From positions 682,001-746,000 of the forward strand of contig NW_027590186.1 of assembly GCF_964213995.1 (NCBI RefSeq): a stretch of 64,000 bases of DNA, in the 5' to 3' direction. Below, piece by piece: positions 1 to 64,000 of the stretch. Position 1 is the first letter of the stretch. The number at the start of each line of letters is the position of its first letter. The notes below the pieces were generated by a model. It was not told the DNA's origin. It saw only the letters and a list, made by a program, of their open reading frames with translations, and did not search any database. This DNA is from Mustelus asterias. Taxonomy: Eukaryota. A program made the translations under genes and the position numbers.

Positions 1-912
1 CTCTTCTAACCACTATGCAAGTCCCAATTGCCCGCGTTTGGCCCATATCCCAACAAAATATTTGCCTGAGCATGAAGACTTATCCCGCGGTTTCGATTTC
101 CCAAAGCACTTCTGGTGATTACAGCAGACTTTTAAAGAAAGACTTTCGGGCATGTGGGCGTCGCGGGCTCGGCCGCTATTTATTGCCCATCCCTAGTTGT
201 CCTTCAGGAACTTTCTGACGCTCTTCTCAATTAGATTTCTGCATTCAGTCGATTTTCTTACCAAATGTTCCAGTGTCTAGAGTACACCAAACCTGTTCTT
301 AGAGATTATTAATAGAGATATTAATCATTGTTCATTGGATTCTAAGCATGTATTGAAATAAACATTTGTACCTTTACTGTTAAGAATTCTTAGTTTTAAC
401 ATGTGTCAAGTGTTCATTGTGTTAATATGAGTCACATTCTTCCGAACTCTTTCCAATGAAGTTTCTCTTCGATTCCCAGTTGATATTTTTATTTCATTAC
501 TGTAACATTGAGAGATGTTTAATCAGGCTGATGTGATTATGAGGATTTGCCTCAGCAGGCGGGCATCAGTTTACACTATTGACTGACATATCAAACCGAA
601 CAGTATTGGTTTCTTTGCCCCGAGTGTTCTTTGAAACATCTGAACAAGGGTACAACTAGTTCAAGGCTACCTGCAGCATTTTGAATTCTCAATATTAGTG
701 CCGATTTCCCGGTGATTCCAAATAAACAACAGCTAATTCTTCCCTCGCACAGTGAATGTAATAATCAGACGGAATCTGTGAACGATTTTAGATGATGTTT
801 GTGTGAATTGTGGTCTGGTTTGCGTTCACGGAATGTATTGACGTGTTAGTGTATAACCCGCTGTTAGAAACAGCACTCGACAGACAGCAGCTGTGACTCA
901 GAAACCTGCGGC

Positions 913-951
913 AGTTTTTGTACGAGGATTTCACTCGTTCTCATCACTGTG
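913..951 (-). other. 23-bp-spacer RSS of the V gene
   Basis: CACAGTG (951-945), 23 nt, ACAAAAACT (921-913). Confidence 0.97.
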
Positions 952-1253
952 AGACTCTGTGCACAGTAATAGACCGCAGTGTCAAACAGCCGCAGCTCCG
1001 AAATAGTCACTCGGTACAAATTGTCTGACTGCTGGACCGAATCAGAAAACCGGGTCCGAGCGAAATCCGCCTTTAATTCAAAACCGCCGTTTTTGTCTCT
1101 CCGGACTGCAAACTCGGGCTGTTTTCCTGGGTATTGACGATACCAGAATAAATAATAAGCATAGTCGGTGAAGGTGCAGTTTAAAGTGACATCTTCTCCC
1201 TCTGTCCGTGTGTGAGGATTCCCGCTGAGTAACAGAATCTCCATCGCTCAGAT
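952..1253 (-). pseudogene. TCR alpha/delta-type V exon, frameshifted in FR1 (pseudogene or assembly indel)
   Basis: Acceptor tttcag precedes 1253. The leader-spliced frame reads (D)LSDGDSVTQRESSH, but TEGEDVTLNC...YYLFWYRQYPGKQPEF...RFS...DTAVYYCAQS is in another frame; the shift lies in a CA run at ~1208-1214. Both Cys and the Trp of the V domain are present. Confidence 0.9.
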
Positions 1254-1960
1254 CTGAAACACACGGTTAAAGAAAGGAAAAAAACATTGATTAAAAGTTC
1301 AATTGAACTAAGGGAGAACATTCACTGACAGTGTAACGTAAAAATATGTATTGAATGTACTGAATCATACCACATTCTCTCCAACTGATCTATGCTCCCG
1401 TTTACAATCCCCTGGAGATTCTTCCCTCTCGCCTCTTCTCAATGCATTTGTCCCTTTCTTCCTCAGCTGTTTAGCTGAGTTTACCTTTAAATTAGTCTTT
1501 GCTCCTCTCCTCAAGTGTTCACTGTGTTAATATGAGTCACATTCTACCCAACTCTTTCTAAAGCTGTTTCTCTCCGATTCCCAGTTGATCTCATTGTTTC
1601 ATTGGAATTGTGGGACATATGTTTGGAATCCTCCCACAAGTGGAATCATCCCCTCCCCGTCCACCACACCAATCCTCGTTATCATTATAAATAGATCAGT
1701 CAGATTTGCGTTAGTTTCTTTGGTCAGTCGAGAAAGTAATCATAATCTTGCATTCTGATAGCTCTCATCTCCCAATCCGAGTACCATTTCTCGAAATCGC
1801 CTTTTCAGTGTGCTTTTCGAATCTATTTTCAAAAGACTAAAACCACTCGCAAGAATTCATTTGTGTTCTACAGCATGTCCAATACCTGTATAACATGAAT
1901 GTCCTGCTTTTCAACTTTATTCCTCCAGAAAATAACTCATTTTTAAAGTGTTAAACTCAC

Positions 1961-2006
1961 CAACAATGAATGTCACCCAGATCAGAGTGAAAACGGGGAG
2001 CCGCAT
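1961..2006 (-). CDS. Leader exon of the V gene (MRLPVFTLIWVTFIV-)
   Basis: ATG at 2006-2004, 15 hydrophobic codons plus G, then donor gtgagt; phase-1 intron to 1253. Confidence 0.9.
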
Positions 2007-2044
2007 TGCTGCTGCTCCTGGATTCCAGGGACTTGTTTCTCCGA

Positions 2045-2105
2045 CAGCTGCAGAAGGTTGAACAAGATAAAGCTGAGAGCATTGGCTGTGGCTGATCTGA
2101 CGTCA
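2045..2105 (-). promoter_or_regulatory. V promoter elements: CRE TGACGTCA, GATA, E-box
   Basis: Perfect TGACGTCA at 2098-2105, ~90 bp upstream of the leader ATG; AGATAA 2065-2070; CAGCTG 2045-2050. CRE motifs are typical of TCR V promoters. Confidence 0.65.
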
Positions 2106-2581
2106 CACCCTACAGAACCTATGGTCGGAAGAGTGGAGATCACTAAATAGAGAATAAAGAGCTGATTGGATACCCCAATCTATAAATTGGTTTATTCCTG
2201 ACAGCGTCATTAGGCGATATCCAATAAGCTCCTGGGCTCTTTGCTCTGGATTCATCCAATTGGCTGAGAGCTCCTTTCTGCTCTAATTCATGACAGTAAG
2301 AACTCTCACAACACCAGGTTAAGGTCCAACAGGTTTATTTGGTAGCACAAGCTTTCGGAGCGCTGCTCCGAGAATCAGACAAACTGGGAGCATCAGCTCA
2401 GTACAATATATTTTCAGCATTCTTAATATCGCAATCCGTCAACAGTATAAAATTTTAGAAAATGCTCATTAGAATGCATGCCTCTATTTCAGGTTTTATT
2501 TCTCTCATTGTTTTTCTGAATGAAATAACTGAATATTGTTTCAAAAGATGTAAAGGAAGAATTGTCTTGGGTTTGGATAAA

Positions 2582-3005
2582 CTTGATTTGATTTGATTTA
2601 GCATTTTCACATACACTGGTCTACAGTGGAAAGTATTGTTTCTTGCATGCTATACAGACAAAGCTTACTATACATAGAGAACATAGGGGAGAAGGACAGG
2701 GGAGGGTGCAGGATGCAGTGTTACAATTAAAACCAGGGTGTAGAGAAATAACAGCTTAATGTATGGAAGATCCATTTAAAAGTCCGATGGTAGCAGGGAA
2801 GAAGCTGTCCTTGAGTCGGTTGGTACGTGACCTCAGACACCCGTTTCTTTTTCCCAACGGAATAAGGTGGAGAAGCGTATGTCCGGTGTGCGTGGGGTCC
2901 TTGATTATGCCGGGCGCTTTTCTGAGGCAGCGGGAAGTGTAGACAGAGTCAATAGATGGGAGGCTGGTTTGCGTGATGGACTGGGTTTCATTCTGAACTC
3001 TTTGT
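2582..3005 (-). mobile_element. Rex1/Babar-type non-LTR 3' fragment
   Basis: IIKDPTH..H.L...RTNRLKDSFFPATI.LLN C-terminal motif; (ATCAA)n tail. Confidence 0.7.
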
Positions 3006-3312
3006 AAAGAGCAGAGATGTGGACTTATTTGGATAGCCCATGCGAAGTCCTGGCACAGGCACAATGGGTCAACAGACTCCTCCTTGTCTGTACGGTGTAC
3101 AGATCTCTGTCTGCAACTGAAGTGACTGAATTAATAACTGCTGTCGGTGCAGACCTGGCTCAGTATCGCGGTGATGATATTAATTTGGATTAACCTTTCC
3201 CGCACAACAGTCAAGAGCTAAAGGTTAACAAAATACATAGAAATAAAGAGCAGTAAAATATTAACAGGCTCCAGCCGGCCCGAGTAACCATTTTCCTGAG
3301 GAATGGATAGCA

Positions 3313-5015
3313 CCATAGAGTCATAGAGTCATAGAGGTTTACAGCATGGAAACAGGCCCTTTGACCCAACTTATCCATGCTGTCCTTTTTTTCAAACCCT
3401 GAAGCTAGTCCCAATTGCCCGCATTTGGCTCATACCCCTCTATACCCATCAGACCCATGTAACTTTCTAAATGCTTTTCAAAACACAAAATTGTACCCGC
3501 GTCTACTAATACCTCTGGCAGCTTGTTCCAGACACTCACCACCCTCTGTGTGAAAAAATTGCCCCTCTGGACACTTTTGTACGTCTCCCTCTCACCTTAA
3601 ACCTATGCCTCTAGCTTTAGACTCCCCCACCATTGGGAAAAGATATTGACTATCTAGCTGATCTACCCCTCATTATTTTATAGACCTATGTAAGATCACC
3701 CCTCAGCCTTCGACGCTCCAGAGAAAAAAAGTCCCAGTCTATCCAGCCTCTCCTTACAACTCAAACCATCAAGTCCCGGTAGCATCCTAGTAAATATTGT
3801 CTCCACTCTTTCTAGTTTAATAATATCCTTTCTATAATAGGGTGACCAGAAATGTACACAATATTCCAAGCGTGGCCTTACCAATGTCTTCTACAACTTC
3901 AAAAAGACTTCCTAACTACTGTATTCAATGCTCTAACCAATGAAACCAAGCATGCCGAATGCCGTCTTCACCACTCTGTCCACCCGTGACTTTACTTTCA
4001 AGGAGCGATGAACATGTACCCCGAGATGTCTTTGTTCTGTAACTCTCCCCAACGCCCTACCATTAACTGAGTAAGTCCTGCCCTGGTTCAATCTACCAAA
4101 ATGCATCACCTCGCATTCATCTAAACTAAATTCCATCTGCCATTCGTCAGCCCACTGGTCAATTGATCAAGATCCCGTTGCAATCCGAGAAAACTTTCTT
4201 CACTGTGTACTATGCCACCAATCTTGGTGTCATCTGGAAACTTACTAACCATGCCTCCTATATTCTCATCCAAATCATTAATATAAATGACAAATAACAG
4301 CGGACCCAGTACTGATCCCTAAGGCAAACCTCTGGTCACAGGCCTCCAGTTTGAAAAACAACCCTCGACAACTACCCTCTGGCTTCTGTCATCAACCCAA
4401 TTTTGTATCCATTTAGCTACATCACCCTGGATCCCATGAGATTTAACCTTATGCAACAACCTGCCATGCGGTACCTTGTGAAAAGCCTTGCTAAAGTCCA
4501 TGTGGACAACATCAACTGCACTGCCTTCATCTACCTTCTTGGTTACCCCTTCAAAAAGCTCAATCAAATTTGCGAGACATGACTTTTCACTCACAAAGCC
4601 ATGCTGACTGTCCCAAATCAGTCCCTGCGTCTCTAAATTCCTGTAGATCTTGTCTCTCAAAATACCTTACAACAACTTACCCACCACAGGTATGAGGCTC
4701 ACTGGCCTGTAGTTCCCAGGCTTTTCCCTGCAGCCCTTTTAAAACAAAGGCACAACATTTGCCTCCCTCAAATCTTCAGGCACCTCACCTGTGACTGTCG
4801 ATGATTCAAATATTTCTGCTGGGGGACTCGCAATTTCCTCCCTAGCCTCCTACAATGTCCTGGGATACATTTCATCAGATCCCGGGGATTTATCCACCTT
4901 GATGCGCTTTAAGACTTCCAACACCTCCTTCTCAGTAATATGTACACTCCTCAAGACATCACTATTTATTTCCCCAAGGCCCCGAACATCTATGCTTTTC
5001 TCAACAATAAATACT
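3313..5015 (-). mobile_element. CR1 LINE, older copy (continues ~6430-6570)
   Basis: Fragmented RT ORFs (SQHGF, DFSKAF, RPRLEYC); (CATAGAGT)n tail. Confidence 0.93.
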
Positions 5016-5040
5016 TCGAACATCTATGCTTTTCTCAACA

Positions 5041-6426
5041 ATAAATAATTATAGACCGGTTAGTCTTACTTCGGTGGTTGGTAAATTGATGGAAAGGGTC
5101 CTTAGGGATGGGATTTACGACCATTTAGAAAGATGCGGATTAATCCGAGATAGTCAGCATGGATTTGTGAAGGGCAAGTCGTGCCTCACAAATTTGATAG
5201 AATTTTTTGAGGAGGTAACTAAGTGTGTTGATGAAGGTAGGGCAGTTGATGTCATATACATGGATTTTAGTAAGGCGTTTGATAAGGTCCCCCATGGTCG
5301 GCTTATGATGAAAGTGAGGAGGTGTGGGATAGAGGGAAAGTTGGCCGATTGGATAGGTAACTGGCTGTCTGACCGAAGACAGAGGGTGGTGGTCGATGGA
5401 AAATTTTCGGATTGGAGGCAGGTTGCTAGCGGTGTGCCGCAGGGATCAGTGCTTGGTCCTCTGCTCTTTGTGATTTTTATTAATGACTTAGAGGAGGGGG
5501 CTGAAGGGTGGATCAGTAAATTTGCTGATGACACCAAGATTGGTGGAGTAGTGGATGAGGTGGAGGGCTGTTTAGGCTGCAAAGAGACATAGATAGGATG
5601 CAAAGCTGGGCTGAAAAATGGCAAATGGAGTTTAACCCTGATAAATGTGAGGTGATTCATTTTGGTAGGACTAATTTAAATGTGGATTACAGGGTCAAAG
5701 GTAGGGTTCTGAAGACTGTGGAGGAACAGAGAGATCTTGGGGTCCATATCCACAGATCTCTAAAGGTTGCCAGTCAAGTGGATAGAGCTGTGAAGAAGGC
5801 CTATAGTGTGTTAGCTTTTATTAACAGGGGGTTGGAGTTTAAGAGCCGTGGGGTTATGCTGCAACTGTACAGGACCTTGGTGAGACCACATTTGGAATAT
5901 TGTGTGCAGTTCTGGTCACCTCACTATAAGAAGGATGTGGAAGCGCTGGAAAGAGTGCAGAGGAGATTTACCAGGATGCTGCCTGGTTTGGAGGGTAGGT
6001 CATATGAGGAAAGGTTGAGGGAGCTAGGGCTGTTCTCTCTGGAGCGGAGGAGGCTGAGGGGAGACTTAATAGAGGTGTATAAAATGATGAAGGGGATAGA
6101 TAGAGTGAACGTTCAAAGACTATTTCCTCGGGTGGATGGAGCTATTACAAGGGGGCATAACTATAGGGTTCGTGGTGGGAGATACAGGACGGATATCAGA
6201 GGTAGGTTCTTTACGCAGAGAGTGGTTGGGGTGTGGAATGGACTGCCTGCAGTGATAGTGGAGTCAGGCACTTTAGAAACATTTAAGCGGTTATTGGATA
6301 GGCACATGGAGCACACCAGGATGATAGGGAGTGGGATAGCTTGATCTTGGTTTCAGATAAAGCTCGGCACATCATCGTGGGCCGAAGGGCCTGTTCTGTG
6401 CTGTACTGTTCTATGTTCTATGTTCT
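5041..6426 (+). mobile_element. CR1 LINE, young 5'-truncated copy nested antisense
   Basis: RT ORFs 5026-5592 and 5598-6344 with FADD; (TTCTATG)n tail. Confidence 0.95.
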
Positions 6427-6649
6427 ACTTATAAGAAATATTCATTTAGGATCTGACCCAGCTGTTGTGGATCCGCACATCGATGACCTAGTTGATCCTT
6501 AACAGACCCTACTCTCTTCCTTGTTACTCTTTTGCCTTTTATGTATTTGTAGAAGCTCTTTGTATTCACCAGTAGTTCACAATGTAGTCAACTTACTGAA
6601 GGGAGCAGTGACAGCTGTGAGGATTGTGAACTCGCAAACTGGGACGTTG

Positions 6650-7800
6650 TGCTTTTTTCCAAAAGAAAACTTATTCATAAAGTATCTGAAAGAACATTAC
6701 AAAATACTTCAAAATGGCCATAACAGCAAGTGCAATAACATTCAAGGTTTCGACAATAAAGCTATTGCACTCTGTGTATAATTAAAGGAACATTACAGAA
6801 TTTTTCAGAACGGTTTTTACAGAAAGTGCAATAACGTTTAGGTTTCGGACACAGATAATTTTGCACTCTGACGCGCTTCAACGCATTCAATGAAACATTA
6901 CAGAACGTTGCAAAATGGTCATTTCAGAAAGTGCAGTGATACTGAAGTTTTCTGCAAAGATAATGTTGCACATTGAAGAGCTTCAGTGCAATCAATGGAA
7001 CATAATACATATTTCAAGATCGTCAATACAGGAGGGGCGATGTTATTTAGGTTGTCTACATTGAACAAGTTACACTCTCAGGTGCTTCAGTAGAATTGCG
7101 AGACATGTAATATTCACTGCATTCATTCAATATGAGTCCAACAGCACGGGGCGTTCATATAGAGTTCTGCTCCCCTCAGATCACAATGGCCGAAAGGTCG
7201 CAGTTTTCCCCATTGCGCCTTTGCAGCAACTGCCCCAAGGTTTAGTGCGTCCCTCAATCGGTAGCCCTGTGCCCTGGAATGTGTTGTCTGCAACACTCGA
7301 TCGAGGACAATTCTTTGCACATGAAGATCAACTGGTTTCGGGAAGGCAAATAGTGTATTTTACCGAGTTGAAAATTCTCCAACAGCAATTGGTGCTTGTC
7401 TCGGTTTGTCCCTGGGAACAGCCCGTAGACATGATGAGGAGATGCCGGCGTTGGACTGGGGTGAACACAGTAAGAAGTCTCACAACACCAGGTTAAAGTC
7501 CAACAGGTTTATTTGGCAGCAAATACCATAAGCTTTCGGAGCGCTGCTCCTTCGTCAGATGGAGTGGAAAGCACAGAGTCCTTCGTCACGGAGTTGCTTA
7601 GGATGAACCTCGACCAATAAAAAAAGCTTCTCATCACCTCGGGATATAAATGGATAGTTTATCTGCTACGTTCGGGTTTTGTGTCTGACTCACTGACACA
7701 GTAACACACCCCAGCGCCTGATACCGATGTGCTGTCTCCATTAGGACTGGACAAAGGTCTTATTGAGTGAATGAAGAGTTTGAAGAGTCTGTGGTGTTTC
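6650..7800 (-). mobile_element. Tx1/L1-type non-LTR 3' fragment with ~100-bp diverged tandem units in the 3' UTR (6690-7100)
   Basis: LRDALNLGAVAAKAQWGK ORF2 end; four repeats starting (g/a)aacat; interrupted by the Penelope remnant. Confidence 0.6.
7526..7562 (-). ncRNA. Minimal type I hammerhead ribozyme fold in a Penelope-like repeat (7430-7570)
   Basis: CCAU CUGACGA A GGAGC-AGC-GCUCC GAAA GCUU AUGG: stem I CCAU/AUGG, both catalytic boxes, stem II, palindromic AGCU stem III. Confidence 0.7.
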
Positions 7801-9055
7801 TGCTAACAGATGAAATGACAAATTTCAGGCCACGGTTCTGTTGCATGCTGAACGAGCGGATGCTCTCAGGGCATCAGGTGATTGTATTTCATTGGATTTC
7901 AATCGATTGACACTTTTGTGTTAATATGTGCTGTGATTGAGAGATCGCAGACACTCCACCGATAATTGTCCATGCAAAAGAAAGTTGTTTTTTATGGTCA
8001 ACACTCTCCTTCAAAAATTGCTCGCTTAAAATCAAAACGTGAAGCTGCAATTCCACTAATTGCCGTTTCCTGGTTTCTGCATTCTCTCGATCCAGAATAT
8101 TAAAGGAGAATGACGTCAATGGAGGTTTAATGGAATACGTAATCATATATATTACTTCCATGGTAAATATCTTTCATATCGTCACCGAGGACAAAGAAGA
8201 AATGCAACACTGATGTGTGGTTTTCGATAAGTTGCCTTGGGACAGAATTTTCATATATCCTTTTCAGTAAAAGGCAGAATTATCTCCTTTGCTCAGCCAA
8301 CTCGGAGTTTCAAAGTCGCAAATGTTTAGCTCAGTTTCTCTCTCCACAGAGTCTTTCCAGCAATTTTCTGTTTTTATTTCAGATCTCCCCTATCATATGT
8401 ACACCTAGACATCCATTATTTCATATTGGCACCGAGAACATTCCTGTCGGTTTAATGTTGCAATTCCTCCTGTGTTTCGTTATATCCAAGGAAATGACTA
8501 ATAACGGCATTTGGTGTGGAAACTAATATTTGATATTAATGCGGGAGTGTTTGACATGTCTGTCGATATGTTGGGCGTTGGATATACATGATTTGTACTA
8601 TGTGTATTGGCTGCAAGTTGTTGATTAATCTCACTCCTTACAACAGCAACATGCATCACATTCTGGAGTACTTCCATGGAGTGGAATGTAAAATGACCAC
8701 TGGGATTTTTTCAAAGTATCAAAATATTACGATGGACCTGAGCACCAGCTGATGGTCCATTATGCGGGATATCTGTTATTGAAACCTGTAAGGGAGAGAC
8801 AAGGGAGAAATGTAGGTGGAGATATGGGAAGAAAACAAGAGGGATTGAATAATTGGAATTGGAGGCGAGACCTGGAGTTAAGCAGAGCAAGAACCGGTGA
8901 TATAAATGAATGAATCAGGAATAGATTTAGAGGAAGATACAATCAGAGAAACAGCTGCAGCAAAACAGACAAATACGAACTAAAACATGGGGAATATTTG
9001 TTCCAAGTGTTATTTTCACTCCCAGATATTTGATGCATTCTGTGTTTTGTTGCAG

Positions 9056-9320
9056 AAATAGTGATGATTCTGAATGATCAATCTGAATTAAGGGTTCTCC
9101 AAGCACAGAGCATAATGCTGGATTGTAAATACTCTCCCTACTCTGTTCCTGTATCCCAGCGAAACTCCGAGGTATTTAATGAGGATTTATAGCGCGGAGG
9201 ATGTGGAAAAATATTGCCTACTTTGTACAAGGGAACACTGTTCCTCAAATGTCACCAGGACGCTTCTCTCCGATACCGCCTTGTGTTTCTGGTGCAGAGA
9301 TCGAGCGGATCATCGCACTG
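9056..9320 (+). pseudogene. Decayed TCR V segment, inverted relative to C-delta
   Basis: Acceptor tgtgttttgttgcag ends at 9055. Across frameshifts it reads ...QSELRVLQAQSIMLDCKYS / PTLFLY.PSETPRYLMRIY ... LSDTAL(C)F(C)A. Possible leader remnant (MLQFLLCFVISK) at 8455-8491. No intact RSS. Confidence 0.6.
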
Positions 9321-10348
9321 ATAGTTCCAGTTAGTGATCAGCAGAGGGCGCGCTCACCCGAGAAACAGGAATAATAAGTGAGAGTAACAGAAATGTATTA
9401 TAATTCCGAGCGAAGGCACTCACCAAAGTGAGTTAGTGGTGCGTCAGCTGACATTTTGTCTTTGGTGTTATTTCCTAGTCTGTATCAATTATTGGCCAGC
9501 CCTTTCCCATCTCCCCTTTCCGTTTCTCGGTCCATTTGATCACAGTCGGTACACAGCGTGCTTTGTGAATGCTTTTTTGCGAATATTACTGAATTTCCCC
9601 ACAATGCCACTGTCATTTCGGGCGTAATTTTCGAGCTTTGTTGTTTCCTGACACCTTTTACGGACCAGAATCTCTGCCTTACCATAACTAGATCAGGATT
9701 TTCTTCTGATGTGAATATCACCAAAGGACACCTTGCCCCGATAAGGACATTAATTATATCCCAGTTCAGTGTTCTTCCATTTACTCGCAGTCACCTCACC
9801 AGACTGGGAATTGTGGACAAAACATGTCGCACATTTTCTCTCTGTTCGCAAGCATGGTTTGAATCACAAATTTAAACTCACTACCGTCCTGTTTCCTTTT
9901 TTCGGGTTTGAACCTTGGAGATTTTGTCATTCAGCCACTGTCCTTTGATGTTATCAGTGATCGTTGGATATGTACGTCGAGATCTCTCTGCTTATCAATA
10001 CTCCTAAGGGTTCTACCTTTCCGATATAATCCCGACATGCTTTGGACCTTCCAAAATGCATTATCTCACACTTGTCCAGATTAAACTCCATCTGCCATTT
10101 TTCCGCCCCAGTCTCCAACCGGTTTATCTTTTGCTGTCGCTGTATCCTCTGACAATCCTCTTCACTCTCGGCAGCTCCACAAATTTTTGTGTCGTCTGTG
10201 AACTTACAATTATACCAGCTACATTTTCCTCCAAATCATTTACATATACTACGAACAGCAAAGGTTCCGGAACTGATCCCTGTGGATCATGGCTAGTCAC
10301 AGCCTTCCAGTCAGAAAATCACCCCTCTACCGCTACCCTCTGTCCTCT

Positions 10349-12238
10349 TTTTTTTAGGTCAAACCAAACCAAATAAACAAACTCAGATTAAATCAGGACA
10401 AAGTAAAAGGGGCAGCTCCCCAAAAAGGAGGGGGAACAGCCCGAACAGAAATCAAAGTACAAAGGAAACTTAAAAACATCAAATTAAAATGTGATTATTA
10501 GGGTCAATAATGCACCCCAACCCCTGCCGTGCCCAGCGGGCGCGGAAAGCGTCAACCTCGCCCGTGGACACCGCATGCTCCCTCTCCAGGGACACCTGGC
10601 CGCGAACGTAGCCGCGGTAGAGGGGAAGACAGTCAGGATGGACGGCCCCCTCGATCGCCCGCAGCCTGGACCGGTAAATGGTGCGTTTCGCCAGGCCCAG
10701 GAGCAGGTTCACGAGGAGGTCGCCATCCCGACCCTCCCCTCTCCGCACCGGGTGTCCGTAGATCAGGAGCGTGGGACTGAAGTGCAGACAAAACATCAAC
10801 AAAAGGTTCTTCAGGAAAACATAAAGGGAGTGCAGCCGAAGACACTCAACATAGACATGGTCCACGGACTCCACAAGGCTGCAGAAAGGGCAGTCTTCGG
10901 AGCCCGTGAACCAGTGAACCCTACGGTTGTGCGGAACTGCTGCATGCATCACCCTCCACCCCAGGTCCCCGACGTAATTGGGGGAGATCCCTCCGTAGAG
11001 GGACCTCCAGCGGGGACCTCCGCTGCCCGGCGGCAACAAGGCCCGCCAAGGTGTATCCGGGCGACAGGCGAGGAGGCGGTAGTGGAAGGTGTGCAGCAGC
11101 AGCCCGCACAGGAAACGCCTCCGCGCGGTAGAAAAAGGCACGGAGGGCATTTCCGCGAGGCGGCTCAGGCTGTGGGGCACCTCACCCAGGGAGGGGGGCT
11201 GAGGCTTTGGGCCAATGTGGAATTCCGCCCGACCTCTTTTTAGGTCAAACCAAACCAAGTAAACAAACTCAGATTAAATCAGGACAAAGTAAAAGGGGCA
11301 GCTCCCCAAAAAGAAGGGGGAACAGCCCGAACAGAAATCAAAATACAAAGGAAACTTAAAAACATCAAATTAAAATGTGATTATTAGGGTCAATAATGCA
11401 CCCCAACCCCTGCCGTGCCCAGCGGGTGCGGAAAGCGTCAACCTCGCCCGTGGACACCACATGCTCCCTCTCCAGGGACACCTGGCCGCGAACGTAGCCG
11501 CGGTAGAGGGGAAGACAGTCAGGATGGACGGCCCCCTCGATCGCCCGCTGCCTGGACTGGTAAATGGCGCGTTTCGCCAGGCCCAGGAGCAGGTTCACGA
11601 GGAGGTCGCCATCCCGACCCTCCCCTCTCCGCACCGGGTGTCCGTAGATCAGGAGCGTGGGACTGAAGTGCAAACAGAGCATCAATAAAAGGTTCTTCAG
11701 GAAAACATAAAGGGAGTGCAGCCTAAGACACTCAACATAGACATGGTCCACGGCCTCCACAAGGCCGCAGAAAGGGCAGTCTTCGGAGCCCGTGAACCAG
11801 TGAATCCTACGGTTGTGCGGAACTCCTGCATGCATCACCCTCCACCCCAGGTCCCCGACGTAATTGGGGGAGATCCCTCCGTAGAGGGACCTCCAGCGGG
11901 GACCTCCGCCACCCGGCGGCAACAAGGCCCGCCAAGGTGTATCCGGGCGACAGGCGAGGAGGCGGTAGTGGAGGGTGTGCAGCAGCAGCCCGCACAGGAA
12001 ACGCCTCCGCGCGGTAGAAAAAGACACGGAGGGCATTTCCGCGAGGCGGCTCAGGCTGTGGGGCACCTCACCCAGGGGAGGGGGCTGAGGCTTTGGGCCA
12101 ATGTGGAATTCCGCCCGAACAGGGGAACGCTCGGGCGGGATCCCACCGCACGCCTGCGCCGTCTCAAGTTTGCGTGCAGTTTCGGGGCCGAGCACGACCG
12201 TCCTAAGGTCTAGGATGGCTTTGGTCGCGGCATCTTCC
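10349..12238 (-). mobile_element. Two tandem near-identical Tx1/L1 3' fragments (10349-11230, 11234-12238)
   Basis: CPFC..VE..DHVY.EC zinc-knuckle C-terminus; matching 3' UTRs, each ending in an A-tail. Confidence 0.9.
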
Positions 12239-12999
12239 ATATTAAATTAATAATTGTATTTTTATTTACATATAAATCACCTCCCGGTGGCCTGTCTGGT
12301 TCAGAATTTCAGTCACTTTCTCCATTTCTGAATAGTCGTTTTTTTTCTTAAAATAAACGGCGGGTGTCGGGGCTGGTGGTGACGTCACTGGAATAGGACG
12401 GCCAGTCCTTCCCCACCACTGGCTCCTGATGTTCCGCCAAAGAGCTGCAGCTGGTCCAGGGTACGGCCAAGATGTGACATTGTGAGGAGCAGCAGCAGCA
12501 GCTGCAGGGAGTGTCCCAGTGACCCCTGGCGCCAGGAGGGGAAACAGCAGCAAGCACAGTCTCTGCCCAATGACTTCCCCCAGGTCACCCCCATCCATCC
12601 CTCCATCCATTGCTCCCTCCCTCGATCGGTCCCTCGATCCGTCCATCCCTTCCTCCCTCCATCCGTCCCTACATGTGTCCCTCCATTCACACAACAAGAA
12701 CTATTCAGTCTGCACAGCAGCTTCAGTCTCATTCCCCAAGTTTGTTTTCCACCCTTTATCACTCCAATTCTTCTCCCACATGTTTCACATCATTACATTA
12801 TAATACAAACTTGATAACCTCTCCAATTTGACATTTGTTCAGGAGTACAGACAGCAGATAAATGATCAACTACAACCCCACCCTGGGCTATGGTGATACA
12901 TTTATACATTATCTCATCACACAATAAAACCCACACACCGGTTTTAAGTTTGCTTCCGTTACCCAGCAGGTTGAGTAAACTGAAATTGACATCAACACT

Positions 13000-15062
13000 T
13001 TATGGTCTCTGTCTGTCTCTGTGTTTGTGAGACTGTCCGTAATAGTGTGTATGTCTGTGTGTGTGTGTCTCTGTGTGTTCTTCTGAGAGTATATGTTTTT
13101 GATTTTGTTGTATTTGATTTATTATTGTCAAGTGTATTAGTATCCAGTGAAAAGTATTGTTTCTTGCGCGCTATACAAAAAACCCATACCGCACATAGAG
13201 AACAGTAAGAAGGCTCAAAACGCCAGGTTAAGGTTTATTTGGAATCACGAGCTTTCGGAGCGCTGCTCCTTCATTACGTGAGTGGAAAAGTAGGTTTCAA
13301 AAACACGGCATTACACGCACATAGAGAAGGAAAGGAGAGATTGCAGAATGTAATGTTACAGTCATAGCTAGGGGGTAGAGAAAGGTCAATTTAATTAAAA
13401 CATTGTTATCGATTTCAAAAGAATTAGAATAGAGTTTTAGAAGCAAAGACCGAGAGTAAAAGATAGCATTAGAGAGATGCGGGGCACAGCATGCAATAAG
13501 TCGCTATGGTCCGACGCCATCTTGATTTATTTTGGTTTGTCTCTGTGTTTATCTGAGAGTGTGTGTGTGTTTGCTTTTGTCTGAGTATTTATTAGTATGT
13601 GTCCGTATGTGCGACTTTGCTTGTGTCTATTTCTCTGAGATCGTGACTGTTGTTTCCTGAGTCTGTGTATGCGTGTGCTTGTGTCTGTTTGCTTGTCTGT
13701 TCATGTGTGTGTCTGTGTGTGTATTATGCTGAAAGTGTGGGTCTGTGAGTTTACAACCTTGCCTATGTTGCTTGACTGAGATCATATGTGTGCCTATGTT
13801 GGACTGTGTGCGTGTGTTTCTGTGTACGTGACTGTGTTTGCCTGGGTGTTTGTGTGTGTGTGTTGGTGCCTATGTGCTTTTCTGTGATTGTATGTATGCC
13901 TGAGTGCTGACTGAGTGCTTATGTGTTTGTCTCTAAGTGTGTGTGTTTTGTGTGAGAGATTGTGTGTATCTGTGTGTTTGCATCAGAGTGAATTTGTATG
14001 TGTGTGCCTGTGTGTTCGTTTGATAGTACAGCTGTGTGTGGGTCTGTGTGTGTATATTTGCCAGCGAGTGTGTCTGTGTGTGTGCATGCATGTCTGAGAG
14101 TGTATGTTTTCTTTGTCTGTTTGTCTGAGTTTTTCTCTATATATTTCTGTGTGCAAGCGTTTGCTTGTGTGTGTTTGTCTGAGTGTGTTCTTGTGATTGT
14201 ATCTTTGTCTGTGACTGTGTGCCTGTGTTTTTCAGAGAGTGTCTCTGTGTTTGCGAGTTGTCCTGTGTCTGTCCGTCTAAGAAATACGTGTGCCTGCATT
14301 TGCCTGTGTGTTTGCGTGTATGTTTTCTGTACTTGTCTAAATGCGTGTGTGTGTTTGTGTCTGTGTGGTTGTCTGTGTGTGTGTGCATGTATTTGTCTGA
14401 CAGCGTGTCTGCGTGTCTGAAAGAGAGAGAAAGTATGTGTGTGCGTGTGCGTGCGTGTGTTTGTCTGAGCGTGTATATCCGTGTATGGGCCTGTGTGTGC
14501 GAATTTGCCTGTATCGGTTTTTGTGAGATCCTGTGTGTGTGTTTCTGTGTGTGCGTGCTCGTGACTGTTTCATAGAAATCATAGAAACCCTTCAGTACAG
14601 AAAGAGGCCATTCGGCCCATCGAGTCTGCACCGATCACAATCCCACCCAGGCCCTGCCCCCACATCCCTACATATTTACCCACTAATCCCTCTAACCGAC
14701 GCATCTCAGGACACTAAGGGGCAATTTTTAGCATGGCCAATTAACCTAACCCGCATATCTTTGGACTGTGGGAGGAAACTGGAGCACCCGGAGGAAACCC
14801 ACGCAGACACGTGGAGAATGTGCAAACTCCACACAGACAGTGACCCAAGCCGGGAATCGAACCCAGGTCCCTGGAGCTGTGAAGCAGCAGTGCTTCCCAT
14901 TTGTCTGTTTGTGTGTGTGTGTTTTTCAGAGGTGCGTGTGTCTGTGTGTATGCGTTTGCGAGTTTGCTTGTGTCTGCTTGTCTCAGATCTTGTGTGTTTT
15001 TCTGAATGTGTGTGTGTGTTGTGCATGTGTGTTGGTCTCGGAATGTGTGTGTGTGTGTGTGA
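13000..15062. repeat. TG-rich low-complexity DNA with an embedded HE1-type SINE (14572-14893, -)
   Basis: Degenerate (TG)n; SINE V-domain core GTCTGCGTGGGTTTCCTCCGGGTG on the minus strand. Confidence 0.9.
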
Positions 15063-15240
15063 ACATTTGAAAAAAAGGATGATGTTGTTGCGCAGAAATA
15101 TATCAAAATGTATGATATACTTGGCATTATGGTGACATGGCTCCAAGGTTAGCAAGGATGGGAACTAAACATTGAGGGCCATTCGATGTTGAGGAAGGAC
15201 AGACAGAAAGCAAAAAAAATGGAGTACATTGTTTCTTAAA

Positions 15241-15550
15241 GCGGGGCGGCACGGTGGCAGAGTGGTTAGCACTGCTGCTTCAGTGACAGGGTCCCGCGTA
15301 CAATTCCGACCTCGGATCACTGTGTGGAGTTGGCACATTCTCCCCGTGTCTGCTTGGGTTTCCTCCGGGTGCCTCGGTTTCCTCCCACAGTCCAAAGATG
15401 TGTGGGTTAGCTTGATTGGCCATGCGAAATTGACCCTCGTGTCAGGGGATTGACAGGGTAAATAATTTGGGTTCCGGAAATAGGGTCTGGGATTGTGGCC
15501 GGTGCAGACTCAATAATCCGAATGGCCTCCTTCTGCACTGTAGGGATCGT
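15241..15550 (+). mobile_element. HE1-type V-SINE
   Basis: tRNA-like head (GGCACGGTGGCAGAGTGGTTAGCAC), V-domain, CR1-like tail. Confidence 0.85.
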
Positions 15551-15699
15551 ATGTGATATTGAAGAAAGATATTAGCACAGAGGATGTGGAAGACTGGTAA
15601 GGGAACTGTGGCCAAGCCATCGCTTACAAGGGAAGAAGAAACATACAAATTGGCAAATAAATACATAGACCTGAGAAATTGGAGCAGTTTCAATTCAGC

Positions 15700-18600
15700 A
15701 CAAAAGGACCCAGGAATTGATTAGGAAGGGAAAAAATAGAGTATGAAAGTAAGAAGGCGGGAAACATAACAAATAGCTGATCCATTTGTGGGCATTTTCG
15801 AAAAAATATTTAGACTCTAAACTGGTCCCTACAGATTGGAGGGTTGCTAATATACGCCCGTCATTCAAAAAGGGAGGTAGAGAGAAATAGGGTGAACCAT
15901 AAGGCAAAGAGCCGAACATTAGAACTAGGAAATTGCTCGAATCAATTATTAAGGATTTCATAACTCAGCATTTGGAAGGCAGTGGTAAAATCAGACAAAG
16001 TCAACATGGATTTGCAAAGGGGAAATCATGCTTGGCAAATCTATTGGAATTGTGTGAGAATGTAACTAGTAGAGGTGACCAAGGAAAACTGGTGGGCATG
16101 GGTTATTTAGACTTTAAAGGGCTTTCGGCAAGGTCTCATAGAGCGTACGACCATAAAAGTGGCCTGGATAGTGTCTTGAGCTGGATAGAACGCTGCTTAG
16201 CAGGTAGGAAGCAAAGAGTTGGCAGAAATGAGTGTTTTTCCAATTGGCTGGTAGTGACCAGTGGGGTACCGCAGGGATCCATGCTAGGTGCCCAACTGTT
16301 CATGTTATGCATAATTGATTTCAAAGAGGGAACTAAATGTGTTTTCTCCAATTTGCAGGTGACGCAAAGTTAGGTGAGAGGCTGAGCTCTGAGAAGGATG
16401 CAGCGATGCTTCAGCGTGATTTAAACAGGCAGAGTGGATGGGCATATGCATAGAAGATGCAGTATAATGTGGGCAAATGCGAGATCATCCACTTCGGTGG
16501 CAACAATAGGACGGCAGATTATTATTTGAATAAACTGAGAGGTGAATATTCAGCGACAGCTTGGCATCCACGTGTATTGGCGCTGAAAGAAAGCACCACA
16601 GGTTCAGCAGGCGGTAAAGAAGGCAAGTGGTATGCTGGCCTTCATAACGACAGCATTTGAGTATAAGGATAGGTATATTTTACTGCAATTTTATAGGGCG
16701 TTGGTGAGCCCACAACTGGAGTATTGTGTGCAGTGTTGGTGTCCTTATCTGAGGAAGGATGTCCTTACTGCAGAGCGAGGGCAGTGAAGATTTACCAGAC
16801 TGATTCCTGGTCTGTCGTGTGAGGAGAGACGAAGTCAGTTAGGATTATATTATTTGGAGTTTAGAAGAGTGAGAGGGAATCTCATAGAGACTGATAAAAT
16901 TCTAAATGTATTAGACAGGGTAAATTCAGAAAGAATATCCCAGACGGCTGGGGAGTCGAGAACTAGGGGGGTCATAGTTTGAGGATAAGGGGTAAAACCT
17001 TTCGAACTGAGGTGAAGAGAAACTTCATCACCCAGACAGCGGTGAATCTGTGGAATTCACTACCACAGGAAGTGATTATGACCAAAACGTTGCGGGATTT
17101 CAAGAAGAAATAGAACATAGAACATAGAACATAGAAAGCCACAGCACAAACAGGCCCTTCGGCCCACAAGTTGCGCCGATCACATCCCCACCTCTAGGCC
17201 TATCTATAGCCCTCAATCCCATTAAATCCCATGTACTCATCCAGAAGTCTCTTAAAAGACCCCAACGAGTTTGCCTCCACCACCACCGACGTCAGCCGAT
17301 TCCACTCACCCACCACCCTCTGAGTGAAAAACTTACCCCTGACATCTCCTCTGTACCTACCCCCCAGCACCTTAAACCTGTGTCCTCTCGTAGCAACCAT
17401 TTCAGCCCTTGGAAATAGCCTCTGAGAGTCTACCCTATCCAGACCTCTCAACATCTTGTAAACCTCTATCAGGTCACCTCTCATCCTTCGTCTCTCCAGG
17501 GAGAAGAGACCAAGCTCCCTCAACCTATCCTCATAAGGCATGCCCCCCAATCCAGGCAACATCCTTGTAAATCTCCTCTGCACCCTTTCAATGGCTTCAA
17601 CATCTTTCCTGTAATGAGGTGACCAGAACTGCGCGCAGTACTCCAAGTGGGGTCTAACCAGGGTCCTATAAAGCTGCAGCATTATCTCCCGACTCCTAAA
17701 CTCAATCCCTCGATTAATGAAGGCCAGTACGCCGTACGCCTTCTTGACCGCATCCTCCACCTGCGAGGCCGATTTAAGAGTCCTATGGACCCGGACCCCA
17801 AGGTCCTTCTGATCCTCTACAGTGCTAAGAATGGTACCCTTCATATTATACTGCTGCTTCATCCCATTGGATCTGCCAAAATGGATCACCACACGCTTAT
17901 CCGGGTTGAAGTCCATCTGCCACTTCTCCGCCCAGTCTTGCATTCTATCTATGTCTCGCTGCAACTTCTGACATCCCTCCAAACTATCCACAACACCACC
18001 TACCTTGGTGTCGTCAGCAAACTTACCAACCCATCCCTCCACTTCCTCATCCAGGTCATTTATGAAAATGACAAACAGCAAGGGTCCCAGAACAGATCCC
18101 TGGGGCACTCCACTGGTCACTTACCTCCATGCAGAGAAAGACCCCTCCACAGCCACTCTCTGCCTTCTGCAGGCAAGCCAGTTCTGGATCCACAAGGCAA
18201 CAGCCCCTTGGATCCCATGCCCTCTCACTTTCTCAAGAAGTCTTGCATGGGGGACCTTATCGAACGCCTTGCTGAAGTCCATATAGACCACATCCACCGC
18301 TCTTCCTTCGTCAATGTGTTTGGTCACATTTTCAAAGAACTCAACCAGGCTCGTAAGGCACGACCTGCCCTTGACAAAGCCGTGCTGACTACTTTTGATC
18401 ATACTAAACTTCTCTAGATGATCATAAATCCTGTCTCTCAGGATCCTCTCCATCAACTTACCAACCACTGAGGTTAGACTCACCGGTCGGTAATTTCCCG
18501 GGCTGTCCCTGTTCCCTTTCTTGAATATAGGGACCAGATCTGCAATCCTCCAATCCTCCGGAACCTCTCCCGTCTCCATCGACGATGCAAAGATCATCGC

Positions 18601-19320
18601 CAAAGGCTCCGCAATCTCCTCCCTCACCTCCCACAGTAACCTGGGGTACATCCCATCCGGTCCCGGCGACTTACCAACCTTGATGCCGTTCAATAGTTCC
18701 AACACATCCTCTTCCTTTATGTCCACATGCTCGATCCTTTCTGTCCACCGCAAACCAGCAGTACAACCACCCAGATCCCTTTCCACCGTGAATACCGAGG
18801 TAAAGTATTCATTAAGCAGCTCCGCCATTTCTAACGGTTCCGCACAAACTTTTCCCCCTTCACCTTTTAAGGGTCCTATGCCTTCACATCTCATCATTTT
18901 ACTCTTGACATATTTGTAGAAAGCCTTGGGATTCTCCTTAATCTTACCCGCCAAGGCCTTCTCATGACCCCTTCTCGCTCTCCTAATTTCCTTCTTAAGC
19001 TCCTTCCTACATCCCGTATACTCCTCTAAATCCTTAACACCTCCTAGCTCTCTGAACCTTCTGTACGCCTCTCTTTACTTATTCACCAGGTTCATCACAA
19101 CCTTCGTGCACCACGGTTCCCGTACCCTACCAACACCCCCCTGTCTCATCGGAACGTTGTCATGCAGAGCTCCAGACAAACATTAGAAATTAGACATAGC
19201 TCTTGGGGCTAAAGGGATCAAGGGATTTGGAGGGAAGGCACGATCAGGACATTCAATTTGATGATCATCCATGATCATAACGAGTGGCGAAGAAGGCTCG
19301 AAAGGCCGAAAGGTCTTTTC
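15700..19320. mobile_element. Old CR1 (+) with a young CR1 (-, 17111-19184) nested inside
   Basis: RT ORFs 18121-18954 and 17200-18120; TSD AGAAAT at 17106-17111 and 19185-19190. Confidence 0.93.
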
Positions 19321-19329
19321 CGGTTTCTT

Positions 19330-20074
19330 TTTTTTCTGTTTCTGTGTGTGTGGGTCTGTGTATGTTTTTTGTTTTCCCTGAGCAACAGTGTATATCTTTC
19401 TCTGCATGTTCTTTTGATACTGCATGTGTGTGTCTGTCTGGGGCTCTGTGCGGGTGTATCCGTGCGTATGATTTCTGAGATTCTGTTTGTGTGTGTCTGT
19501 GTTTGTCTGAGTGTGTGTATTTAGCTGAGAGGCAGCGTGTGTGTATGTGTGTCTGAGTTTGTCTGAGCATTTGTGTCTGCTCTATGAGAGTGTGTGTGTT
19601 TCTTTGTGCTTGTTTGAGTGTGTGTATATTTGTGCTGTCTGAGAGTGTGTTTGTGTTTGCTTGTCAATGTGTGTGTGCGTGCCTGTGTGTGTGTTTATCT
19701 GACAGTGTGTGCATCTATGCGTGTGCTTGTGTGCATGTATGTATCTGTGTGTGTGCGTGTGTATATGTGTGTGTTATTTTGCCTGAGGTAATCTGTGTGT
19801 CTTTGTCTACGTCTGTGATTGTGTGTGTGTCAGCTGTTGTCTCAGAGAGTTTGCATTTCTGTCTGAGTGTGTGTGTATGCCTATGGGTGTGTGTTTGTGT
19901 GCGTGTATTTGTCTGAGCGTTTGGGTGCGTGTTTGTATGTGTGTTTGTTTCTGATTGTCTGAGTGTGTGTGCGCGTTTACCTGAGTGTGTGTGCATGTCT
20001 GAGTGTGCGTTTTCCTGTGTGCGTGTTTATTTGCGTGTGTGTATGTGCGTGTGTGAGAGTATGTGTGCGTGAGA

Positions 20075-20107
<33 letters not shown>

Positions 20108-20110
20108 TGA
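19330..20110. repeat. TG-rich low-complexity DNA ending in (GA)n
   Basis: Direct inspection. Confidence 0.9.
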
Positions 20111-20709
20111 GATTCCTCACTATACTCCATGACTGCAAGGTTCTGGTCTTACTGATGGGGCTCCCTTGCACTGAAGCACTTACAGTAGCTCCTGCTCATC
20201 GCATGCTCACTTTTCGATTTACTCTTTCAGCGCTGAGCAGTTAGGTTCAAATCGACAGCACACATAAGAACAGATTAATTTCCATGTCCTGAAAGCGTCG
20301 AAACAGCCCAGAATGTGCCTTTCTTTCTGCTTTTGGACTCTGCAGTTGTACTTTTGGTTCTTGCCGTTTGCAGCCTAATGTTTGAGTTGTATTATTTTCT
20401 GCACCTCTGGTCATCCAGAGGAAAGACAGAGAGAATCGTGGCATCCGCCTGTTCCCGCTGTGCAATGGACAGTCAGCAGGGGGCGGACGTAGGGCGCATC
20501 TGGACACTGAAACAGAAATGTTCATGCATTCATATAGGTTGCTCAATAATTAATTCAAATCTGAATAACATATTTGGAAGGTGCAGATCGTAGGACAATG
20601 ACCATGTCACTGGAGAGTCCCAGACTAATATTCTGGGCACACGGATTCAATCCAATTCCCCACCCAGCACCCTCAGTGCACCGAATGCAATTTGAATTTT
20701 TGCATTCAA

Positions 20710-22570
20710 CAATAACTTTTAAGTTTATTTATTTGTGTCACAGGTAGGCTTACATTAATACTGCAATAATGTCACTGTGAAAATCCTCTAGTCGTCACAG
20801 TCCGGTGCCTGTTCCAGTACATTGATGTAGAATTTAGCTTGGTCAATGCACCTAACCAGTACATCTTTCAGACTGTGGGAGGAAACCGGAGCACCCGGAG
20901 AAAACCTAAGCAGACACGGGGACAACATGCACATTCCGCACAGACAGTGACCCAAGCCAGGAATCGAACCCGGGTCCCTGGTGCTATGATGCAGCAGTGC
21001 TAACCACTATGTCAATGTCCCGCCAATCTGGGTTTAGATAGGAAGGCGAGAAAGAACATACTTGTTATAGATGGGGTGCACCAAAAGTTCACCAGACTGA
21101 TACTTGGGATGTAAGCATTGTCCTTTGAGGAGAGATTGAGGTGTGCATTCAATTAAATTCTGAAGAGGGGGATAGAATATAAAAGCAGGGATGTCTTGAT
21201 GCACCTGTACAGGGCATTGGTGAGGCCGTAGCTGGAATACTGTGTGCAGTATTGGTCCCCTTATATGAGGAAGGATATATTGGCATTGGAGGGAGTGCAG
21301 AGAAGGTTCACCAGGTTGATACCGGAGATGAGGGGTTTGGATTATGAGGAGAGGCTGAGGAGATTGGGTTTGTACTCGTTGGAGTTTAGAAGGATGAGGG
21401 GGGATCTTATGGAGACTTATAAGATAATGCGGGGGCTGGATAGGGTGGAGGCGGAGAGATTCTTTCCACTTAGTAAGGAAGTTAAAACTAGAGGACACAG
21501 CCTCAAAATAAAGGGGGTCGGTTTAAGACAGAGTTGAGGAGGAACTTCTTCTCCCAGAGGGTGGTGAATCTCTGGAATTCTCTGCCCACTGAGGTGGTGG
21601 AGGCTACCTCACTGAATATGTTTAAAGCGCGGATGGATGGATTCCTGATCGGTAAGGGAATTAAGGGTTATGGGGATCAGGCGGGTAAGTGGTATTGATC
21701 CACGTCAGATCAGCCATGATCTTATTGAATGGCGGGGCAGGCTCGAGGGGCTAGATGGCCTACTCCTGCTCCTATTTCTTATGTTCTTAAGAATGGGAGA
21801 TCTCATTGAAAGATATAAAATTCTGACAATTCCAGGATTATGACCTAGCAGTACTGAAGGAACTGCCGATATATTTCCAAGTCGGGATGGTGAGTGACTT
21901 GGAGGCTGAATTTCCTTTTGATGGTGTCCTCAGGTATCTGCTGCCCTTGTGATTTTATCGCGGTAATGGCTGTGGCTCGTGGAAGTATTGTCTGGTGCTC
22001 TGGAAACACGAGTTCAAATCCCACCAACGGTAACAGGTGGAATTTAAAATTAATTAATAAAAATGTAGAATTGAAAATTCGGCTGAATAATAGAGAACTT
22101 AAGAAAACTGCCATCCGTTGTTGCAGAAGCACATTCTGCGCACCAATGTTGTACCAATGCCCATTGGAGTTTGGAAGAAAATGGGGGTTCTTATAGAAAC
22201 GCATACAATTATGAAAGGAATAGATAAGATAGAAGCAAGGAGGTTGTTTCCATGGCAAATGAAATTAGAACTAAGGGACAAGACCTCAAAATAAAGATGA
22301 GGAGATTTTGGACTGTGTTGAGGAGGAACCTCTTCACCTAAATGGGTGAATGTGTATAAATTCCTGCCCAGTGAAGCAGTTGAGGCTACATCGTTAAGCG
22401 TTTTTAAGGTAAAGATAGATTTTTGAGCAGTAAAGGAATTCAGGGTTATGGTGAGCGGGCGGGTAAGCGGAGCTGAGCCCATGAAAAAATCAGCCATGAT
22501 CTTATTGAATGGCGGATCAGGCTCGGAGGGCCAGATGGCCTATTCCTGCTTCTAGTTTTTATGTTCTTTC
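20710..22570. mobile_element. SINE (-, 20710-21022) and several CR1 3' fragments (+)
   Basis: V-SINE core; QYWSPY..KDILALEGVQRRFTR ORF 21244-21537. Confidence 0.8.
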
Positions 22571-23795
22571 AGAAAGGAAATCTGCCTACAACCTGGACTA
22601 TGTGTGAGACAAGACCTAGAGAAATGTGGCCGACATTTAGCTATCTTCTGAAATGTTTAGTGAGACAAGCGGCGAGAGGCTGCAGCAACCACATAGGGCG
22701 GAAGAATAAAAATAACTCGTCATCTCTTACATCTTCCAGCCCTCATGCAAAGACATCAATCTGAAACCTTAACTCGGTTTCTCACTTGCACAGTTACTGG
22801 CTGGCATGATGCAAGCAGCGTTTCCTGTTTTTGTCTGAAATGCTGCACTTTGGCCTCTTACGTTCACGCTGGTTTCTTCCCTGAAAAGAAATGTGTGGCT
22901 CATTTCGAGAATTCCAACGCGCAGCCTGTTTTCATCTTCACTCTTCCTGCCTACGAGTCCCTCCTTAGCCTGCTGCAATGCTCCAGTGAAGCCCCAAGGG
23001 CACTCTTTAAAAATAAGGGGTCGCACGTTTAGGAGAGGAAGAGTGGGGAGGTTTTCGTCTCAGAGGGTCATGTGTCGCTGGAAGTCCCTTCCTCAGAAGG
23101 CAGTGGAAGCAGTCTTTCAATATTTTTAAAGGCAGAAGGAGCTAGATTCTTAGTAAACAAGGAGGGTGAAAGGTGATCAGTGTTGGCAGAAGCTTATAAT
23201 AAGATCAGCCATAATCTTATTTACTGCAGAGCAGGCCGGAAGTGACCAACTCCTACTTCTCAGTAGCCTGTATGTTACTGTATACATATTAAAATTTCGC
23301 GGTGGCTTGGTAAGGTGCACGTGTAAGAGACGTAGCAAGAACTGTTCCTGGAATCGAAGATGAGCAAGTCGGGTTTACATTGCCAATTGTTAGGGTTTGG
23401 GATTCATTGTCTCAAAGACCAGAGTAAACATTTTCCGTGGTGATTTTCAAAAGAGAATGATTACAAAATCCAAAGTATAACATGTCGAGGGACATGTGCC
23501 AACGGCAAATGCAGTGGGTTTTTTTTTAGCTCATTGAGATAGCAAGCATGCGCTCGTTAGGCCGAATTGCCTCGTTCTTTAATGTATGAACCGGATGAGT
23601 GACATGATTGACTGGAGTGCAACACTTTCATTTGATTCACTAATAGTTGCTGCCTGAAGAATCGGTTAAACAGATACTTGTTAATTCTTGGATTCTTTCT
23701 CAATAATTTTCATTCATTGGGCGATGAGTATTATTCGCAAGGCCAAAAATTGTTGCGAGTCCGAAACGCAAATTACTGCGGATTCTATAATCCAA

Positions 23796-23980
23796 AACAA
23801 AAACAAAACATTCTGGAATATCTCAGTGGGTGTGACAGCATCTGCGGAGAGAGAATAGAGCCGAAGTTTCGAGTCTCGATGACGATTCGTCAGGGCCATC
23901 CGGACTCGAAACGCTAACACTATTCTCTCTTCACTGATGATGTCAGAGCTGCAGAGCTTTTCCAGTATTTTCTGGTTTTG
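23796..23980. repeat. Penelope-type inverted repeat with a decayed hammerhead core
   Basis: Arms ...gagagaatag...tttcgagtc and gactcgaaa...ctattctctc are reverse-complementary; CTGACGA...GAAAC on the minus strand near the centre. Confidence 0.6.
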
Positions 23981-24882
23981 TGTTGCTCTTGCTAATTGCC
24001 CTTGAACAGTACAGTTTGCTAATGGCCATCTCAGATGATAGTTCACAGTCAACCAGGGGAGGGAATGGCGAGTGATATTATCGCTGGAGTATCAATCCAA
24101 AACCTCAGCTAATGTTCTGGGGTCCCGTGTTTGAAACACAATCCAATAAAATTATCTGAAATTTCGAATCTACTGATGACAGTAAAATCATTGCCAATTG
24201 TCAGAAAAAACAGTTGGGTCACTATGTCCTTTGGGGAAGGAAATCTGCCGTGCTTACCTGGTTTGGCCAACACGTGAGTCTAGAGCCACATCAATGTGGT
24301 TGACTGTCAACTGCCCTCCAAGGGCAACTGGAGATGGGCAATAAACGCCCATGTTCCATGAATGAATAAACAATACTGCGTGTCAGGAGTCTCATGAAAG
24401 CCAGACGGCGTAAAGACCGCAGATTTTCTTTCTTAAGGCGGGGAAGCTCGACTGAATTGGGGAGTTGGAATGGGGTTATACGAGGAAAGATCGGACAGAG
24501 TCCATTGGAGTGCAGAAGATTGAGTGATGATTTTTTGAAACACATATGATCTTTTTTGGGCGGGGGGGGGGGGCGGTTGTTGTGGGGAGGTGGGGGTTCG
24601 GAGGGGTAATGGGGCCAGCGGTGTGAGGGTGGAAGCTGACGGAATGTTTAACCTTTGCGGGACAGATAGGAAAGAGGGCGAAGAAAATAATTGTTTCTTC
24701 TCTCAGATGCCTGTATGCCTTTGGAACTGTCGTCTGCAGAAATCTACTGCAGCTTCAGTCGCTGGGAAAGTCTCTGAAAAGATTCATGCTTGTCGACAGT
24801 TGGCAACATCTGGCCTCTCACCCCTCCCCCCGCACTGCCTAACTGCCACCTCGCTGCTGGAGTTTCCAGTCCCGGGTGATTA

Positions 24883-25117
24883 AACCACACGTTCTGGTCT
24901 TTGAGTAAACTGAGAGGCTCAGCGACCTCTTGACTGAAACCGCACACTCGGCCCACTTCCTGCTGCCGTTGGTCGCCTTGTCAACCAGACCCTGGTTCCC
25001 CCAATCAGCAGTGAACGCATGTATCATTTTATCTCAACAGTTTCTATCAAAATAAGCAAGCCAAAGTCGATTAACCCCCCTACTGCCGAGAAGCAAAAGA
25101 AAATCAACACCTGATAG
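24883..25117. promoter_or_regulatory. Candidate T-cell enhancer (RUNX x2, TCF/LEF, ETS, MYB, CCAAT, GATA)
   Basis: AACCACA 24883-24889, CTTTGA 24899-24904, AACCGCA 24938-24944, CACTTCCTG 24954-24962, CCGTTG 24966-24971, CCAAT 25001-25005, TTATCT 25029-25034, CTATCA 25044-25049, in DNA not recognised as repeat. Motif evidence only. Confidence 0.5.
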
Positions 25118-27020
25118 GAAATTCAGAGCATGGACTTCGAGACTGAGAAGTGTAATTTGTGCCATTCCTGTTAGAGAGCTGGATCATTCCTCTTAAAATA
25201 TCAAGTACAGGTTGAGAAGTCACACGAAAGTTTTATGGGTTTGTTGCTCGGGGGAGCGGTCTCTGGGCAAGTCATCCAGAGTCCTCGGCACAGTGGTTAG
25301 CTCTGCAGTGCCAGAGGTACGGGTTCGATTCCAGCCTTGGGTGGCTGCCTGTGTTGAGTTTGCACGTTCTCGCCGTGTCTGCGTGGGTTTCATCCGGGTG
25401 CTCTGGTCTCCCTCAGTCCAAGGATGTGCAGATTGGGTAGATTGGCCATGGCAAAATGCACCTTTGTGCCCACAGATGTGCAGGTTAGGTGGATTGACCG
25501 TGGGCAGAGGGGAGGGTCTGGGTTGATTTCTCTTTCGGAGAATCAGTGCAGACTCGATGGGCCGAACGGCCACTTTCTGCAGTGTATGGTTTTTACGATT
25601 CTATTATTATATTCTATGGTGAACACGGGCACAAAACCCATCATGATCAATTGTTCCTCCCTCCCCCTTCAGGGGTGTTGTAACGGCATGACGATGAATC
25701 CAGAAAGCCAGGGCTAAAGCTTTGGACACACATGAGGATTGCATTCCTGCCATGGCAGTTGGAGAAATCTGAATTCAATAAAAGCAACCTGGAATTCAAC
25801 AATCGAACCATGAGTCAATTGTTGTTAAAACCCATCTGGTTCACTGCATGAGACTTCAAGTACAACACCATGGTCAATGCAAGCCACGCGGTTCAATGGT
25901 GATTCGGGATGGGAAATACATTCTGGCCCTGCCGGAAATGCACGTACCGCTGGGTGAAGCAACAAATACGTTGTGTGTGGGAGTCTCTGGCCTGGCTAAC
26001 GTTTATAGCCCATTCCAAATGGCCCTAATCACTGCTGCAGCCAATGTAGTCAAACCAGGCACAGGAGCAGCGTTTCGCTTTGGGTATTGGGAACATTTTT
26101 GGGTTCTTCTCGCTTCCAGGTGACCAGTTAGCTCTTCAATTCGTTATTCCGATCAGGAATTACCTTAACTTGCATTGTTTTTCGTTGTTATATTTTTCGG
26201 CGGGTTGGGGAGGGGGGTGGGGCGGGTGGGGGTGGGGGAGGATGTGAGTGGGGGGACGGCATTATAATGGTTAGACCACCAAAATAAAAGCGTTTCTGAA
26301 TGGAGGGCTGTGACAAGTGGCGTTCCTCAGGGATCAGTGCTGGGATTTTGCTGTTTGTAATATATATAAATGATTTGGAAGAAAATGTAACTGGATTGAT
26401 TAGTAAGTTTGCAGACGAAACAAAGGTTGGTAGATTTGCGGATTGGTAGACCTGCAGATAGCGATGAGGACCATCTGAGGATGCAGCAGGATATAGTTCG
26501 GTTACAGGCTTGGGCGGAGAGATGGCAGATGGAGCTCAATCCGGACAAATGTGAGGTAATGCATTTTGGAAGGTATAATGCAGATAGGAAATATACAGTA
26601 AAGGGCAGAACCCTGAAGAGTATTGATAGCAGAGGGATCAGGTGTAAAGGTCATTGAAAGTGGCAACCCAGGTGGAAAAGGTAGTCAAGAAGGCATACGG
26701 CATGCTTGCCTTCATCAGCCGGGGCATTGAATTTAAAAATTGGCAAGTCATGTTGCAGCTTATAGAACCTTAGTTAGGCCGCACTTGGAATATAGTGTTC
26801 AATTCTGGTCGCTACACTACCAGAAAGATGTGGAGGCTTTGGAGAGGGTACATAAAAGATTTACCGGGATGGTGCCTGGTATGGAGGGCATTAGTTATGA
26901 GGGGAGGTTGGAGAAACTTGCGCTGTTCTCACTGGAACGACGGAGGTTGAGGGGTGACCTGATAAAAATGTGCAAGATTATGAGGGGCATTGACAGAGTG
27001 GGTAGTCAGAAGCTTTTTTC

Positions 27021-30000
27021 AACAAAGAACAAAGAACAATACAGTACAGGAAGAGGCCCTTCGGCCCTCCAAGCCCGCGCCGCTCCCTGGTCCAAACTAG
27101 ACCATTCTTTTGTATCCCTCCATACCCACTCCGTTCATGTGGCTATCGAGATAAGTCTTCAACGTTCCCAGTGTGCCCACCTCCACCACCTTGCCTGGCA
27201 GCGCATTCCAGGCCCCCACCACCCTCTGTGTAAAATATGTCCTTCTGATATCCATGTTAAACCTCCCCCCCGCCTCTCACCTTGAACCTATGACCCCTCG
27301 TGAACGTCACCACCGGCCTGGGAAAAAGCTTCCCACCGTTCACCCTATCTATGTCTTTCATAATTTTATACACCTCTATTAGGTCTCCCCTCATCCTCCG
27401 TCTTTCCAGTGAGAACAACCCCAGTTTACTCAATCTCTCCTCATAACTAAGCCCCTCCAAACCAGGCAACATCCTGGTAAACCTCCTCTGCACTCTCTCT
27501 AAAGCCTCCAAGTCCTTCTGGTAGTGTGGCGACCAGAACTGGATGCAGTATTCCAAATGCGGCCGAACCAACGTTCTATGCATCTGCAACATCAGATCCC
27601 AACCTTTATACTCTATACCCCGTCCTATAAAGGCTAGCATGCCATATGCCTTTTTCACCACCTTCTCCACCTGTGACGTCACCTTCAAGGATCTGTGGAA
27701 TTGCACACCCAGGTCCCTCTGCGTATCTACACCCTTTATGGTTCGGCCATTTATCGCATTGCTCCCCCCTACATTAGCTCTACCAAAATGCATCACTTCG
27801 CATTGATCTGGTTTGAACTCCATCTGCCATTTCTTTGCCCAAATTTCCAGCCGATCTATATCCATCTGTAGTCTCTGACAATGTTCCTCACTATCGCCAG
27901 TTCCAGCCAATTTCGTGTCGTCCGCAAACTTACTGATCACCCCAGTTACATCTTCTTCCAGATCGTTTATGTAAATCACAAACAGCAGAGGTCCCAATAC
28001 AGAGCCCTGCGGAACACCACTCGTCACAGGCCTCCAGCCGGTAAAAGACCCTTCCACTCCCACCCTCTGTCTTCTGTGACCAAGCCAGTTCCTCACCCAT
28101 CTAGCCACCTCCCCCTTTATCCCATGAGATCCAACCTTTTGCACCAGCCTACCATGAGGGACTTTGTCAAACGCTTTACTAATGTCCATAGAGACGACAT
28201 CCACGGCCCTTCCCTCGTCAACCATTCTAGTCACTTCTTCAAAAAACTCCACCAGGTTAGTGAGGCATGACCTCCCTCTCACAAAACCATGCTGACTATC
28301 GTTAATGAGTTTATTCCTTTCTAAATGTGCATACATCCTATCTCTAAGAATTCTCTCCAACAACTTCCCTACCATGGACGTCAAGCTCACCGACCTATAA
28401 TTACCCGGGTTATCTTTCCTACCCTTCTTAAATAACGGGACCACATTAGCTATCCTCCAATCCTCTGGGACCTCACCTGTGTCCAGTGATGAGATAAAGA
28501 TTTGCGTCAGAGGCCCAGCGATTTCATCTCTCGTCTCCCTGAGCAGCCTTGGATAGATTCCATCAGGCCCTGGGGACTTGTCAGTCTTTATATTCTCTAA
28601 CAAACCTAACACTTCCTCCCTTGTAATGGAGATTTTCTCCAATGGTTCAACACTCCCCTCCGAGACACTCCCAGTCAACACATCCCTCTCCTTTGTGAAT
28701 ACCAACGCAAAGTATTCATTTAGGATCTCCCCTACTTCTTTGGGCTCTGAGCATAATTCCCCACTTTTGTCCCTGAGAGGTCTGATTTTTTCCCTGACAC
28801 CCCTTTTGTTCCTAACGTATGAATAAAATGCCTTGGGATTCTCCTTAATCCTGTCTGCCAAGAACATTTCGTGACCCCTTTTTGCCCTTCTAATTCCTCT
28901 TTTGAGTTCTTTCCTACTTTCTTTGTATTCCTCCAGAGCTCCCTCCGTTTTTAACTGCCTGGACCTAACGTACGCCTCCCTTTTCTTTTTGACCAGTCCC
29001 TCAATTTCCCTGTTTATCCATGGTTCTCGAATCCTACCCTTCCTATCCTTCTTTTTTACAGGCACATGCCTGTCCTGCAGCCCTAACAACTGTTCCTTAA
29101 AAGACTCCCACATGCCAGTTGTGGATTTACCCTCAAACAGCCTCTCCCAATCAACAACTGCCAATTTCTGCCTAATCCCACTAAAGTTAGCCTTCCCCCA
29201 ATTCAACACCTTACCCTTGGGACACCACTCATCCTTTTCCATCGCTATCCTAAAGCTAACAGAATTGTGGTCACTATTTGCCACATGTTCCCCTACTGAA
29301 ACTTTGAAGACCTGACCGGGCTCATTCCCCAGTACTAGGTCCAGTATAGCCCCCTCTCTAGTCGGGCTATCTACATATTGTTCCAAAGAACCTTCCAGTA
29401 CGCATTTTACAAATTCCTCCCCATTCAGAGTCCCAGCTCTAAGCGATTTCCATTCTATACCAGGGAAATTGAAGTCTCCCACTGCAACAACCCTATTTTT
29501 TCCTGCACCTATCCAGTATCTCCTGACATATCCGTTCTTCCACTTCCCTTGGGCTGTTGGGGGGCCTGTAGTATATCCCCAACATAGTGACTGCGCCCTT
29601 CCTGTTTCTGAGCTCCACCCACAGTGACTCGTTACTCGACCCCTCTGAATTGTCCTCCCTCTGCACCGCTGTAATATGTTCTCTAACTAATACTGCTACT
29701 CCCCCACCTCTTTTGGCCCCTCCTCTGTCTCGCCTAAAACACTTGTACCCCGGAATATTCAGCTGCCAGTCCTGTCTCTCTTTCAACCAAGTCTCTGTCA
29801 CCGCAACTACATCCACATTCTTCGTAAGCATTAAGGCCCTAAGTTCGTCTGTCTTACCTGCTACGCTCCTTGCTTTGAAGTAGATGCACTCCAGACCTCC
29901 AGGCCCAGTGAGTTCATCCTCCCCCAGAGTGCTCTTCTTCTTTGCCAGCCTTGTCCTGGCCCCAAGCTCGTCCCCAGCCTCTACACTTGTAGACCTAATT

Positions 30001-30708
30001 TTTTGGTCCCCACCCCCCTGCCATATTAGTTTAAACCCACCCGAACTGCACGAGCAAAACTCCCAGCCAGGATATTCGTGCCCTTCCAATTTAATTGTGA
30101 CCCATCCTTCTTGTACAGGTGCCATCCTCTCTTGAAAACTTCCCAATGATCCAGGAAAATGAAGCCCTCCCTCCTGGACCAGTCCTTTAGCCAAGCGTTC
30201 AATTGTATTAACTCCCTATTCCTAGCCTCACTGGCACGAGACATTGGGAGCAGCCCAGCTATTGCCACCCTGGAGGCCCTACCTTTTCGCTTATTTCCCA
30301 ACTCCCTGAATTGCTCTCGTACGATCCCCCTGCTCTTCCTATCTACGTCATTTGCACCAATGTGTACAACGACATCCGTTTCTTTATCTTCCCCTTTTAA
30401 TATGCCTCCTATCCGCTCGGAGACATCCAGTACCCCAACACCAGGTAGGCAGACTACCATCCTGGAGTCCCGTTCGCACCCACAGAATCGCCTGTCCATG
30501 CCTCGAACCGACGCATCCCCCACCACTATTGCTCTCCGAATTCCTCTCTTTCCTTTCCGGGCCACAGAACCTGATTCTGTGCCAGTGACCTGGTCACTGT
30601 GGCTTACTCCTGGAGAGTCATCCTCCTCCACACTATCCAAAGCAATATACTTGTTTTGGAGGGGGACAACCACAGGTGACCCCTCCATTAATTGCTCACT
30701 AAGAGCCA
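27021..30708 (-). mobile_element. Near-complete CR1 LINE: ORF1 C-terminus (SGNH-like), APE endonuclease, RT
   Basis: ORFs 30026-30709 (IVVGD.., VVHIGAND), 29493-30194 (AVTETWL, YYRPPN) and 27257-29482 (GDFN, SDHN, FADD); abuts a + strand CR1 at 26265-27020. Confidence 0.95.
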
Positions 30709-30899
30709 AGCCTTTCCTGCTATGAGAGACTTTAAAAAATAAATTGGCTCCAATTGGCGGGATCTGCCATGGGGAGTTGGTATCCTCATGATGGGCTCAG
30801 TGGCCTCCATTTGTGCTGCGCGACTACAAGAGCTCTCTGTCAACCAAACCAAATGCATGTCTTGCCATCGCTTTAACAAAGAAGCAGAAGACACCCTTC

Positions 30900-31671
30900 A
30901 TTAAAGACTGCAAATTTATTCAATATTATAAGCGATGCATATGAAAAAATAACAAGGTGACAGATATGCACAAAGGTGTGATTAACGAACCAGAAGAGCA
31001 TAAGACGGAGGAGTAGAAGTAGACCATTCGGCCCACAGGAGCTGCTTCGCCTTTCAATGAAATCATGGTTGGTTTGATATTATCCTCAACTCCACTTTAC
31101 CACCTTAGCCCCATAACTCTCGCTTCCCCTGACTAACCGGATGATCTTAAATGTGTACGAATGTCCCATCTGTAAAATAACTTGAGAGCAATAACCTGAT
31201 TTTAGGCTAAGCTCATGGCGAGATGTTCAAAAACTCTTGTTCATCTTACTAGTGAAATGCCGTGTCATGATAAAGCTCTGCACGGTGGCAAGTGGTTGCT
31301 CGATTATCTCTAAGGGTCCAGATGTACAGGCTGGGGTTTGGTGCCTCCGTGGCACTGGGAGGAAAATCTGGAGTCCAAGATTAAGTACAGGAGAAAGAAT
31401 ATCACCTTGGCAACAATCTAAAAGTTTGATGAAAATCCGATCAGACCCTTGCTGATTTAATGTATCTTACGCTCTTAAATTGCATGCATTAAAATGCAAT
31501 GTTTAAAATAACTACCAGAGTAAAACAACCAAAAGGAACATGTGACGTGCCATTACCTAGATTGCCCTGTAAAAGGGCTGCCATTGTCACTATGGGCTGA
31601 TTGGCTGCTTTCTCTGGAATAGGATTCTACTATTCTAAGCAAAGAATATAAAAATCGAAGTTCTATACGTC
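30900..31671 (-). other. Probable non-coding terminal (3' UTR) exon of TRDC
   Basis: The TM exon ends TGA-G|gtaagg, so a UTR exon is expected. Best acceptor is cattttcaattttag| before 31671; AATAAA on the minus strand at 30920-30915. Boundaries are inferred. Confidence 0.4.
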
Positions 31672-32541
31672 CTAAAATTGAAAATGCTGTTTTCAAAAAT
31701 GTCTCCGACACTAATGCAGGCAGAAACCATATAAATGTTAGCTCCACGCTGTTGCTGAAATGCATAATTGAAATGTTTATGTAGCATAAGCAGTAGAATT
31801 CACGCAGAACCGCGAGTTTCAAATCAAAATAACAGTGGAAAAAAGTTACCGAAATGAGGGTCTTTTAAAGTTAAGTCGCCATTTAAAACAAGCGAGATTG
31901 AATTGCTTGAAGCGGAACTTCTGATCAGGAAGCCTCTGGATTTTGATGCCCCAGTCAATGAGTTCACACCTGAATCTATTTCATCGTCCAATGCAGTTCT
32001 GTTTGGAATGGAAGGAGCAACAGTAGTAGCACATCAAAGAGTCAGCAAGCAAAGAACACTTTGTATCTTTAGGGTCTCCATTAACATTCTCCAATAATAT
32101 TCTCAGAAGCCACTGCAATTGCACAAGAACCCCGACAGTGCAGAAGGATGCGATTTGGTCCATAGAGTCTGCACCGACTCTCCGAAAGAGCCACACAGCT
32201 CAAGACCAAGGGATGGGCGTAAAACGTTAGGCTAGTCAGTGACACCCATAATTAAACAAAAATCTGCAGAGGTTTAAGAAGTCAAGGCTGCGATTGGGAG
32301 CGGGGATTGGCAGGTGGGGGCAGGGGGGGGGGAGGTGGTGCGGTGGCAAGGGAGGGATGAAAAGCGATGAGGATGGGGCACTGGAGTAAGAGTTCGTTTG
32401 TCTAAATGCATCCAAGTTTATGCTCACTCCACGGGTTAGTTTCAGCGTCTGCCTTAACAGTGGCCTCGCGAGATCCCGTCAATGGTCATTGTTCATCACA
32501 GTTTGTCTTTCTTGGCATGCATTCAGGTGACCGACCTTACC

Positions 32542-32651
32542 TCAAAATAGCCACACCCTGGCCGTCATCATGACATTGAAGACAATGCTCTTGAAAAACA
32601 AAATTCTTAGCCCCATCACCGTCAAAGACAGAAAGTTCACCCTCAGTCGAT
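32542..32651 (-). CDS. TRDC: TCR delta constant, transmembrane exon: (D)RLRVNFLSLTVMGLRILFFKSIVFNVMMTARVWLF*
   Basis: Acceptor ttggcag; conserved alpha/delta TM Arg and Lys (GLRILFFKS) and N..MTAR; delta-type ending with almost no cytoplasmic tail; donor gtaagg one base after the stop. Confidence 0.95.
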
Positions 32652-33090
32652 CTGCCAAATAAGAGAAACAAATGATAGATCTGGTTTAATGGATATATGA
32701 TTTTGAATTGAAAAACAACTGTATACCTCTAATGTGATATTTTTTCCATTATCTAACAGCTTGGCTTTCGTCCGTCTGTCCATCCCTGTCCTTCCGTCCG
32801 TCTGTCCATCTCTGTCTGTCCGTCCGCCCGTCTGCCTGCCTGTCTATCTATCTTCACCTCTCTTTCACTCTGAATTTCTCTCTCTCTCTCCCCGCCTCTC
32901 CTCCTCTCTCGCTTTCCCCCTCGATTTATATATCTCTCTCCCTCACTCTGTGTGACAATCTATATTTCTCCCCATCTCACTATATGTCTATCATTCGATC
33001 TCCGGGTCTGTATCCGTGCCTATTTGTCCACTTATCAATCTGTCTATTTGCAAGTATTTTACTTTGATAAATGTTGAATAAAGCACATAC

Positions 33091-33153
33091 CGTTTTCCGT
33101 GTCAGTTGATTCTGTCAAGGGATCATTTCGACCTGTAGGGCATTTAGGTTTAC
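33091..33153 (-). CDS. TRDC: TCR delta constant, connecting-peptide exon: (G)KPKCPTGRNDPLTESTDTEN
   Basis: Acceptor ttgcccttccag, donor gtatgt, phase 1/1, 63 nt; carries the inter-chain Cys and joins both neighbouring exons in frame. Confidence 0.9.
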
Positions 33154-34069
33154 CTGGAAGGGCAAAAAAGACATTTGACTTATTAAGCAAGCAAGTGACA
33201 TTACTGTAACCATGTTTGTTCTCAATGTCATTTTGAATAATGTTGTTGTCATAACCAAAAGCCACGAAGAAAGTAAGAATCAAACAGCACGATTGGACTT
33301 GTTCACTTGATTATTCACAACGGAGAAACATTGGTAGCTCTGCCGTTTAGTTCGGCCCAGATCTGAGTTCAAAGAGTGCAGGATCGATTCCCCATCAGGG
33401 ATTAAAACCCAGGATCCAGGGCCGTTCCATCAGTGCAGTATTTCACTGTCTTCCGAAAAAGTCGTGAAACGGAGGCCTGATTTGAGCTCTGCAGTGGATT
33501 AAATGATATCAGGGCATTTCTCCAGAGGAGCGGGGTTCTCCAGTACCCTGGTTAGTATTTAATACTTCCCTAAACTCGGTGATGCACCAGTAGCTGCGGC
33601 TCCTGGACACTGCCCTGAATTATAATAGTTAGCTCTTATTATTTTTATTCATTTACGGAATGTGGACATCGCTGGCAGGTCAGCATTTATTGCCAATCCC
33701 TAATTGCCCCATTCAGAAGGTGGTTGTGAGTCTCCTGCTTGAACCTCTGCAGTCTGTCAGGTGTACGTACACACACAGTGCTGTTAGGGAAGAAGTTCCA
33801 CCATTTTGACGCAGCGACAGTGAAGGAAATGCCGAAACATTTCCAAGTCAGGATGCTGAGTGACATGGAGGGTAACGTCCAGATGATGGTGTTCCCAGGT
33901 ATCTGCTGCCCTTGTCCTCCGAGATGATAACGGTCGTGAGTTTGGAAGATTCAGCGGAAGGAGACTTGGAGAGTTACTGCTGTGTATATTGTGGATGGCA
34001 CACACTGCTGCCACTGTGCATCGGTGGTGGAAGAAGTGGATGTTTGTGAATGGAGTACTTAATGCTAGA

Positions 34070-35077
34070 ACGGCACAGTGGCACAGTGGTTAGTACTGCT
34101 GCAACCCCCCTCACCCCCTCCCCGCCCGCCGCCACTCCCCCACCCCACCCCCCCACCTCCCCGCCCACAGCGTCAGGGACCTGTGTTCGATTCCCGGCTT
34201 GGGTGATTGTCTGTGCAGAGTCTGCACGTTTTCCCCGTGTCAGCGTGGGTTTGATCCGGGTGCTCCGGTTTCCTCCCACAGTCCGAAAGACGTGCTGATT
34301 AGATGCATTGGCCGTGCTAAATTCCCCCTCAGTGTACCCGAACAGGCACAGAGTGTGGCGACTATGGGATTTTCACAATAACTTCATTGCAGTTTTAATG
34401 TAAGCCTACTTGTGACACTAATAAACAAACTGTTAATCAAGCGGAGCTGCTTTGTCCTGGGTCGTGTCAAATTTCTGAGTGTTGTTGGAGCTGCATTCAT
34501 CGAGGCAAGTTGCGAATACACTACCACAGTCATGATTATGTCTTGTGGATGGTGCAGAGAATTTGGGGGATGAGGAGATACGTTACTCACCACAGGATTC
34601 CCAATCTCCGACATTCTCTTGCAGCCACAGCACTTATATGGATAGTCCAGTTCAGTTTCTGAGCAACGTTAACCATCAGGATGTTGATAGTGGGGGTTGA
34701 CCTGATAGAAGTCTACAGGATTATGAGAGGCATGGACAGAGTGGATAGTCAGAAGCTTTTTCCCAGGGTGGAAGAGTCAATTACTCGGGGGCATAGGTTT
34801 AAGGTGCGAGGGGCGAGGTTTACAGGAGACGTACAAGGCAGATTTGTTACACAGAAGGTGGTGCGTGCCTGGAACTCGCTGCCGGGTGAGGTAGTGGAAG
34901 GAGATACGATCGTGAGTTTTAAGGGACACCTGGACAAATACATGAATAAGATGGGAATAGAGCGATATGGTCCCCGGAAGGGAAAGGGGTTTTAGTTAAG
35001 TCGGGCAGCATAGTCGGTGCAGGCTTGGAGGGCCGAAGGGCCTGTTCCTGTGCTGTAATTTTCTTTGTTCTTTGTTC
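34070..35077 (+). mobile_element. SINE (34070-34431) and CR1 3' fragment (34695-35077) in a TRDC intron
   Basis: V-SINE core; DLIEVYRIMRG..TRGH motif. Confidence 0.8.
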
Positions 35078-35871
35078 ATTGTTTCAGTCATGGTAATGCC
35101 ATTACATGTCAAGAGCCGGTTGTTAGCTTCTTTCCTGTTGGAGTTGGTCATTGCCTGGAACATGTGTGGCGCAAATGTTACTTGCAGCTTGTCAGTCAAA
35201 GCCTAGGTATTGTCCAGCTATTGGTGCATTTGTAATGCACTACTTCAAGATCTGAGGTGTCATGAATGGTGCTGAAAATTGTTCAGTCATCAGCGAACAT
35301 CCCAACTTCTGACCTTACAATGGATTGAAGGTGATTGATGAAGCAAATGAAGCTGGTTAGGCCTGAGACACTGAGGAACTCCTGCAGTGAAATCCCCAGA
35401 CTAGGATAATTGACAGTCAATCATTAGTCAGCTAACCTTTCAAGAAGACTACACTTTGAGTGACGATGACACCGAGAGTCCTTCGGTCGTTAAGAGGATG
35501 GATAATATTTAGTGCAAGTTCTTCCTGTCATAAAACATTCTCAGAGGAGGCAGTGGCGCAGTGGCATTGTCACTGGACTGGTAATCCAACGACCCAGAAT
35601 GCTGACCTGGGGATGGCAGCTGCGAAATTTGAACATTTTTTAAAAAATTGGAATTAAAAGTTTCATGATGACCCTGAAACCATTGTCGATTATCGTTAAA
35701 ACTCACTGGTTCACTAACTTCCTTTAGCGAACGAAATCTGCCGTCCTTACATGGTCTGGCCGGCAAGTGACTCTTAAATGTCCTCTGCTGAAGGGCAATT
35801 TAGGACGGGCAATAAATGTTGGCCAAGCCAACGACACCCACATCACGTGAACGAAAATAAAATAAACTTAC

Positions 35872-36183
35872 CAATTTCAGCTGTGGGCGGGATGTTTACT
35901 GAGTAATTTCGATTATCGTGAAATGCCTTGCACGTGATGTTTGGCGATTCCTCGGATTGGGTGAAAGAGAGAAAACCCGAGCTCCTGTAATTCCCGCCCT
36001 CCAATAGGACACTGGGTCTTGTCACATTGACCTCCTGGCCCGATCCCGTGTACAGGGAGAGCTTGATTGTCTTGGGCGAGAAGTCCGAGGCCAAGCAAAC
36101 TGCAGCTGTGTCGATGCCGGTGGCTCCCCGTGGCACTGGCGGGTAAAAGACGCTCAATTTTGGTTCTACCAGGCCTTTCGCCT
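35872..36183 (-). CDS. TRDC: TCR delta constant, Ig C-domain exon: (K)AKGLVEPKLSVFYPP...AAVCLASDFSPK...ITCKAFH...TAEI
   Basis: Acceptor tttcag, donor gtaagt, 312 nt. C1-set domain with two Cys and no Trp; N-glycan sequons NVT, NIT, NYS. The upstream D and the TM type support delta over alpha or beta. Confidence 0.93.
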
Positions 36184-36394
36184 CTGAAAATTTAATAAAT
36201 AAAAGGAAATAATCAGAATCCAACAGAGTGACCTCCTCAAACCTGCTGAGCCATTCGATTAGACCCGCATTTTTTCTGTGTCTTAACCCTATGTGAGTTT
36301 CTCCATGAATTTACCGAATGCTGAGACTGGATAATTAGGGCTTTTTCGCTTGGCACAGAGAAGGCTGAGGAGTGACGCCTCTCTTTCTCTCTCC

Positions 36395-36436
<42 letters not shown>

Positions 36437-36586
36437 TTCACACACTCACATGCACACGCACACATGCCCAGGCATATAAGCAGATAGACGGACATGCATA
36501 GACACATATGCACACAAACGCACACACACATACACACACACGCGCGCGCACACATATACATACACACACACACACACACACGGGTG

Positions 36587-39005
36587 AACATAGAAACATA
36601 GGTCAGTACAGCACAGAACAGGCCCTTCGGCCCGCGATGTTGTGCCGAGCTTTATCTGAAACCAAGATCAAGCTATCCCACTCCCTATCATCCTGGTGTG
36701 CTCCATGTGCCTATCCAATAACCGCTTAAATGTTCCTAAAGTGTCTGACTCCACTATCACTGCAGGCAGTCCATTCCACACCCCAACCACTCTCTGCGTA
36801 AAGAACCTACCTCTGATATCCTTCCTATATCTCCCACCACGAACCCTATAGTTATGCCCCCTTGTAATAGCTCCATCCACCCGAGAAAATAGTCTTTGAA
36901 CGTTCACTCTATCTATCCCCTTCATCATTTTATAAACCTCTATTAAGTCTCCCCTCAGCCTCCTCCGCTCCAGAGAGAACAGCCCTAGCTCCCTCAACCT
37001 TTCCTCATAAGACCTACCCTCCAAACCAGGCAGCATCCTGGTAAATCTCCTCTGCACTCTTTCCAGCGCTTCCACATCCTTCTTATAGTGAGGTGACCAG
37101 AACTGCACACAATATTCCAAATGTGGTCTCACCAAGGTCCTGTACAGTTGCAGCATAACCCCACGGCTCTTAAACTCCACACACTATAGGCCTTCTTCAC
37201 AGCTCTATCCACTTGAGTGGCAACCTTTAGAGATCTGTGGATATGGACCCCAAGATCTCTCTGTTCCTCCACAGTCTTCAGAACCGTACCTTTGACCCCG
37301 TAATCCACATTTAAATTAGTCCTACCAAAATGAATCACCTCACATTTATCAGGGGAGATCCTAAATGAATATTTCTCATCAGTCTTTACTGTTGAGAAAA
37401 GCATGTTTGTTAGGGAACTTGGGGAAATAAATAGTGATGTCTTAAGGAGTGTACATATAACAGAGAAAGAGGTGCTGGAAGTCTTAAAGCGCATTGAGGT
37501 AGATAAATCCCCGGGAACTGATGAAGTGTATCCCAGGATATTGTGGGAGGCTAGGGAGGAATTTGCGGGTTCCCGAGCAGAGATATTTAAATCATTGTTA
37601 GTCATAGGTGAGGTGCCTGAAGATTGGAGGGTGGCAAATGTTGTGCCTTTGTTTAAAAAGGGCTGCAGGGAAAAGCCTGGGAACTACAGGCCAGTGAGTC
37701 TCACATCTGTGGTGGGTAAGTTGTTGGAAGGTATTTTGAGAGACAGGATCTACAGGCATTTAGAAATGCAAGGACTGATTCGGGACAGTCAGCATGGCCT
37801 TGTGAGTTTGAGTTTTTGAAGGGATAGCCAAGAAGGCAGTTGATGTTGTCTCCATGGAAGTTGGCAAGGCCTTTGACAAGTTTCCTCATGGTAGGTTGAT
37901 TGTAAGGTTAAATCTCACAGGATCCAGCGTGAGGAAGCCAAATGGATACAAAATTGGCTTGATCACAGAAGCCAGAGGGTGGTTGTAGATGTTGTTTTTC
38001 AAACTGGAGGCCTGTGACCAGCGGAGTGCCTCAGGGATCAGTGTTGGGTCCAATGTTATTTGTCATCTATATTAATGATTTGGATGAAAATATAGGAGGC
38101 ATGGTTGGTAAGTTTGCAGGTGACACCAAGATTTGTGGCATAGTGGACAGTGCGGAAGGTTATTTCGGTTTGCAATGGGATCTTGATCAATTGGGCCAGT
38201 GGGCTGACGAGTGGCAGACAGAGTTTTATTCAGACAAATGCGAGGTGAGGCATTTTGGTAGATTGAACCAGGGCAGGACTCACTCAGTTAATGGTAGGGC
38301 GTTGGGGAGACATACAGAACAAAGAGATCTAGGGGTGCACGTTCATAGCTCCTTGAAAGTGGTGTCACAGGTGGACAGATTGGTGAAGACGGCATTCAGC
38401 ATGCTTGATTTCAATGGATATCGGAGTTGGGACGTCTTGTTGAAGTTGTACAAGACATTGTTAAGGCCACACTTTGAATACTGTGTACAGTTCTGATCAC
38501 CCTATTATACAAATGATATGATTAAACTAGAAAGAGTGCAGAAAAGATTTTCCAGGATGCTACTGGGACTTGATGGTTTGAGTTATAAGGAGAGGCTGGA
38601 TAGACTGGGACTTTTTTCTCTGAGGGGGCTGAGAGGTGATCTCATAGAGGTCTATAAAATAATGAGGGGCATAGATCAGTCAGATAGTCAAAGGTAGGGG
38701 AGTCTGCAACTAGAGGGCATAGGTTTAAGGTGAGAGGGAGAGATACAAAAGTGTCCACAGGGGCATTTCTTTCACACAGAGGGTGGTGAGTGTCCGGAAC
38801 AAGCTGCCAGAGGTAGTAGTAGAGGCAGGTACAATTTTGTCTTTTAAAAAGCATTTGGACAGTTACATGGGTACGATGGGTTTAGAGGGATATGGGCCAA
38901 ATGCAGGCAATTGGGGCGAGCTTAGGGTTTATGAAAAAGGCGCCATGAAAAAGTTGGGCCAAAGGGCCTGTTTCCAAGTTGTAAACCTCTATGATTCTAT
39001 GACGC
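36587..39005. mobile_element. Young CR1 (-, 36587-37352) head-to-head with an older CR1 (+, 37353-39005), within CA repeats
   Basis: ORF 36668-37180 is nearly identical to 5598-6344; ORFs 37403-37819 and 38014-38496. Confidence 0.92.
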
Positions 39006-39049
39006 TATGACACACACATGCATCTGGAAGCATGCATACCCCCGCCCCG

Positions 39050-39080
<31 letters not shown>

Positions 39081-39129
39081 ACTGAGACATTGAGAGACAC
39101 ACACACCCAGCACCACACACAAACACAGA

Positions 39130-39485
39130 GAGACTGGATTTGGGGACCAAATAAAATATTTCCAATCTTGCTGATGAGCACAACTAATGGTGAGGAGGAT
39201 ACAAGGAGGACTTGAAGGGAATTGGGATAGGCTGAGTAAATGGGCAAGAACATGGCAGATGAAATAAAACTGAATATGTGTGAAGTTATCCATTCTGGCA
39301 GAAAGAAAAGACATCAGAAAGGCAGAGTATTTCCTAAACAGTGCGAGATTGGACAGGGTTGTTGCCAGAGAGAGCTGGATGTCCTTGTTCATGGGTCAGT
39401 AAAAATTAGCATGTAGGCACAGCAAGACATGTGGAAGGCAAATGCTACATATTTGTGGAATCAAATAGGAGCGCGAGAGCGCGAG

Positions 39486-39516
<31 letters not shown>

Positions 39517-40400
39517 ACCATGATCTGTTTGAAAGTTGGAGCATTATTTTTGGGCCAAATGGCCGACTCCTGCTCTTATGTTCCTTTGAGACTGAAATAC
39601 TTTTGCACGCCGCAGACACACACAGGCAAGCATGGACGTACAGGCACACAGGCGTACACACACCCACACACACACATACAAACACACACACGCACAGATC
39701 GAGAGACAATCAGACGGAGGTATTGAGAGACAGACATGCCCAGAAACAAACACAGTGACTGGAACACACCCAGAAACTTGATGTGGGGACCAAATAAAAT
39801 AGGTAAAACCTTGCTGATGGCACAGACATAATGGAGAGGAGGATGCAATGGGGGCTTCAAGGACATTTGGACAGGCTGAGTGAATGCGCAAAGACATGGC
39901 AGATGGAATAAAAAGTAACTAAGTATGAAGTTATCCACTATGGTTGGGGGGAAAAAAAACAGAAATACAGAATATGTCCCACATGGTGCGAGGTTGAAAA
40001 GAGTTAACTTCCAGAGAGACCTGTTCACTAAAAGCTAGCATTCAGGTACAGCTAACAATGAGGAAGACAAATGCTACGTTTATGTGTCACAAAATATTAA
40101 TGTGAGTGTGCGTGTGCTTGTGTGTGTGTTTGTGTGCATCTGTGTGAGTGTTTCTGTGTGCTTTTGTATGGGTGGGTGCGTGTGTGCACGTCTGTGAACG
40201 TGTGTGAATGTGCCATGATCAGTTTGAATGTTCGATCAGTATTGATGGACCAAATGGCCTATACCTGCTCCTATGTTGATTCGAGATTTGAATACATACA
40301 CACGCCGCAGACACTCACACAGACAGGTATGGACATACAGACGTACAAACACACTCACACATAAACGCACACACACACGCACACGCACGCACGCACAAAT
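39130..40400. repeat. Diverged ~640-bp tandem duplication (LINE fragment plus TG/CA tracts)
   Basis: tggggaccaaataaaata...gctgatg...aggctgagt occurs at ~39141 and ~39784. Confidence 0.75.
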
Positions 40401-42780
40401 ACGCACGCACATATATATCTATACAGAATGATATGCAGTGTAGTCGTGTTTATTAAGACAATGTGATAAAATGTGATAGAATGCTGAATATGCAAATGAC
40501 ACAATAAACAGCATTGTAAGCAGCGTAGCTGGAAGCATCAAATTGCAAAGAAATATTAATATTTTGTGAATGGATAAAACTAATGGATGTTTTCAGTGCA
40601 GGGAAATGTAAGTTAACGCACCTTAGAATTAAAAATCAATGAACCATGTTGTTTATAATTGTCCATATGCTAAGACTAAGCATTGATCAACGAATGTCTT
40701 TATTCAAATTCTTTAGACAGGTAAAGAAGACAGAATGCATAAACACTGAGAGACCGAAAAATATATTCGGAGCTTAATATTCATGTTTGAATGTGAAGAT
40801 CTGAGATCAGGATTGAAATAAAGAAGAGTCCGCAATCAGAACCGGCAACATTTTTGTTCTGGTTTTCATAAAATTAAAAATCAGCATTTAAGAATTCCTT
40901 GAACAGAGCAGGAGGAGAAGAAATTTTACTCTGTAAGCTGTATGTATGTTCAGAGTACCCGATTAACAGTGTAGATGATGTTTAACTCTAAAACGTTGGA
41001 ATTTAGTTAAGGAGTGACTTAATCATTCCCAAACGGAGAGGGTTGATAAACAGGAACATTTGCTGCTGGTTGGGGAGTTCAAGATTCAAGCAAATTGGAT
41101 TTTAGACGATGTTTAATGTTTAAGACTTTCAGGAGCGAAATCAGGAAACATTTTTCAACTTAATACCTCACTTTCCTCCATTAAGACATTTCCTAAATCC
41201 AATCCTTTTTTGATGAAATCTAATATCGTGTGCAGTTTTGGTCCCCTTTCGAAGAAAAAATACACTTGCAATAGAAAGAGTGCAGAAAAAGTACACCAGA
41301 CTGATTATTAGGATGGCAGGATTGTCGTTTTAGGAGAGGCGACTGCATCTGTATTCACTTGGAGTTTAGAACATGAGAGGCGATGTCATTGAAATATACA
41401 GAATTTTAGCAGGTATGAGCAGACTGGATGCAGGGCTGTTGTATCCTTTGGCGGGGTGGGGTCCAGAAAAAAGGAGCAAAGTTTCAGTGTTCAGGGTTGG
41501 ACATTTAATTCTGAGATGAGGACATTTTTTCTTGACTCAGAGGCTGGTAAAACTGTAATTCTCTACCACAGAAGTTTGTGGATGCGAAATCAGTGAATAT
41601 ATTTTAAAATGATATATATTTCTATACTCTAAAGGTGTCAAGAATTATGAGGAGAGGGCTAGTATGGTGTTGAGTTACAGGGTCAGCCACGTTCGTGTCG
41701 AATGGCAGAGCAGGGTTTAAGTGTCGACTGGTCCACTCGTGCTCCTATTTCCTATCTTTCTCTATATTATATATGTCCATGAAGGAAAGTGCTGGGTGAT
41801 AGCGCTGAATATTAATTCTTTCATAAAACTCACAAGACGAAATTAATCACAGTGATATCTGACTCTGTAACAAGCTTTTGATTAAAACTATCACTAAACA
41901 TTCTTCATGCAACATTGTGGGATGGTTGCAGCGAAATGGCAATGTCATTGGATTAGTAGCGCAGAACCCCGGGCTAATTTCTCTGAAGGAATGGGTTCAA
42001 TTCCCACCCCACCACTCGGAGTAATTTCAAATAAATTGATCGAAGTGTAGCCTCCAGTAAAAACTCCGGCAACTATCGACGATTGCCGTAAAAAAACATT
42101 GCCGTTCAATGGTTGGCATCTTATCTTTGCAGAAAAAAGCTTTGAATAAGATCTCGGCCAGAGGGCTAATTCAGAGTTTATGCGTTTTGGGGTAATATAT
42201 TCGCATGGAAAGAGGATTCGCCAATCGATAGGATACAGAGAGTTGGGATAAGAGGAGCATTTTCAGGATGACAATCTGTTACAAGTGGAGTGCCTCAGCG
42301 ATCAATGCTCGGGCCTCAATTATTTACAATATACATAATGACTTGGACGAGGGAAGTGAATTTATTATTGCCAAGTTTGCGAATGAAAACAGGACTTCTG
42401 CCATGGGTTGTAAATGCCCATTTAGATCAACAATGTCCTTTAGAGAAGGAAATATGTCGTCCAGTGGTTTGGATCCAAGAAGCGATGTCATGGAACCTGA
42501 AATTGCCCAGAGGGCAATTCGGATTTGATTTGATTTGATTTGATTTAATGCCCACATCCAAGAAGTAAAAGTAAAATTATGATATTTTTAGTCCAATATG
42601 ACATTACTAAGGACTGGAGCTAAAAAAAGACTGGACACTGCAATTTAGGACGAGCTGAGGTGGATATTCAGCTGCGCAAATTCATTATATCAGTGCAATG
42701 TCCTCAATTACCTTCCCACATGATGCTGGCTCCCTGTCTATCACACAGCAGATAATGACATTAAGTAAGCTTATCCTTAC

Positions 42781-42860
42781 TGGTCACATATTTCACTGCT
42801 GAATGTGGGTGTCTCACTGTGATTAATAAATATGCAGGAAGAATTTCCAAGACAGAAACT
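42781..42860 (-). pseudogene. Highly decayed J relic
   Basis: Donor gtaagg at 42780-42775; ACATTCAGCAGTGAA resembles TFGSG codons; RSS relic TGCAGGA, 12 nt, ACAGAAACT (42852-42860), with a spacer matching that of the 44449 J at 8/12 positions. Confidence 0.4.
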
Positions 42861-43600
42861 TCGCGTTGCAGCAGCTGAGTCATATTTACCTCACAGAGGA
42901 CAGAAGAAAGACATTTAATTTGCATTATTTCGGGAGCGCTGTATACAAATTTCACACAAAGTCAAGCCAAGGATGCACACATGTTTTTCGTGTGAGGTTA
43001 AGTGTCACTGACTTGCAAAGATTACAGGACGATATGGGCGAGCTGGTCAGACAGGTAGAGCAGTGCCAAACGGAATTTAAACCTGAAAAGTGTGAGGTGA
43101 TGCATTTTGCGAGGGGTAAGAAGGCACGGGAATACGCCATGAACTGCAGGACGCGAGAAAGTGCAGAGGACCAGAGGGACCTTGGCATGCAAGTCCAAAG
43201 ATCATTTATGCCGTAGCATTCAAGGCTACAACCAAGTGCTGAAAAATGCGATTGGAATAGATATGGTTATAATGGCTGGAGCAGGCACAATGGGCCGCAG
43301 GACCTCTTCCTGTTCTGTAAAATTCAATGACGATGATTCTACTGTCCCCAAAGCAAGAGCGATGGGCTTAATGGTCTCCTCCATCGTTGCAGGAGTCTAA
43401 TAATTTGCTGTTTGTAAATTCTAACACAGAGTTGTCAGAGGAAGTTTTAATTTTTCACTCCACCCTCTCGCCTCCTGCTCCTCCTAATCAACTCAACAGC
43501 AGCAATTACAGGATAAAGATTCTTTACAGGTGTATGAGAATCGGACATTACTTTCGTAAACTATAACCAGACACAAAATGCAGAGAATAGTTTCACTTAC

Positions 43601-43688
43601 TGGGTTCTACAGTGAGTTTGGTTCCACTGCCAAAGATAAGCTTTCTGGTTGCATAGTTTGCACAGTGATTCCAGATGGTACAAAATCG
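43601..43688 (-). CDS. TRDJ: J-delta NYATRKLIFGSGTKLTVEP (coding 43660-43601) with 12-RSS
   Basis: FGxG motif; donor gtaagt; CACAGTG 43661-43667, 12 nt, ACAAAATCG. Confidence 0.95.
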
Positions 43689-44448
43689 ACATAACCCACA
43701 TGAATAGCAATGTAAGGATTGCTTTTCATGCTAAGGTTTTTGAGATTCGATTTGCTTCCACAGCTGGTTCATTATTTCGTCCAGAAAAAAATGCAAAACA
43801 ACATCCAAGAAAGGATGTTCTGGCTAAAGAGGGAGTGCACCGAAGGTTCACCGGACAGATAATGGAGTGGCAGGACTGACATATGAGGGGAGATTGAGTC
43901 GGCTAGGATTTTATTGTCTGGGGTTCAGAAGAAGGGAGGCAGGAGCAGAAGATCTCATTAAAGCCCATAATGCAGGATTAGACACGGTAAATGCAGGATG
44001 GCAGCAGGGTCCAGAACCGGGGTTCATAGTCAAAGAATATGGGACTGATATGAGGAGAATTTATTTTTCAACAAGAAAATGAAAAGCCTGTGTCATTCAC
44101 AATTACAAAGGTTTAAACAGAACAATGGTACTTATTCGTCTCCCCTCTTTCTTTTCGATCAACTCTCTGGATGGAATCTTCCTATCCCACTAACAGTACA
44201 CAAATCTGCTTCTCAGTTCAATACCATATTACTGAGGCGTGCAGTCCCAACTCCTGTCCCATGTACCTCTAATGACTGGGTAAGCTGAGCTGGATCAAAA
44301 CTGACTCAAAACTGTGCAATCTCTTCGCCTGCATGCCACATATTATATTGGCACTCTGCCCAACTTGACTAGCCTACTAACAACAGAAAACTAGATCACA
44401 GAGGAGATGTGGAGTGAAAGAATAGAAACACACTGACTTCACACTCAC

Positions 44449-44526
44449 TTGGTACAACTGTCACCTGGGTGCCGCTGCCGAACGTTAGCTTTGCGTAGCA
44501 CAGTAACAATTGCTCAGACAGAAACC
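44449..44526 (-). CDS. TRDJ: J-delta YAKLTFGSGTQVTVVP (coding 44498-44449) with 12-RSS
   Basis: FGSG; donor gtgagt; CACAGTA 44499-44505, 12 nt, ACAGAAACC. Confidence 0.95.
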
Positions 44527-45479
44527 TTCTATTGAGATAGCTGTTTCAGATTTCAGACAATTCACGGCAAAGAAAAAGCTGGAACAGTCACTGATTCGCT
44601 GCAGGTAACAGACATTGCATATCTGCCCCTTCCCCACCATCACAGGCTAAATGGGCCGAAGAGCCTCCTTGGATGCTCTCAGATTCTATCAAAGTGAAGA
44701 ATTTCTGAGCCAAGGTAGCCACTGGTCAAATATAACAACAAATATATTTTGACTCTGAAACTTTGCGAGTTAACATAGGAACAAGGGAAGGCTATTCAGC
44801 CCTTTGCGCCTGCTCTGCCAATCTCTGAAATGGCTTAACAGAAATTTGCAACATGGCCCTGCCAGTGACGCCTCAACACCTGGCAGAAAAGAAATACAAT
44901 TCAACAGATTTAATTTGTCAGCTAAGCTTTCTCTCCTTACAGATGCTGCCTGACCTGCTGTGATTTTTCCCACCATTATCTGTTCGCATTGTCATAATCC
45001 TGTTATATTTCGAAGAGGTAAACAGACATGTTGAGTCTGAAAGATGCGTTTATGTTTACTTGAATCAACAGTTACTCGAGCTCATTTTCCAAAAGAGAGA
45101 TATATTTTATCCATTCGTGGGACATGGGCACCGTTGGCTGGCCAGAGTTTATTATCCATTCCCAATTGCCCTTGAGTGTCAACCAAATTGCACATGTTGG
45201 CCAGATCTAATAAGAATGGCAGATTTCTTTCTCTAAAGGACATTACTCAACGAGATGGGTTTTTCCAATAGCGGTTTTCATCGTCAACAGTAGATTCTTA
45301 ATTCCAGATTATTGAATTCAAATTCCACCATCTGCCGTGGCGGGATTTGAATACAGGGTCCCCAGAACACTAGTTGATTTCCTGGATTAATAATCTAGCG
45401 ATAACGCCACTAGGCTATCGTCTACCCCCAGTTTCACCACCTCACAATACTGCAAGGTCACCCAATGAAACTAATATGC

Positions 45480-46750
45480 CAGGTGGTTGGGAAATTATGT
45501 AAGGAGTCAGAGAAGGAGGGAACAAGGATAAAATCAAGAGGTGGAAAAGGGAATACGAAAAATGATATACAGAGAAACCAAGGCCAAAATTCAAAAACGA
45601 GACAATTAATGTTAAAAAGATAAGCTGAAAGGCTCTGTGCCTTAATGCGCAGAGCATTTGCAATAGAGTGGATGAACTAATCTTGCAGATAGATATAAAT
45701 GGGCATGCTATAATTGGAATTACGGAGACATGGCTGCAGGGTTCCCAAGAATGGGAACTGACTGTTCCAGGGTATTCAGTATTTAGGATGGACAGGCATA
45801 AAGGAAAAAGTGGTGGAGCGGCACTGCTGGTTAAAGAGGAAATTAACTGGTGAGAAACTATATTAGCTCTGATAATGTGGAGTCTATATGGGTAGAGTTG
45901 AGAGATACCAAGGGGCAGAAAACATCAGTGGGTGTCATATACAGACCGCGAAACTGCAGTGGTGATGTTGGAAATGGCATTGAACACGAAATTAGAGATA
46001 CATGTGATCAAGGGTGATTTTAATCCGCACGTTGATTGAGTAAATCAAATTAGCCACAATGCTGTAGAGAAGGATTTCCTGGACCGGATACGGGATAGTT
46101 TCCTTGACCAATATGTGAAGGAACCAACGAGGGAGCAGGTCACCTTAGACTAGGTACTGTGTCGTGAGAAGGTAATAATTGCCAATCTAGCTGTGCAAGA
46201 CCCCTTGGGGATGAGTGAACATAACATGAGAGAATTTTTTATCAAGGTGGAGAGTGAAGTAGTTGACTCGGAGACTACTGTGCTGAATCTTAATCAAGGA
46301 GACTATGAAGATATGAGGCGTGATTTGGCCTTCATAGATTAGGGAGACTTACTTAAAGGGATGACAATGGATCTCATAGAGACTTATAAAATTCGAACAG
46401 GACAAGGCATAGTAGATGAAGAGAGGATATTCCCGATGGTGCGGGCGTCCAGAACCAGGGATCTGAGGATTCCGGGTAGACCATTTAGGACGGAGGTGAG
46501 GAGACATTTCTTAACCCAAAGAGTGGTGAGCCTGTGAAATTTATTACCACAGGAAGTAGTTGTTGCCAAAAGATTGAATGTATTCAAGAAGCGGCTGGAT
46601 ATAGCACTTGGAGCGAATGGGATCAAAGGTTATGGGGAGAAAGCAGGCTTAGGCTATTGAGTGGCTGATCAACCATGATCATAATAAATGGCAGATCATG
46701 CTTGAAAGGCCAAACGTCCCTTCCTGCTCCCATTTTCAATGTTCCTATGT
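45480..46750 (+). mobile_element. Decayed CR1 (endonuclease region plus 3' end)
   Basis: IIGITETWL ORF 45668-45853. Confidence 0.85.
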
Positions 46751-47114
46751 TTCCTTCCCGAGAGGAAATTTATGAACCAGATGGGTTTTTCCGACAATCG
46801 ACAATGGTTTTCCTGGTCACCAGTAGATTCTTAATTCCAGATTATTGAATTCAAATTCCACCATCTGCCGTGATGGGATTCGAACCCAGGTCCCTCACAT
46901 ATTCGCTGAGTTTCGGAGTTAATAATTTTGCGGTAATACGAGCAGGACATCGCTTCCCTCCAGTTACATAACTTCACCAGGATGCACGGTCACCCAGTGA
47001 GTCGCACATCCATGTCTGTCACATTGCTGAGGCCCAGAGATTGGTCTGCCACCTGCGGCATGTCTAACTAAGCATTGAGATCTGAGCTCGCTATCCATCT
47101 ATCGAGGGTAACGA

Positions 47115-50100
47115 CTAGGGATTGACAAGGGTAAGATTAGGGCCAGTCAAGGACAGTAATGGGAAGTTGTGCGTGGAGCCTGAAGAGATAGGAGAGGCGC
47201 TAAATGAATATTTTTCGTCAGTATTCACGCAGCAAAAAGACAATGTTGTCGAGGAGAATACTGAGATACAGGCTATTGGACTAGACGGGATTGAGGTTAA
47301 TAAGGAGGAGGCGTTAGCAATTCTGGGCAGTGTGAAAATAGACAAGTCCCCTGGGCCGGATGGGATTTATCCCAGGATTCTCTGGGAGGCTAGGGAGGAG
47401 ATTGCAGAGACTTTGGCTTTGACCTTTATGTCGTCATTGACTACAGGAATAGTGCCAGAAGACTGGAGGACAGCAAATGTTGTCCCCTTGTTCAAGAATA
47501 TAGAACATAGAGCATTACAGTGCAGTACAGGCCCTTCGGCCCTCGATGTTGCGCCGACCAGTGGTACCAATCTAAAGCCGCTCTAATCTACACTATTCCA
47601 ATATCATCCATATGTTTATCCACTAACCACTTGAACGCTCTCAACGTTGACGAGTCCACCACTGCTGCAGGCAGGGCATTCCACGCCCTTACTACTCTCT
47701 GAGTAAAGAACCTACCTCTAACATCTGTCCTATATCTCTCACCCCTCAATTTAAAGCCATGTCCCCTCGTGCTAGCCAACACCATCCGAGGAAAAAGGCT
47801 CTCACTATCCACCCTATTTAATCCTCTGATCATCTTGTATGCCTCTATTAAGTCACCTCTTAACCTTCTTCCCTCGAACGAAAACAACCTCAAGCCCCTC
47901 AGCCTTTCCTCATACGATTTTCCCACCATACCAGGCAACATCCTGGTAAATCTCCTCTGCACCCTTTCCAACACTTCCACATCTTTCCTATAATACGGGC
48001 GGTACGGTAGCACAGTGGTTAGCACTGCTGCTGCACAGCTCCAGGGTCCTGGGTTCGATTCCCGGCTCAGGTCACTGTCTGTGTGGAGTTTGCACATTCT
48101 CCTCGTGTCTGCGTGGGTTTCCTCCGGGTGCTCCGGTTTCCTCCCACAGTCCAAAGATGTGCGGGTTAGGTTGATTGGCCAGGTTAAAAAAAATTGCCCC
48201 TTAGAGTCCTGGGATTAGCGGGTAAAATATGTGGGGGTCGGGCCTGGGTGGGATTGTGGTCGGTGCAGACTCGATGGGCCGAATGGCCTCCTTCTGCACT
48301 GTAGGGTTTCTAAAAAAAAAAAAATATGGCGACCAGAACTGTACGCAATACTCCAAATGCGGCCGCACCAGAGTTTTGTACAGTTGCAACATGAGCTCCT
48401 GGCTCCGAAACTCAATCCCTCTACCAATAAAAGCTAACACACCGTACGCCTTCTTAACAACCCTATCAACGTGGGTGCCAACATTCAGGGATCTATGCAC
48501 ATGGACACCCAGATCCCTCTGTTCATCCACACTACCAAGTATCTTACCATTAGCCCAGTACTCTGTATTCCTGTTACTCCTTCCAAAGTGAATCACCTCA
48601 CACTTTTCCGCATTAAACTCCATTTGCCACCTCTCAGCCCAGCTCTGCAGCTTATCTATGTCCCTCTGTAACCTGCCACTTCCCTCCGCACTGTCTACAA
48701 CTCCACCGACTTTAGTGTCATCCGCAAATTTACTAATCCATCCTTCCACGCCCTCTTCCAAGTCATTAATAAAAATGACAAACAGCAGTGGCCCCAAAAC
48801 AGATCCTTGCGGTACACTAGTAACTGAACTCCAGGATGAATATTTCCCATCAACCACCACCCTCTGTTTTCTTACAGCTAGCCAATTCCTGATCCAAACC
48901 ACTCAATCACCCTCAATCCCATGTGTCCGTATTTTCTGCAAAAGCTTACTACGGGGAACCTTATCAAACGCTTTGCTGAAATCCATATACACCACATCAA
49001 GAAGGGGAGTAGAGGCAACCCTGGTAATTATAGACCAGTGAGCCTTACTTCTGTTGTGGGCAAAGTTTTGGAAAGGATTATAAGAGATAGGATTTATAAT
49101 AATCTAGAAAGGAATAATTTGATTAGGGATAGTCAACACGGTTTTATGAAGGGTAGGTCGTGCCTCACAAACCTTACTGAGTTCTTTGAGAAGGTGACCA
49201 AAGAGGTGGATGAGGGTAAAGCAATTGATGTGGTGTATATGGATTTAAGTAAAGCGTTTGATAAGGTTCCCCACGGTAAGCTATTGCAGAAGATACGGAG
49301 GCATGGGATTGAGGGTGATTTAGCAGTTTGGATCAGGAATTGGCTAGTTGTAAGAAGACAGAGGGTGGTCGTTGATGGGAAATGTTTATCCTGGAGTTCA
49401 GTTACTAGTGGTGTACCGCAAGGATCTGTTTTGGGGCCACTGCTGTTTGTCATTTTTATAAATGACCTGGATGAGGGCGTAGAAGGATGGGTTAGTAAAT
49501 TTGCGGATGACACTAAAGTCAGTGGAGTTGTGGACAGTGCAGAAGGTTGTTGCAGGTTACAGAGGGACATAGATAAGCTGCAGTGCTGGGCTGAGAGGTG
49601 GCAAATGGAGTTCAATGCGGAAAAGTGTGAGGTGATTCACTTTGGAAGGAGTAACAGGATTACAGAGTACTGGGCTAATGGTAAATACTTGGTAGTGTGG
49701 ATGAGAAGAGAAATCTCGGTGTGCTTGTGCATAGATCCCTGAAAGTTGGCACCCAGGTTGATAGGGTTGTTAAGGAGGTGTACAGAGTGTTCGCTTTTAT
49801 TGGTAGAGGGATTGAGTTTCGTAGCCAGGAGGTCATGTTGCAGCTGTACAAAACTCTGGTGCGTCCGCACTTGGAGTACTGCGTACAGTTCTGGTCGCCG
49901 CATTGTAGGAGGGATGTGGAAGCATTGGAAAGGGTGCAGAGGAGATTTACCAGGATGTTGCCTGGTATGGTGGGAAGGTCTTATGAGGAAAGGCTGAGGG
50001 ACTTGAGGTTGTATTCGTTAGAGAGAAGAAGGTTAAGAGGTGACTTAATAGAGGCATACAAAATGATCAGAGGATTCGATAGGGTGGATAGTGAGAGCCT

Positions 50101-50395
50101 TTTTCCTCGGATGGTGATAGCTAGCACGAGGGCACATAGCTTTAAATTGAGTGGTGATAGATTTAGGACAGATGTCAGAGGTAGGTTCTTCACTCAGAGA
50201 TTAGTGAGGGCATGGAATGCCCTGCCTGCAGCAGTAGTGGACTCGCCAACATAAAGGCATTTAAATGGTCATTGGATAAACATATGGATGATTTTGGAAT
50301 AGTGGAGGTTAGATGGGCTTTAGATTGGTTTCACTGGTCGGCGCAACATCGAAGGCCGAAGGGCCTGTACTGCGATGTAATGTTCCATGTTCTAT
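47115..50395. mobile_element. Triple nest: CR1 (+) > CR1 (-, 47499-48996) > HE1 SINE (+, 47998-48325)
   Basis: TSD TCAAGAA at 47492-47498 and 48997-49003; SINE TSD AATA(C/T)GG at 47992-47998 and 48323-48329, with poly-A. Confidence 0.92.
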
Positions 50396-50546
50396 CTTTC
50401 TGAAGTACATTTTACGGACAGAATGCCTTCACTTGTATTTCATGTAATACTTTGTATCGTTGCCCCGGTTGCTATTTGTCAGACACAATATAGCGAAAAA
50501 ATAATCGACATGAAACATAATGAGAGTAACTTCCAATCGTACTCAC

Positions 50547-50624
50547 TTGGCACAACTGTCAACTGGGTGCCGCAGCTTCACAGTATAGTCATAATGTATA
50601 GTATAAAGGGCACAGACATAGACC
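50547..50624 (-). pseudogene. Pseudo-J (DYTVKL / GTQLTVVP; FG codons deleted)
   Basis: Donor gtgagt intact; internal frameshifting deletion; heptamer decayed to TATAGTA, 12 nt, ACATAGACC. Confidence 0.8.
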
Positions 50625-50797
50625 TTCCATTGGAGTGAAGTTGCAGATGTCGTTTAGTAATGATGAAGCATACTCATTAATTCGGAGGCAGGGGAATATA
50701 CAAAGTTCACATGAGGGTGAGCCCTTGAGAACCTTTAAGGAAAGGTCAATTACTTATGTTCCAACCAGATCCAAACTGACGTTTTCAAATGTCTTAT

Positions 50798-50874
50798 TGG
50801 GTCGTAAAGTGAATCTGTTGCCTCTGCCAAAGACAAGTTACAAAGTTCTGGTGCCAGCAGATCTGTACACAATG
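50798..50874 (-). pseudogene. Pseudo-J YRSAGTRTL*LVFGRGNRFTLRP
   Basis: FGRG; in-frame TAA; donor mutated to ATAAG; heptamer CACAATG at 50868-50874, poor nonamer. Confidence 0.8.
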
Positions 50875-51401
50875 GGACAAAAAACTAAACCCAACCACAT
50901 GAGCAGAAGAATGATGTATTTATATTATATTTCTCCTAAGTTTGAGTTTGAATTCAATTTCAGATTTTGCTGACTTCAATAGCCAGGGCAGGTTATATCC
51001 ACGTAAAAATATAAATGTCTCCCCCCTCACTTCCCACCCATTTGAACGTAATAGGTCAATAAATTATTTACTTGCATCGTGTAAAAAGGAACTTTGAGGG
51101 AAAGAATGGTCAGAAACTTAATGCACTTGCTAACTTCAAGTAGCCATTGGCCACCACACTCCCCACAATCTCTGCACAGAATGGAAATGTTTTGTCGGCA
51201 GGAATGGAATAATACACACAACACATGGACCAGTGCAGCAGGTTCAAGCAGGCAGCTCACCACTGCCTTCCACATTGAGGGACAGGCTATGTAAGTGCTG
51301 GCCTAGCCAGCAATGCCCATTTCCTACGCAATAAAAAAACGAGGTAACTTCAGTTACTCACACTCTAACCAGGTCCAAACTGAAAATTTAAAACGACTTA
51401 T

Positions 51402-51490
51402 TGGGTTGCGCAGTGAATTTGTTTCCTCTGCCAAAGATAAGATTCAAAGTTCTGGTGCTAGTACAAAATGCGGCAAAAAGTACAAACACC
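51402..51490 (-). pseudogene. Pseudo-J TSTRTLNLIFGRGNKFTAQP (paralogue of 50798)
   Basis: FGRG; donor ATAAGT; heptamer CAAAATG, 11 nt, ACAAACACC. Confidence 0.82.
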
Positions 51491-51760
51491 TGAGCAGAAA
51501 TATAAGATTTATTTATATTTTATTTATCCTGAGTTTGAGTTTTGAGTTCAATTTCAGATTCTGCTGACTTCAAAAGCCAGGGCAGGTTATATCCTGAAAT
51601 AAATATGTTCCCCCCATCCACCAATTTACATTTAATTCCCACTCCTTGCCTGTTAGCTCCATATGTCATATATTTCTATCCACTTTACAATCTCAGCAAA
51701 TATGGTTCAGATTTTCTGTAAATGCAGGGTGAGACCATTGCACGTTGTGAGGATGCATGC

Positions 51761-51827
51761 GAGGTTCCACAGTGAGTTTTGTTCAAGTACCAAGGATCGG
51801 ACTTTCAGTTGTGGGGATGACACAATC
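51761..51827 (-). pseudogene. Pseudo-J IPTTESPILGT*TKLTVEP, RSS split by a CR1 insertion
   Basis: LGT* replaces FGxG; donor gcatgc; heptamer CACAATC 51821-51827; spacer and nonamer displaced to 52432-52452. Confidence 0.82.
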
Positions 51828-52430
51828 ATAGAGTCATAGAGTCATAGAGGATTACAGCATGGAAACAGGCCCTTCGGCCTAACTTGTCTATGAAGCCTTT
51901 TTTTAAACCCCTAAGCTAATCACAATTGCCTGCATTTGGCCCATATCCCTCTATACCCATCTTACCAATATAACTGTCTAAATGCTTTCTAAAAGACAAA
52001 ATTGTACCTACCTCTGGCAGCTTGTTCCAGACATTCACCACCCTCTGCGTGAAATAATTGCCGCTCTGGACACATTTGTATCTCGCCCCTCTCACCATAA
52101 ACCTATGCCGTCTAGTTTTAGACGTCCCTACCTTTGGGGAAAGATACTGACTATCGAGCTGATCTATACCCCTCATTATTTTATAAACCGCTAAAGATCA
52201 CACCTCAATCTTCTACACTCCAGATAAAAAAGTCCCAGTCGATCCAGCCTCAAACGATCAAGTCCCGGTCGCATCCTAGTAAATCTTTTCTGCACTCTTT
52301 CTAGTTTAATAATATCCTTTCTATAATCGGGTGACCAGAATTGTACACAGTATTCCAAATGTGGCCTTACCAATGTCTTGTACAATTTCAACAAACCGTC
52401 CCAACTCCTGTATTCAATGTTCTGGCCAAT
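51827..52430 (-). mobile_element. 5'-truncated CR1 inserted into a J RSS
   Basis: (CATAGAGT)n tail; RPHLEYCVQFWSP; TSD CAATCAT. Confidence 0.9.
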
Positions 52431-53049
52431 CATGGAAGATGCTACACAAACCCGTAACTCCCGTGCTGACAGTATTGCAAGAGGTTGTTTTTGACCTGCT
52501 TGACCTGGTGATTTGACCATAGATTGGGATTCAAATTGTAATGCCAGGTGATCTCCAAAGCAAAAATGCAACTATTCCTCTCCCTGAAATCCATCCCCAT
52601 TTAACCCTTTTGCTTTATTTGCTTTACTCTATTTCAAAAAGTACAAGACATAGCTAGCAGTTTAACTTTCCTTCCATGCAGTTTCAATTAACTTCTGTAT
52701 ATTCCCTGGCCCTGTTGTTCCTCCCAAAATACATCAGCTTACACTTTTTAGAGTTAAATTTCAATTTTCCACTGCTCTGCCCATTTGACCAGTCCTTCAA
52801 TATCGACCTGTAATGTAAGGCTTTCCTCCTCGCTATTTACCACACCACCAATTTGTATATCATCTACGAATTTACTGATTATATCCTCTGGATCTCTATC
52901 GTTATAATTAATTATCTAATGATACATAAATCCATCGAACAGCTTGTTTTTAATTTTAAGCGTTACTTTCCCTCTTTGTCACCATTCGCCAGACATGGAT
53001 TCTGCAGAAATATCCATCGAAGGGTAAAGAGAAATCACCTGGCACTTAG

Positions 53050-53142
53050 TTGGCACAACATTCAGTTGTTTCCCGTAGCCAAAGATGAGTTTATAAGTAC
53101 CGTCATAGTAATGAGCACCGTGAATAGTGGCCAGCAGAAAGC
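53050..53142 (-). pseudogene. J HYYDGTYKLIFGYGKQLNVVP with dead splice donor
   Basis: Open frame with FGYG; donor is CTAAGT; CACCGTG 53116-53122, 11 nt, GCAGAAAGC. Confidence 0.85.
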
Positions 53143-53774
53143 TACCAGTGCATCAGCTCATTCAGATTCCATCCAGTATACACAGCAACACTGGCATAAT
53201 CACTGATGTCAGTGGGAGCCTCGACAACTGCCATGGTGTGCGAATGGTAAATCTTAAAAATTATCTATCGCCAAGAGATGAACAATGCATCTGATAACAT
53301 TCTACAAAGCTAAGCACATCCAAGGCCAAATTTAAAGCCAAGTTACCTCTCTGCACCGACTGGTGCATTTAGGCAGAATTCTTCTGCCTTCAGTGATAGC
53401 TATTTCTGGAACACGTCGCTCGACTTTTGTGAAGGGCTTAGAGCTTGAGAGAGCCATACTACATATCAAGCGTTGCTGAGCAGGAGTCTCCCTCTCACTC
53501 CCAATCTTTGGCAGCGTTGCTTTCTCACCTTCCTTGTTCATCAAGTCCAAGGGTAGGGACTCGGACCCGGCGTTTCTAGCTCAGAGGTAGGGATTCTAGC
53601 CCATTGCACCACAAGACCTCCCCAAGTTATGAATGGCCATTATATTGCATCTCCTCCCTTTAAGCCTGTACTGATTTTTTTTAAAAACACGACTTGGTGA
53701 TATGTTTGGAACTGTAAATATTGATTGTCATCCTACTGTAAATAGATCATGGTGGAAGATAGTTGAGGACTTAC

Positions 53775-53831
53775 TGGGCTCCACAGTGAGTTTGGTCCCT
53801 TTGCCAAAGGCAAGCTTCTCAGTTCAGTAGT
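53775..53831 (-). pseudogene. Pseudo-J (YY*)TEKLAFGKGTKLTVEP
   Basis: FGKG and donor gtaagt intact; 5' in-frame TGA; no CAC heptamer upstream. Confidence 0.85.
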
Positions 53832-55392
53832 AACAGCTACTACAAAATATAGACCCAGCCATATGAACACAGGGCTAGCTCACATTCAGTTTGTATCATG
53901 TCACTTCTTTTAATTAGCTTCTCTCCTGAACCAAATATAACCGTTCCCTCCCTCTCCCTCACACTTAGCTCCCACTGTTTTTTTGACTATATCAGGGAAC
54001 AATATTTGGATAATGAATTGACTGTGTTTCACAATTTCCATCTTCACCGGTACTTCTCCCTGAACACCCAGGAGACACAAATCCTAGGAAAATAGTTTGA
54101 CATCAACACATACGAACATGCAAAGTGGGAGCCGGAGTAAGGCACTGGGCCACTCCAGCCTAACCGCTATTCAGTAAGATCATGACTGATCTGATTGTAA
54201 CCTCACCCCCAGATTCCTGCCTACCCCCGATAACCGTTTATCCCTTGTTAATCAAGAATCTATCGAGCTGTCTTTAAAATAATCAAAGGCCCTGTTCCCC
54301 CTGATGTTTGAAGAAGAGAGATGACGAGACTCACTACTCTTTAAGAGAGAAATAAGTCTCCTCATATCTGTCTTTAAAGGAGTGACCCTTTAATTTGAAC
54401 TATAACACCTCGTTCAAAACATTAACTTGTTGTTGATAATCGTTGACCAACACTTCACTTTGAGGCCTCATTTCAAGCGTGCATTCGTGTCAGCGGTTTA
54501 ACAAATACCGGAGACCATAGGACGACGGGGCAGACGGATGCCATTTGGCCCATCGGTCATTCAATGAGATCATGAATTATCTGATGTGATAATTCTGAAT
54601 ACCTCTTTCCTGTTGTATCCTCGTAACCCTCGATTGCCCTGTGGGTTAAAAATCTGAACATTCAACCTGTACAGCGCTCTGCGGCAAATGATTCCACAGA
54701 TTCACTGCTGGCTTGAAAGAAGAAAATCTTCATTATATAAATGGGCAACCCCATACTTTGGGATTATGACCTCTGGTCCTACAAGAGGTAATAACGTCTC
54801 AGCATCTAACCTTGTCATGTCCCCTGAGAATCCAATAAGTCTCAATAAGGTCACATCGCATGCTTCTAAACTCCACTAAGTACAGGCCCAACATACTCAA
54901 ACTCTCCGAAAAAACATATCCATACCTGGGATCAAAGTAGTGGCCTTCCCTGAACTGCCTCCAATGCCAGTATAGATTTCCTAATGTTAGGGAACAGTGT
55001 TCCAGATGTGGTCTAAATCGTACCTTGTATAGTTTTAGCAAGATTATTAGTTTTAACAAAGACAAGCTTGAAAATGAAATATATGTAGATAATTATTCAA
55101 ATCAGTGGGCATTTGACTCAACCTGCTAAATGGGCATTTTCTATCCTATTTGTAACCCAATTTCAGTTCGATGTCACATCACTGATGCCTAATGTTTCAA
55201 CTGGTGTTGATGACACGGCTTAATAAACAGTGAGCTGAACTCGATACTCGGTGCCTAATAGCTTAATTGATTGGTGCAATGGCTTCTCCTTCATTTCAAG
55301 CACTGCCTTGGCTCTTTATCGGCCTTTCACCCGACACCATTCAGCAGAAATCTGTATCTAATAGGAGGAGATGAAGGTGGACTCGCACTTAC

Positions 55393-55483
55393 TTGGCACA
55401 ACCTGCAGTCGGGTGCCGCTGCCGAATATCAGTTTTTCAGTATCAGCATTATACACACAGTGACTATTGCCCAAGCAGAAAGC
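55393..55483 (-). CDS. TRDJ: J-delta YNADTEKLIFGSGTRLQVVP (coding 55455-55393) with 12-RSS
   Basis: FGSG; donor gtaagt; CACAGTG 55456-55462, 12 nt, GCAGAAAGC. Confidence 0.95.
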
Positions 55484-55949
55484 TTCCACTGGGGCAGGCC
55501 ACAGAGACTTCAGCTATTTCAAAACCCTGGGGAGTACATGCTCACTTAGCATAATTTTATGACCGATCTGCCCTCAAAACAGATGCAACCGATTAAATAG
55601 CAAATTAGAAAGAGACAATTCTGGATAAACTGTGTACGTGTGGCAGCACGTGTAGAGAGAGAAACAAAGCTAATAATCCTGCGATCCCGGGAATCAGTCT
55701 GGCATTAGGAAATATTGTTTTCTTTTTTTTAAAAGTTGGATCACTATTCTTTGAAGTATTGTGGTATCAATAGTTGGTACGTGTGAGATACTTAGTTGTG
55801 TGAGGAACTTCTTTATGTGCAAGTGGAAAAGGACACATTCCTTCATCATTGTATAATTCATCAGGTTCGTTTGTCACAATGGCAAATTTTCTCCCCACTT
55901 TTGCAATGAGGCCAAAAACTTCTGAGTGCAAAATGAATCTTCTCAAATT

Positions 55950-56285
55950 CATAGATCATAGAATCCCTACAGTGTAGAAGGAGGCCATTCGGCCCATCGA
56001 GTCTGCACTGACAACAATCCCACCCCAGGACCTATCCCCACAAATTTATCCCACTAATCCCTCTAACCTACATATTCCCTGACACTAATGGGCAATTCAG
56101 CATGACCAATAAACATAGCCCGCACATCTTTGGACTGTGAGAGGAACCAGAGAATCTGGCGGAAACCCACGCAGACACGGGGAGAACGTGCAACCTCCAC
56201 ACAGACAGTAACCCAAGCCTGGATTCGAACCTGGATTGCTGGAGCTGTGACGCAGCAGTGCTAACCACTGTGTCACCGTGTCACC
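55950..56285 (-). mobile_element. HE1-type V-SINE
   Basis: Same head, core and tail as the other copies. Confidence 0.85.
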
Positions 56286-56314
56286 CGTAATTGATGCCAA
56301 TAGATTCTACTCAC

Positions 56315-56406
56315 TTGGCTCCACGCTCAATTTGGTTCCACCACCGCATATTAATGGTCTGTAAGAAGCACGAGCGTACACTACGATTACTCTCCATGTC
56401 AGAACC
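56315..56406 (-). CDS. TRDJ: Atypical J (open frame) YARASYRPLICGGGTKLSVEP (coding 56378-56315)
   Basis: CGGG replaces FGxG; donor gtgagt intact; weak RSS CACTACG 56379-56385, 12 nt, GTCAGAACC. Confidence 0.8.
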
Positions 56407-57716
56407 CAAAGACAGGGAGCATGCATGCCAAAATTCAAAAAGGGCTTTAGTCATTGCTCAGGGCAGTTAAGCAGGTCTCGCTACAGAATACTATTTCCTG
56501 CAGTTTGTTTGGATCAAAAGTTAATCAGAAACTTTTACAATCTTCCAAGTCATCCATCTCTTAATTTCCCAGGAAAATAAGTCAGAGCGTGACTGGCTGG
56601 GAGTTCTCAATGTACACATCCAAGCGCGGTAACACGTGTCGAGAATTCCATGGCTCACTTTCGAACGGAATTTTCAAATCCATACAAAAATGCTGCTTTT
56701 GGGATTTCGTTCAGAATTGGAACTAAAGGAAATCTACACCATTGAGCCCCAACCCACCCCCTCCCCTCAATCCCAACTCACCCCACCTTTATAAGTGTAA
56801 CTTAGAACTGTGATTTTGATGCCAGAAGGCTGCATAGATGATTGTAGTCCTAATTCTGGGTTCCATTGAAATAGGTAACACAAACATGACTTTGCATTTC
56901 AGACAGGTTCCCTACCACTAGAATTCATACACAATAATGGATTCATTTGCACACTGAAGTGATATTTGAAATATTCTTTATTCATAGTCTGAGGGCAAAG
57001 ATTCATAAAGTCAGAGAAGTCCACTGCACAGAAAACGCCTTTCGGCCTATCATGTCTCCGCCAGTCAAAGACAAACCAAATAACTATTCTAATCCCATTT
57101 TCCAGCACTTGGCCCATTGCCGTGTATGATATGACATCACAAATGTATATCTAAATACTTCTTAAATGTTGTGAGGGTCTCGGCCTCCATCACCATTTCA
57201 GGCAGTGAGTCCCAGACGCTCATCACCCTTTGGGTCAAAATGTTTTCTTCACATCCCCTCTAAATCTCCTGCCCCTACCTTAAATCTATGCCCCTGGCTG
57301 CTCTCTGCTCACTCAACTAAAGGGAAAATTATCTTCCTGTCTTCTCTATCTATGCCCCTCATTATGCTGAAGGGCTTTTTCCAGTGCTGTCTCCTTCTAT
57401 GACCCTATGACTCTATCGTGGTGAGTATCTTCCAGATATCTATCGAGGTGCCACTTACTTGTACTACACACAGCCAGATCATTGACATATCTCCCTGTTG
57501 GCAGCACACTTGTGTTGTCATGATAGAGGCCAGTTAAATGTTTAAAGAAAATACTTCGGAAAATCTCAATGCCCAGTCAAGCTACGCTTCAAATTCCCAA
57601 AGATCCCTGCTCATCCATAAAACAACAATGATCATTAAAATAATTGTATGTCTCAATTAAGTCACAGGGGGCAAAATAACATGAAGAGAGAACATTATCC
57701 AGGATTAGTTACTTAC

Positions 57717-57804
57717 TGGGTTCCACAATCAGCCTGGTCCCGTTGCCAAAGATGAGCTTAGCCTTTTCATATGTTGCACAGAGTTTGATCCCGTAACAAG
57801 ATCC
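57717..57804 (-). CDS. TRDJ: D-proximal J-delta TYEKAKLIFGNGTRLIVEP (coding 57776-57717) with 12-RSS
   Basis: FGNG; donor gtaagt; CACAGAG 57777-57783, 12 nt, ACAAGATCC. Confidence 0.95.
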
Positions 57805-57986
57805 ACTGGGGTCCCGTTCACCACTCTCTCTCTCTGTCCTGTGTCTGACTGATTTGATTAGGGCTGGGTCAGACCAGTAATAGGATAAACTCGGTCAACA
57901 TCACGGTGGGGTTGGGAGTCAGCGGCGGGGAGTGGGCTGAGAGGGGTGCTATTGAGAGAGGTTGGTGAACTCCTGTGAGGCTGGGA

Positions 57987-58069
57987 GGTTATTGTACGGG
58001 CGTTGAGGGAGATTCAGCTACTGTGGTCCCACGTAGCCCACCACAGTGATACATGCCAGAACAAAAACT
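57987..58069 (-). CDS. TRDD: D-delta GTGGGCTACGTGGGAC (58041-58026) with 5' 12-RSS and 3' 23-RSS
   Basis: On +: GGTTATTGT 57987-57995, 23 nt, TACTGTG 58019-58025, 16-nt D, CACAGTG 58042-58048, 12 nt, ACAAAAACT 58061-58069. Open in all three frames (VGYVG, WATWD, GLRG). Confidence 0.96.
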
Positions 58070-58611
58070 CGTCAGCAGCTGTTGCTGCTGCTACTGTCAG
58101 ATGTATAACTTCAGCTGCTAGAGCAGAATCTCGCTGATAAATGCAGCTATCAATTCCACTCCGATAAAGCCCGAGTAAAACGGTCCATGGGATTTCACAC
58201 GAGCGCTGGCGAAAAATATGTTTTGCACAGAAAAACTGTGGGGTTAGATGACCAGCAGGATGTGCTGAAGGTGAGGTAAGTTTTCAGGAACATTATTAAA
58301 GGAATGGAGGTAGGTAAACAGAGTGGGTGGACGGGGGCGGCGGTGAGTGGTTAACGTAGAGAATTCTCCAGCTCAGGAACAAGGCTCTTAAAGGCACGCT
58401 CGCGGATTGAGGGGGCCAAAGGAATTTGGGGCACTTTCAAAAGGCCAAAACTGGAGCAACAACAGACTGAAAGGCATACAGGTTGGAGAAGGTTACAAAG
58501 ATGGAGAAAAGAGCAACTATGAGAATGACGGGAACTCTGATGTTTACCCAGAAGCCAATATAGTTTTGTTTTTACTTAGTATGACATCCCTAATTGCACT
58601 GAACTGAATGG

Positions 58612-59033
58612 ATTCGAACTACAAAGGTCCGTGAACGAAGCCCAGTCGGACAAGCAAACCAGCCTCCCATCCATTGAAACACTTCCCGCTGCTTCGAAAA
58701 AGCAGCCAGCAAAAATCAAGAACCCCACACACCCCGGATGTACACTCTTCCAATTTCTTCCGTCGGGAAAAAAATTCAAAAGTTTGAGGACACATACCAA
58801 CAGACTCAAGAACAGCTTCTTTCCTGCCACCATCAGACTTTTGAATGGACTTACCTCGCACTAAGTTGAACTTTCTTTCCACCCTAGCTATGACTGTAAC
58901 AATACATTCTGCACTGTCTCCTTTCCTTCTCTATGAACTGTATGCTTTGTTTGCATATGATGCATGAAACAATACTTTTCACTGTGTACTAATATCTGTG
59001 ACAATAATAAAGCAAATTAAATCAAATCAAATC
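58612..59033 (+). mobile_element. Rex1/Babar-type 3' fragment
   Basis: KNPTHPG..LFQFLPSG...TNRLKNSFFPATIRLLN; (ATCAA)n tail. Confidence 0.7.
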
Positions 59034-59756
59034 GGATTGTTACGTCAATCCAGAGGTCTGTCCATTGCTGTCGATGTGCAGTCAGACCACGTAAGGTTGG
59101 TAGATAACGTTAAAAGGAATAATTGAACCAGATTCACAGTGAACATGACTGAGTACAAAACCTTCCCTTCCAAGTTTATGACTTGAGTTGCAATTCAAAT
59201 AACTTGCCATGGTGAGATTTGAACCCACTTGCAGAGAGCCCGTGGCTCTGGCTAATCGCTAATACAGCAACCTGACCGTGACACTACGGCACCTCTTGCC
59301 CGAGATCAGCCAGACTTGGAGGGAGTGAAGTTCTGGATATTATAGTTTGGACCAACTGAAGTTAATGCAGTGAGGAATGTGGGATATAAAACTTGAAAGG
59401 CGAACCCATAGGTAACAAAGGCATGGGGATATCTCCACACACAAATGAAGTTGAATAGCGGACAAAATAGAGGATTGTTAAAAATCTCTTTGTACACGTA
59501 ATGTGACAAACCGATGCAAAATTGATTTTTGCCATCCCCTTCGAGATACTGGGGATGCAGAAATTCTAAATGCAAGATGTGCTACTTCCTGTCCTACTTT
59601 CCATTGAAAATTCCCTTCGTCATAATTAAATGGATACTTGCGATATAAAAGCGTCACAGTAGAATTACACTTAACACCCGGCTGAGGAGCTACATAACCC
59701 ACCAATAGATTTCACAATGACAGAGTCTGACTCCATGAATCTTTGCCGCCAGGTTA

Positions 59757-60115
59757 TAGAACATAGAACATAGAAAGCCACAGCACAAACAGGCCCTTCG
59801 GCCCACAGGTTGCGCCGATCACATCCCCACCTCTAGGCCTATCTATAGCCCTCAATCCCATTAAATCCCATGTACTCATCCAGAAGTCTCTTAAAAGACC
59901 CCAACGAGTTTGCCTCCACCACCACCGACGTCAGCCGATTCCACTCACCCACCACCCTCTGAGTGAAAAACTTACCCCTGACATCTCCTCTGTACCTACC
60001 CCCAGCACCTTAAACCTGTGTCCTCTCGTAGCAACCATTTCAGCCCTTGGAAATAGCCTCTGAGAGTCTACCCTATCCAGACCTCTCAACATCTTGTAAA
60101 CCTCTATCAGGTCAC
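59757..60115 (-). mobile_element. Young CR1 3' end, near-identical to 17118-17477
   Basis: Direct sequence match within the window. Confidence 0.92.
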
Positions 60116-62203
60116 GACCAGAGAATATTTAAAGTATTACTTCAGTGTGCAAATGAATCCATTGCTGTGTTCTATTCGAATGTTAGGAACCTGTCTGAAA
60201 TGCAAAGTCATGTTTGTGTTACCTATTTCAGTGGAACCCAGAATCTAGACTACAAAAATCTACAAGTTACAAGTTCACTTAAATACATTGTACTTTCCAG
60301 ACAATTGCATAAATTGTACATGACATTCGAACTAGCTGATCCATATCATTGTTAAAGGCCAACGGACATTTCTGAACCTCCTTCATCCAACCGTCCAACA
60401 CAACGTTATATTTGTCTCTTTCTTACTCATGCAGCTATTGAAACTCCTCTTAAAGAATGAAGGGGGAAAGGGAGGAAACAGGGAACTACTGTACAACTTT
60501 TTTCCTTCAGCTACACGTCAGCCGGCTGGAAAGAGCTGCAATCTGTTATTGAGGCAGTCTTAATAAAGCACCTCGAAAATCATAGATTGGTCCATCAGGT
60601 TTTACGAAAAGAAATTCACTTTGAGGAACGCATTAATACCTTTGAGTTTGCAAGTCGCAAAATAGATCAAGTGGAGGCAGTAGACTTGAATTTCCAAAAA
60701 TACATTCAATAAACAAGCAAACACGATGTCAATAGGCAAGACAAGTGACAGTACAGTTGGCAGCCAAATATTAGCACGGCGAGGGTAATGGGCAGAATCA
60801 GAGCATGGATATTTTTAACTCATTAATGGAATGTGGACGTCGCTGTCTGGGCTAACATTTATTGCCCATCACCTGTTGCTCCCCCCCCCCTCCCTTTTAA
60901 CAGGATGCCTTTCAAGACCCTGTCGGGGCATTTTTTGGAGTCCCATGTTGCCCAAGCGATGGAAGGATGTCAGATACTCTTCTCTAAAATGCAGATTGCT
61001 TTTTTTTAAAAAAAGGAAATCAACAATGCTTTCATGGTCATCATTAAACTTCTAATTCCAGATTTTTATTGAACTGAAATTTCGCCATCTGCTTCCATGT
61101 TGAGGCTCGAACCCAAGTCCCCTGAGAATGATCTGGGGTCCCAGGATTATTAAACCAGTAACTTTACCGCGACGTGTCCACCTCCCCTTGAACGGGAGAT
61201 GTTAACATTGGTCATTGCTGCCAGTCAGTGTGCATTAAGGCTCATGGCTAAGTCTATTTGCATTCTCCATCAATGAGCTACACGAAAAGCGAGATGATAA
61301 TATATCTGGGTTTGTACATTTTACAAGGACAGATGGGAATACAAGCTGTGAGGGGGGCACATAGAAGCTAGAAGGGGATGTACAGCGCTTTCTACTGTCC
61401 ACCGCCAGGGAACTATGCCTGTTCAGTTGTTGAATGCATTTGAAACGTAAATCAATGTGTTTTAGGTGGATTCAGAGATATAGTAACGAACAGGGCGGTA
61501 GATTTGAAGTCACGGATCAACCACACTCATGTTAAATGGCGCAGCAGCCTCGACGCGCTGAAAGGGTAAGTGCAGGTGCTAAATATTATGCTGCTGTCGA
61601 TGCCCCACAAGAGCCGCTTCTCTCCCGCCTTTCTCTCACACCTATATCATTCTAATCGTCACTTGCCCTTCTGTGCTTCTTACTTCCCCATGAATATATT
61701 CATGGAATTGGCCAAAATTACGTTTTGTGAGAGGAAGTTCCACGTTTTCAACACTCGTTGTGCAATATAGTTTCTCCTGAAAAACTCTCTGGATTTCTTA
61801 CCTGTTACCCATCACTTCAAATAAATGTTTTGCGAGGCTATTCCAGAGTCAATCACTTGCTGTGGATATTGAGTCACGAGCAGGATAAACCAAGCAGAGA
61901 TAGCAGGTCTCCTTCCCCACAGGGTCATCAGTGAAAGTGGTGGGTTTTGGTAGCAATCAAATTGGGTCACCATTAGATTTAATTTTCTGATGTTTACACC
62001 CACAGTGCTGTTAGGGAGAGAATTCCAGGATTTTCGTCCCGCGACAGTTAAGAAACAGTGATATATTTAGAAGTTGGAATGGTGACCGATTTGGAGGGGA
62101 ACAAGTAACGATACTGTGCCTTTAAGAAATTAATTTCTATCATGTTTCTTGTAAGAGGTATGTTTAAAATTCAACTCTGTTTTACGGGGGCCGATTTGTC
62201 TGC

Positions 62204-63275
62204 ACAAAGAACAAATAACAAACGACAGTACAGCACAGCAATCGGCCCTTCGGCCCTCTGAGCCTGTGCCGATCATGTTGTCTTATCTAGACCAACCGCT
62301 TATATCGTTCTGTTCCCCGTTTCTTCATATGCCTATCAAGATATGTCTCAAATGTTATTAAAGTGACTGCCTCAATCACCTCACATGGCAATGCATTCCA
62401 GACCCCCACCGCCCTCTGTGTAAGAAACTTCCTCCACGCATCTGCACTGAACCTTTCCCCCCTTATCTTGCACTTGCTGCCCCCTTGTAATTGTCATTTC
62501 TGCCCTGGGAAAAAGCTTCCAACTGTTCACTCTATCTATAGCTTCCATAACTTTATAAACTTCTATCAGATCGCCCCTCAGCCTGCGTCTTTCCAGGGAG
62601 AACAATCCCAGTTTATTCAATCTCTCCTCATAGCTAATACCCTCCATACCAGGCAACATCCTGGTAAACCTTTTCTGCACTCCCTCCAAAGCCTCCAAAT
62701 CCTTCTGGTAGTGTGGTGACCAGAATTGGACACACTATTCAAAATGTGGCCGAACCAAAGTTTCATCCAACTGTAACATAATTTGCCAACTTTTATACTC
62801 GATGCCCCGTCCGATGAAGGCAAGCATGCCATATGCTTTCTTTACCACCTTTTCCACCTGTACTCCCACTTCTAAGGATCTGTGGACCTTACTCTCAAAT
62901 CTGTCTGTGTGTCTATGCTCCTGATGGTTCTGCCATTTATTTCATGGCTCCCACCTCAATTGGATCAACCAAAATGCATCACCTCGCATTTGTTCAGGTT
63001 AAATTCCATCTGCCAGATCGCCACCCATTTTTCCAGGTTGTCTATATCCTGTGGTGTTCCCTGACAATCTTCATCACTATCCACAACTCTGCCAATCTTA
63101 GTATCATCCGCAAATTTGCTAATCAGAGCAGCTACGTTTACTTCCAAGCCATTTAGATATATATTACGAACAGCAGAGGTCCCAGCACTGATCACTGCAG
63201 AACACCACTAGCTACAGACCTCCATTCGGAAAGAAACACCCTTCCACCGCTATCCTCGCTCTTCTATGGCCAACC
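62204..63275 (-). mobile_element. CR1 3' fragment
   Basis: FADD in ORF 62965-63195; ORF 62381-62698. Confidence 0.9.
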
Positions 63276-63285
63276 CAGAGAATAC

Positions 63286-63951
63286 TGTTAATGCAGGCAA
63301 ATGATTCATTTTAGCTAAGTATGTGTTTATTTTAATCTGAGTTAATGCATTTTTGTTTATTTTGGTTTTTCCCCTGTGGTTTCAGAGTAGGGCTTTGATT
63401 GGGTTGATTGGCAGAGGCAGGGTCATGTGAATGGGCTTGCAAGGAAAAGACAATGCTTTATTTTATTTTTAAACAGTCAGTTTCTGCTTGGTCCTGAAAG
63501 AAGAAAGAGGTCTTTCCCTCTCTGTCTATCTCTCTCTCTCTCTGAAGGCTGCTGTGTGGGGCTGGCAGAAGACAGGAGTCTCTCTGTCTGCCTCTCTCTC
63601 CAGAGGTGTTTTAGGACTTTTAACAAGTCCAAGCGCATAAGCAGGGGATTGTTACTGATTTTGAAGAGGAGTCCAAGTCGATCAGAGGAATATTGCTTGA
63701 ATTTGAACTGATAGGGATGAATTAGCGGCTATGAATTGCATGTTGTTAAGCTAAGCATTTCAATTGGGAAAAGTGAAACTAATTCGTTCGTTATGGTCAA
63801 ACTGTACTGTTAAATGAAGTTAGTTTTGATAAGCGCTTCCTTGTGTGTCAATGGAATCAGACCTGGAGCGAAACACCTTATCCTCACACTAATGTCAAAA
63901 TTGAAACACGGTTGAGGTCTAGTCATAACCTAACATATGGGATTCGTAACA
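63286..63951. mobile_element. Probable solo LTR
   Basis: TGTTA...TAACA inverted termini; ATAC flanks on both sides (one-base ambiguity at the right end). Confidence 0.5.
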
Positions 63952-64000
63952 TACTTGTTTTGTTTTCTCTGACACCTTAACAACTTCCAGGCGATGGTGA

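Follow-up and report, generated by a model that had tools for sequence, protein, structure and literature searches.

The window analysed here, a stretch of 64,000 nucleotides from the shark Mustelus asterias, carries on its minus strand a D-delta segment, an array of J-delta elements and the three exons of a TCR-delta constant region, followed by an inverted pseudo-V and a further V gene (Table 1). This order had been described in an earlier note on this DNA and was confirmed by the RSS, exon and frame calls.

Table 1. Features of the window and of the adjoining upstream part of its contig (C154); ".." positions are those of the window
Feature	Position	Strand	Remarks
D-delta 5' 12-RSS	58042..58069	-	heptamer 0 mismatches, nonamer 1
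D-delta, 16 nt	58026..58041	-	all three frames open
D-delta 3' 23-RSS	57987..58025	-	mismatches 1 + 1
J-delta 1	57717..57804	-	intact, with 12-RSS
J-delta 2	55393..55483	-	intact, with 12-RSS
Four defective J-like elements (near 53808, 53083, 51435, 50831)	50798..53831	-	RSS absent, GT donor lost or stop codon
J-delta 7	44449..44526	-	intact, with 12-RSS
J-delta 8	43601..43688	-	intact, with 12-RSS
C-delta exon 1 (Ig C1 domain)	35872..36183	-	open, AG/GT ends; one of 19 assembly copies
C-delta connecting-peptide exon	33091..33153	-	with cysteine
C-delta transmembrane exon	32542..32651	-	with Arg, Lys and stop codon
Decayed inverted V-alpha/delta-type pseudogene	9055..9300 (ends approximate)	+
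Leader exon of downstream V	1961..2006	-
Downstream V-alpha/delta exon	952..1253	-	frameshifted: 2-nt deletion near 1207, stop at 1080
Downstream V 23-RSS	913..951	-	mismatches 0 + 1
NAR-type V, D, J cassette	C154:773462-772116		leader; V 22-bp RSS, D 12/12, J 23
Leaderless supporting V	C154:767905-767615		open frame, 23-RSS, upstream of delta D-J-C

D, J, C and V elements of the window

The D and J elements are arranged as in TCR-delta, with a 12-RSS 5' and a 23-RSS 3' of the D, and Js that carry a 12-RSS and the FGxG motif. Eight J-like elements lie on the minus strand of the window (from 57776 to 43601), half of which are intact in the sense of combining an open frame and a GT donor with a 12-RSS of at most three mismatches, while the other four lack the donor, the RSS or the open frame. 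A D with both RSS occurs once in the window, compared with a mean of 0 across 100 simulations that preserve its dinucleotide composition, and the three near-consensus 12-RSS and two near-consensus 23-RSS compare with simulated means of 0.07 and 0.03. Further 12-RSS-like sites at 39751, 55500 and 59135 were rejected as J or D signals because no J or D lies behind any of them.

A TCR C-delta is expected to comprise a C1 domain, a cysteine in the connecting peptide and Arg plus Lys in the transmembrane helix, all of which are present in the C region of the window. Its product shows 49-54% identity to six C-delta-like proteins of other sharks and 33% to the C-alpha of its own genome, and the protein tree separates delta from alpha with a support of 100/100. 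In three batoids a profile search matched proteins that bear the name 'T cell receptor delta constant', and the best match outside Mustelus bears the same description, by name and not by accession, as the catshark IgWVTCRD of Table S1 in PMC12227049. Judged by its sequence, the C is C-delta; an assignment to C-alpha, as suggested by NCBI names and by the alpha-like Js, was rejected on the identities, the profile search and the tree. A PDB search with exon 1 gave generic Ig C1 matches only.

No RSS-bearing J was found between C-delta and the downstream V in the window, in agreement with the earlier note. The same note implied that this V is intact, which does not hold: the 2 nt missing near 1207 are present in 17 other parsed copies (18 of 30 V loci were parsed) as well as in contigs of two related organisms. 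The deletion may be genuine, making this copy a pseudogene, or an error of the consensus, and the copy as written serves nothing because it is frameshifted. Splicing of the leader (1961 to 1253) is seen in the contig of a related organism. Members of this V family lie on the same strand 27-35 kb behind C in 13 of the 17 assessable units, and the inverted pseudo-V follows C in seven of the eight other units read. The family as a whole (161 first-look candidates genome-wide, 40 of them scored) is scattered over dozens of places in both orientations, and on contig C119 the V block behind C is also present upstream, inverted. In a single contig of a related organism (run X5) a family member is joined to D-delta, as read from a loose end of 30 letters; the joint may be somatic or inherited, and it indicates that the family is not restricted to alpha. 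Taken alone, the single downstream V flagged in the earlier note is ordinary.

Copies of the unit, their cassettes and the J-alpha arrays

C exon 1 has 19 matches in the assembly with 90-100% identity, and the transmembrane exon has 19 matches at corresponding places. The D/J1 region adjoins 18 of these copies, the contig of the 19th ending before it, and all 19 retain an open exon-1 frame with AG/GT ends. Three copies share the 20.4-Mb contig C71 (at 7.14, 11.04 and 12.27 Mb). About 97 kb around the unit of the window are colinear with C71:7.082-7.173 Mb, in blocks mostly at 96-98.7%, so that a misassembly between C-delta and V, which the earlier note had named as fatal to its reading, is excluded.

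The copies comprise 14 distinct exons 1 and 19 distinct 3.3-kb loci. Since several are only 0.0-0.7% apart over 3.3 kb and all but three of the 19 lie outside the 20-Mb contig, some may be alleles; even so, they represent at least 10 loci. Most differ by 1-2.4% over 3.3 kb. Between the oldest, divergence is 9.6% for exon 1 and 2% for the transmembrane exon but 16% over the whole 3.3-kb locus, as expected if selection keeps the exons, whereas exon 1 of the young copies is at least as divergent as its flanks (e.g. 4.2% vs 2.2%) and gives no sign of purifying selection among them. The protein tree resolves neither a single clade of the 19 copies nor the branching among them. Among related organisms, run X1 yielded one 605-nt contig on the C region, covering exon 1 only, and the contigs of the relatives B and C contain several exon-1 variants, contig depth being no measure of copy number. 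In sevengill shark, two C-delta models are present.

A NAR-type V and a supporting V lie upstream on the same strand in 15 of the 17 units whose contig reaches that far, 4-41 kb before their own D-J-C-delta (nine cassettes were read directly and six taken from match coordinates only). In the cassette upstream of the window, the leader and V, D and J are 12/23-compatible, as in NARTCR. A unit runs from a NAR-type V, D and J through a supporting V without leader and two pseudo-VH-like Vs to D-delta, its J array and C-delta, with field Vs in both orientations beyond it; the VH-like Vs upstream of the D-delta of the window are broken. V-D or D-D joints are found at D-delta in 7 of 18 units, with five different junctions. 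In one sister unit (C138) an IgH V-D is fused to D-delta, and in four cassettes (C850, C436, C119 and C96) the supporting V is already fused to D; compact units with this fusion in frame occur in copies that are 10% apart (C436 vs C119/C96). Another 70 or so cassettes of NARTCR-like type, from first-look counts of 76 and 70 candidates, have no adjoining C-delta, implying that long-range, translocon-like joining must also occur and that the units are not strictly closed. The two-V domain order appears in predicted NCBI models only.

The assembly has only two C-alpha exons, 84% alike and neither with a near-identical duplicate. Upstream of the first J-alpha element no C-delta was found in a gap-free 121 kb (C546) or 136 kb (C71), so neither array shows the canonical nested TRA/D arrangement, in which a single D-J-C-delta immediately precedes the J-alpha elements. 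The possibility that the 200-N gap on C546 conceals a C-delta was rejected, as this gap lies downstream of the first J-alpha element, an element that the C71 array also has. At least three delta units share contig C71 with an alpha array, which lies at 18.37 Mb on the same strand as these units and the V at 7.17 Mb. The 230 kb to the left of the window (C154:452001-682000) contain no J-alpha array and no C; the sole elements there are an orphan VH-DJ, a pseudo-VH and two Vs in inverted orientation. The whole contig has neither a C-alpha match nor a second C-delta match.

Interpretation and alternative explanations

The reading that we favour, with a probability of roughly three in four, is that the D-J-C core in the window belongs to one of 19 assembled TCR-delta units that lie apart from the J-alpha arrays and probably form self-contained clusters. 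The downstream V would be a frameshifted member of a mixed-orientation V-alpha/delta field that probably travelled with the unit in a segmental duplication. Within a T cell, RAG would join the NAR V-D-J and the supporting V-D-J of one unit by ordinary deletion, and splicing would yield a delta chain bearing two V domains. The D of a unit could also be joined by field Vs that lie upstream of it at any distance. The V behind C would not be used by its own unit, and intact sister Vs would serve units or J-alpha arrays further downstream. Units that are already joined would have arisen through RAG action in germ cells. Counting against this reading are the broken state of half the J elements in the window and of the VH-like Vs upstream, the near-identity of several copies, the lack of a purifying-selection signal among the young ones, the NARTCR-like cassettes without an adjoining C-delta and a protein tree that does not unite the 19 copies; a search for transcripts of this species found none.

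It is less probable, and in our view unlikely, that the copies are real but passive segmental duplicates, only one or two C-delta being transcribed within one scattered translocon in a repeat-rich complex. Most copies are indeed so young that an open frame is no proof of use, pseudogenes next to them were duplicated too, and many NARTCR cassettes have no C of their own; however, exon-1 frames and splice ends are intact in every copy, including three whose surroundings have diverged by 10-16%, and compact units with an in-frame supporting V-D persist in copies 10% apart. The near-identical pairs, and the many copies on contigs of 0.03-2.6 Mb, could also suggest that copy number is an artefact of uncollapsed haplotypes or misjoins and that there is really just one delta, nested before J-alpha. 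This is very improbable: a diploid gives at most two alleles per locus, whereas 19 distinct locus sequences differ by 0-16% and three of the copies share a contig. Near-identical copies also differ in their neighbourhood, C154 having a V block behind C where C181 has no V in 110 kb, and C850 having a fused supporting V-D and a V block where the copy at C71:12.27 Mb has neither; moreover, C-alpha lies in the same complex without such duplication.

As for the downstream V, the earlier note had assigned it to a J-alpha array or a second D-J-C just to the left, in a chicken-like layout. The orientation is right, the 23-RSS is near-perfect, and an intact sister V on C71 (7.17 Mb) lies upstream of two further delta units and a J-alpha array on the same strand, but the contents of the 230 kb to the left, the frameshift, the scattering of the family in both orientations and the joint of a family member to D-delta in a relative leave this assignment with very little credit. 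The related claim that alpha rearrangement would spare delta survives in a wider form: the reason given for it, this V and a cluster to its left, fails, yet with many delta copies and none nested before either J-alpha array, alpha rearrangement need not remove all delta. The note was right that this V could form a coding joint with its own D or J only on an excised circle (~43-57 kb), which follows from the coordinates and the 12/23 rule. Such a circle would carry leader, V, J and C and could in principle be expressed; this is the least probable of the alternatives considered, as the V is frameshifted, 4 of 17 units have no downstream V, all 17 assessable units have upstream partners of the ordinary kind, and excision circles do not replicate.

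Relation to known receptor loci

The combination of a NAR-type receptor with TCR-delta, NARTCR or NAR-TCR, reportedly goes back to Criscitiello et al. 2006. It combines a NAR-type V-D-J with a supporting V behind it that has no leader and a 23-RSS and joins the delta D-J-C (PMC5931798, PMC6795676, PMC3457774). The same arrangement is found in Mustelus asterias, with the difference that 15 cassettes each precede their own D-J-C-delta and that four have the supporting V fused to D. Flajnik et al. 2025 (PMC12227049) report elasmobranch TCR alpha/delta as a translocon; in their Table S1, catshark and stingray each have a single TCR-delta C gene, which immediately precedes TCR-alpha. The complex described here shares with these loci the orthologous C-delta, a VH-like V just upstream of D, and NARTCR cassettes, IgM clusters and two-orientation V-alpha/delta exons interleaved over megabases, but it has 19 D-J-C-delta copies and two alpha arrays without a C-delta before either. 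Titles and abstract openings contained no description of multiple C-delta clusters in a shark, which full texts, e.g. the supplement of PMC12227049, could mention.

The organisation of TCR-delta is best read as that of Ig-like clusters resembling mammalian TCR-mu. As outlined in PMC7615758 and PMC3457774, TCR-mu forms a separate mammalian locus of V-D-J-V-C clusters (8 in opossum, 9 in devil, 5 in platypus) with VH-related Vs; it encodes a delta-derived chain with two V domains, has its supporting V germline-joined in marsupials, and is considered convergent with NARTCR. Repeated V-D-J-V-C clusters occur in 15 of 17 assessable shark units. Unlike in TCR-mu, the C is C-delta itself and groups with shark C-delta, the Vs are NAR-type and delta-type, several Js are retained per unit, and what is joined in the germline is V to D, with a 23-RSS left for J. 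By analogy, the shark units would work like TCR-mu, but they are not TCR-mu. With shark IgH miniclusters, which according to the portion of PMC6795676 used include germline-joined VD-J clusters, they share many dispersed near-identical units with their own V, D, J and C and partial germline joints. They differ from the minicluster proper (one V, 2-3 D, one J, Ig heavy-chain C exons) in having a J array and a TCR C per unit, and from Ig clusters with one V and one J in being open to outside Vs. As far as the excerpted account in PMC12698447 goes, TRD/TRA loci are separated or duplicated in newts, galliform birds, flounder and alligator, so that a delta not nested in alpha and duplicated alpha loci are common to these cases and ours; there, however, one or two extra loci are found, compared with 10-19 here, and the newt loci are on other chromosomes, whereas at least three of our units share a contig with an alpha array.

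Sharks are described in the sections consulted (PMC6795676, PMC12227049) as having translocon TCR and cluster Ig, a split that a shark with 10-19 delta clusters breaks. It is an evenly poised proposal that a shark lineage turned a nested TCR-delta translocon into an antibody-style multi-cluster system, with at least 10 expressed NARTCR-D-J-C-delta units detached from J-alpha, some of them RAG-joined in germ cells and including an inherited IgH-V/TCR-delta hybrid gene. Somatic Ig-TCR trans-rearrangement is known in nurse shark, and the fusion of IgH V to D-delta in the sister unit resembles this process, fixed in inherited DNA. The system offers tests of how a T cell with many clusters settles on one receptor, of the need for delta deletion in alpha-beta lineage choice, of RAG action on TCR genes in germ cells and of the origin of TCR-mu-like clusters from delta. 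If the proposal is true, a shark lineage would have arrived on its own at an equivalent of mammalian TCR-mu, and its T cells would need cluster exclusion, as in shark B cells.

The delta unit and its copies

The layout claimed in the earlier note, with D, J array, C-delta, inverted pseudo-V and same-strand V, was located in that order, and the recombination signals of the window lie above chance expectation. Four of the eight J elements combine an RSS with an open frame and a GT donor and, as the note had stated, no RSS-flanked J lies between the C exons and the downstream V. The C region shares 49–54% identity with six C-delta-like proteins of other sharks versus 33% with the C-alpha of its own genome, and a profile of C-delta-like proteins retrieves proteins of batoids that bear the name T cell receptor delta constant. 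Among named proteins the closest are models from NCBI with the label Mustelus asterias (84–98% identical), which places the animal in or near the houndsharks. Judged by its sequence, this region is a C-delta. A nearly full-length non-LTR retrotransposon, presumably of CR1/L2 type, with an 809-aa open reverse-transcriptase frame, is situated 2 kb behind C-delta (27257-30796, minus strand).

Features of the window and of related delta units (bare positions refer to the window)
Feature	Position	Strand
D, 16 nt, between 12-RSS and 23-RSS	58069-57987	minus
Eight J-like elements	57776-43601	minus
Three C exons	36183-32542	minus
Inverted decayed V	about 9055-9300	plus
Leader and V with 23-RSS	2006-913	minus
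NARTCR cassette: leader, NAR-type V, D, J, compatible signals, then leaderless supporting V with 23-RSS	C154:773462-767604	
Supporting V fused to D-delta, 3' 23-RSS kept	C850:36291	
Broken supporting V fused to D-delta, 3' 23-RSS kept	C401:873	
Supporting V fused to D-delta, one junction common to all three, 3' 23-RSS kept	C436:213728, C119:553681, C96:1455106	
Broken field V fused to D-delta, 3' 23-RSS kept	C71:11023780	
Intact-looking IgH-type leader, V, 23-RSS, 12-RSS, IgH-type D fused to D-delta 3' half (locus L189)	C138:217701-218640	

C exon 1 has 19 matches at 90–100% in the assembly, the transmembrane exon is found at the 19 corresponding sites, and the D/J1 region adjoins 18 of these copies, the contig of the 19th stopping short of that region. 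Exon 1 is open with intact splice ends in every copy; there are 14 distinct exon 1 sequences, and no two of the 19 surrounding 3.3-kb loci are the same (0–16% apart). One 20.4-Mb contig (C71) carries three of the copies, and neighbours differ between near-identical copies. Even with every close pair counted as alleles, there are at least 10 loci. The tree does not resolve the copies among themselves, and a doubling of C-alpha like that of the C-delta units was not seen. Exon 1 of young copies showed no sign of purifying selection; between C154, the contig of the window, and C138 it differs by 4.2% versus 2.2% in the flanks, mostly by residue-changing substitutions. A twentieth, partial unit (C973:94307-96923) consists of a D and two Js, followed by 34 kb that hold no C.

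Over a stretch reaching 2.3 kb beyond the left edge of the window and 31 kb beyond its right edge, the window unit is colinear with C71:7.082-7.173 Mb, in blocks that are mostly 96–98.7% alike. The order C, pseudo-V, V is therefore not a misjoin, and the misassembly between V and C-delta that the earlier note had considered is ruled out.

The V gene behind C-delta

This V was found, with a 23-RSS, at the location and in the orientation ascribed to it, but it is not intact, as two bases are missing near 1207 and a stop is reached at 1080. The deletion is unique among the 18 family loci parsed from 30 fetched (14 open, 4 broken), the two bases are present in contigs from two related organisms, and a consensus error may be the cause. 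Genome-wide, 40 of 161 first-look candidates for the family were scored. Among the 17 units that could be assessed, 13 have a member 27–35 kb behind C on their own strand; in three of the others the same-strand V-like piece with a 23-RSS is a different one, and in the last, 110 kb hold none. On contig C119 the same V block additionally occurs upstream of the unit, inverted. A mixed-orientation V-alpha/delta field has been reported for other sharks in section 6 and Table S1 of PMC12227049, and the family is an ordinary member of such a field, the flagged V being ordinary in itself.

In the earlier note this V was taken to serve, probably, a J-alpha or second D-J-C cluster left of the window. 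No such partner lies nearby: besides two inverted Vs (C154:681217, 679798), the adjoining 230 kb contain one pseudo-VH and one orphan VH, no J-alpha array or C was found there, and no C-alpha or second C-delta match exists on C154. The orphan (C154:652383-651460, locus L053) is an IgH leader-V followed by a 23-RSS and a fused D-J, and a C was not found over the 200 kb behind it.

The assembly holds two C-alpha exons, 84% alike (C546:240140, C71:18419385), preceded by 83 and 22 J motifs, respectively, and the same pseudo-J starts both arrays. No C-delta lies upstream of the first J-alpha element in a gap-free 121 kb (C546) or 136 kb (C71). Just before this element C546 carries two remnants of D-delta, each with a 3' spacer of 15 bp (113594-113676 and 120768-120851), possibly the scar of a former nested delta. 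C71 carries its three delta units and J-alpha on one strand, with the units 6–11 Mb upstream; joining of a V-alpha there would thus remove no units other than those between that V and J-alpha.

In a sequence run of a related organism (X5), one contig has the leader of the V family spliced to its V, and in another single contig the end of a family member runs into the D-delta 3' end and its 23-RSS, showing that joining of the family to delta is possible; this joint may be somatic or inherited. The geometry of the ~43–57 kb excision circle was correctly described, but it is probably without consequence, the V having probably been carried along with the duplication. The observation in the note is partly confirmed and its interpretation partly supported.

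NARTCR cassettes and genomic joints

The sequence to the right of the window, upstream of its D, contains a pair of broken VH-like Vs together with an odd V-like exon and a full NARTCR cassette. Behind the supporting V of this cassette, copies of the 23-RSS follow one another head to tail with a spacing of 61 nt (C154:767604-767420, L062). The V-like exon (C154:761288-760977, L061), which lies 15 kb beyond the right edge of the window, has extra cysteines, an open frame and a degenerate 23-spaced signal; it has 16 copies at 93–100% and no leader within 190 nt. Of the 17 units whose contig reaches that far, 15 have a NAR V and a supporting V upstream on their own strand (nine cassettes read directly, six from match coordinates alone), and ~70 other NARTCR-like cassettes exist. 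One cassette, on C90 near 1134100 (L209), has a genomic fusion of its D and J.

The 5' signal of D-delta is lost in a trimmed-end junction in 7 of 18 units, and the six V-to-D-delta fusions show four different junctions. On C138 the IgH-type D/D-delta fusion is followed by a J-delta array and C-delta, and the IgH-type segment is 77% alike over 993 nt to a VH-DJ cluster on C154; by sequence, the unit is a genomic Ig/TCR hybrid. From the form of the joints and the 12/23 rule we infer that RAG made the D-delta joints in germ cells.

Known systems and the probable working of the units

Shark TCR genes are given as translocons in the available text of PMC6795676 and in section 6 of PMC12227049, whose Table S1, covering selected scaffolds only, has, for catshark and stingray, a single delta C gene immediately preceding TCR-alpha and labels one NARTCR model of white shark as joined. 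The available parts of PMC5931798, PMC10787021 and PMC3964593 give no C-delta count, and our literature search, whose reach did not include four key papers, found no description of multiple shark C-delta clusters. The closest working likeness, as far as the consulted text of PMC7615758 and PMC3457774 goes, is TCR-mu with its repeated V-D-J-V-C clusters and germline-joined supporting V; the C of the shark units is C-delta and not C-mu. Separated or doubled delta/alpha loci, with one or two extra loci, are described for newts, birds, flounder and alligator in the portion seen of PMC12698447, and germline-joined TCR Vs for marsupials and a newt in those of PMC7615758 and PMC12698447. The sevengill shark Heptranchias perlo has two different C-delta-like models (protein records P0010 and P0014), one preceded by a NARTCR-type J and a supporting V, suggesting smaller duplications elsewhere.

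A two-V delta chain would be assembled within a single unit by deletions, and upstream field Vs, VH-like Vs and the NARTCR-like cassettes elsewhere could reach the D of the unit from outside. Against this reading stand a search that turned up no transcripts for the species, the exon 1 comparison, in which young copies gave no signal of purifying selection, and the tree with its unresolved branching among the copies. The anatomy, assembly copy number, open C exons and joints are observed; on the reading proposed here, each unit would be able to build a two-V delta chain and would also be open to outside Vs.

Follow-up and report, generated by a model that had tools for sequence, protein, structure and literature searches.

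A decayed, inverted V segment 3' of a TCR delta constant gene in Mustelus asterias

Mammals carry a single reversed V-delta gene between C-delta and the J-alpha array, and its location and orientation are conserved in platypus and opossum (PMC3457774 and PMC2275272, both in part). In mouse, this gene (Trdv5) joins by inversion within the INT2-TEA loop (PMC4995090, excerpt). A sequence-only reading of a 64,000-nt stretch of the Mustelus asterias genome (hereafter the window) had proposed an inverted V pseudogene 3' of C-delta as a positional counterpart of TRDV3/Trdv5 in a cartilaginous fish. Two questions are raised by this locus: whether the segment is a V gene at all, and if so, whether its position reflects an arrangement shared with mammals or the local organization of V genes in sharks.

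The delta unit of the window and its copies

The minus strand of the window carries one TCR delta D-J-C unit, which consists of the following parts:

57987..58069, minus strand: D-delta segment (58041-58026) with a 12-RSS and a 23-RSS
43590..57800, minus strand: about 11 J-delta segments, approximately half of them decayed (J scans)
32545..36184, minus strand: TCR delta constant gene, three exons (sequence matches)
about 36184-35867, minus strand: C-delta Ig exon
about 33151-33090, minus strand: C-delta hinge exon
32652-32545, minus strand: C-delta transmembrane exon

Among 118 candidates, nine matched the C exon: eight Mustelus asterias protein models, at 84-99% identity, and a whale shark chain, at 50%; the best PDB matches of the whale shark relative, P0023, were TCR delta chains. 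About 11 J-delta segments is a high count for a delta locus, and those near 56357, 53840, 51815, 51432, 50849 and 50571 look decayed. Several isolated sites were also observed. An orphan 12-RSS at 59135-59162, upstream of D and followed by neither a 3' RSS nor a J, is possibly a decayed second D, and a 12-RSS-like site at 39751, in the interval that separates the last J from C exon 1, is not followed by a J motif. On the plus strand, a J-like nucleotide pattern with a GT donor was noted at 26070-26125; the match, at 26075, is out of frame, lacks an RSS and is probably due to chance.

The Mustelus asterias records contain eight C-delta models (P0015-P0022), each on its own contig, the contigs ranging from 34 kb to 20 Mb. 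They show seven distinct exon-1 sequences in two subgroups that differ at 16-19 of 103 residues, and the C-delta of the window is a further variant, 2 of 103 residues from the nearest model. Five of the eight carry a NAR-TCR V together with a supporting V and a sixth carries the supporting V alone, the linkage of these other copies to V arrays being that of automated gene models. Stretches of the models that derive from J-region or intron DNA match the window at up to 100%, implying that whole D-J-C blocks were copied recently. These records suggest repeated delta cassettes rather than one C-delta. In P0015 and P0016 the same V-like broken exon is present just upstream of D-J, and it is not found in this window.

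Some of the eight models may be haplotigs; even if the seven sequences were haplotig pairs, we infer that at least four C-delta loci would be present. It is very unlikely that the multi-cassette context is altogether an assembly artefact made of haplotigs or misjoins, in which case the V neighbours would be unreliable. Contigs shorter than 2 Mb account for seven of the eight models, two models have an identical exon 1, two differ by one residue, and a V gene of the window that is co-oriented with C-delta is interrupted by one frameshift next to a short AC run, all of which would be compatible with such an artefact, but seven distinct sequences with subgroups 16-19 residues apart exceed the alleles of one diploid locus, and the window contains no N anywhere. 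Extra delta-type D-J-C units beyond the canonical position are also known from the TCR-mu clusters, avian TCR-delta-2 and the newt TRD duplicates (PMC12698447, PMC5278385 and PMC3457774, each in part). Unlike these tetrapod duplicates, the Mustelus copies are conventional C-delta genes, with the NAR-TCR double V in five of the eight, as judged from gene models.

Homology and decay of the inverted V segment

The first V 3' of C-delta lies 23 kb beyond its last coding exon, on the opposite strand. C-delta, J and D are all encoded on the minus strand, so that the segment faces the D-J cluster, as the sequence-only reading had held. The relevant features are:

9056..9296, plus strand: decayed TCR alpha/delta V exon, pseudogene (frameshift-aware alignments with shuffles)
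9037..9055, plus strand: splice acceptor of phase 1, in register with FR1, its AG ending at 9055
8455..8491, plus strand: probable decayed leader exon of 12 hydrophobic codons, GT donor absent
8111-8118, plus strand: CRE octamer TGACGTCA, a possible but weak promoter remnant
9338..9351, plus strand: predicted CTCF-like motif with one mismatch, 42 bp past the V end, where the RSS would be expected

We aligned the region, allowing for frameshifts, with 238 TCR alpha/delta V domains (16 chondrichthyan, the others mostly teleost; five records without a clear name, as well as domains shorter than 80 residues or without a V-end motif, were excluded). The best single domain scored 78 on 9051-9296 of the plus strand, compared with 39.7 +/- 4.2 (maximum 53) for the best of 238 on shuffled DNA, where 78 was reached in 0 of 100 shuffles. 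The three top domains, a post hoc choice, scored 72-78 here and at most 47 elsewhere, except at the V gene at 951. When the 238 domains were used as a profile, each of the three penalty sets placed 9067-9295 first among the plus-strand sites of the window (26.2, 20.7 and 34.3 bits; runner-up sites, 19.0, 19.0 and 21.5), and its score was reached by none of the 500 dinucleotide shuffles per penalty set. The extrapolated window-wide E ranges from 0.0002 to 0.15 depending on the penalty set. A minus-strand profile peak at 558 proved to be the gap-extension tail of the V at 951.

Comparison of the remnant with the V alignment by hhalign gave an E of 9.2e-5. HMMER in six ungapped frames recovered FR1 alone (E 6.2), a site surpassed only by the clear V at 951. 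A read-through of the remnant, with X placed at the first break, had seven PDB matches at E<=10, five of them, with E about 1, to V chains of TCR alpha. The motifs of the remnant are collinear from FR1 through the second Cys and V end. The FR1 Cys is encoded by TGT at 9124-9126, in the frame fixed by the phase-1 acceptor. The stretch PTLFLYPSETPRYLM was found at 9137-9181, one frame over, where the dot in the earlier translation is wrong and Y and P adjoin. A DTAL stretch at 9272-9283 is followed by TGT TTC TGGT GCA, which leaves the V-end motif two edits away, as had been described. Two other leads were dropped: a relationship of the V-like exon of P0015/P0016 to the FR1 of the remnant (score 37, matched by 34 of 238 V domains), and a single Rfam match within 6500-10500 (E 0.5), which is due to chance.

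Could the segment be a chance resemblance or a transposon fragment? No Pfam V-set match was found in single frames or in the read-through, strict pairwise frameshift alignment against 15 V proteins gave uninformative scores of 24-49, and the upper value of the window-wide E, 0.15, was obtained under the strictest penalties. However, no shuffle in either series reached the scores of the remnant, its motifs are in order over the whole exon, and the surrounding 7570-9956 is free of tandem repeats and does not recur as a repeat anywhere else in the window. Such an origin is exceedingly improbable and has largely been refuted already. Judged from its sequence, segment 9056..9296 is a true V remnant, and homology, orientation and lesions all fit the proposal that this cartilaginous fish has an inverted V pseudogene on the 3' side of C-delta.

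The remnant is heavily damaged. Its frame changes near 9066, 9136, 9209-9215, 9247 and 9290, the last of these at the second Cys, and the exon has lost about 5 codons of CDR1, 3 codons that include the conserved Trp, and about 5-8 codons of FR3. The acceptor at 9055, previously called strong, is present and in phase; its strength is less distinctive, as 351 of the 3937 YAG sites in the window are equally pyrimidine-rich. The leader-like ORF does begin with ATG at 8455 and is hydrophobic, to a degree equalled by 20 of 2281 ATGs in the window, but AA occupies 8492-8493 instead of the donor GT. For comparison, the neighbouring V at 951 has a leader of 15 codons and a GTGAGT donor. The CRE is indeed located at 8111-8118, and 344 bp separate it from the leader ATG (92 bp in the neighbouring V); four such octamers occur in the window, where 0.37 are expected. 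Upstream of the leader-like ORF, a second acceptor-like site (8370-8390, plus strand, ending near 8383) resembles the acceptor of the V at 1252 and has no V homology behind it.

No recombination signal was detected 3' of the remnant, the best 23-type score being equalled by 26% of window tiles. A candidate RSS remnant at 9330/9359 was rejected: it has 4/7 and 5/9 matches, no CAC, and lies 36 nt from the Cys. The end coordinate proposed earlier, 9351, marks the CTCF-like motif and not an RSS. Having lost its frame, the Trp, the RSS and the leader donor, the remnant is neither RAG-cleavable nor domain-encoding. This TCR alpha/delta V segment is old and dead.

Origin of the inverted position

The remnant shares its inverted orientation, its place 3' of C-delta and its facing toward D-J with human TRDV3, mouse Trdv5, opossum TRDV6 and the inverted V-delta of platypus. 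The mammalian gene is single, intact, RSS-bearing and rearranging, and is located between C-delta and J-alpha. Unlike it, the shark remnant is dead, has no RSS, and is followed by another V with no J-alpha within the window. This second V lies 7 kb further 3' of C-delta and has these parts:

921..2105, minus strand: second V, co-oriented with C-delta (V-set E 4e-13)
2098, minus strand: CRE
2006-1961, minus strand: leader
1252-952, minus strand: V exon
from 951, minus strand: near-consensus 23-RSS

It is 74% identical to a bamboo shark V and intact save for one frameshift near 1213, beside the short AC run, which is either the mark of a young pseudogene or an assembly indel. Multi-domain antibodies dominated the output of a PDB search with this V. 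For this V, the D/J target has to be situated past the start of the window. Its presence at 2006-951 means that the remnant is not a single V, as the mammalian gene is. Three J scans found no minus-strand J in 1-32500, and hence no J-alpha was detected in the 32.5 kb on the 3' side of C-delta, whereas the same scans recovered 5 to 11 J segments 5' of C-delta. In stingray the gap between the delta and alpha models is 79 kb (PMC12227049 Table S1), compared with 32.5 kb visible here, so J-alpha could still follow beyond the window start.

The affinity of the remnant appears to be TRAV-type rather than V-delta-3, although weakly so. It aligns best with TRAV domains of the PxLFWY type (mouse 2C TCR alpha V; Paramormyrops, P0108; Sigmodon, P0074). 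These matches are distant, come from a teleost-heavy set and include no intact shark member among those retrieved. Chondrichthyan domains rank 28th to 237th of 238 against the remnant. The family call is soft, given that the reference set of 238 domains has only 16 from chondrichthyans and no identified TRDV3/Trdv5. V-delta-3 chains (e.g., 7lli_L, which is in the PDB set) are absent from the weak matches of the remnant at E<=10, and no preferential match to such chains was seen.

V genes of elasmobranchs lie on both strands. In epaulette shark, 15 of 26 V models oppose the TCR-alpha model, and the V lists of white shark, catshark and stingray are also mixed (PMC12227049 Table S1). The window resembles this elasmobranch antigen receptor complex array, in which TCR alpha/delta-type V genes and pseudogenes occur in both orientations (PMC12227049). 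A difference is that in catshark (15.6 kb) and stingray, delta is followed by alpha with no V model between them (PMC12227049 Table S1, in which remnants would go unlisted), and here V genes are present 3' of C-delta.

The reading that we favour, with a probability of about 0.65, is that the remnant is an ordinary member of a mixed-orientation V array around a duplicated delta cassette, and that its orientation is incidental. The remnant would be one of the V segments lying on either strand around the D-J-C-delta cassettes of smooth-hounds, and cassette duplication would have set a D-J-C unit among them, leaving this segment 3' of C-delta. With the unit placed amid a V array, the orientation of the remnant would come down to about an even chance rather than to a conserved arrangement. 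When intact, its ancestor would presumably have had a 23-RSS and been able to join D-delta by inversion, as any convergent V could. The decay of the remnant far exceeds the divergence of the C-delta copies, and the remnant thus predates the duplications; a point against this reading is that it may have been copied as a component of the ancestral unit.

An ancient counterpart of TRDV3/Trdv5, that is, an inverted V of the ancestral jawed vertebrate that decayed here and was copied with the cassette, is improbable. In its favour, the remnant is the V nearest to C-delta on the 3' side and has the inverted orientation, such advanced decay would suit a great age, and the arrangement is kept in platypus and opossum (PMC3457774 and PMC2275272, excerpts). 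An inverted V after C at the beta locus as well as the delta locus has also been cited as a sign of ancient duplication (PMC12227049). Against this, the matches at E<=10 include five TCR alpha V chains and no V-delta-3, all weak at E about 1, and within the window it is another V that follows rather than J-alpha. Catshark and stingray show no V between delta and alpha, at the level of gene models, which would miss remnants, and in salmonids TRDC is followed by TRAJ, with every V gene beyond TRAC (PMC8559430, excerpt). The earlier claim of a positional counterpart is not supported in view of the second V, the lack of visible J-alpha, the several C-delta genes, the mixed V strands and the TRAV-type affinity. 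The TRDV3/Trdv5 reading is weak, and the likeness of position is more likely a coincidence than a sign of shared ancestry.

A CTCF-like motif and the meaning of the locus

The motif at 9338-9351 was detected with a consensus that we take to be that of CTCF. Two sites with one mismatch occur in the window, where 0.92 are expected, and at least two were seen in 20 of 100 shuffles. The other, at 20473-20486, has surroundings (near 20200-20600) that look non-repetitive; both are on the plus strand and sit between C-delta and the V genes. By the orientation convention, as we assume it to be, the 9338 site points to C-delta.

The putative site could be a still-used, TEA-like 3' loop boundary of the delta cassette beside a V that is itself dead. 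This is unlikely, though somewhat less so than an ancient counterpart of TRDV3/Trdv5, and it would fit either origin of the remnant. It would agree with the rarity of such sites, the distance of 42 bp from the V end and the direction toward C-delta, but two sites are close to chance, the call depends on the motif alone with a consensus that we presume, and no convergent partner with at most one mismatch is present in the window. A precedent is found in mouse, where the INT2-TEA loop confines Tcrd recombination (PMC4995090, excerpt). A broader version is as doubtful as the ancient counterpart: the remnant would descend from an inverted V already present 3' of C-delta before the split of sharks and bony vertebrates, and together with the CTCF-like site it would mark where an ancestral D-J-C-delta loop domain has its 3' edge. 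Smooth-hounds would have copied that whole domain several times, each copy becoming a delta cassette with NAR-TCR, and a shark would thus have a TCR delta of cluster-like organization.

In full-text literature, excluding most subscription papers, Ott 2021 and Deiss 2019, we found neither an inverted V after C-delta nor more than one C-delta gene reported for any shark, and the supplement of the elephant shark genome (PMC3964593) has 0 occurrences of the five terms searched. As a dead V gene, the remnant is of little importance. If it were conserved across cartilaginous fish, an inverted V after C-delta would date to the origin of jawed vertebrates and would support the derivation of the beta and delta loci from one duplication, an idea put forward in PMC12227049. 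The multi-copy C-delta context of our favoured reading matters more than the remnant and is the better lead. A single delta-alpha translocon has been described in cartilaginous fish (PMC6795676, excerpt), and several C-delta genes in one shark would be a departure from it.
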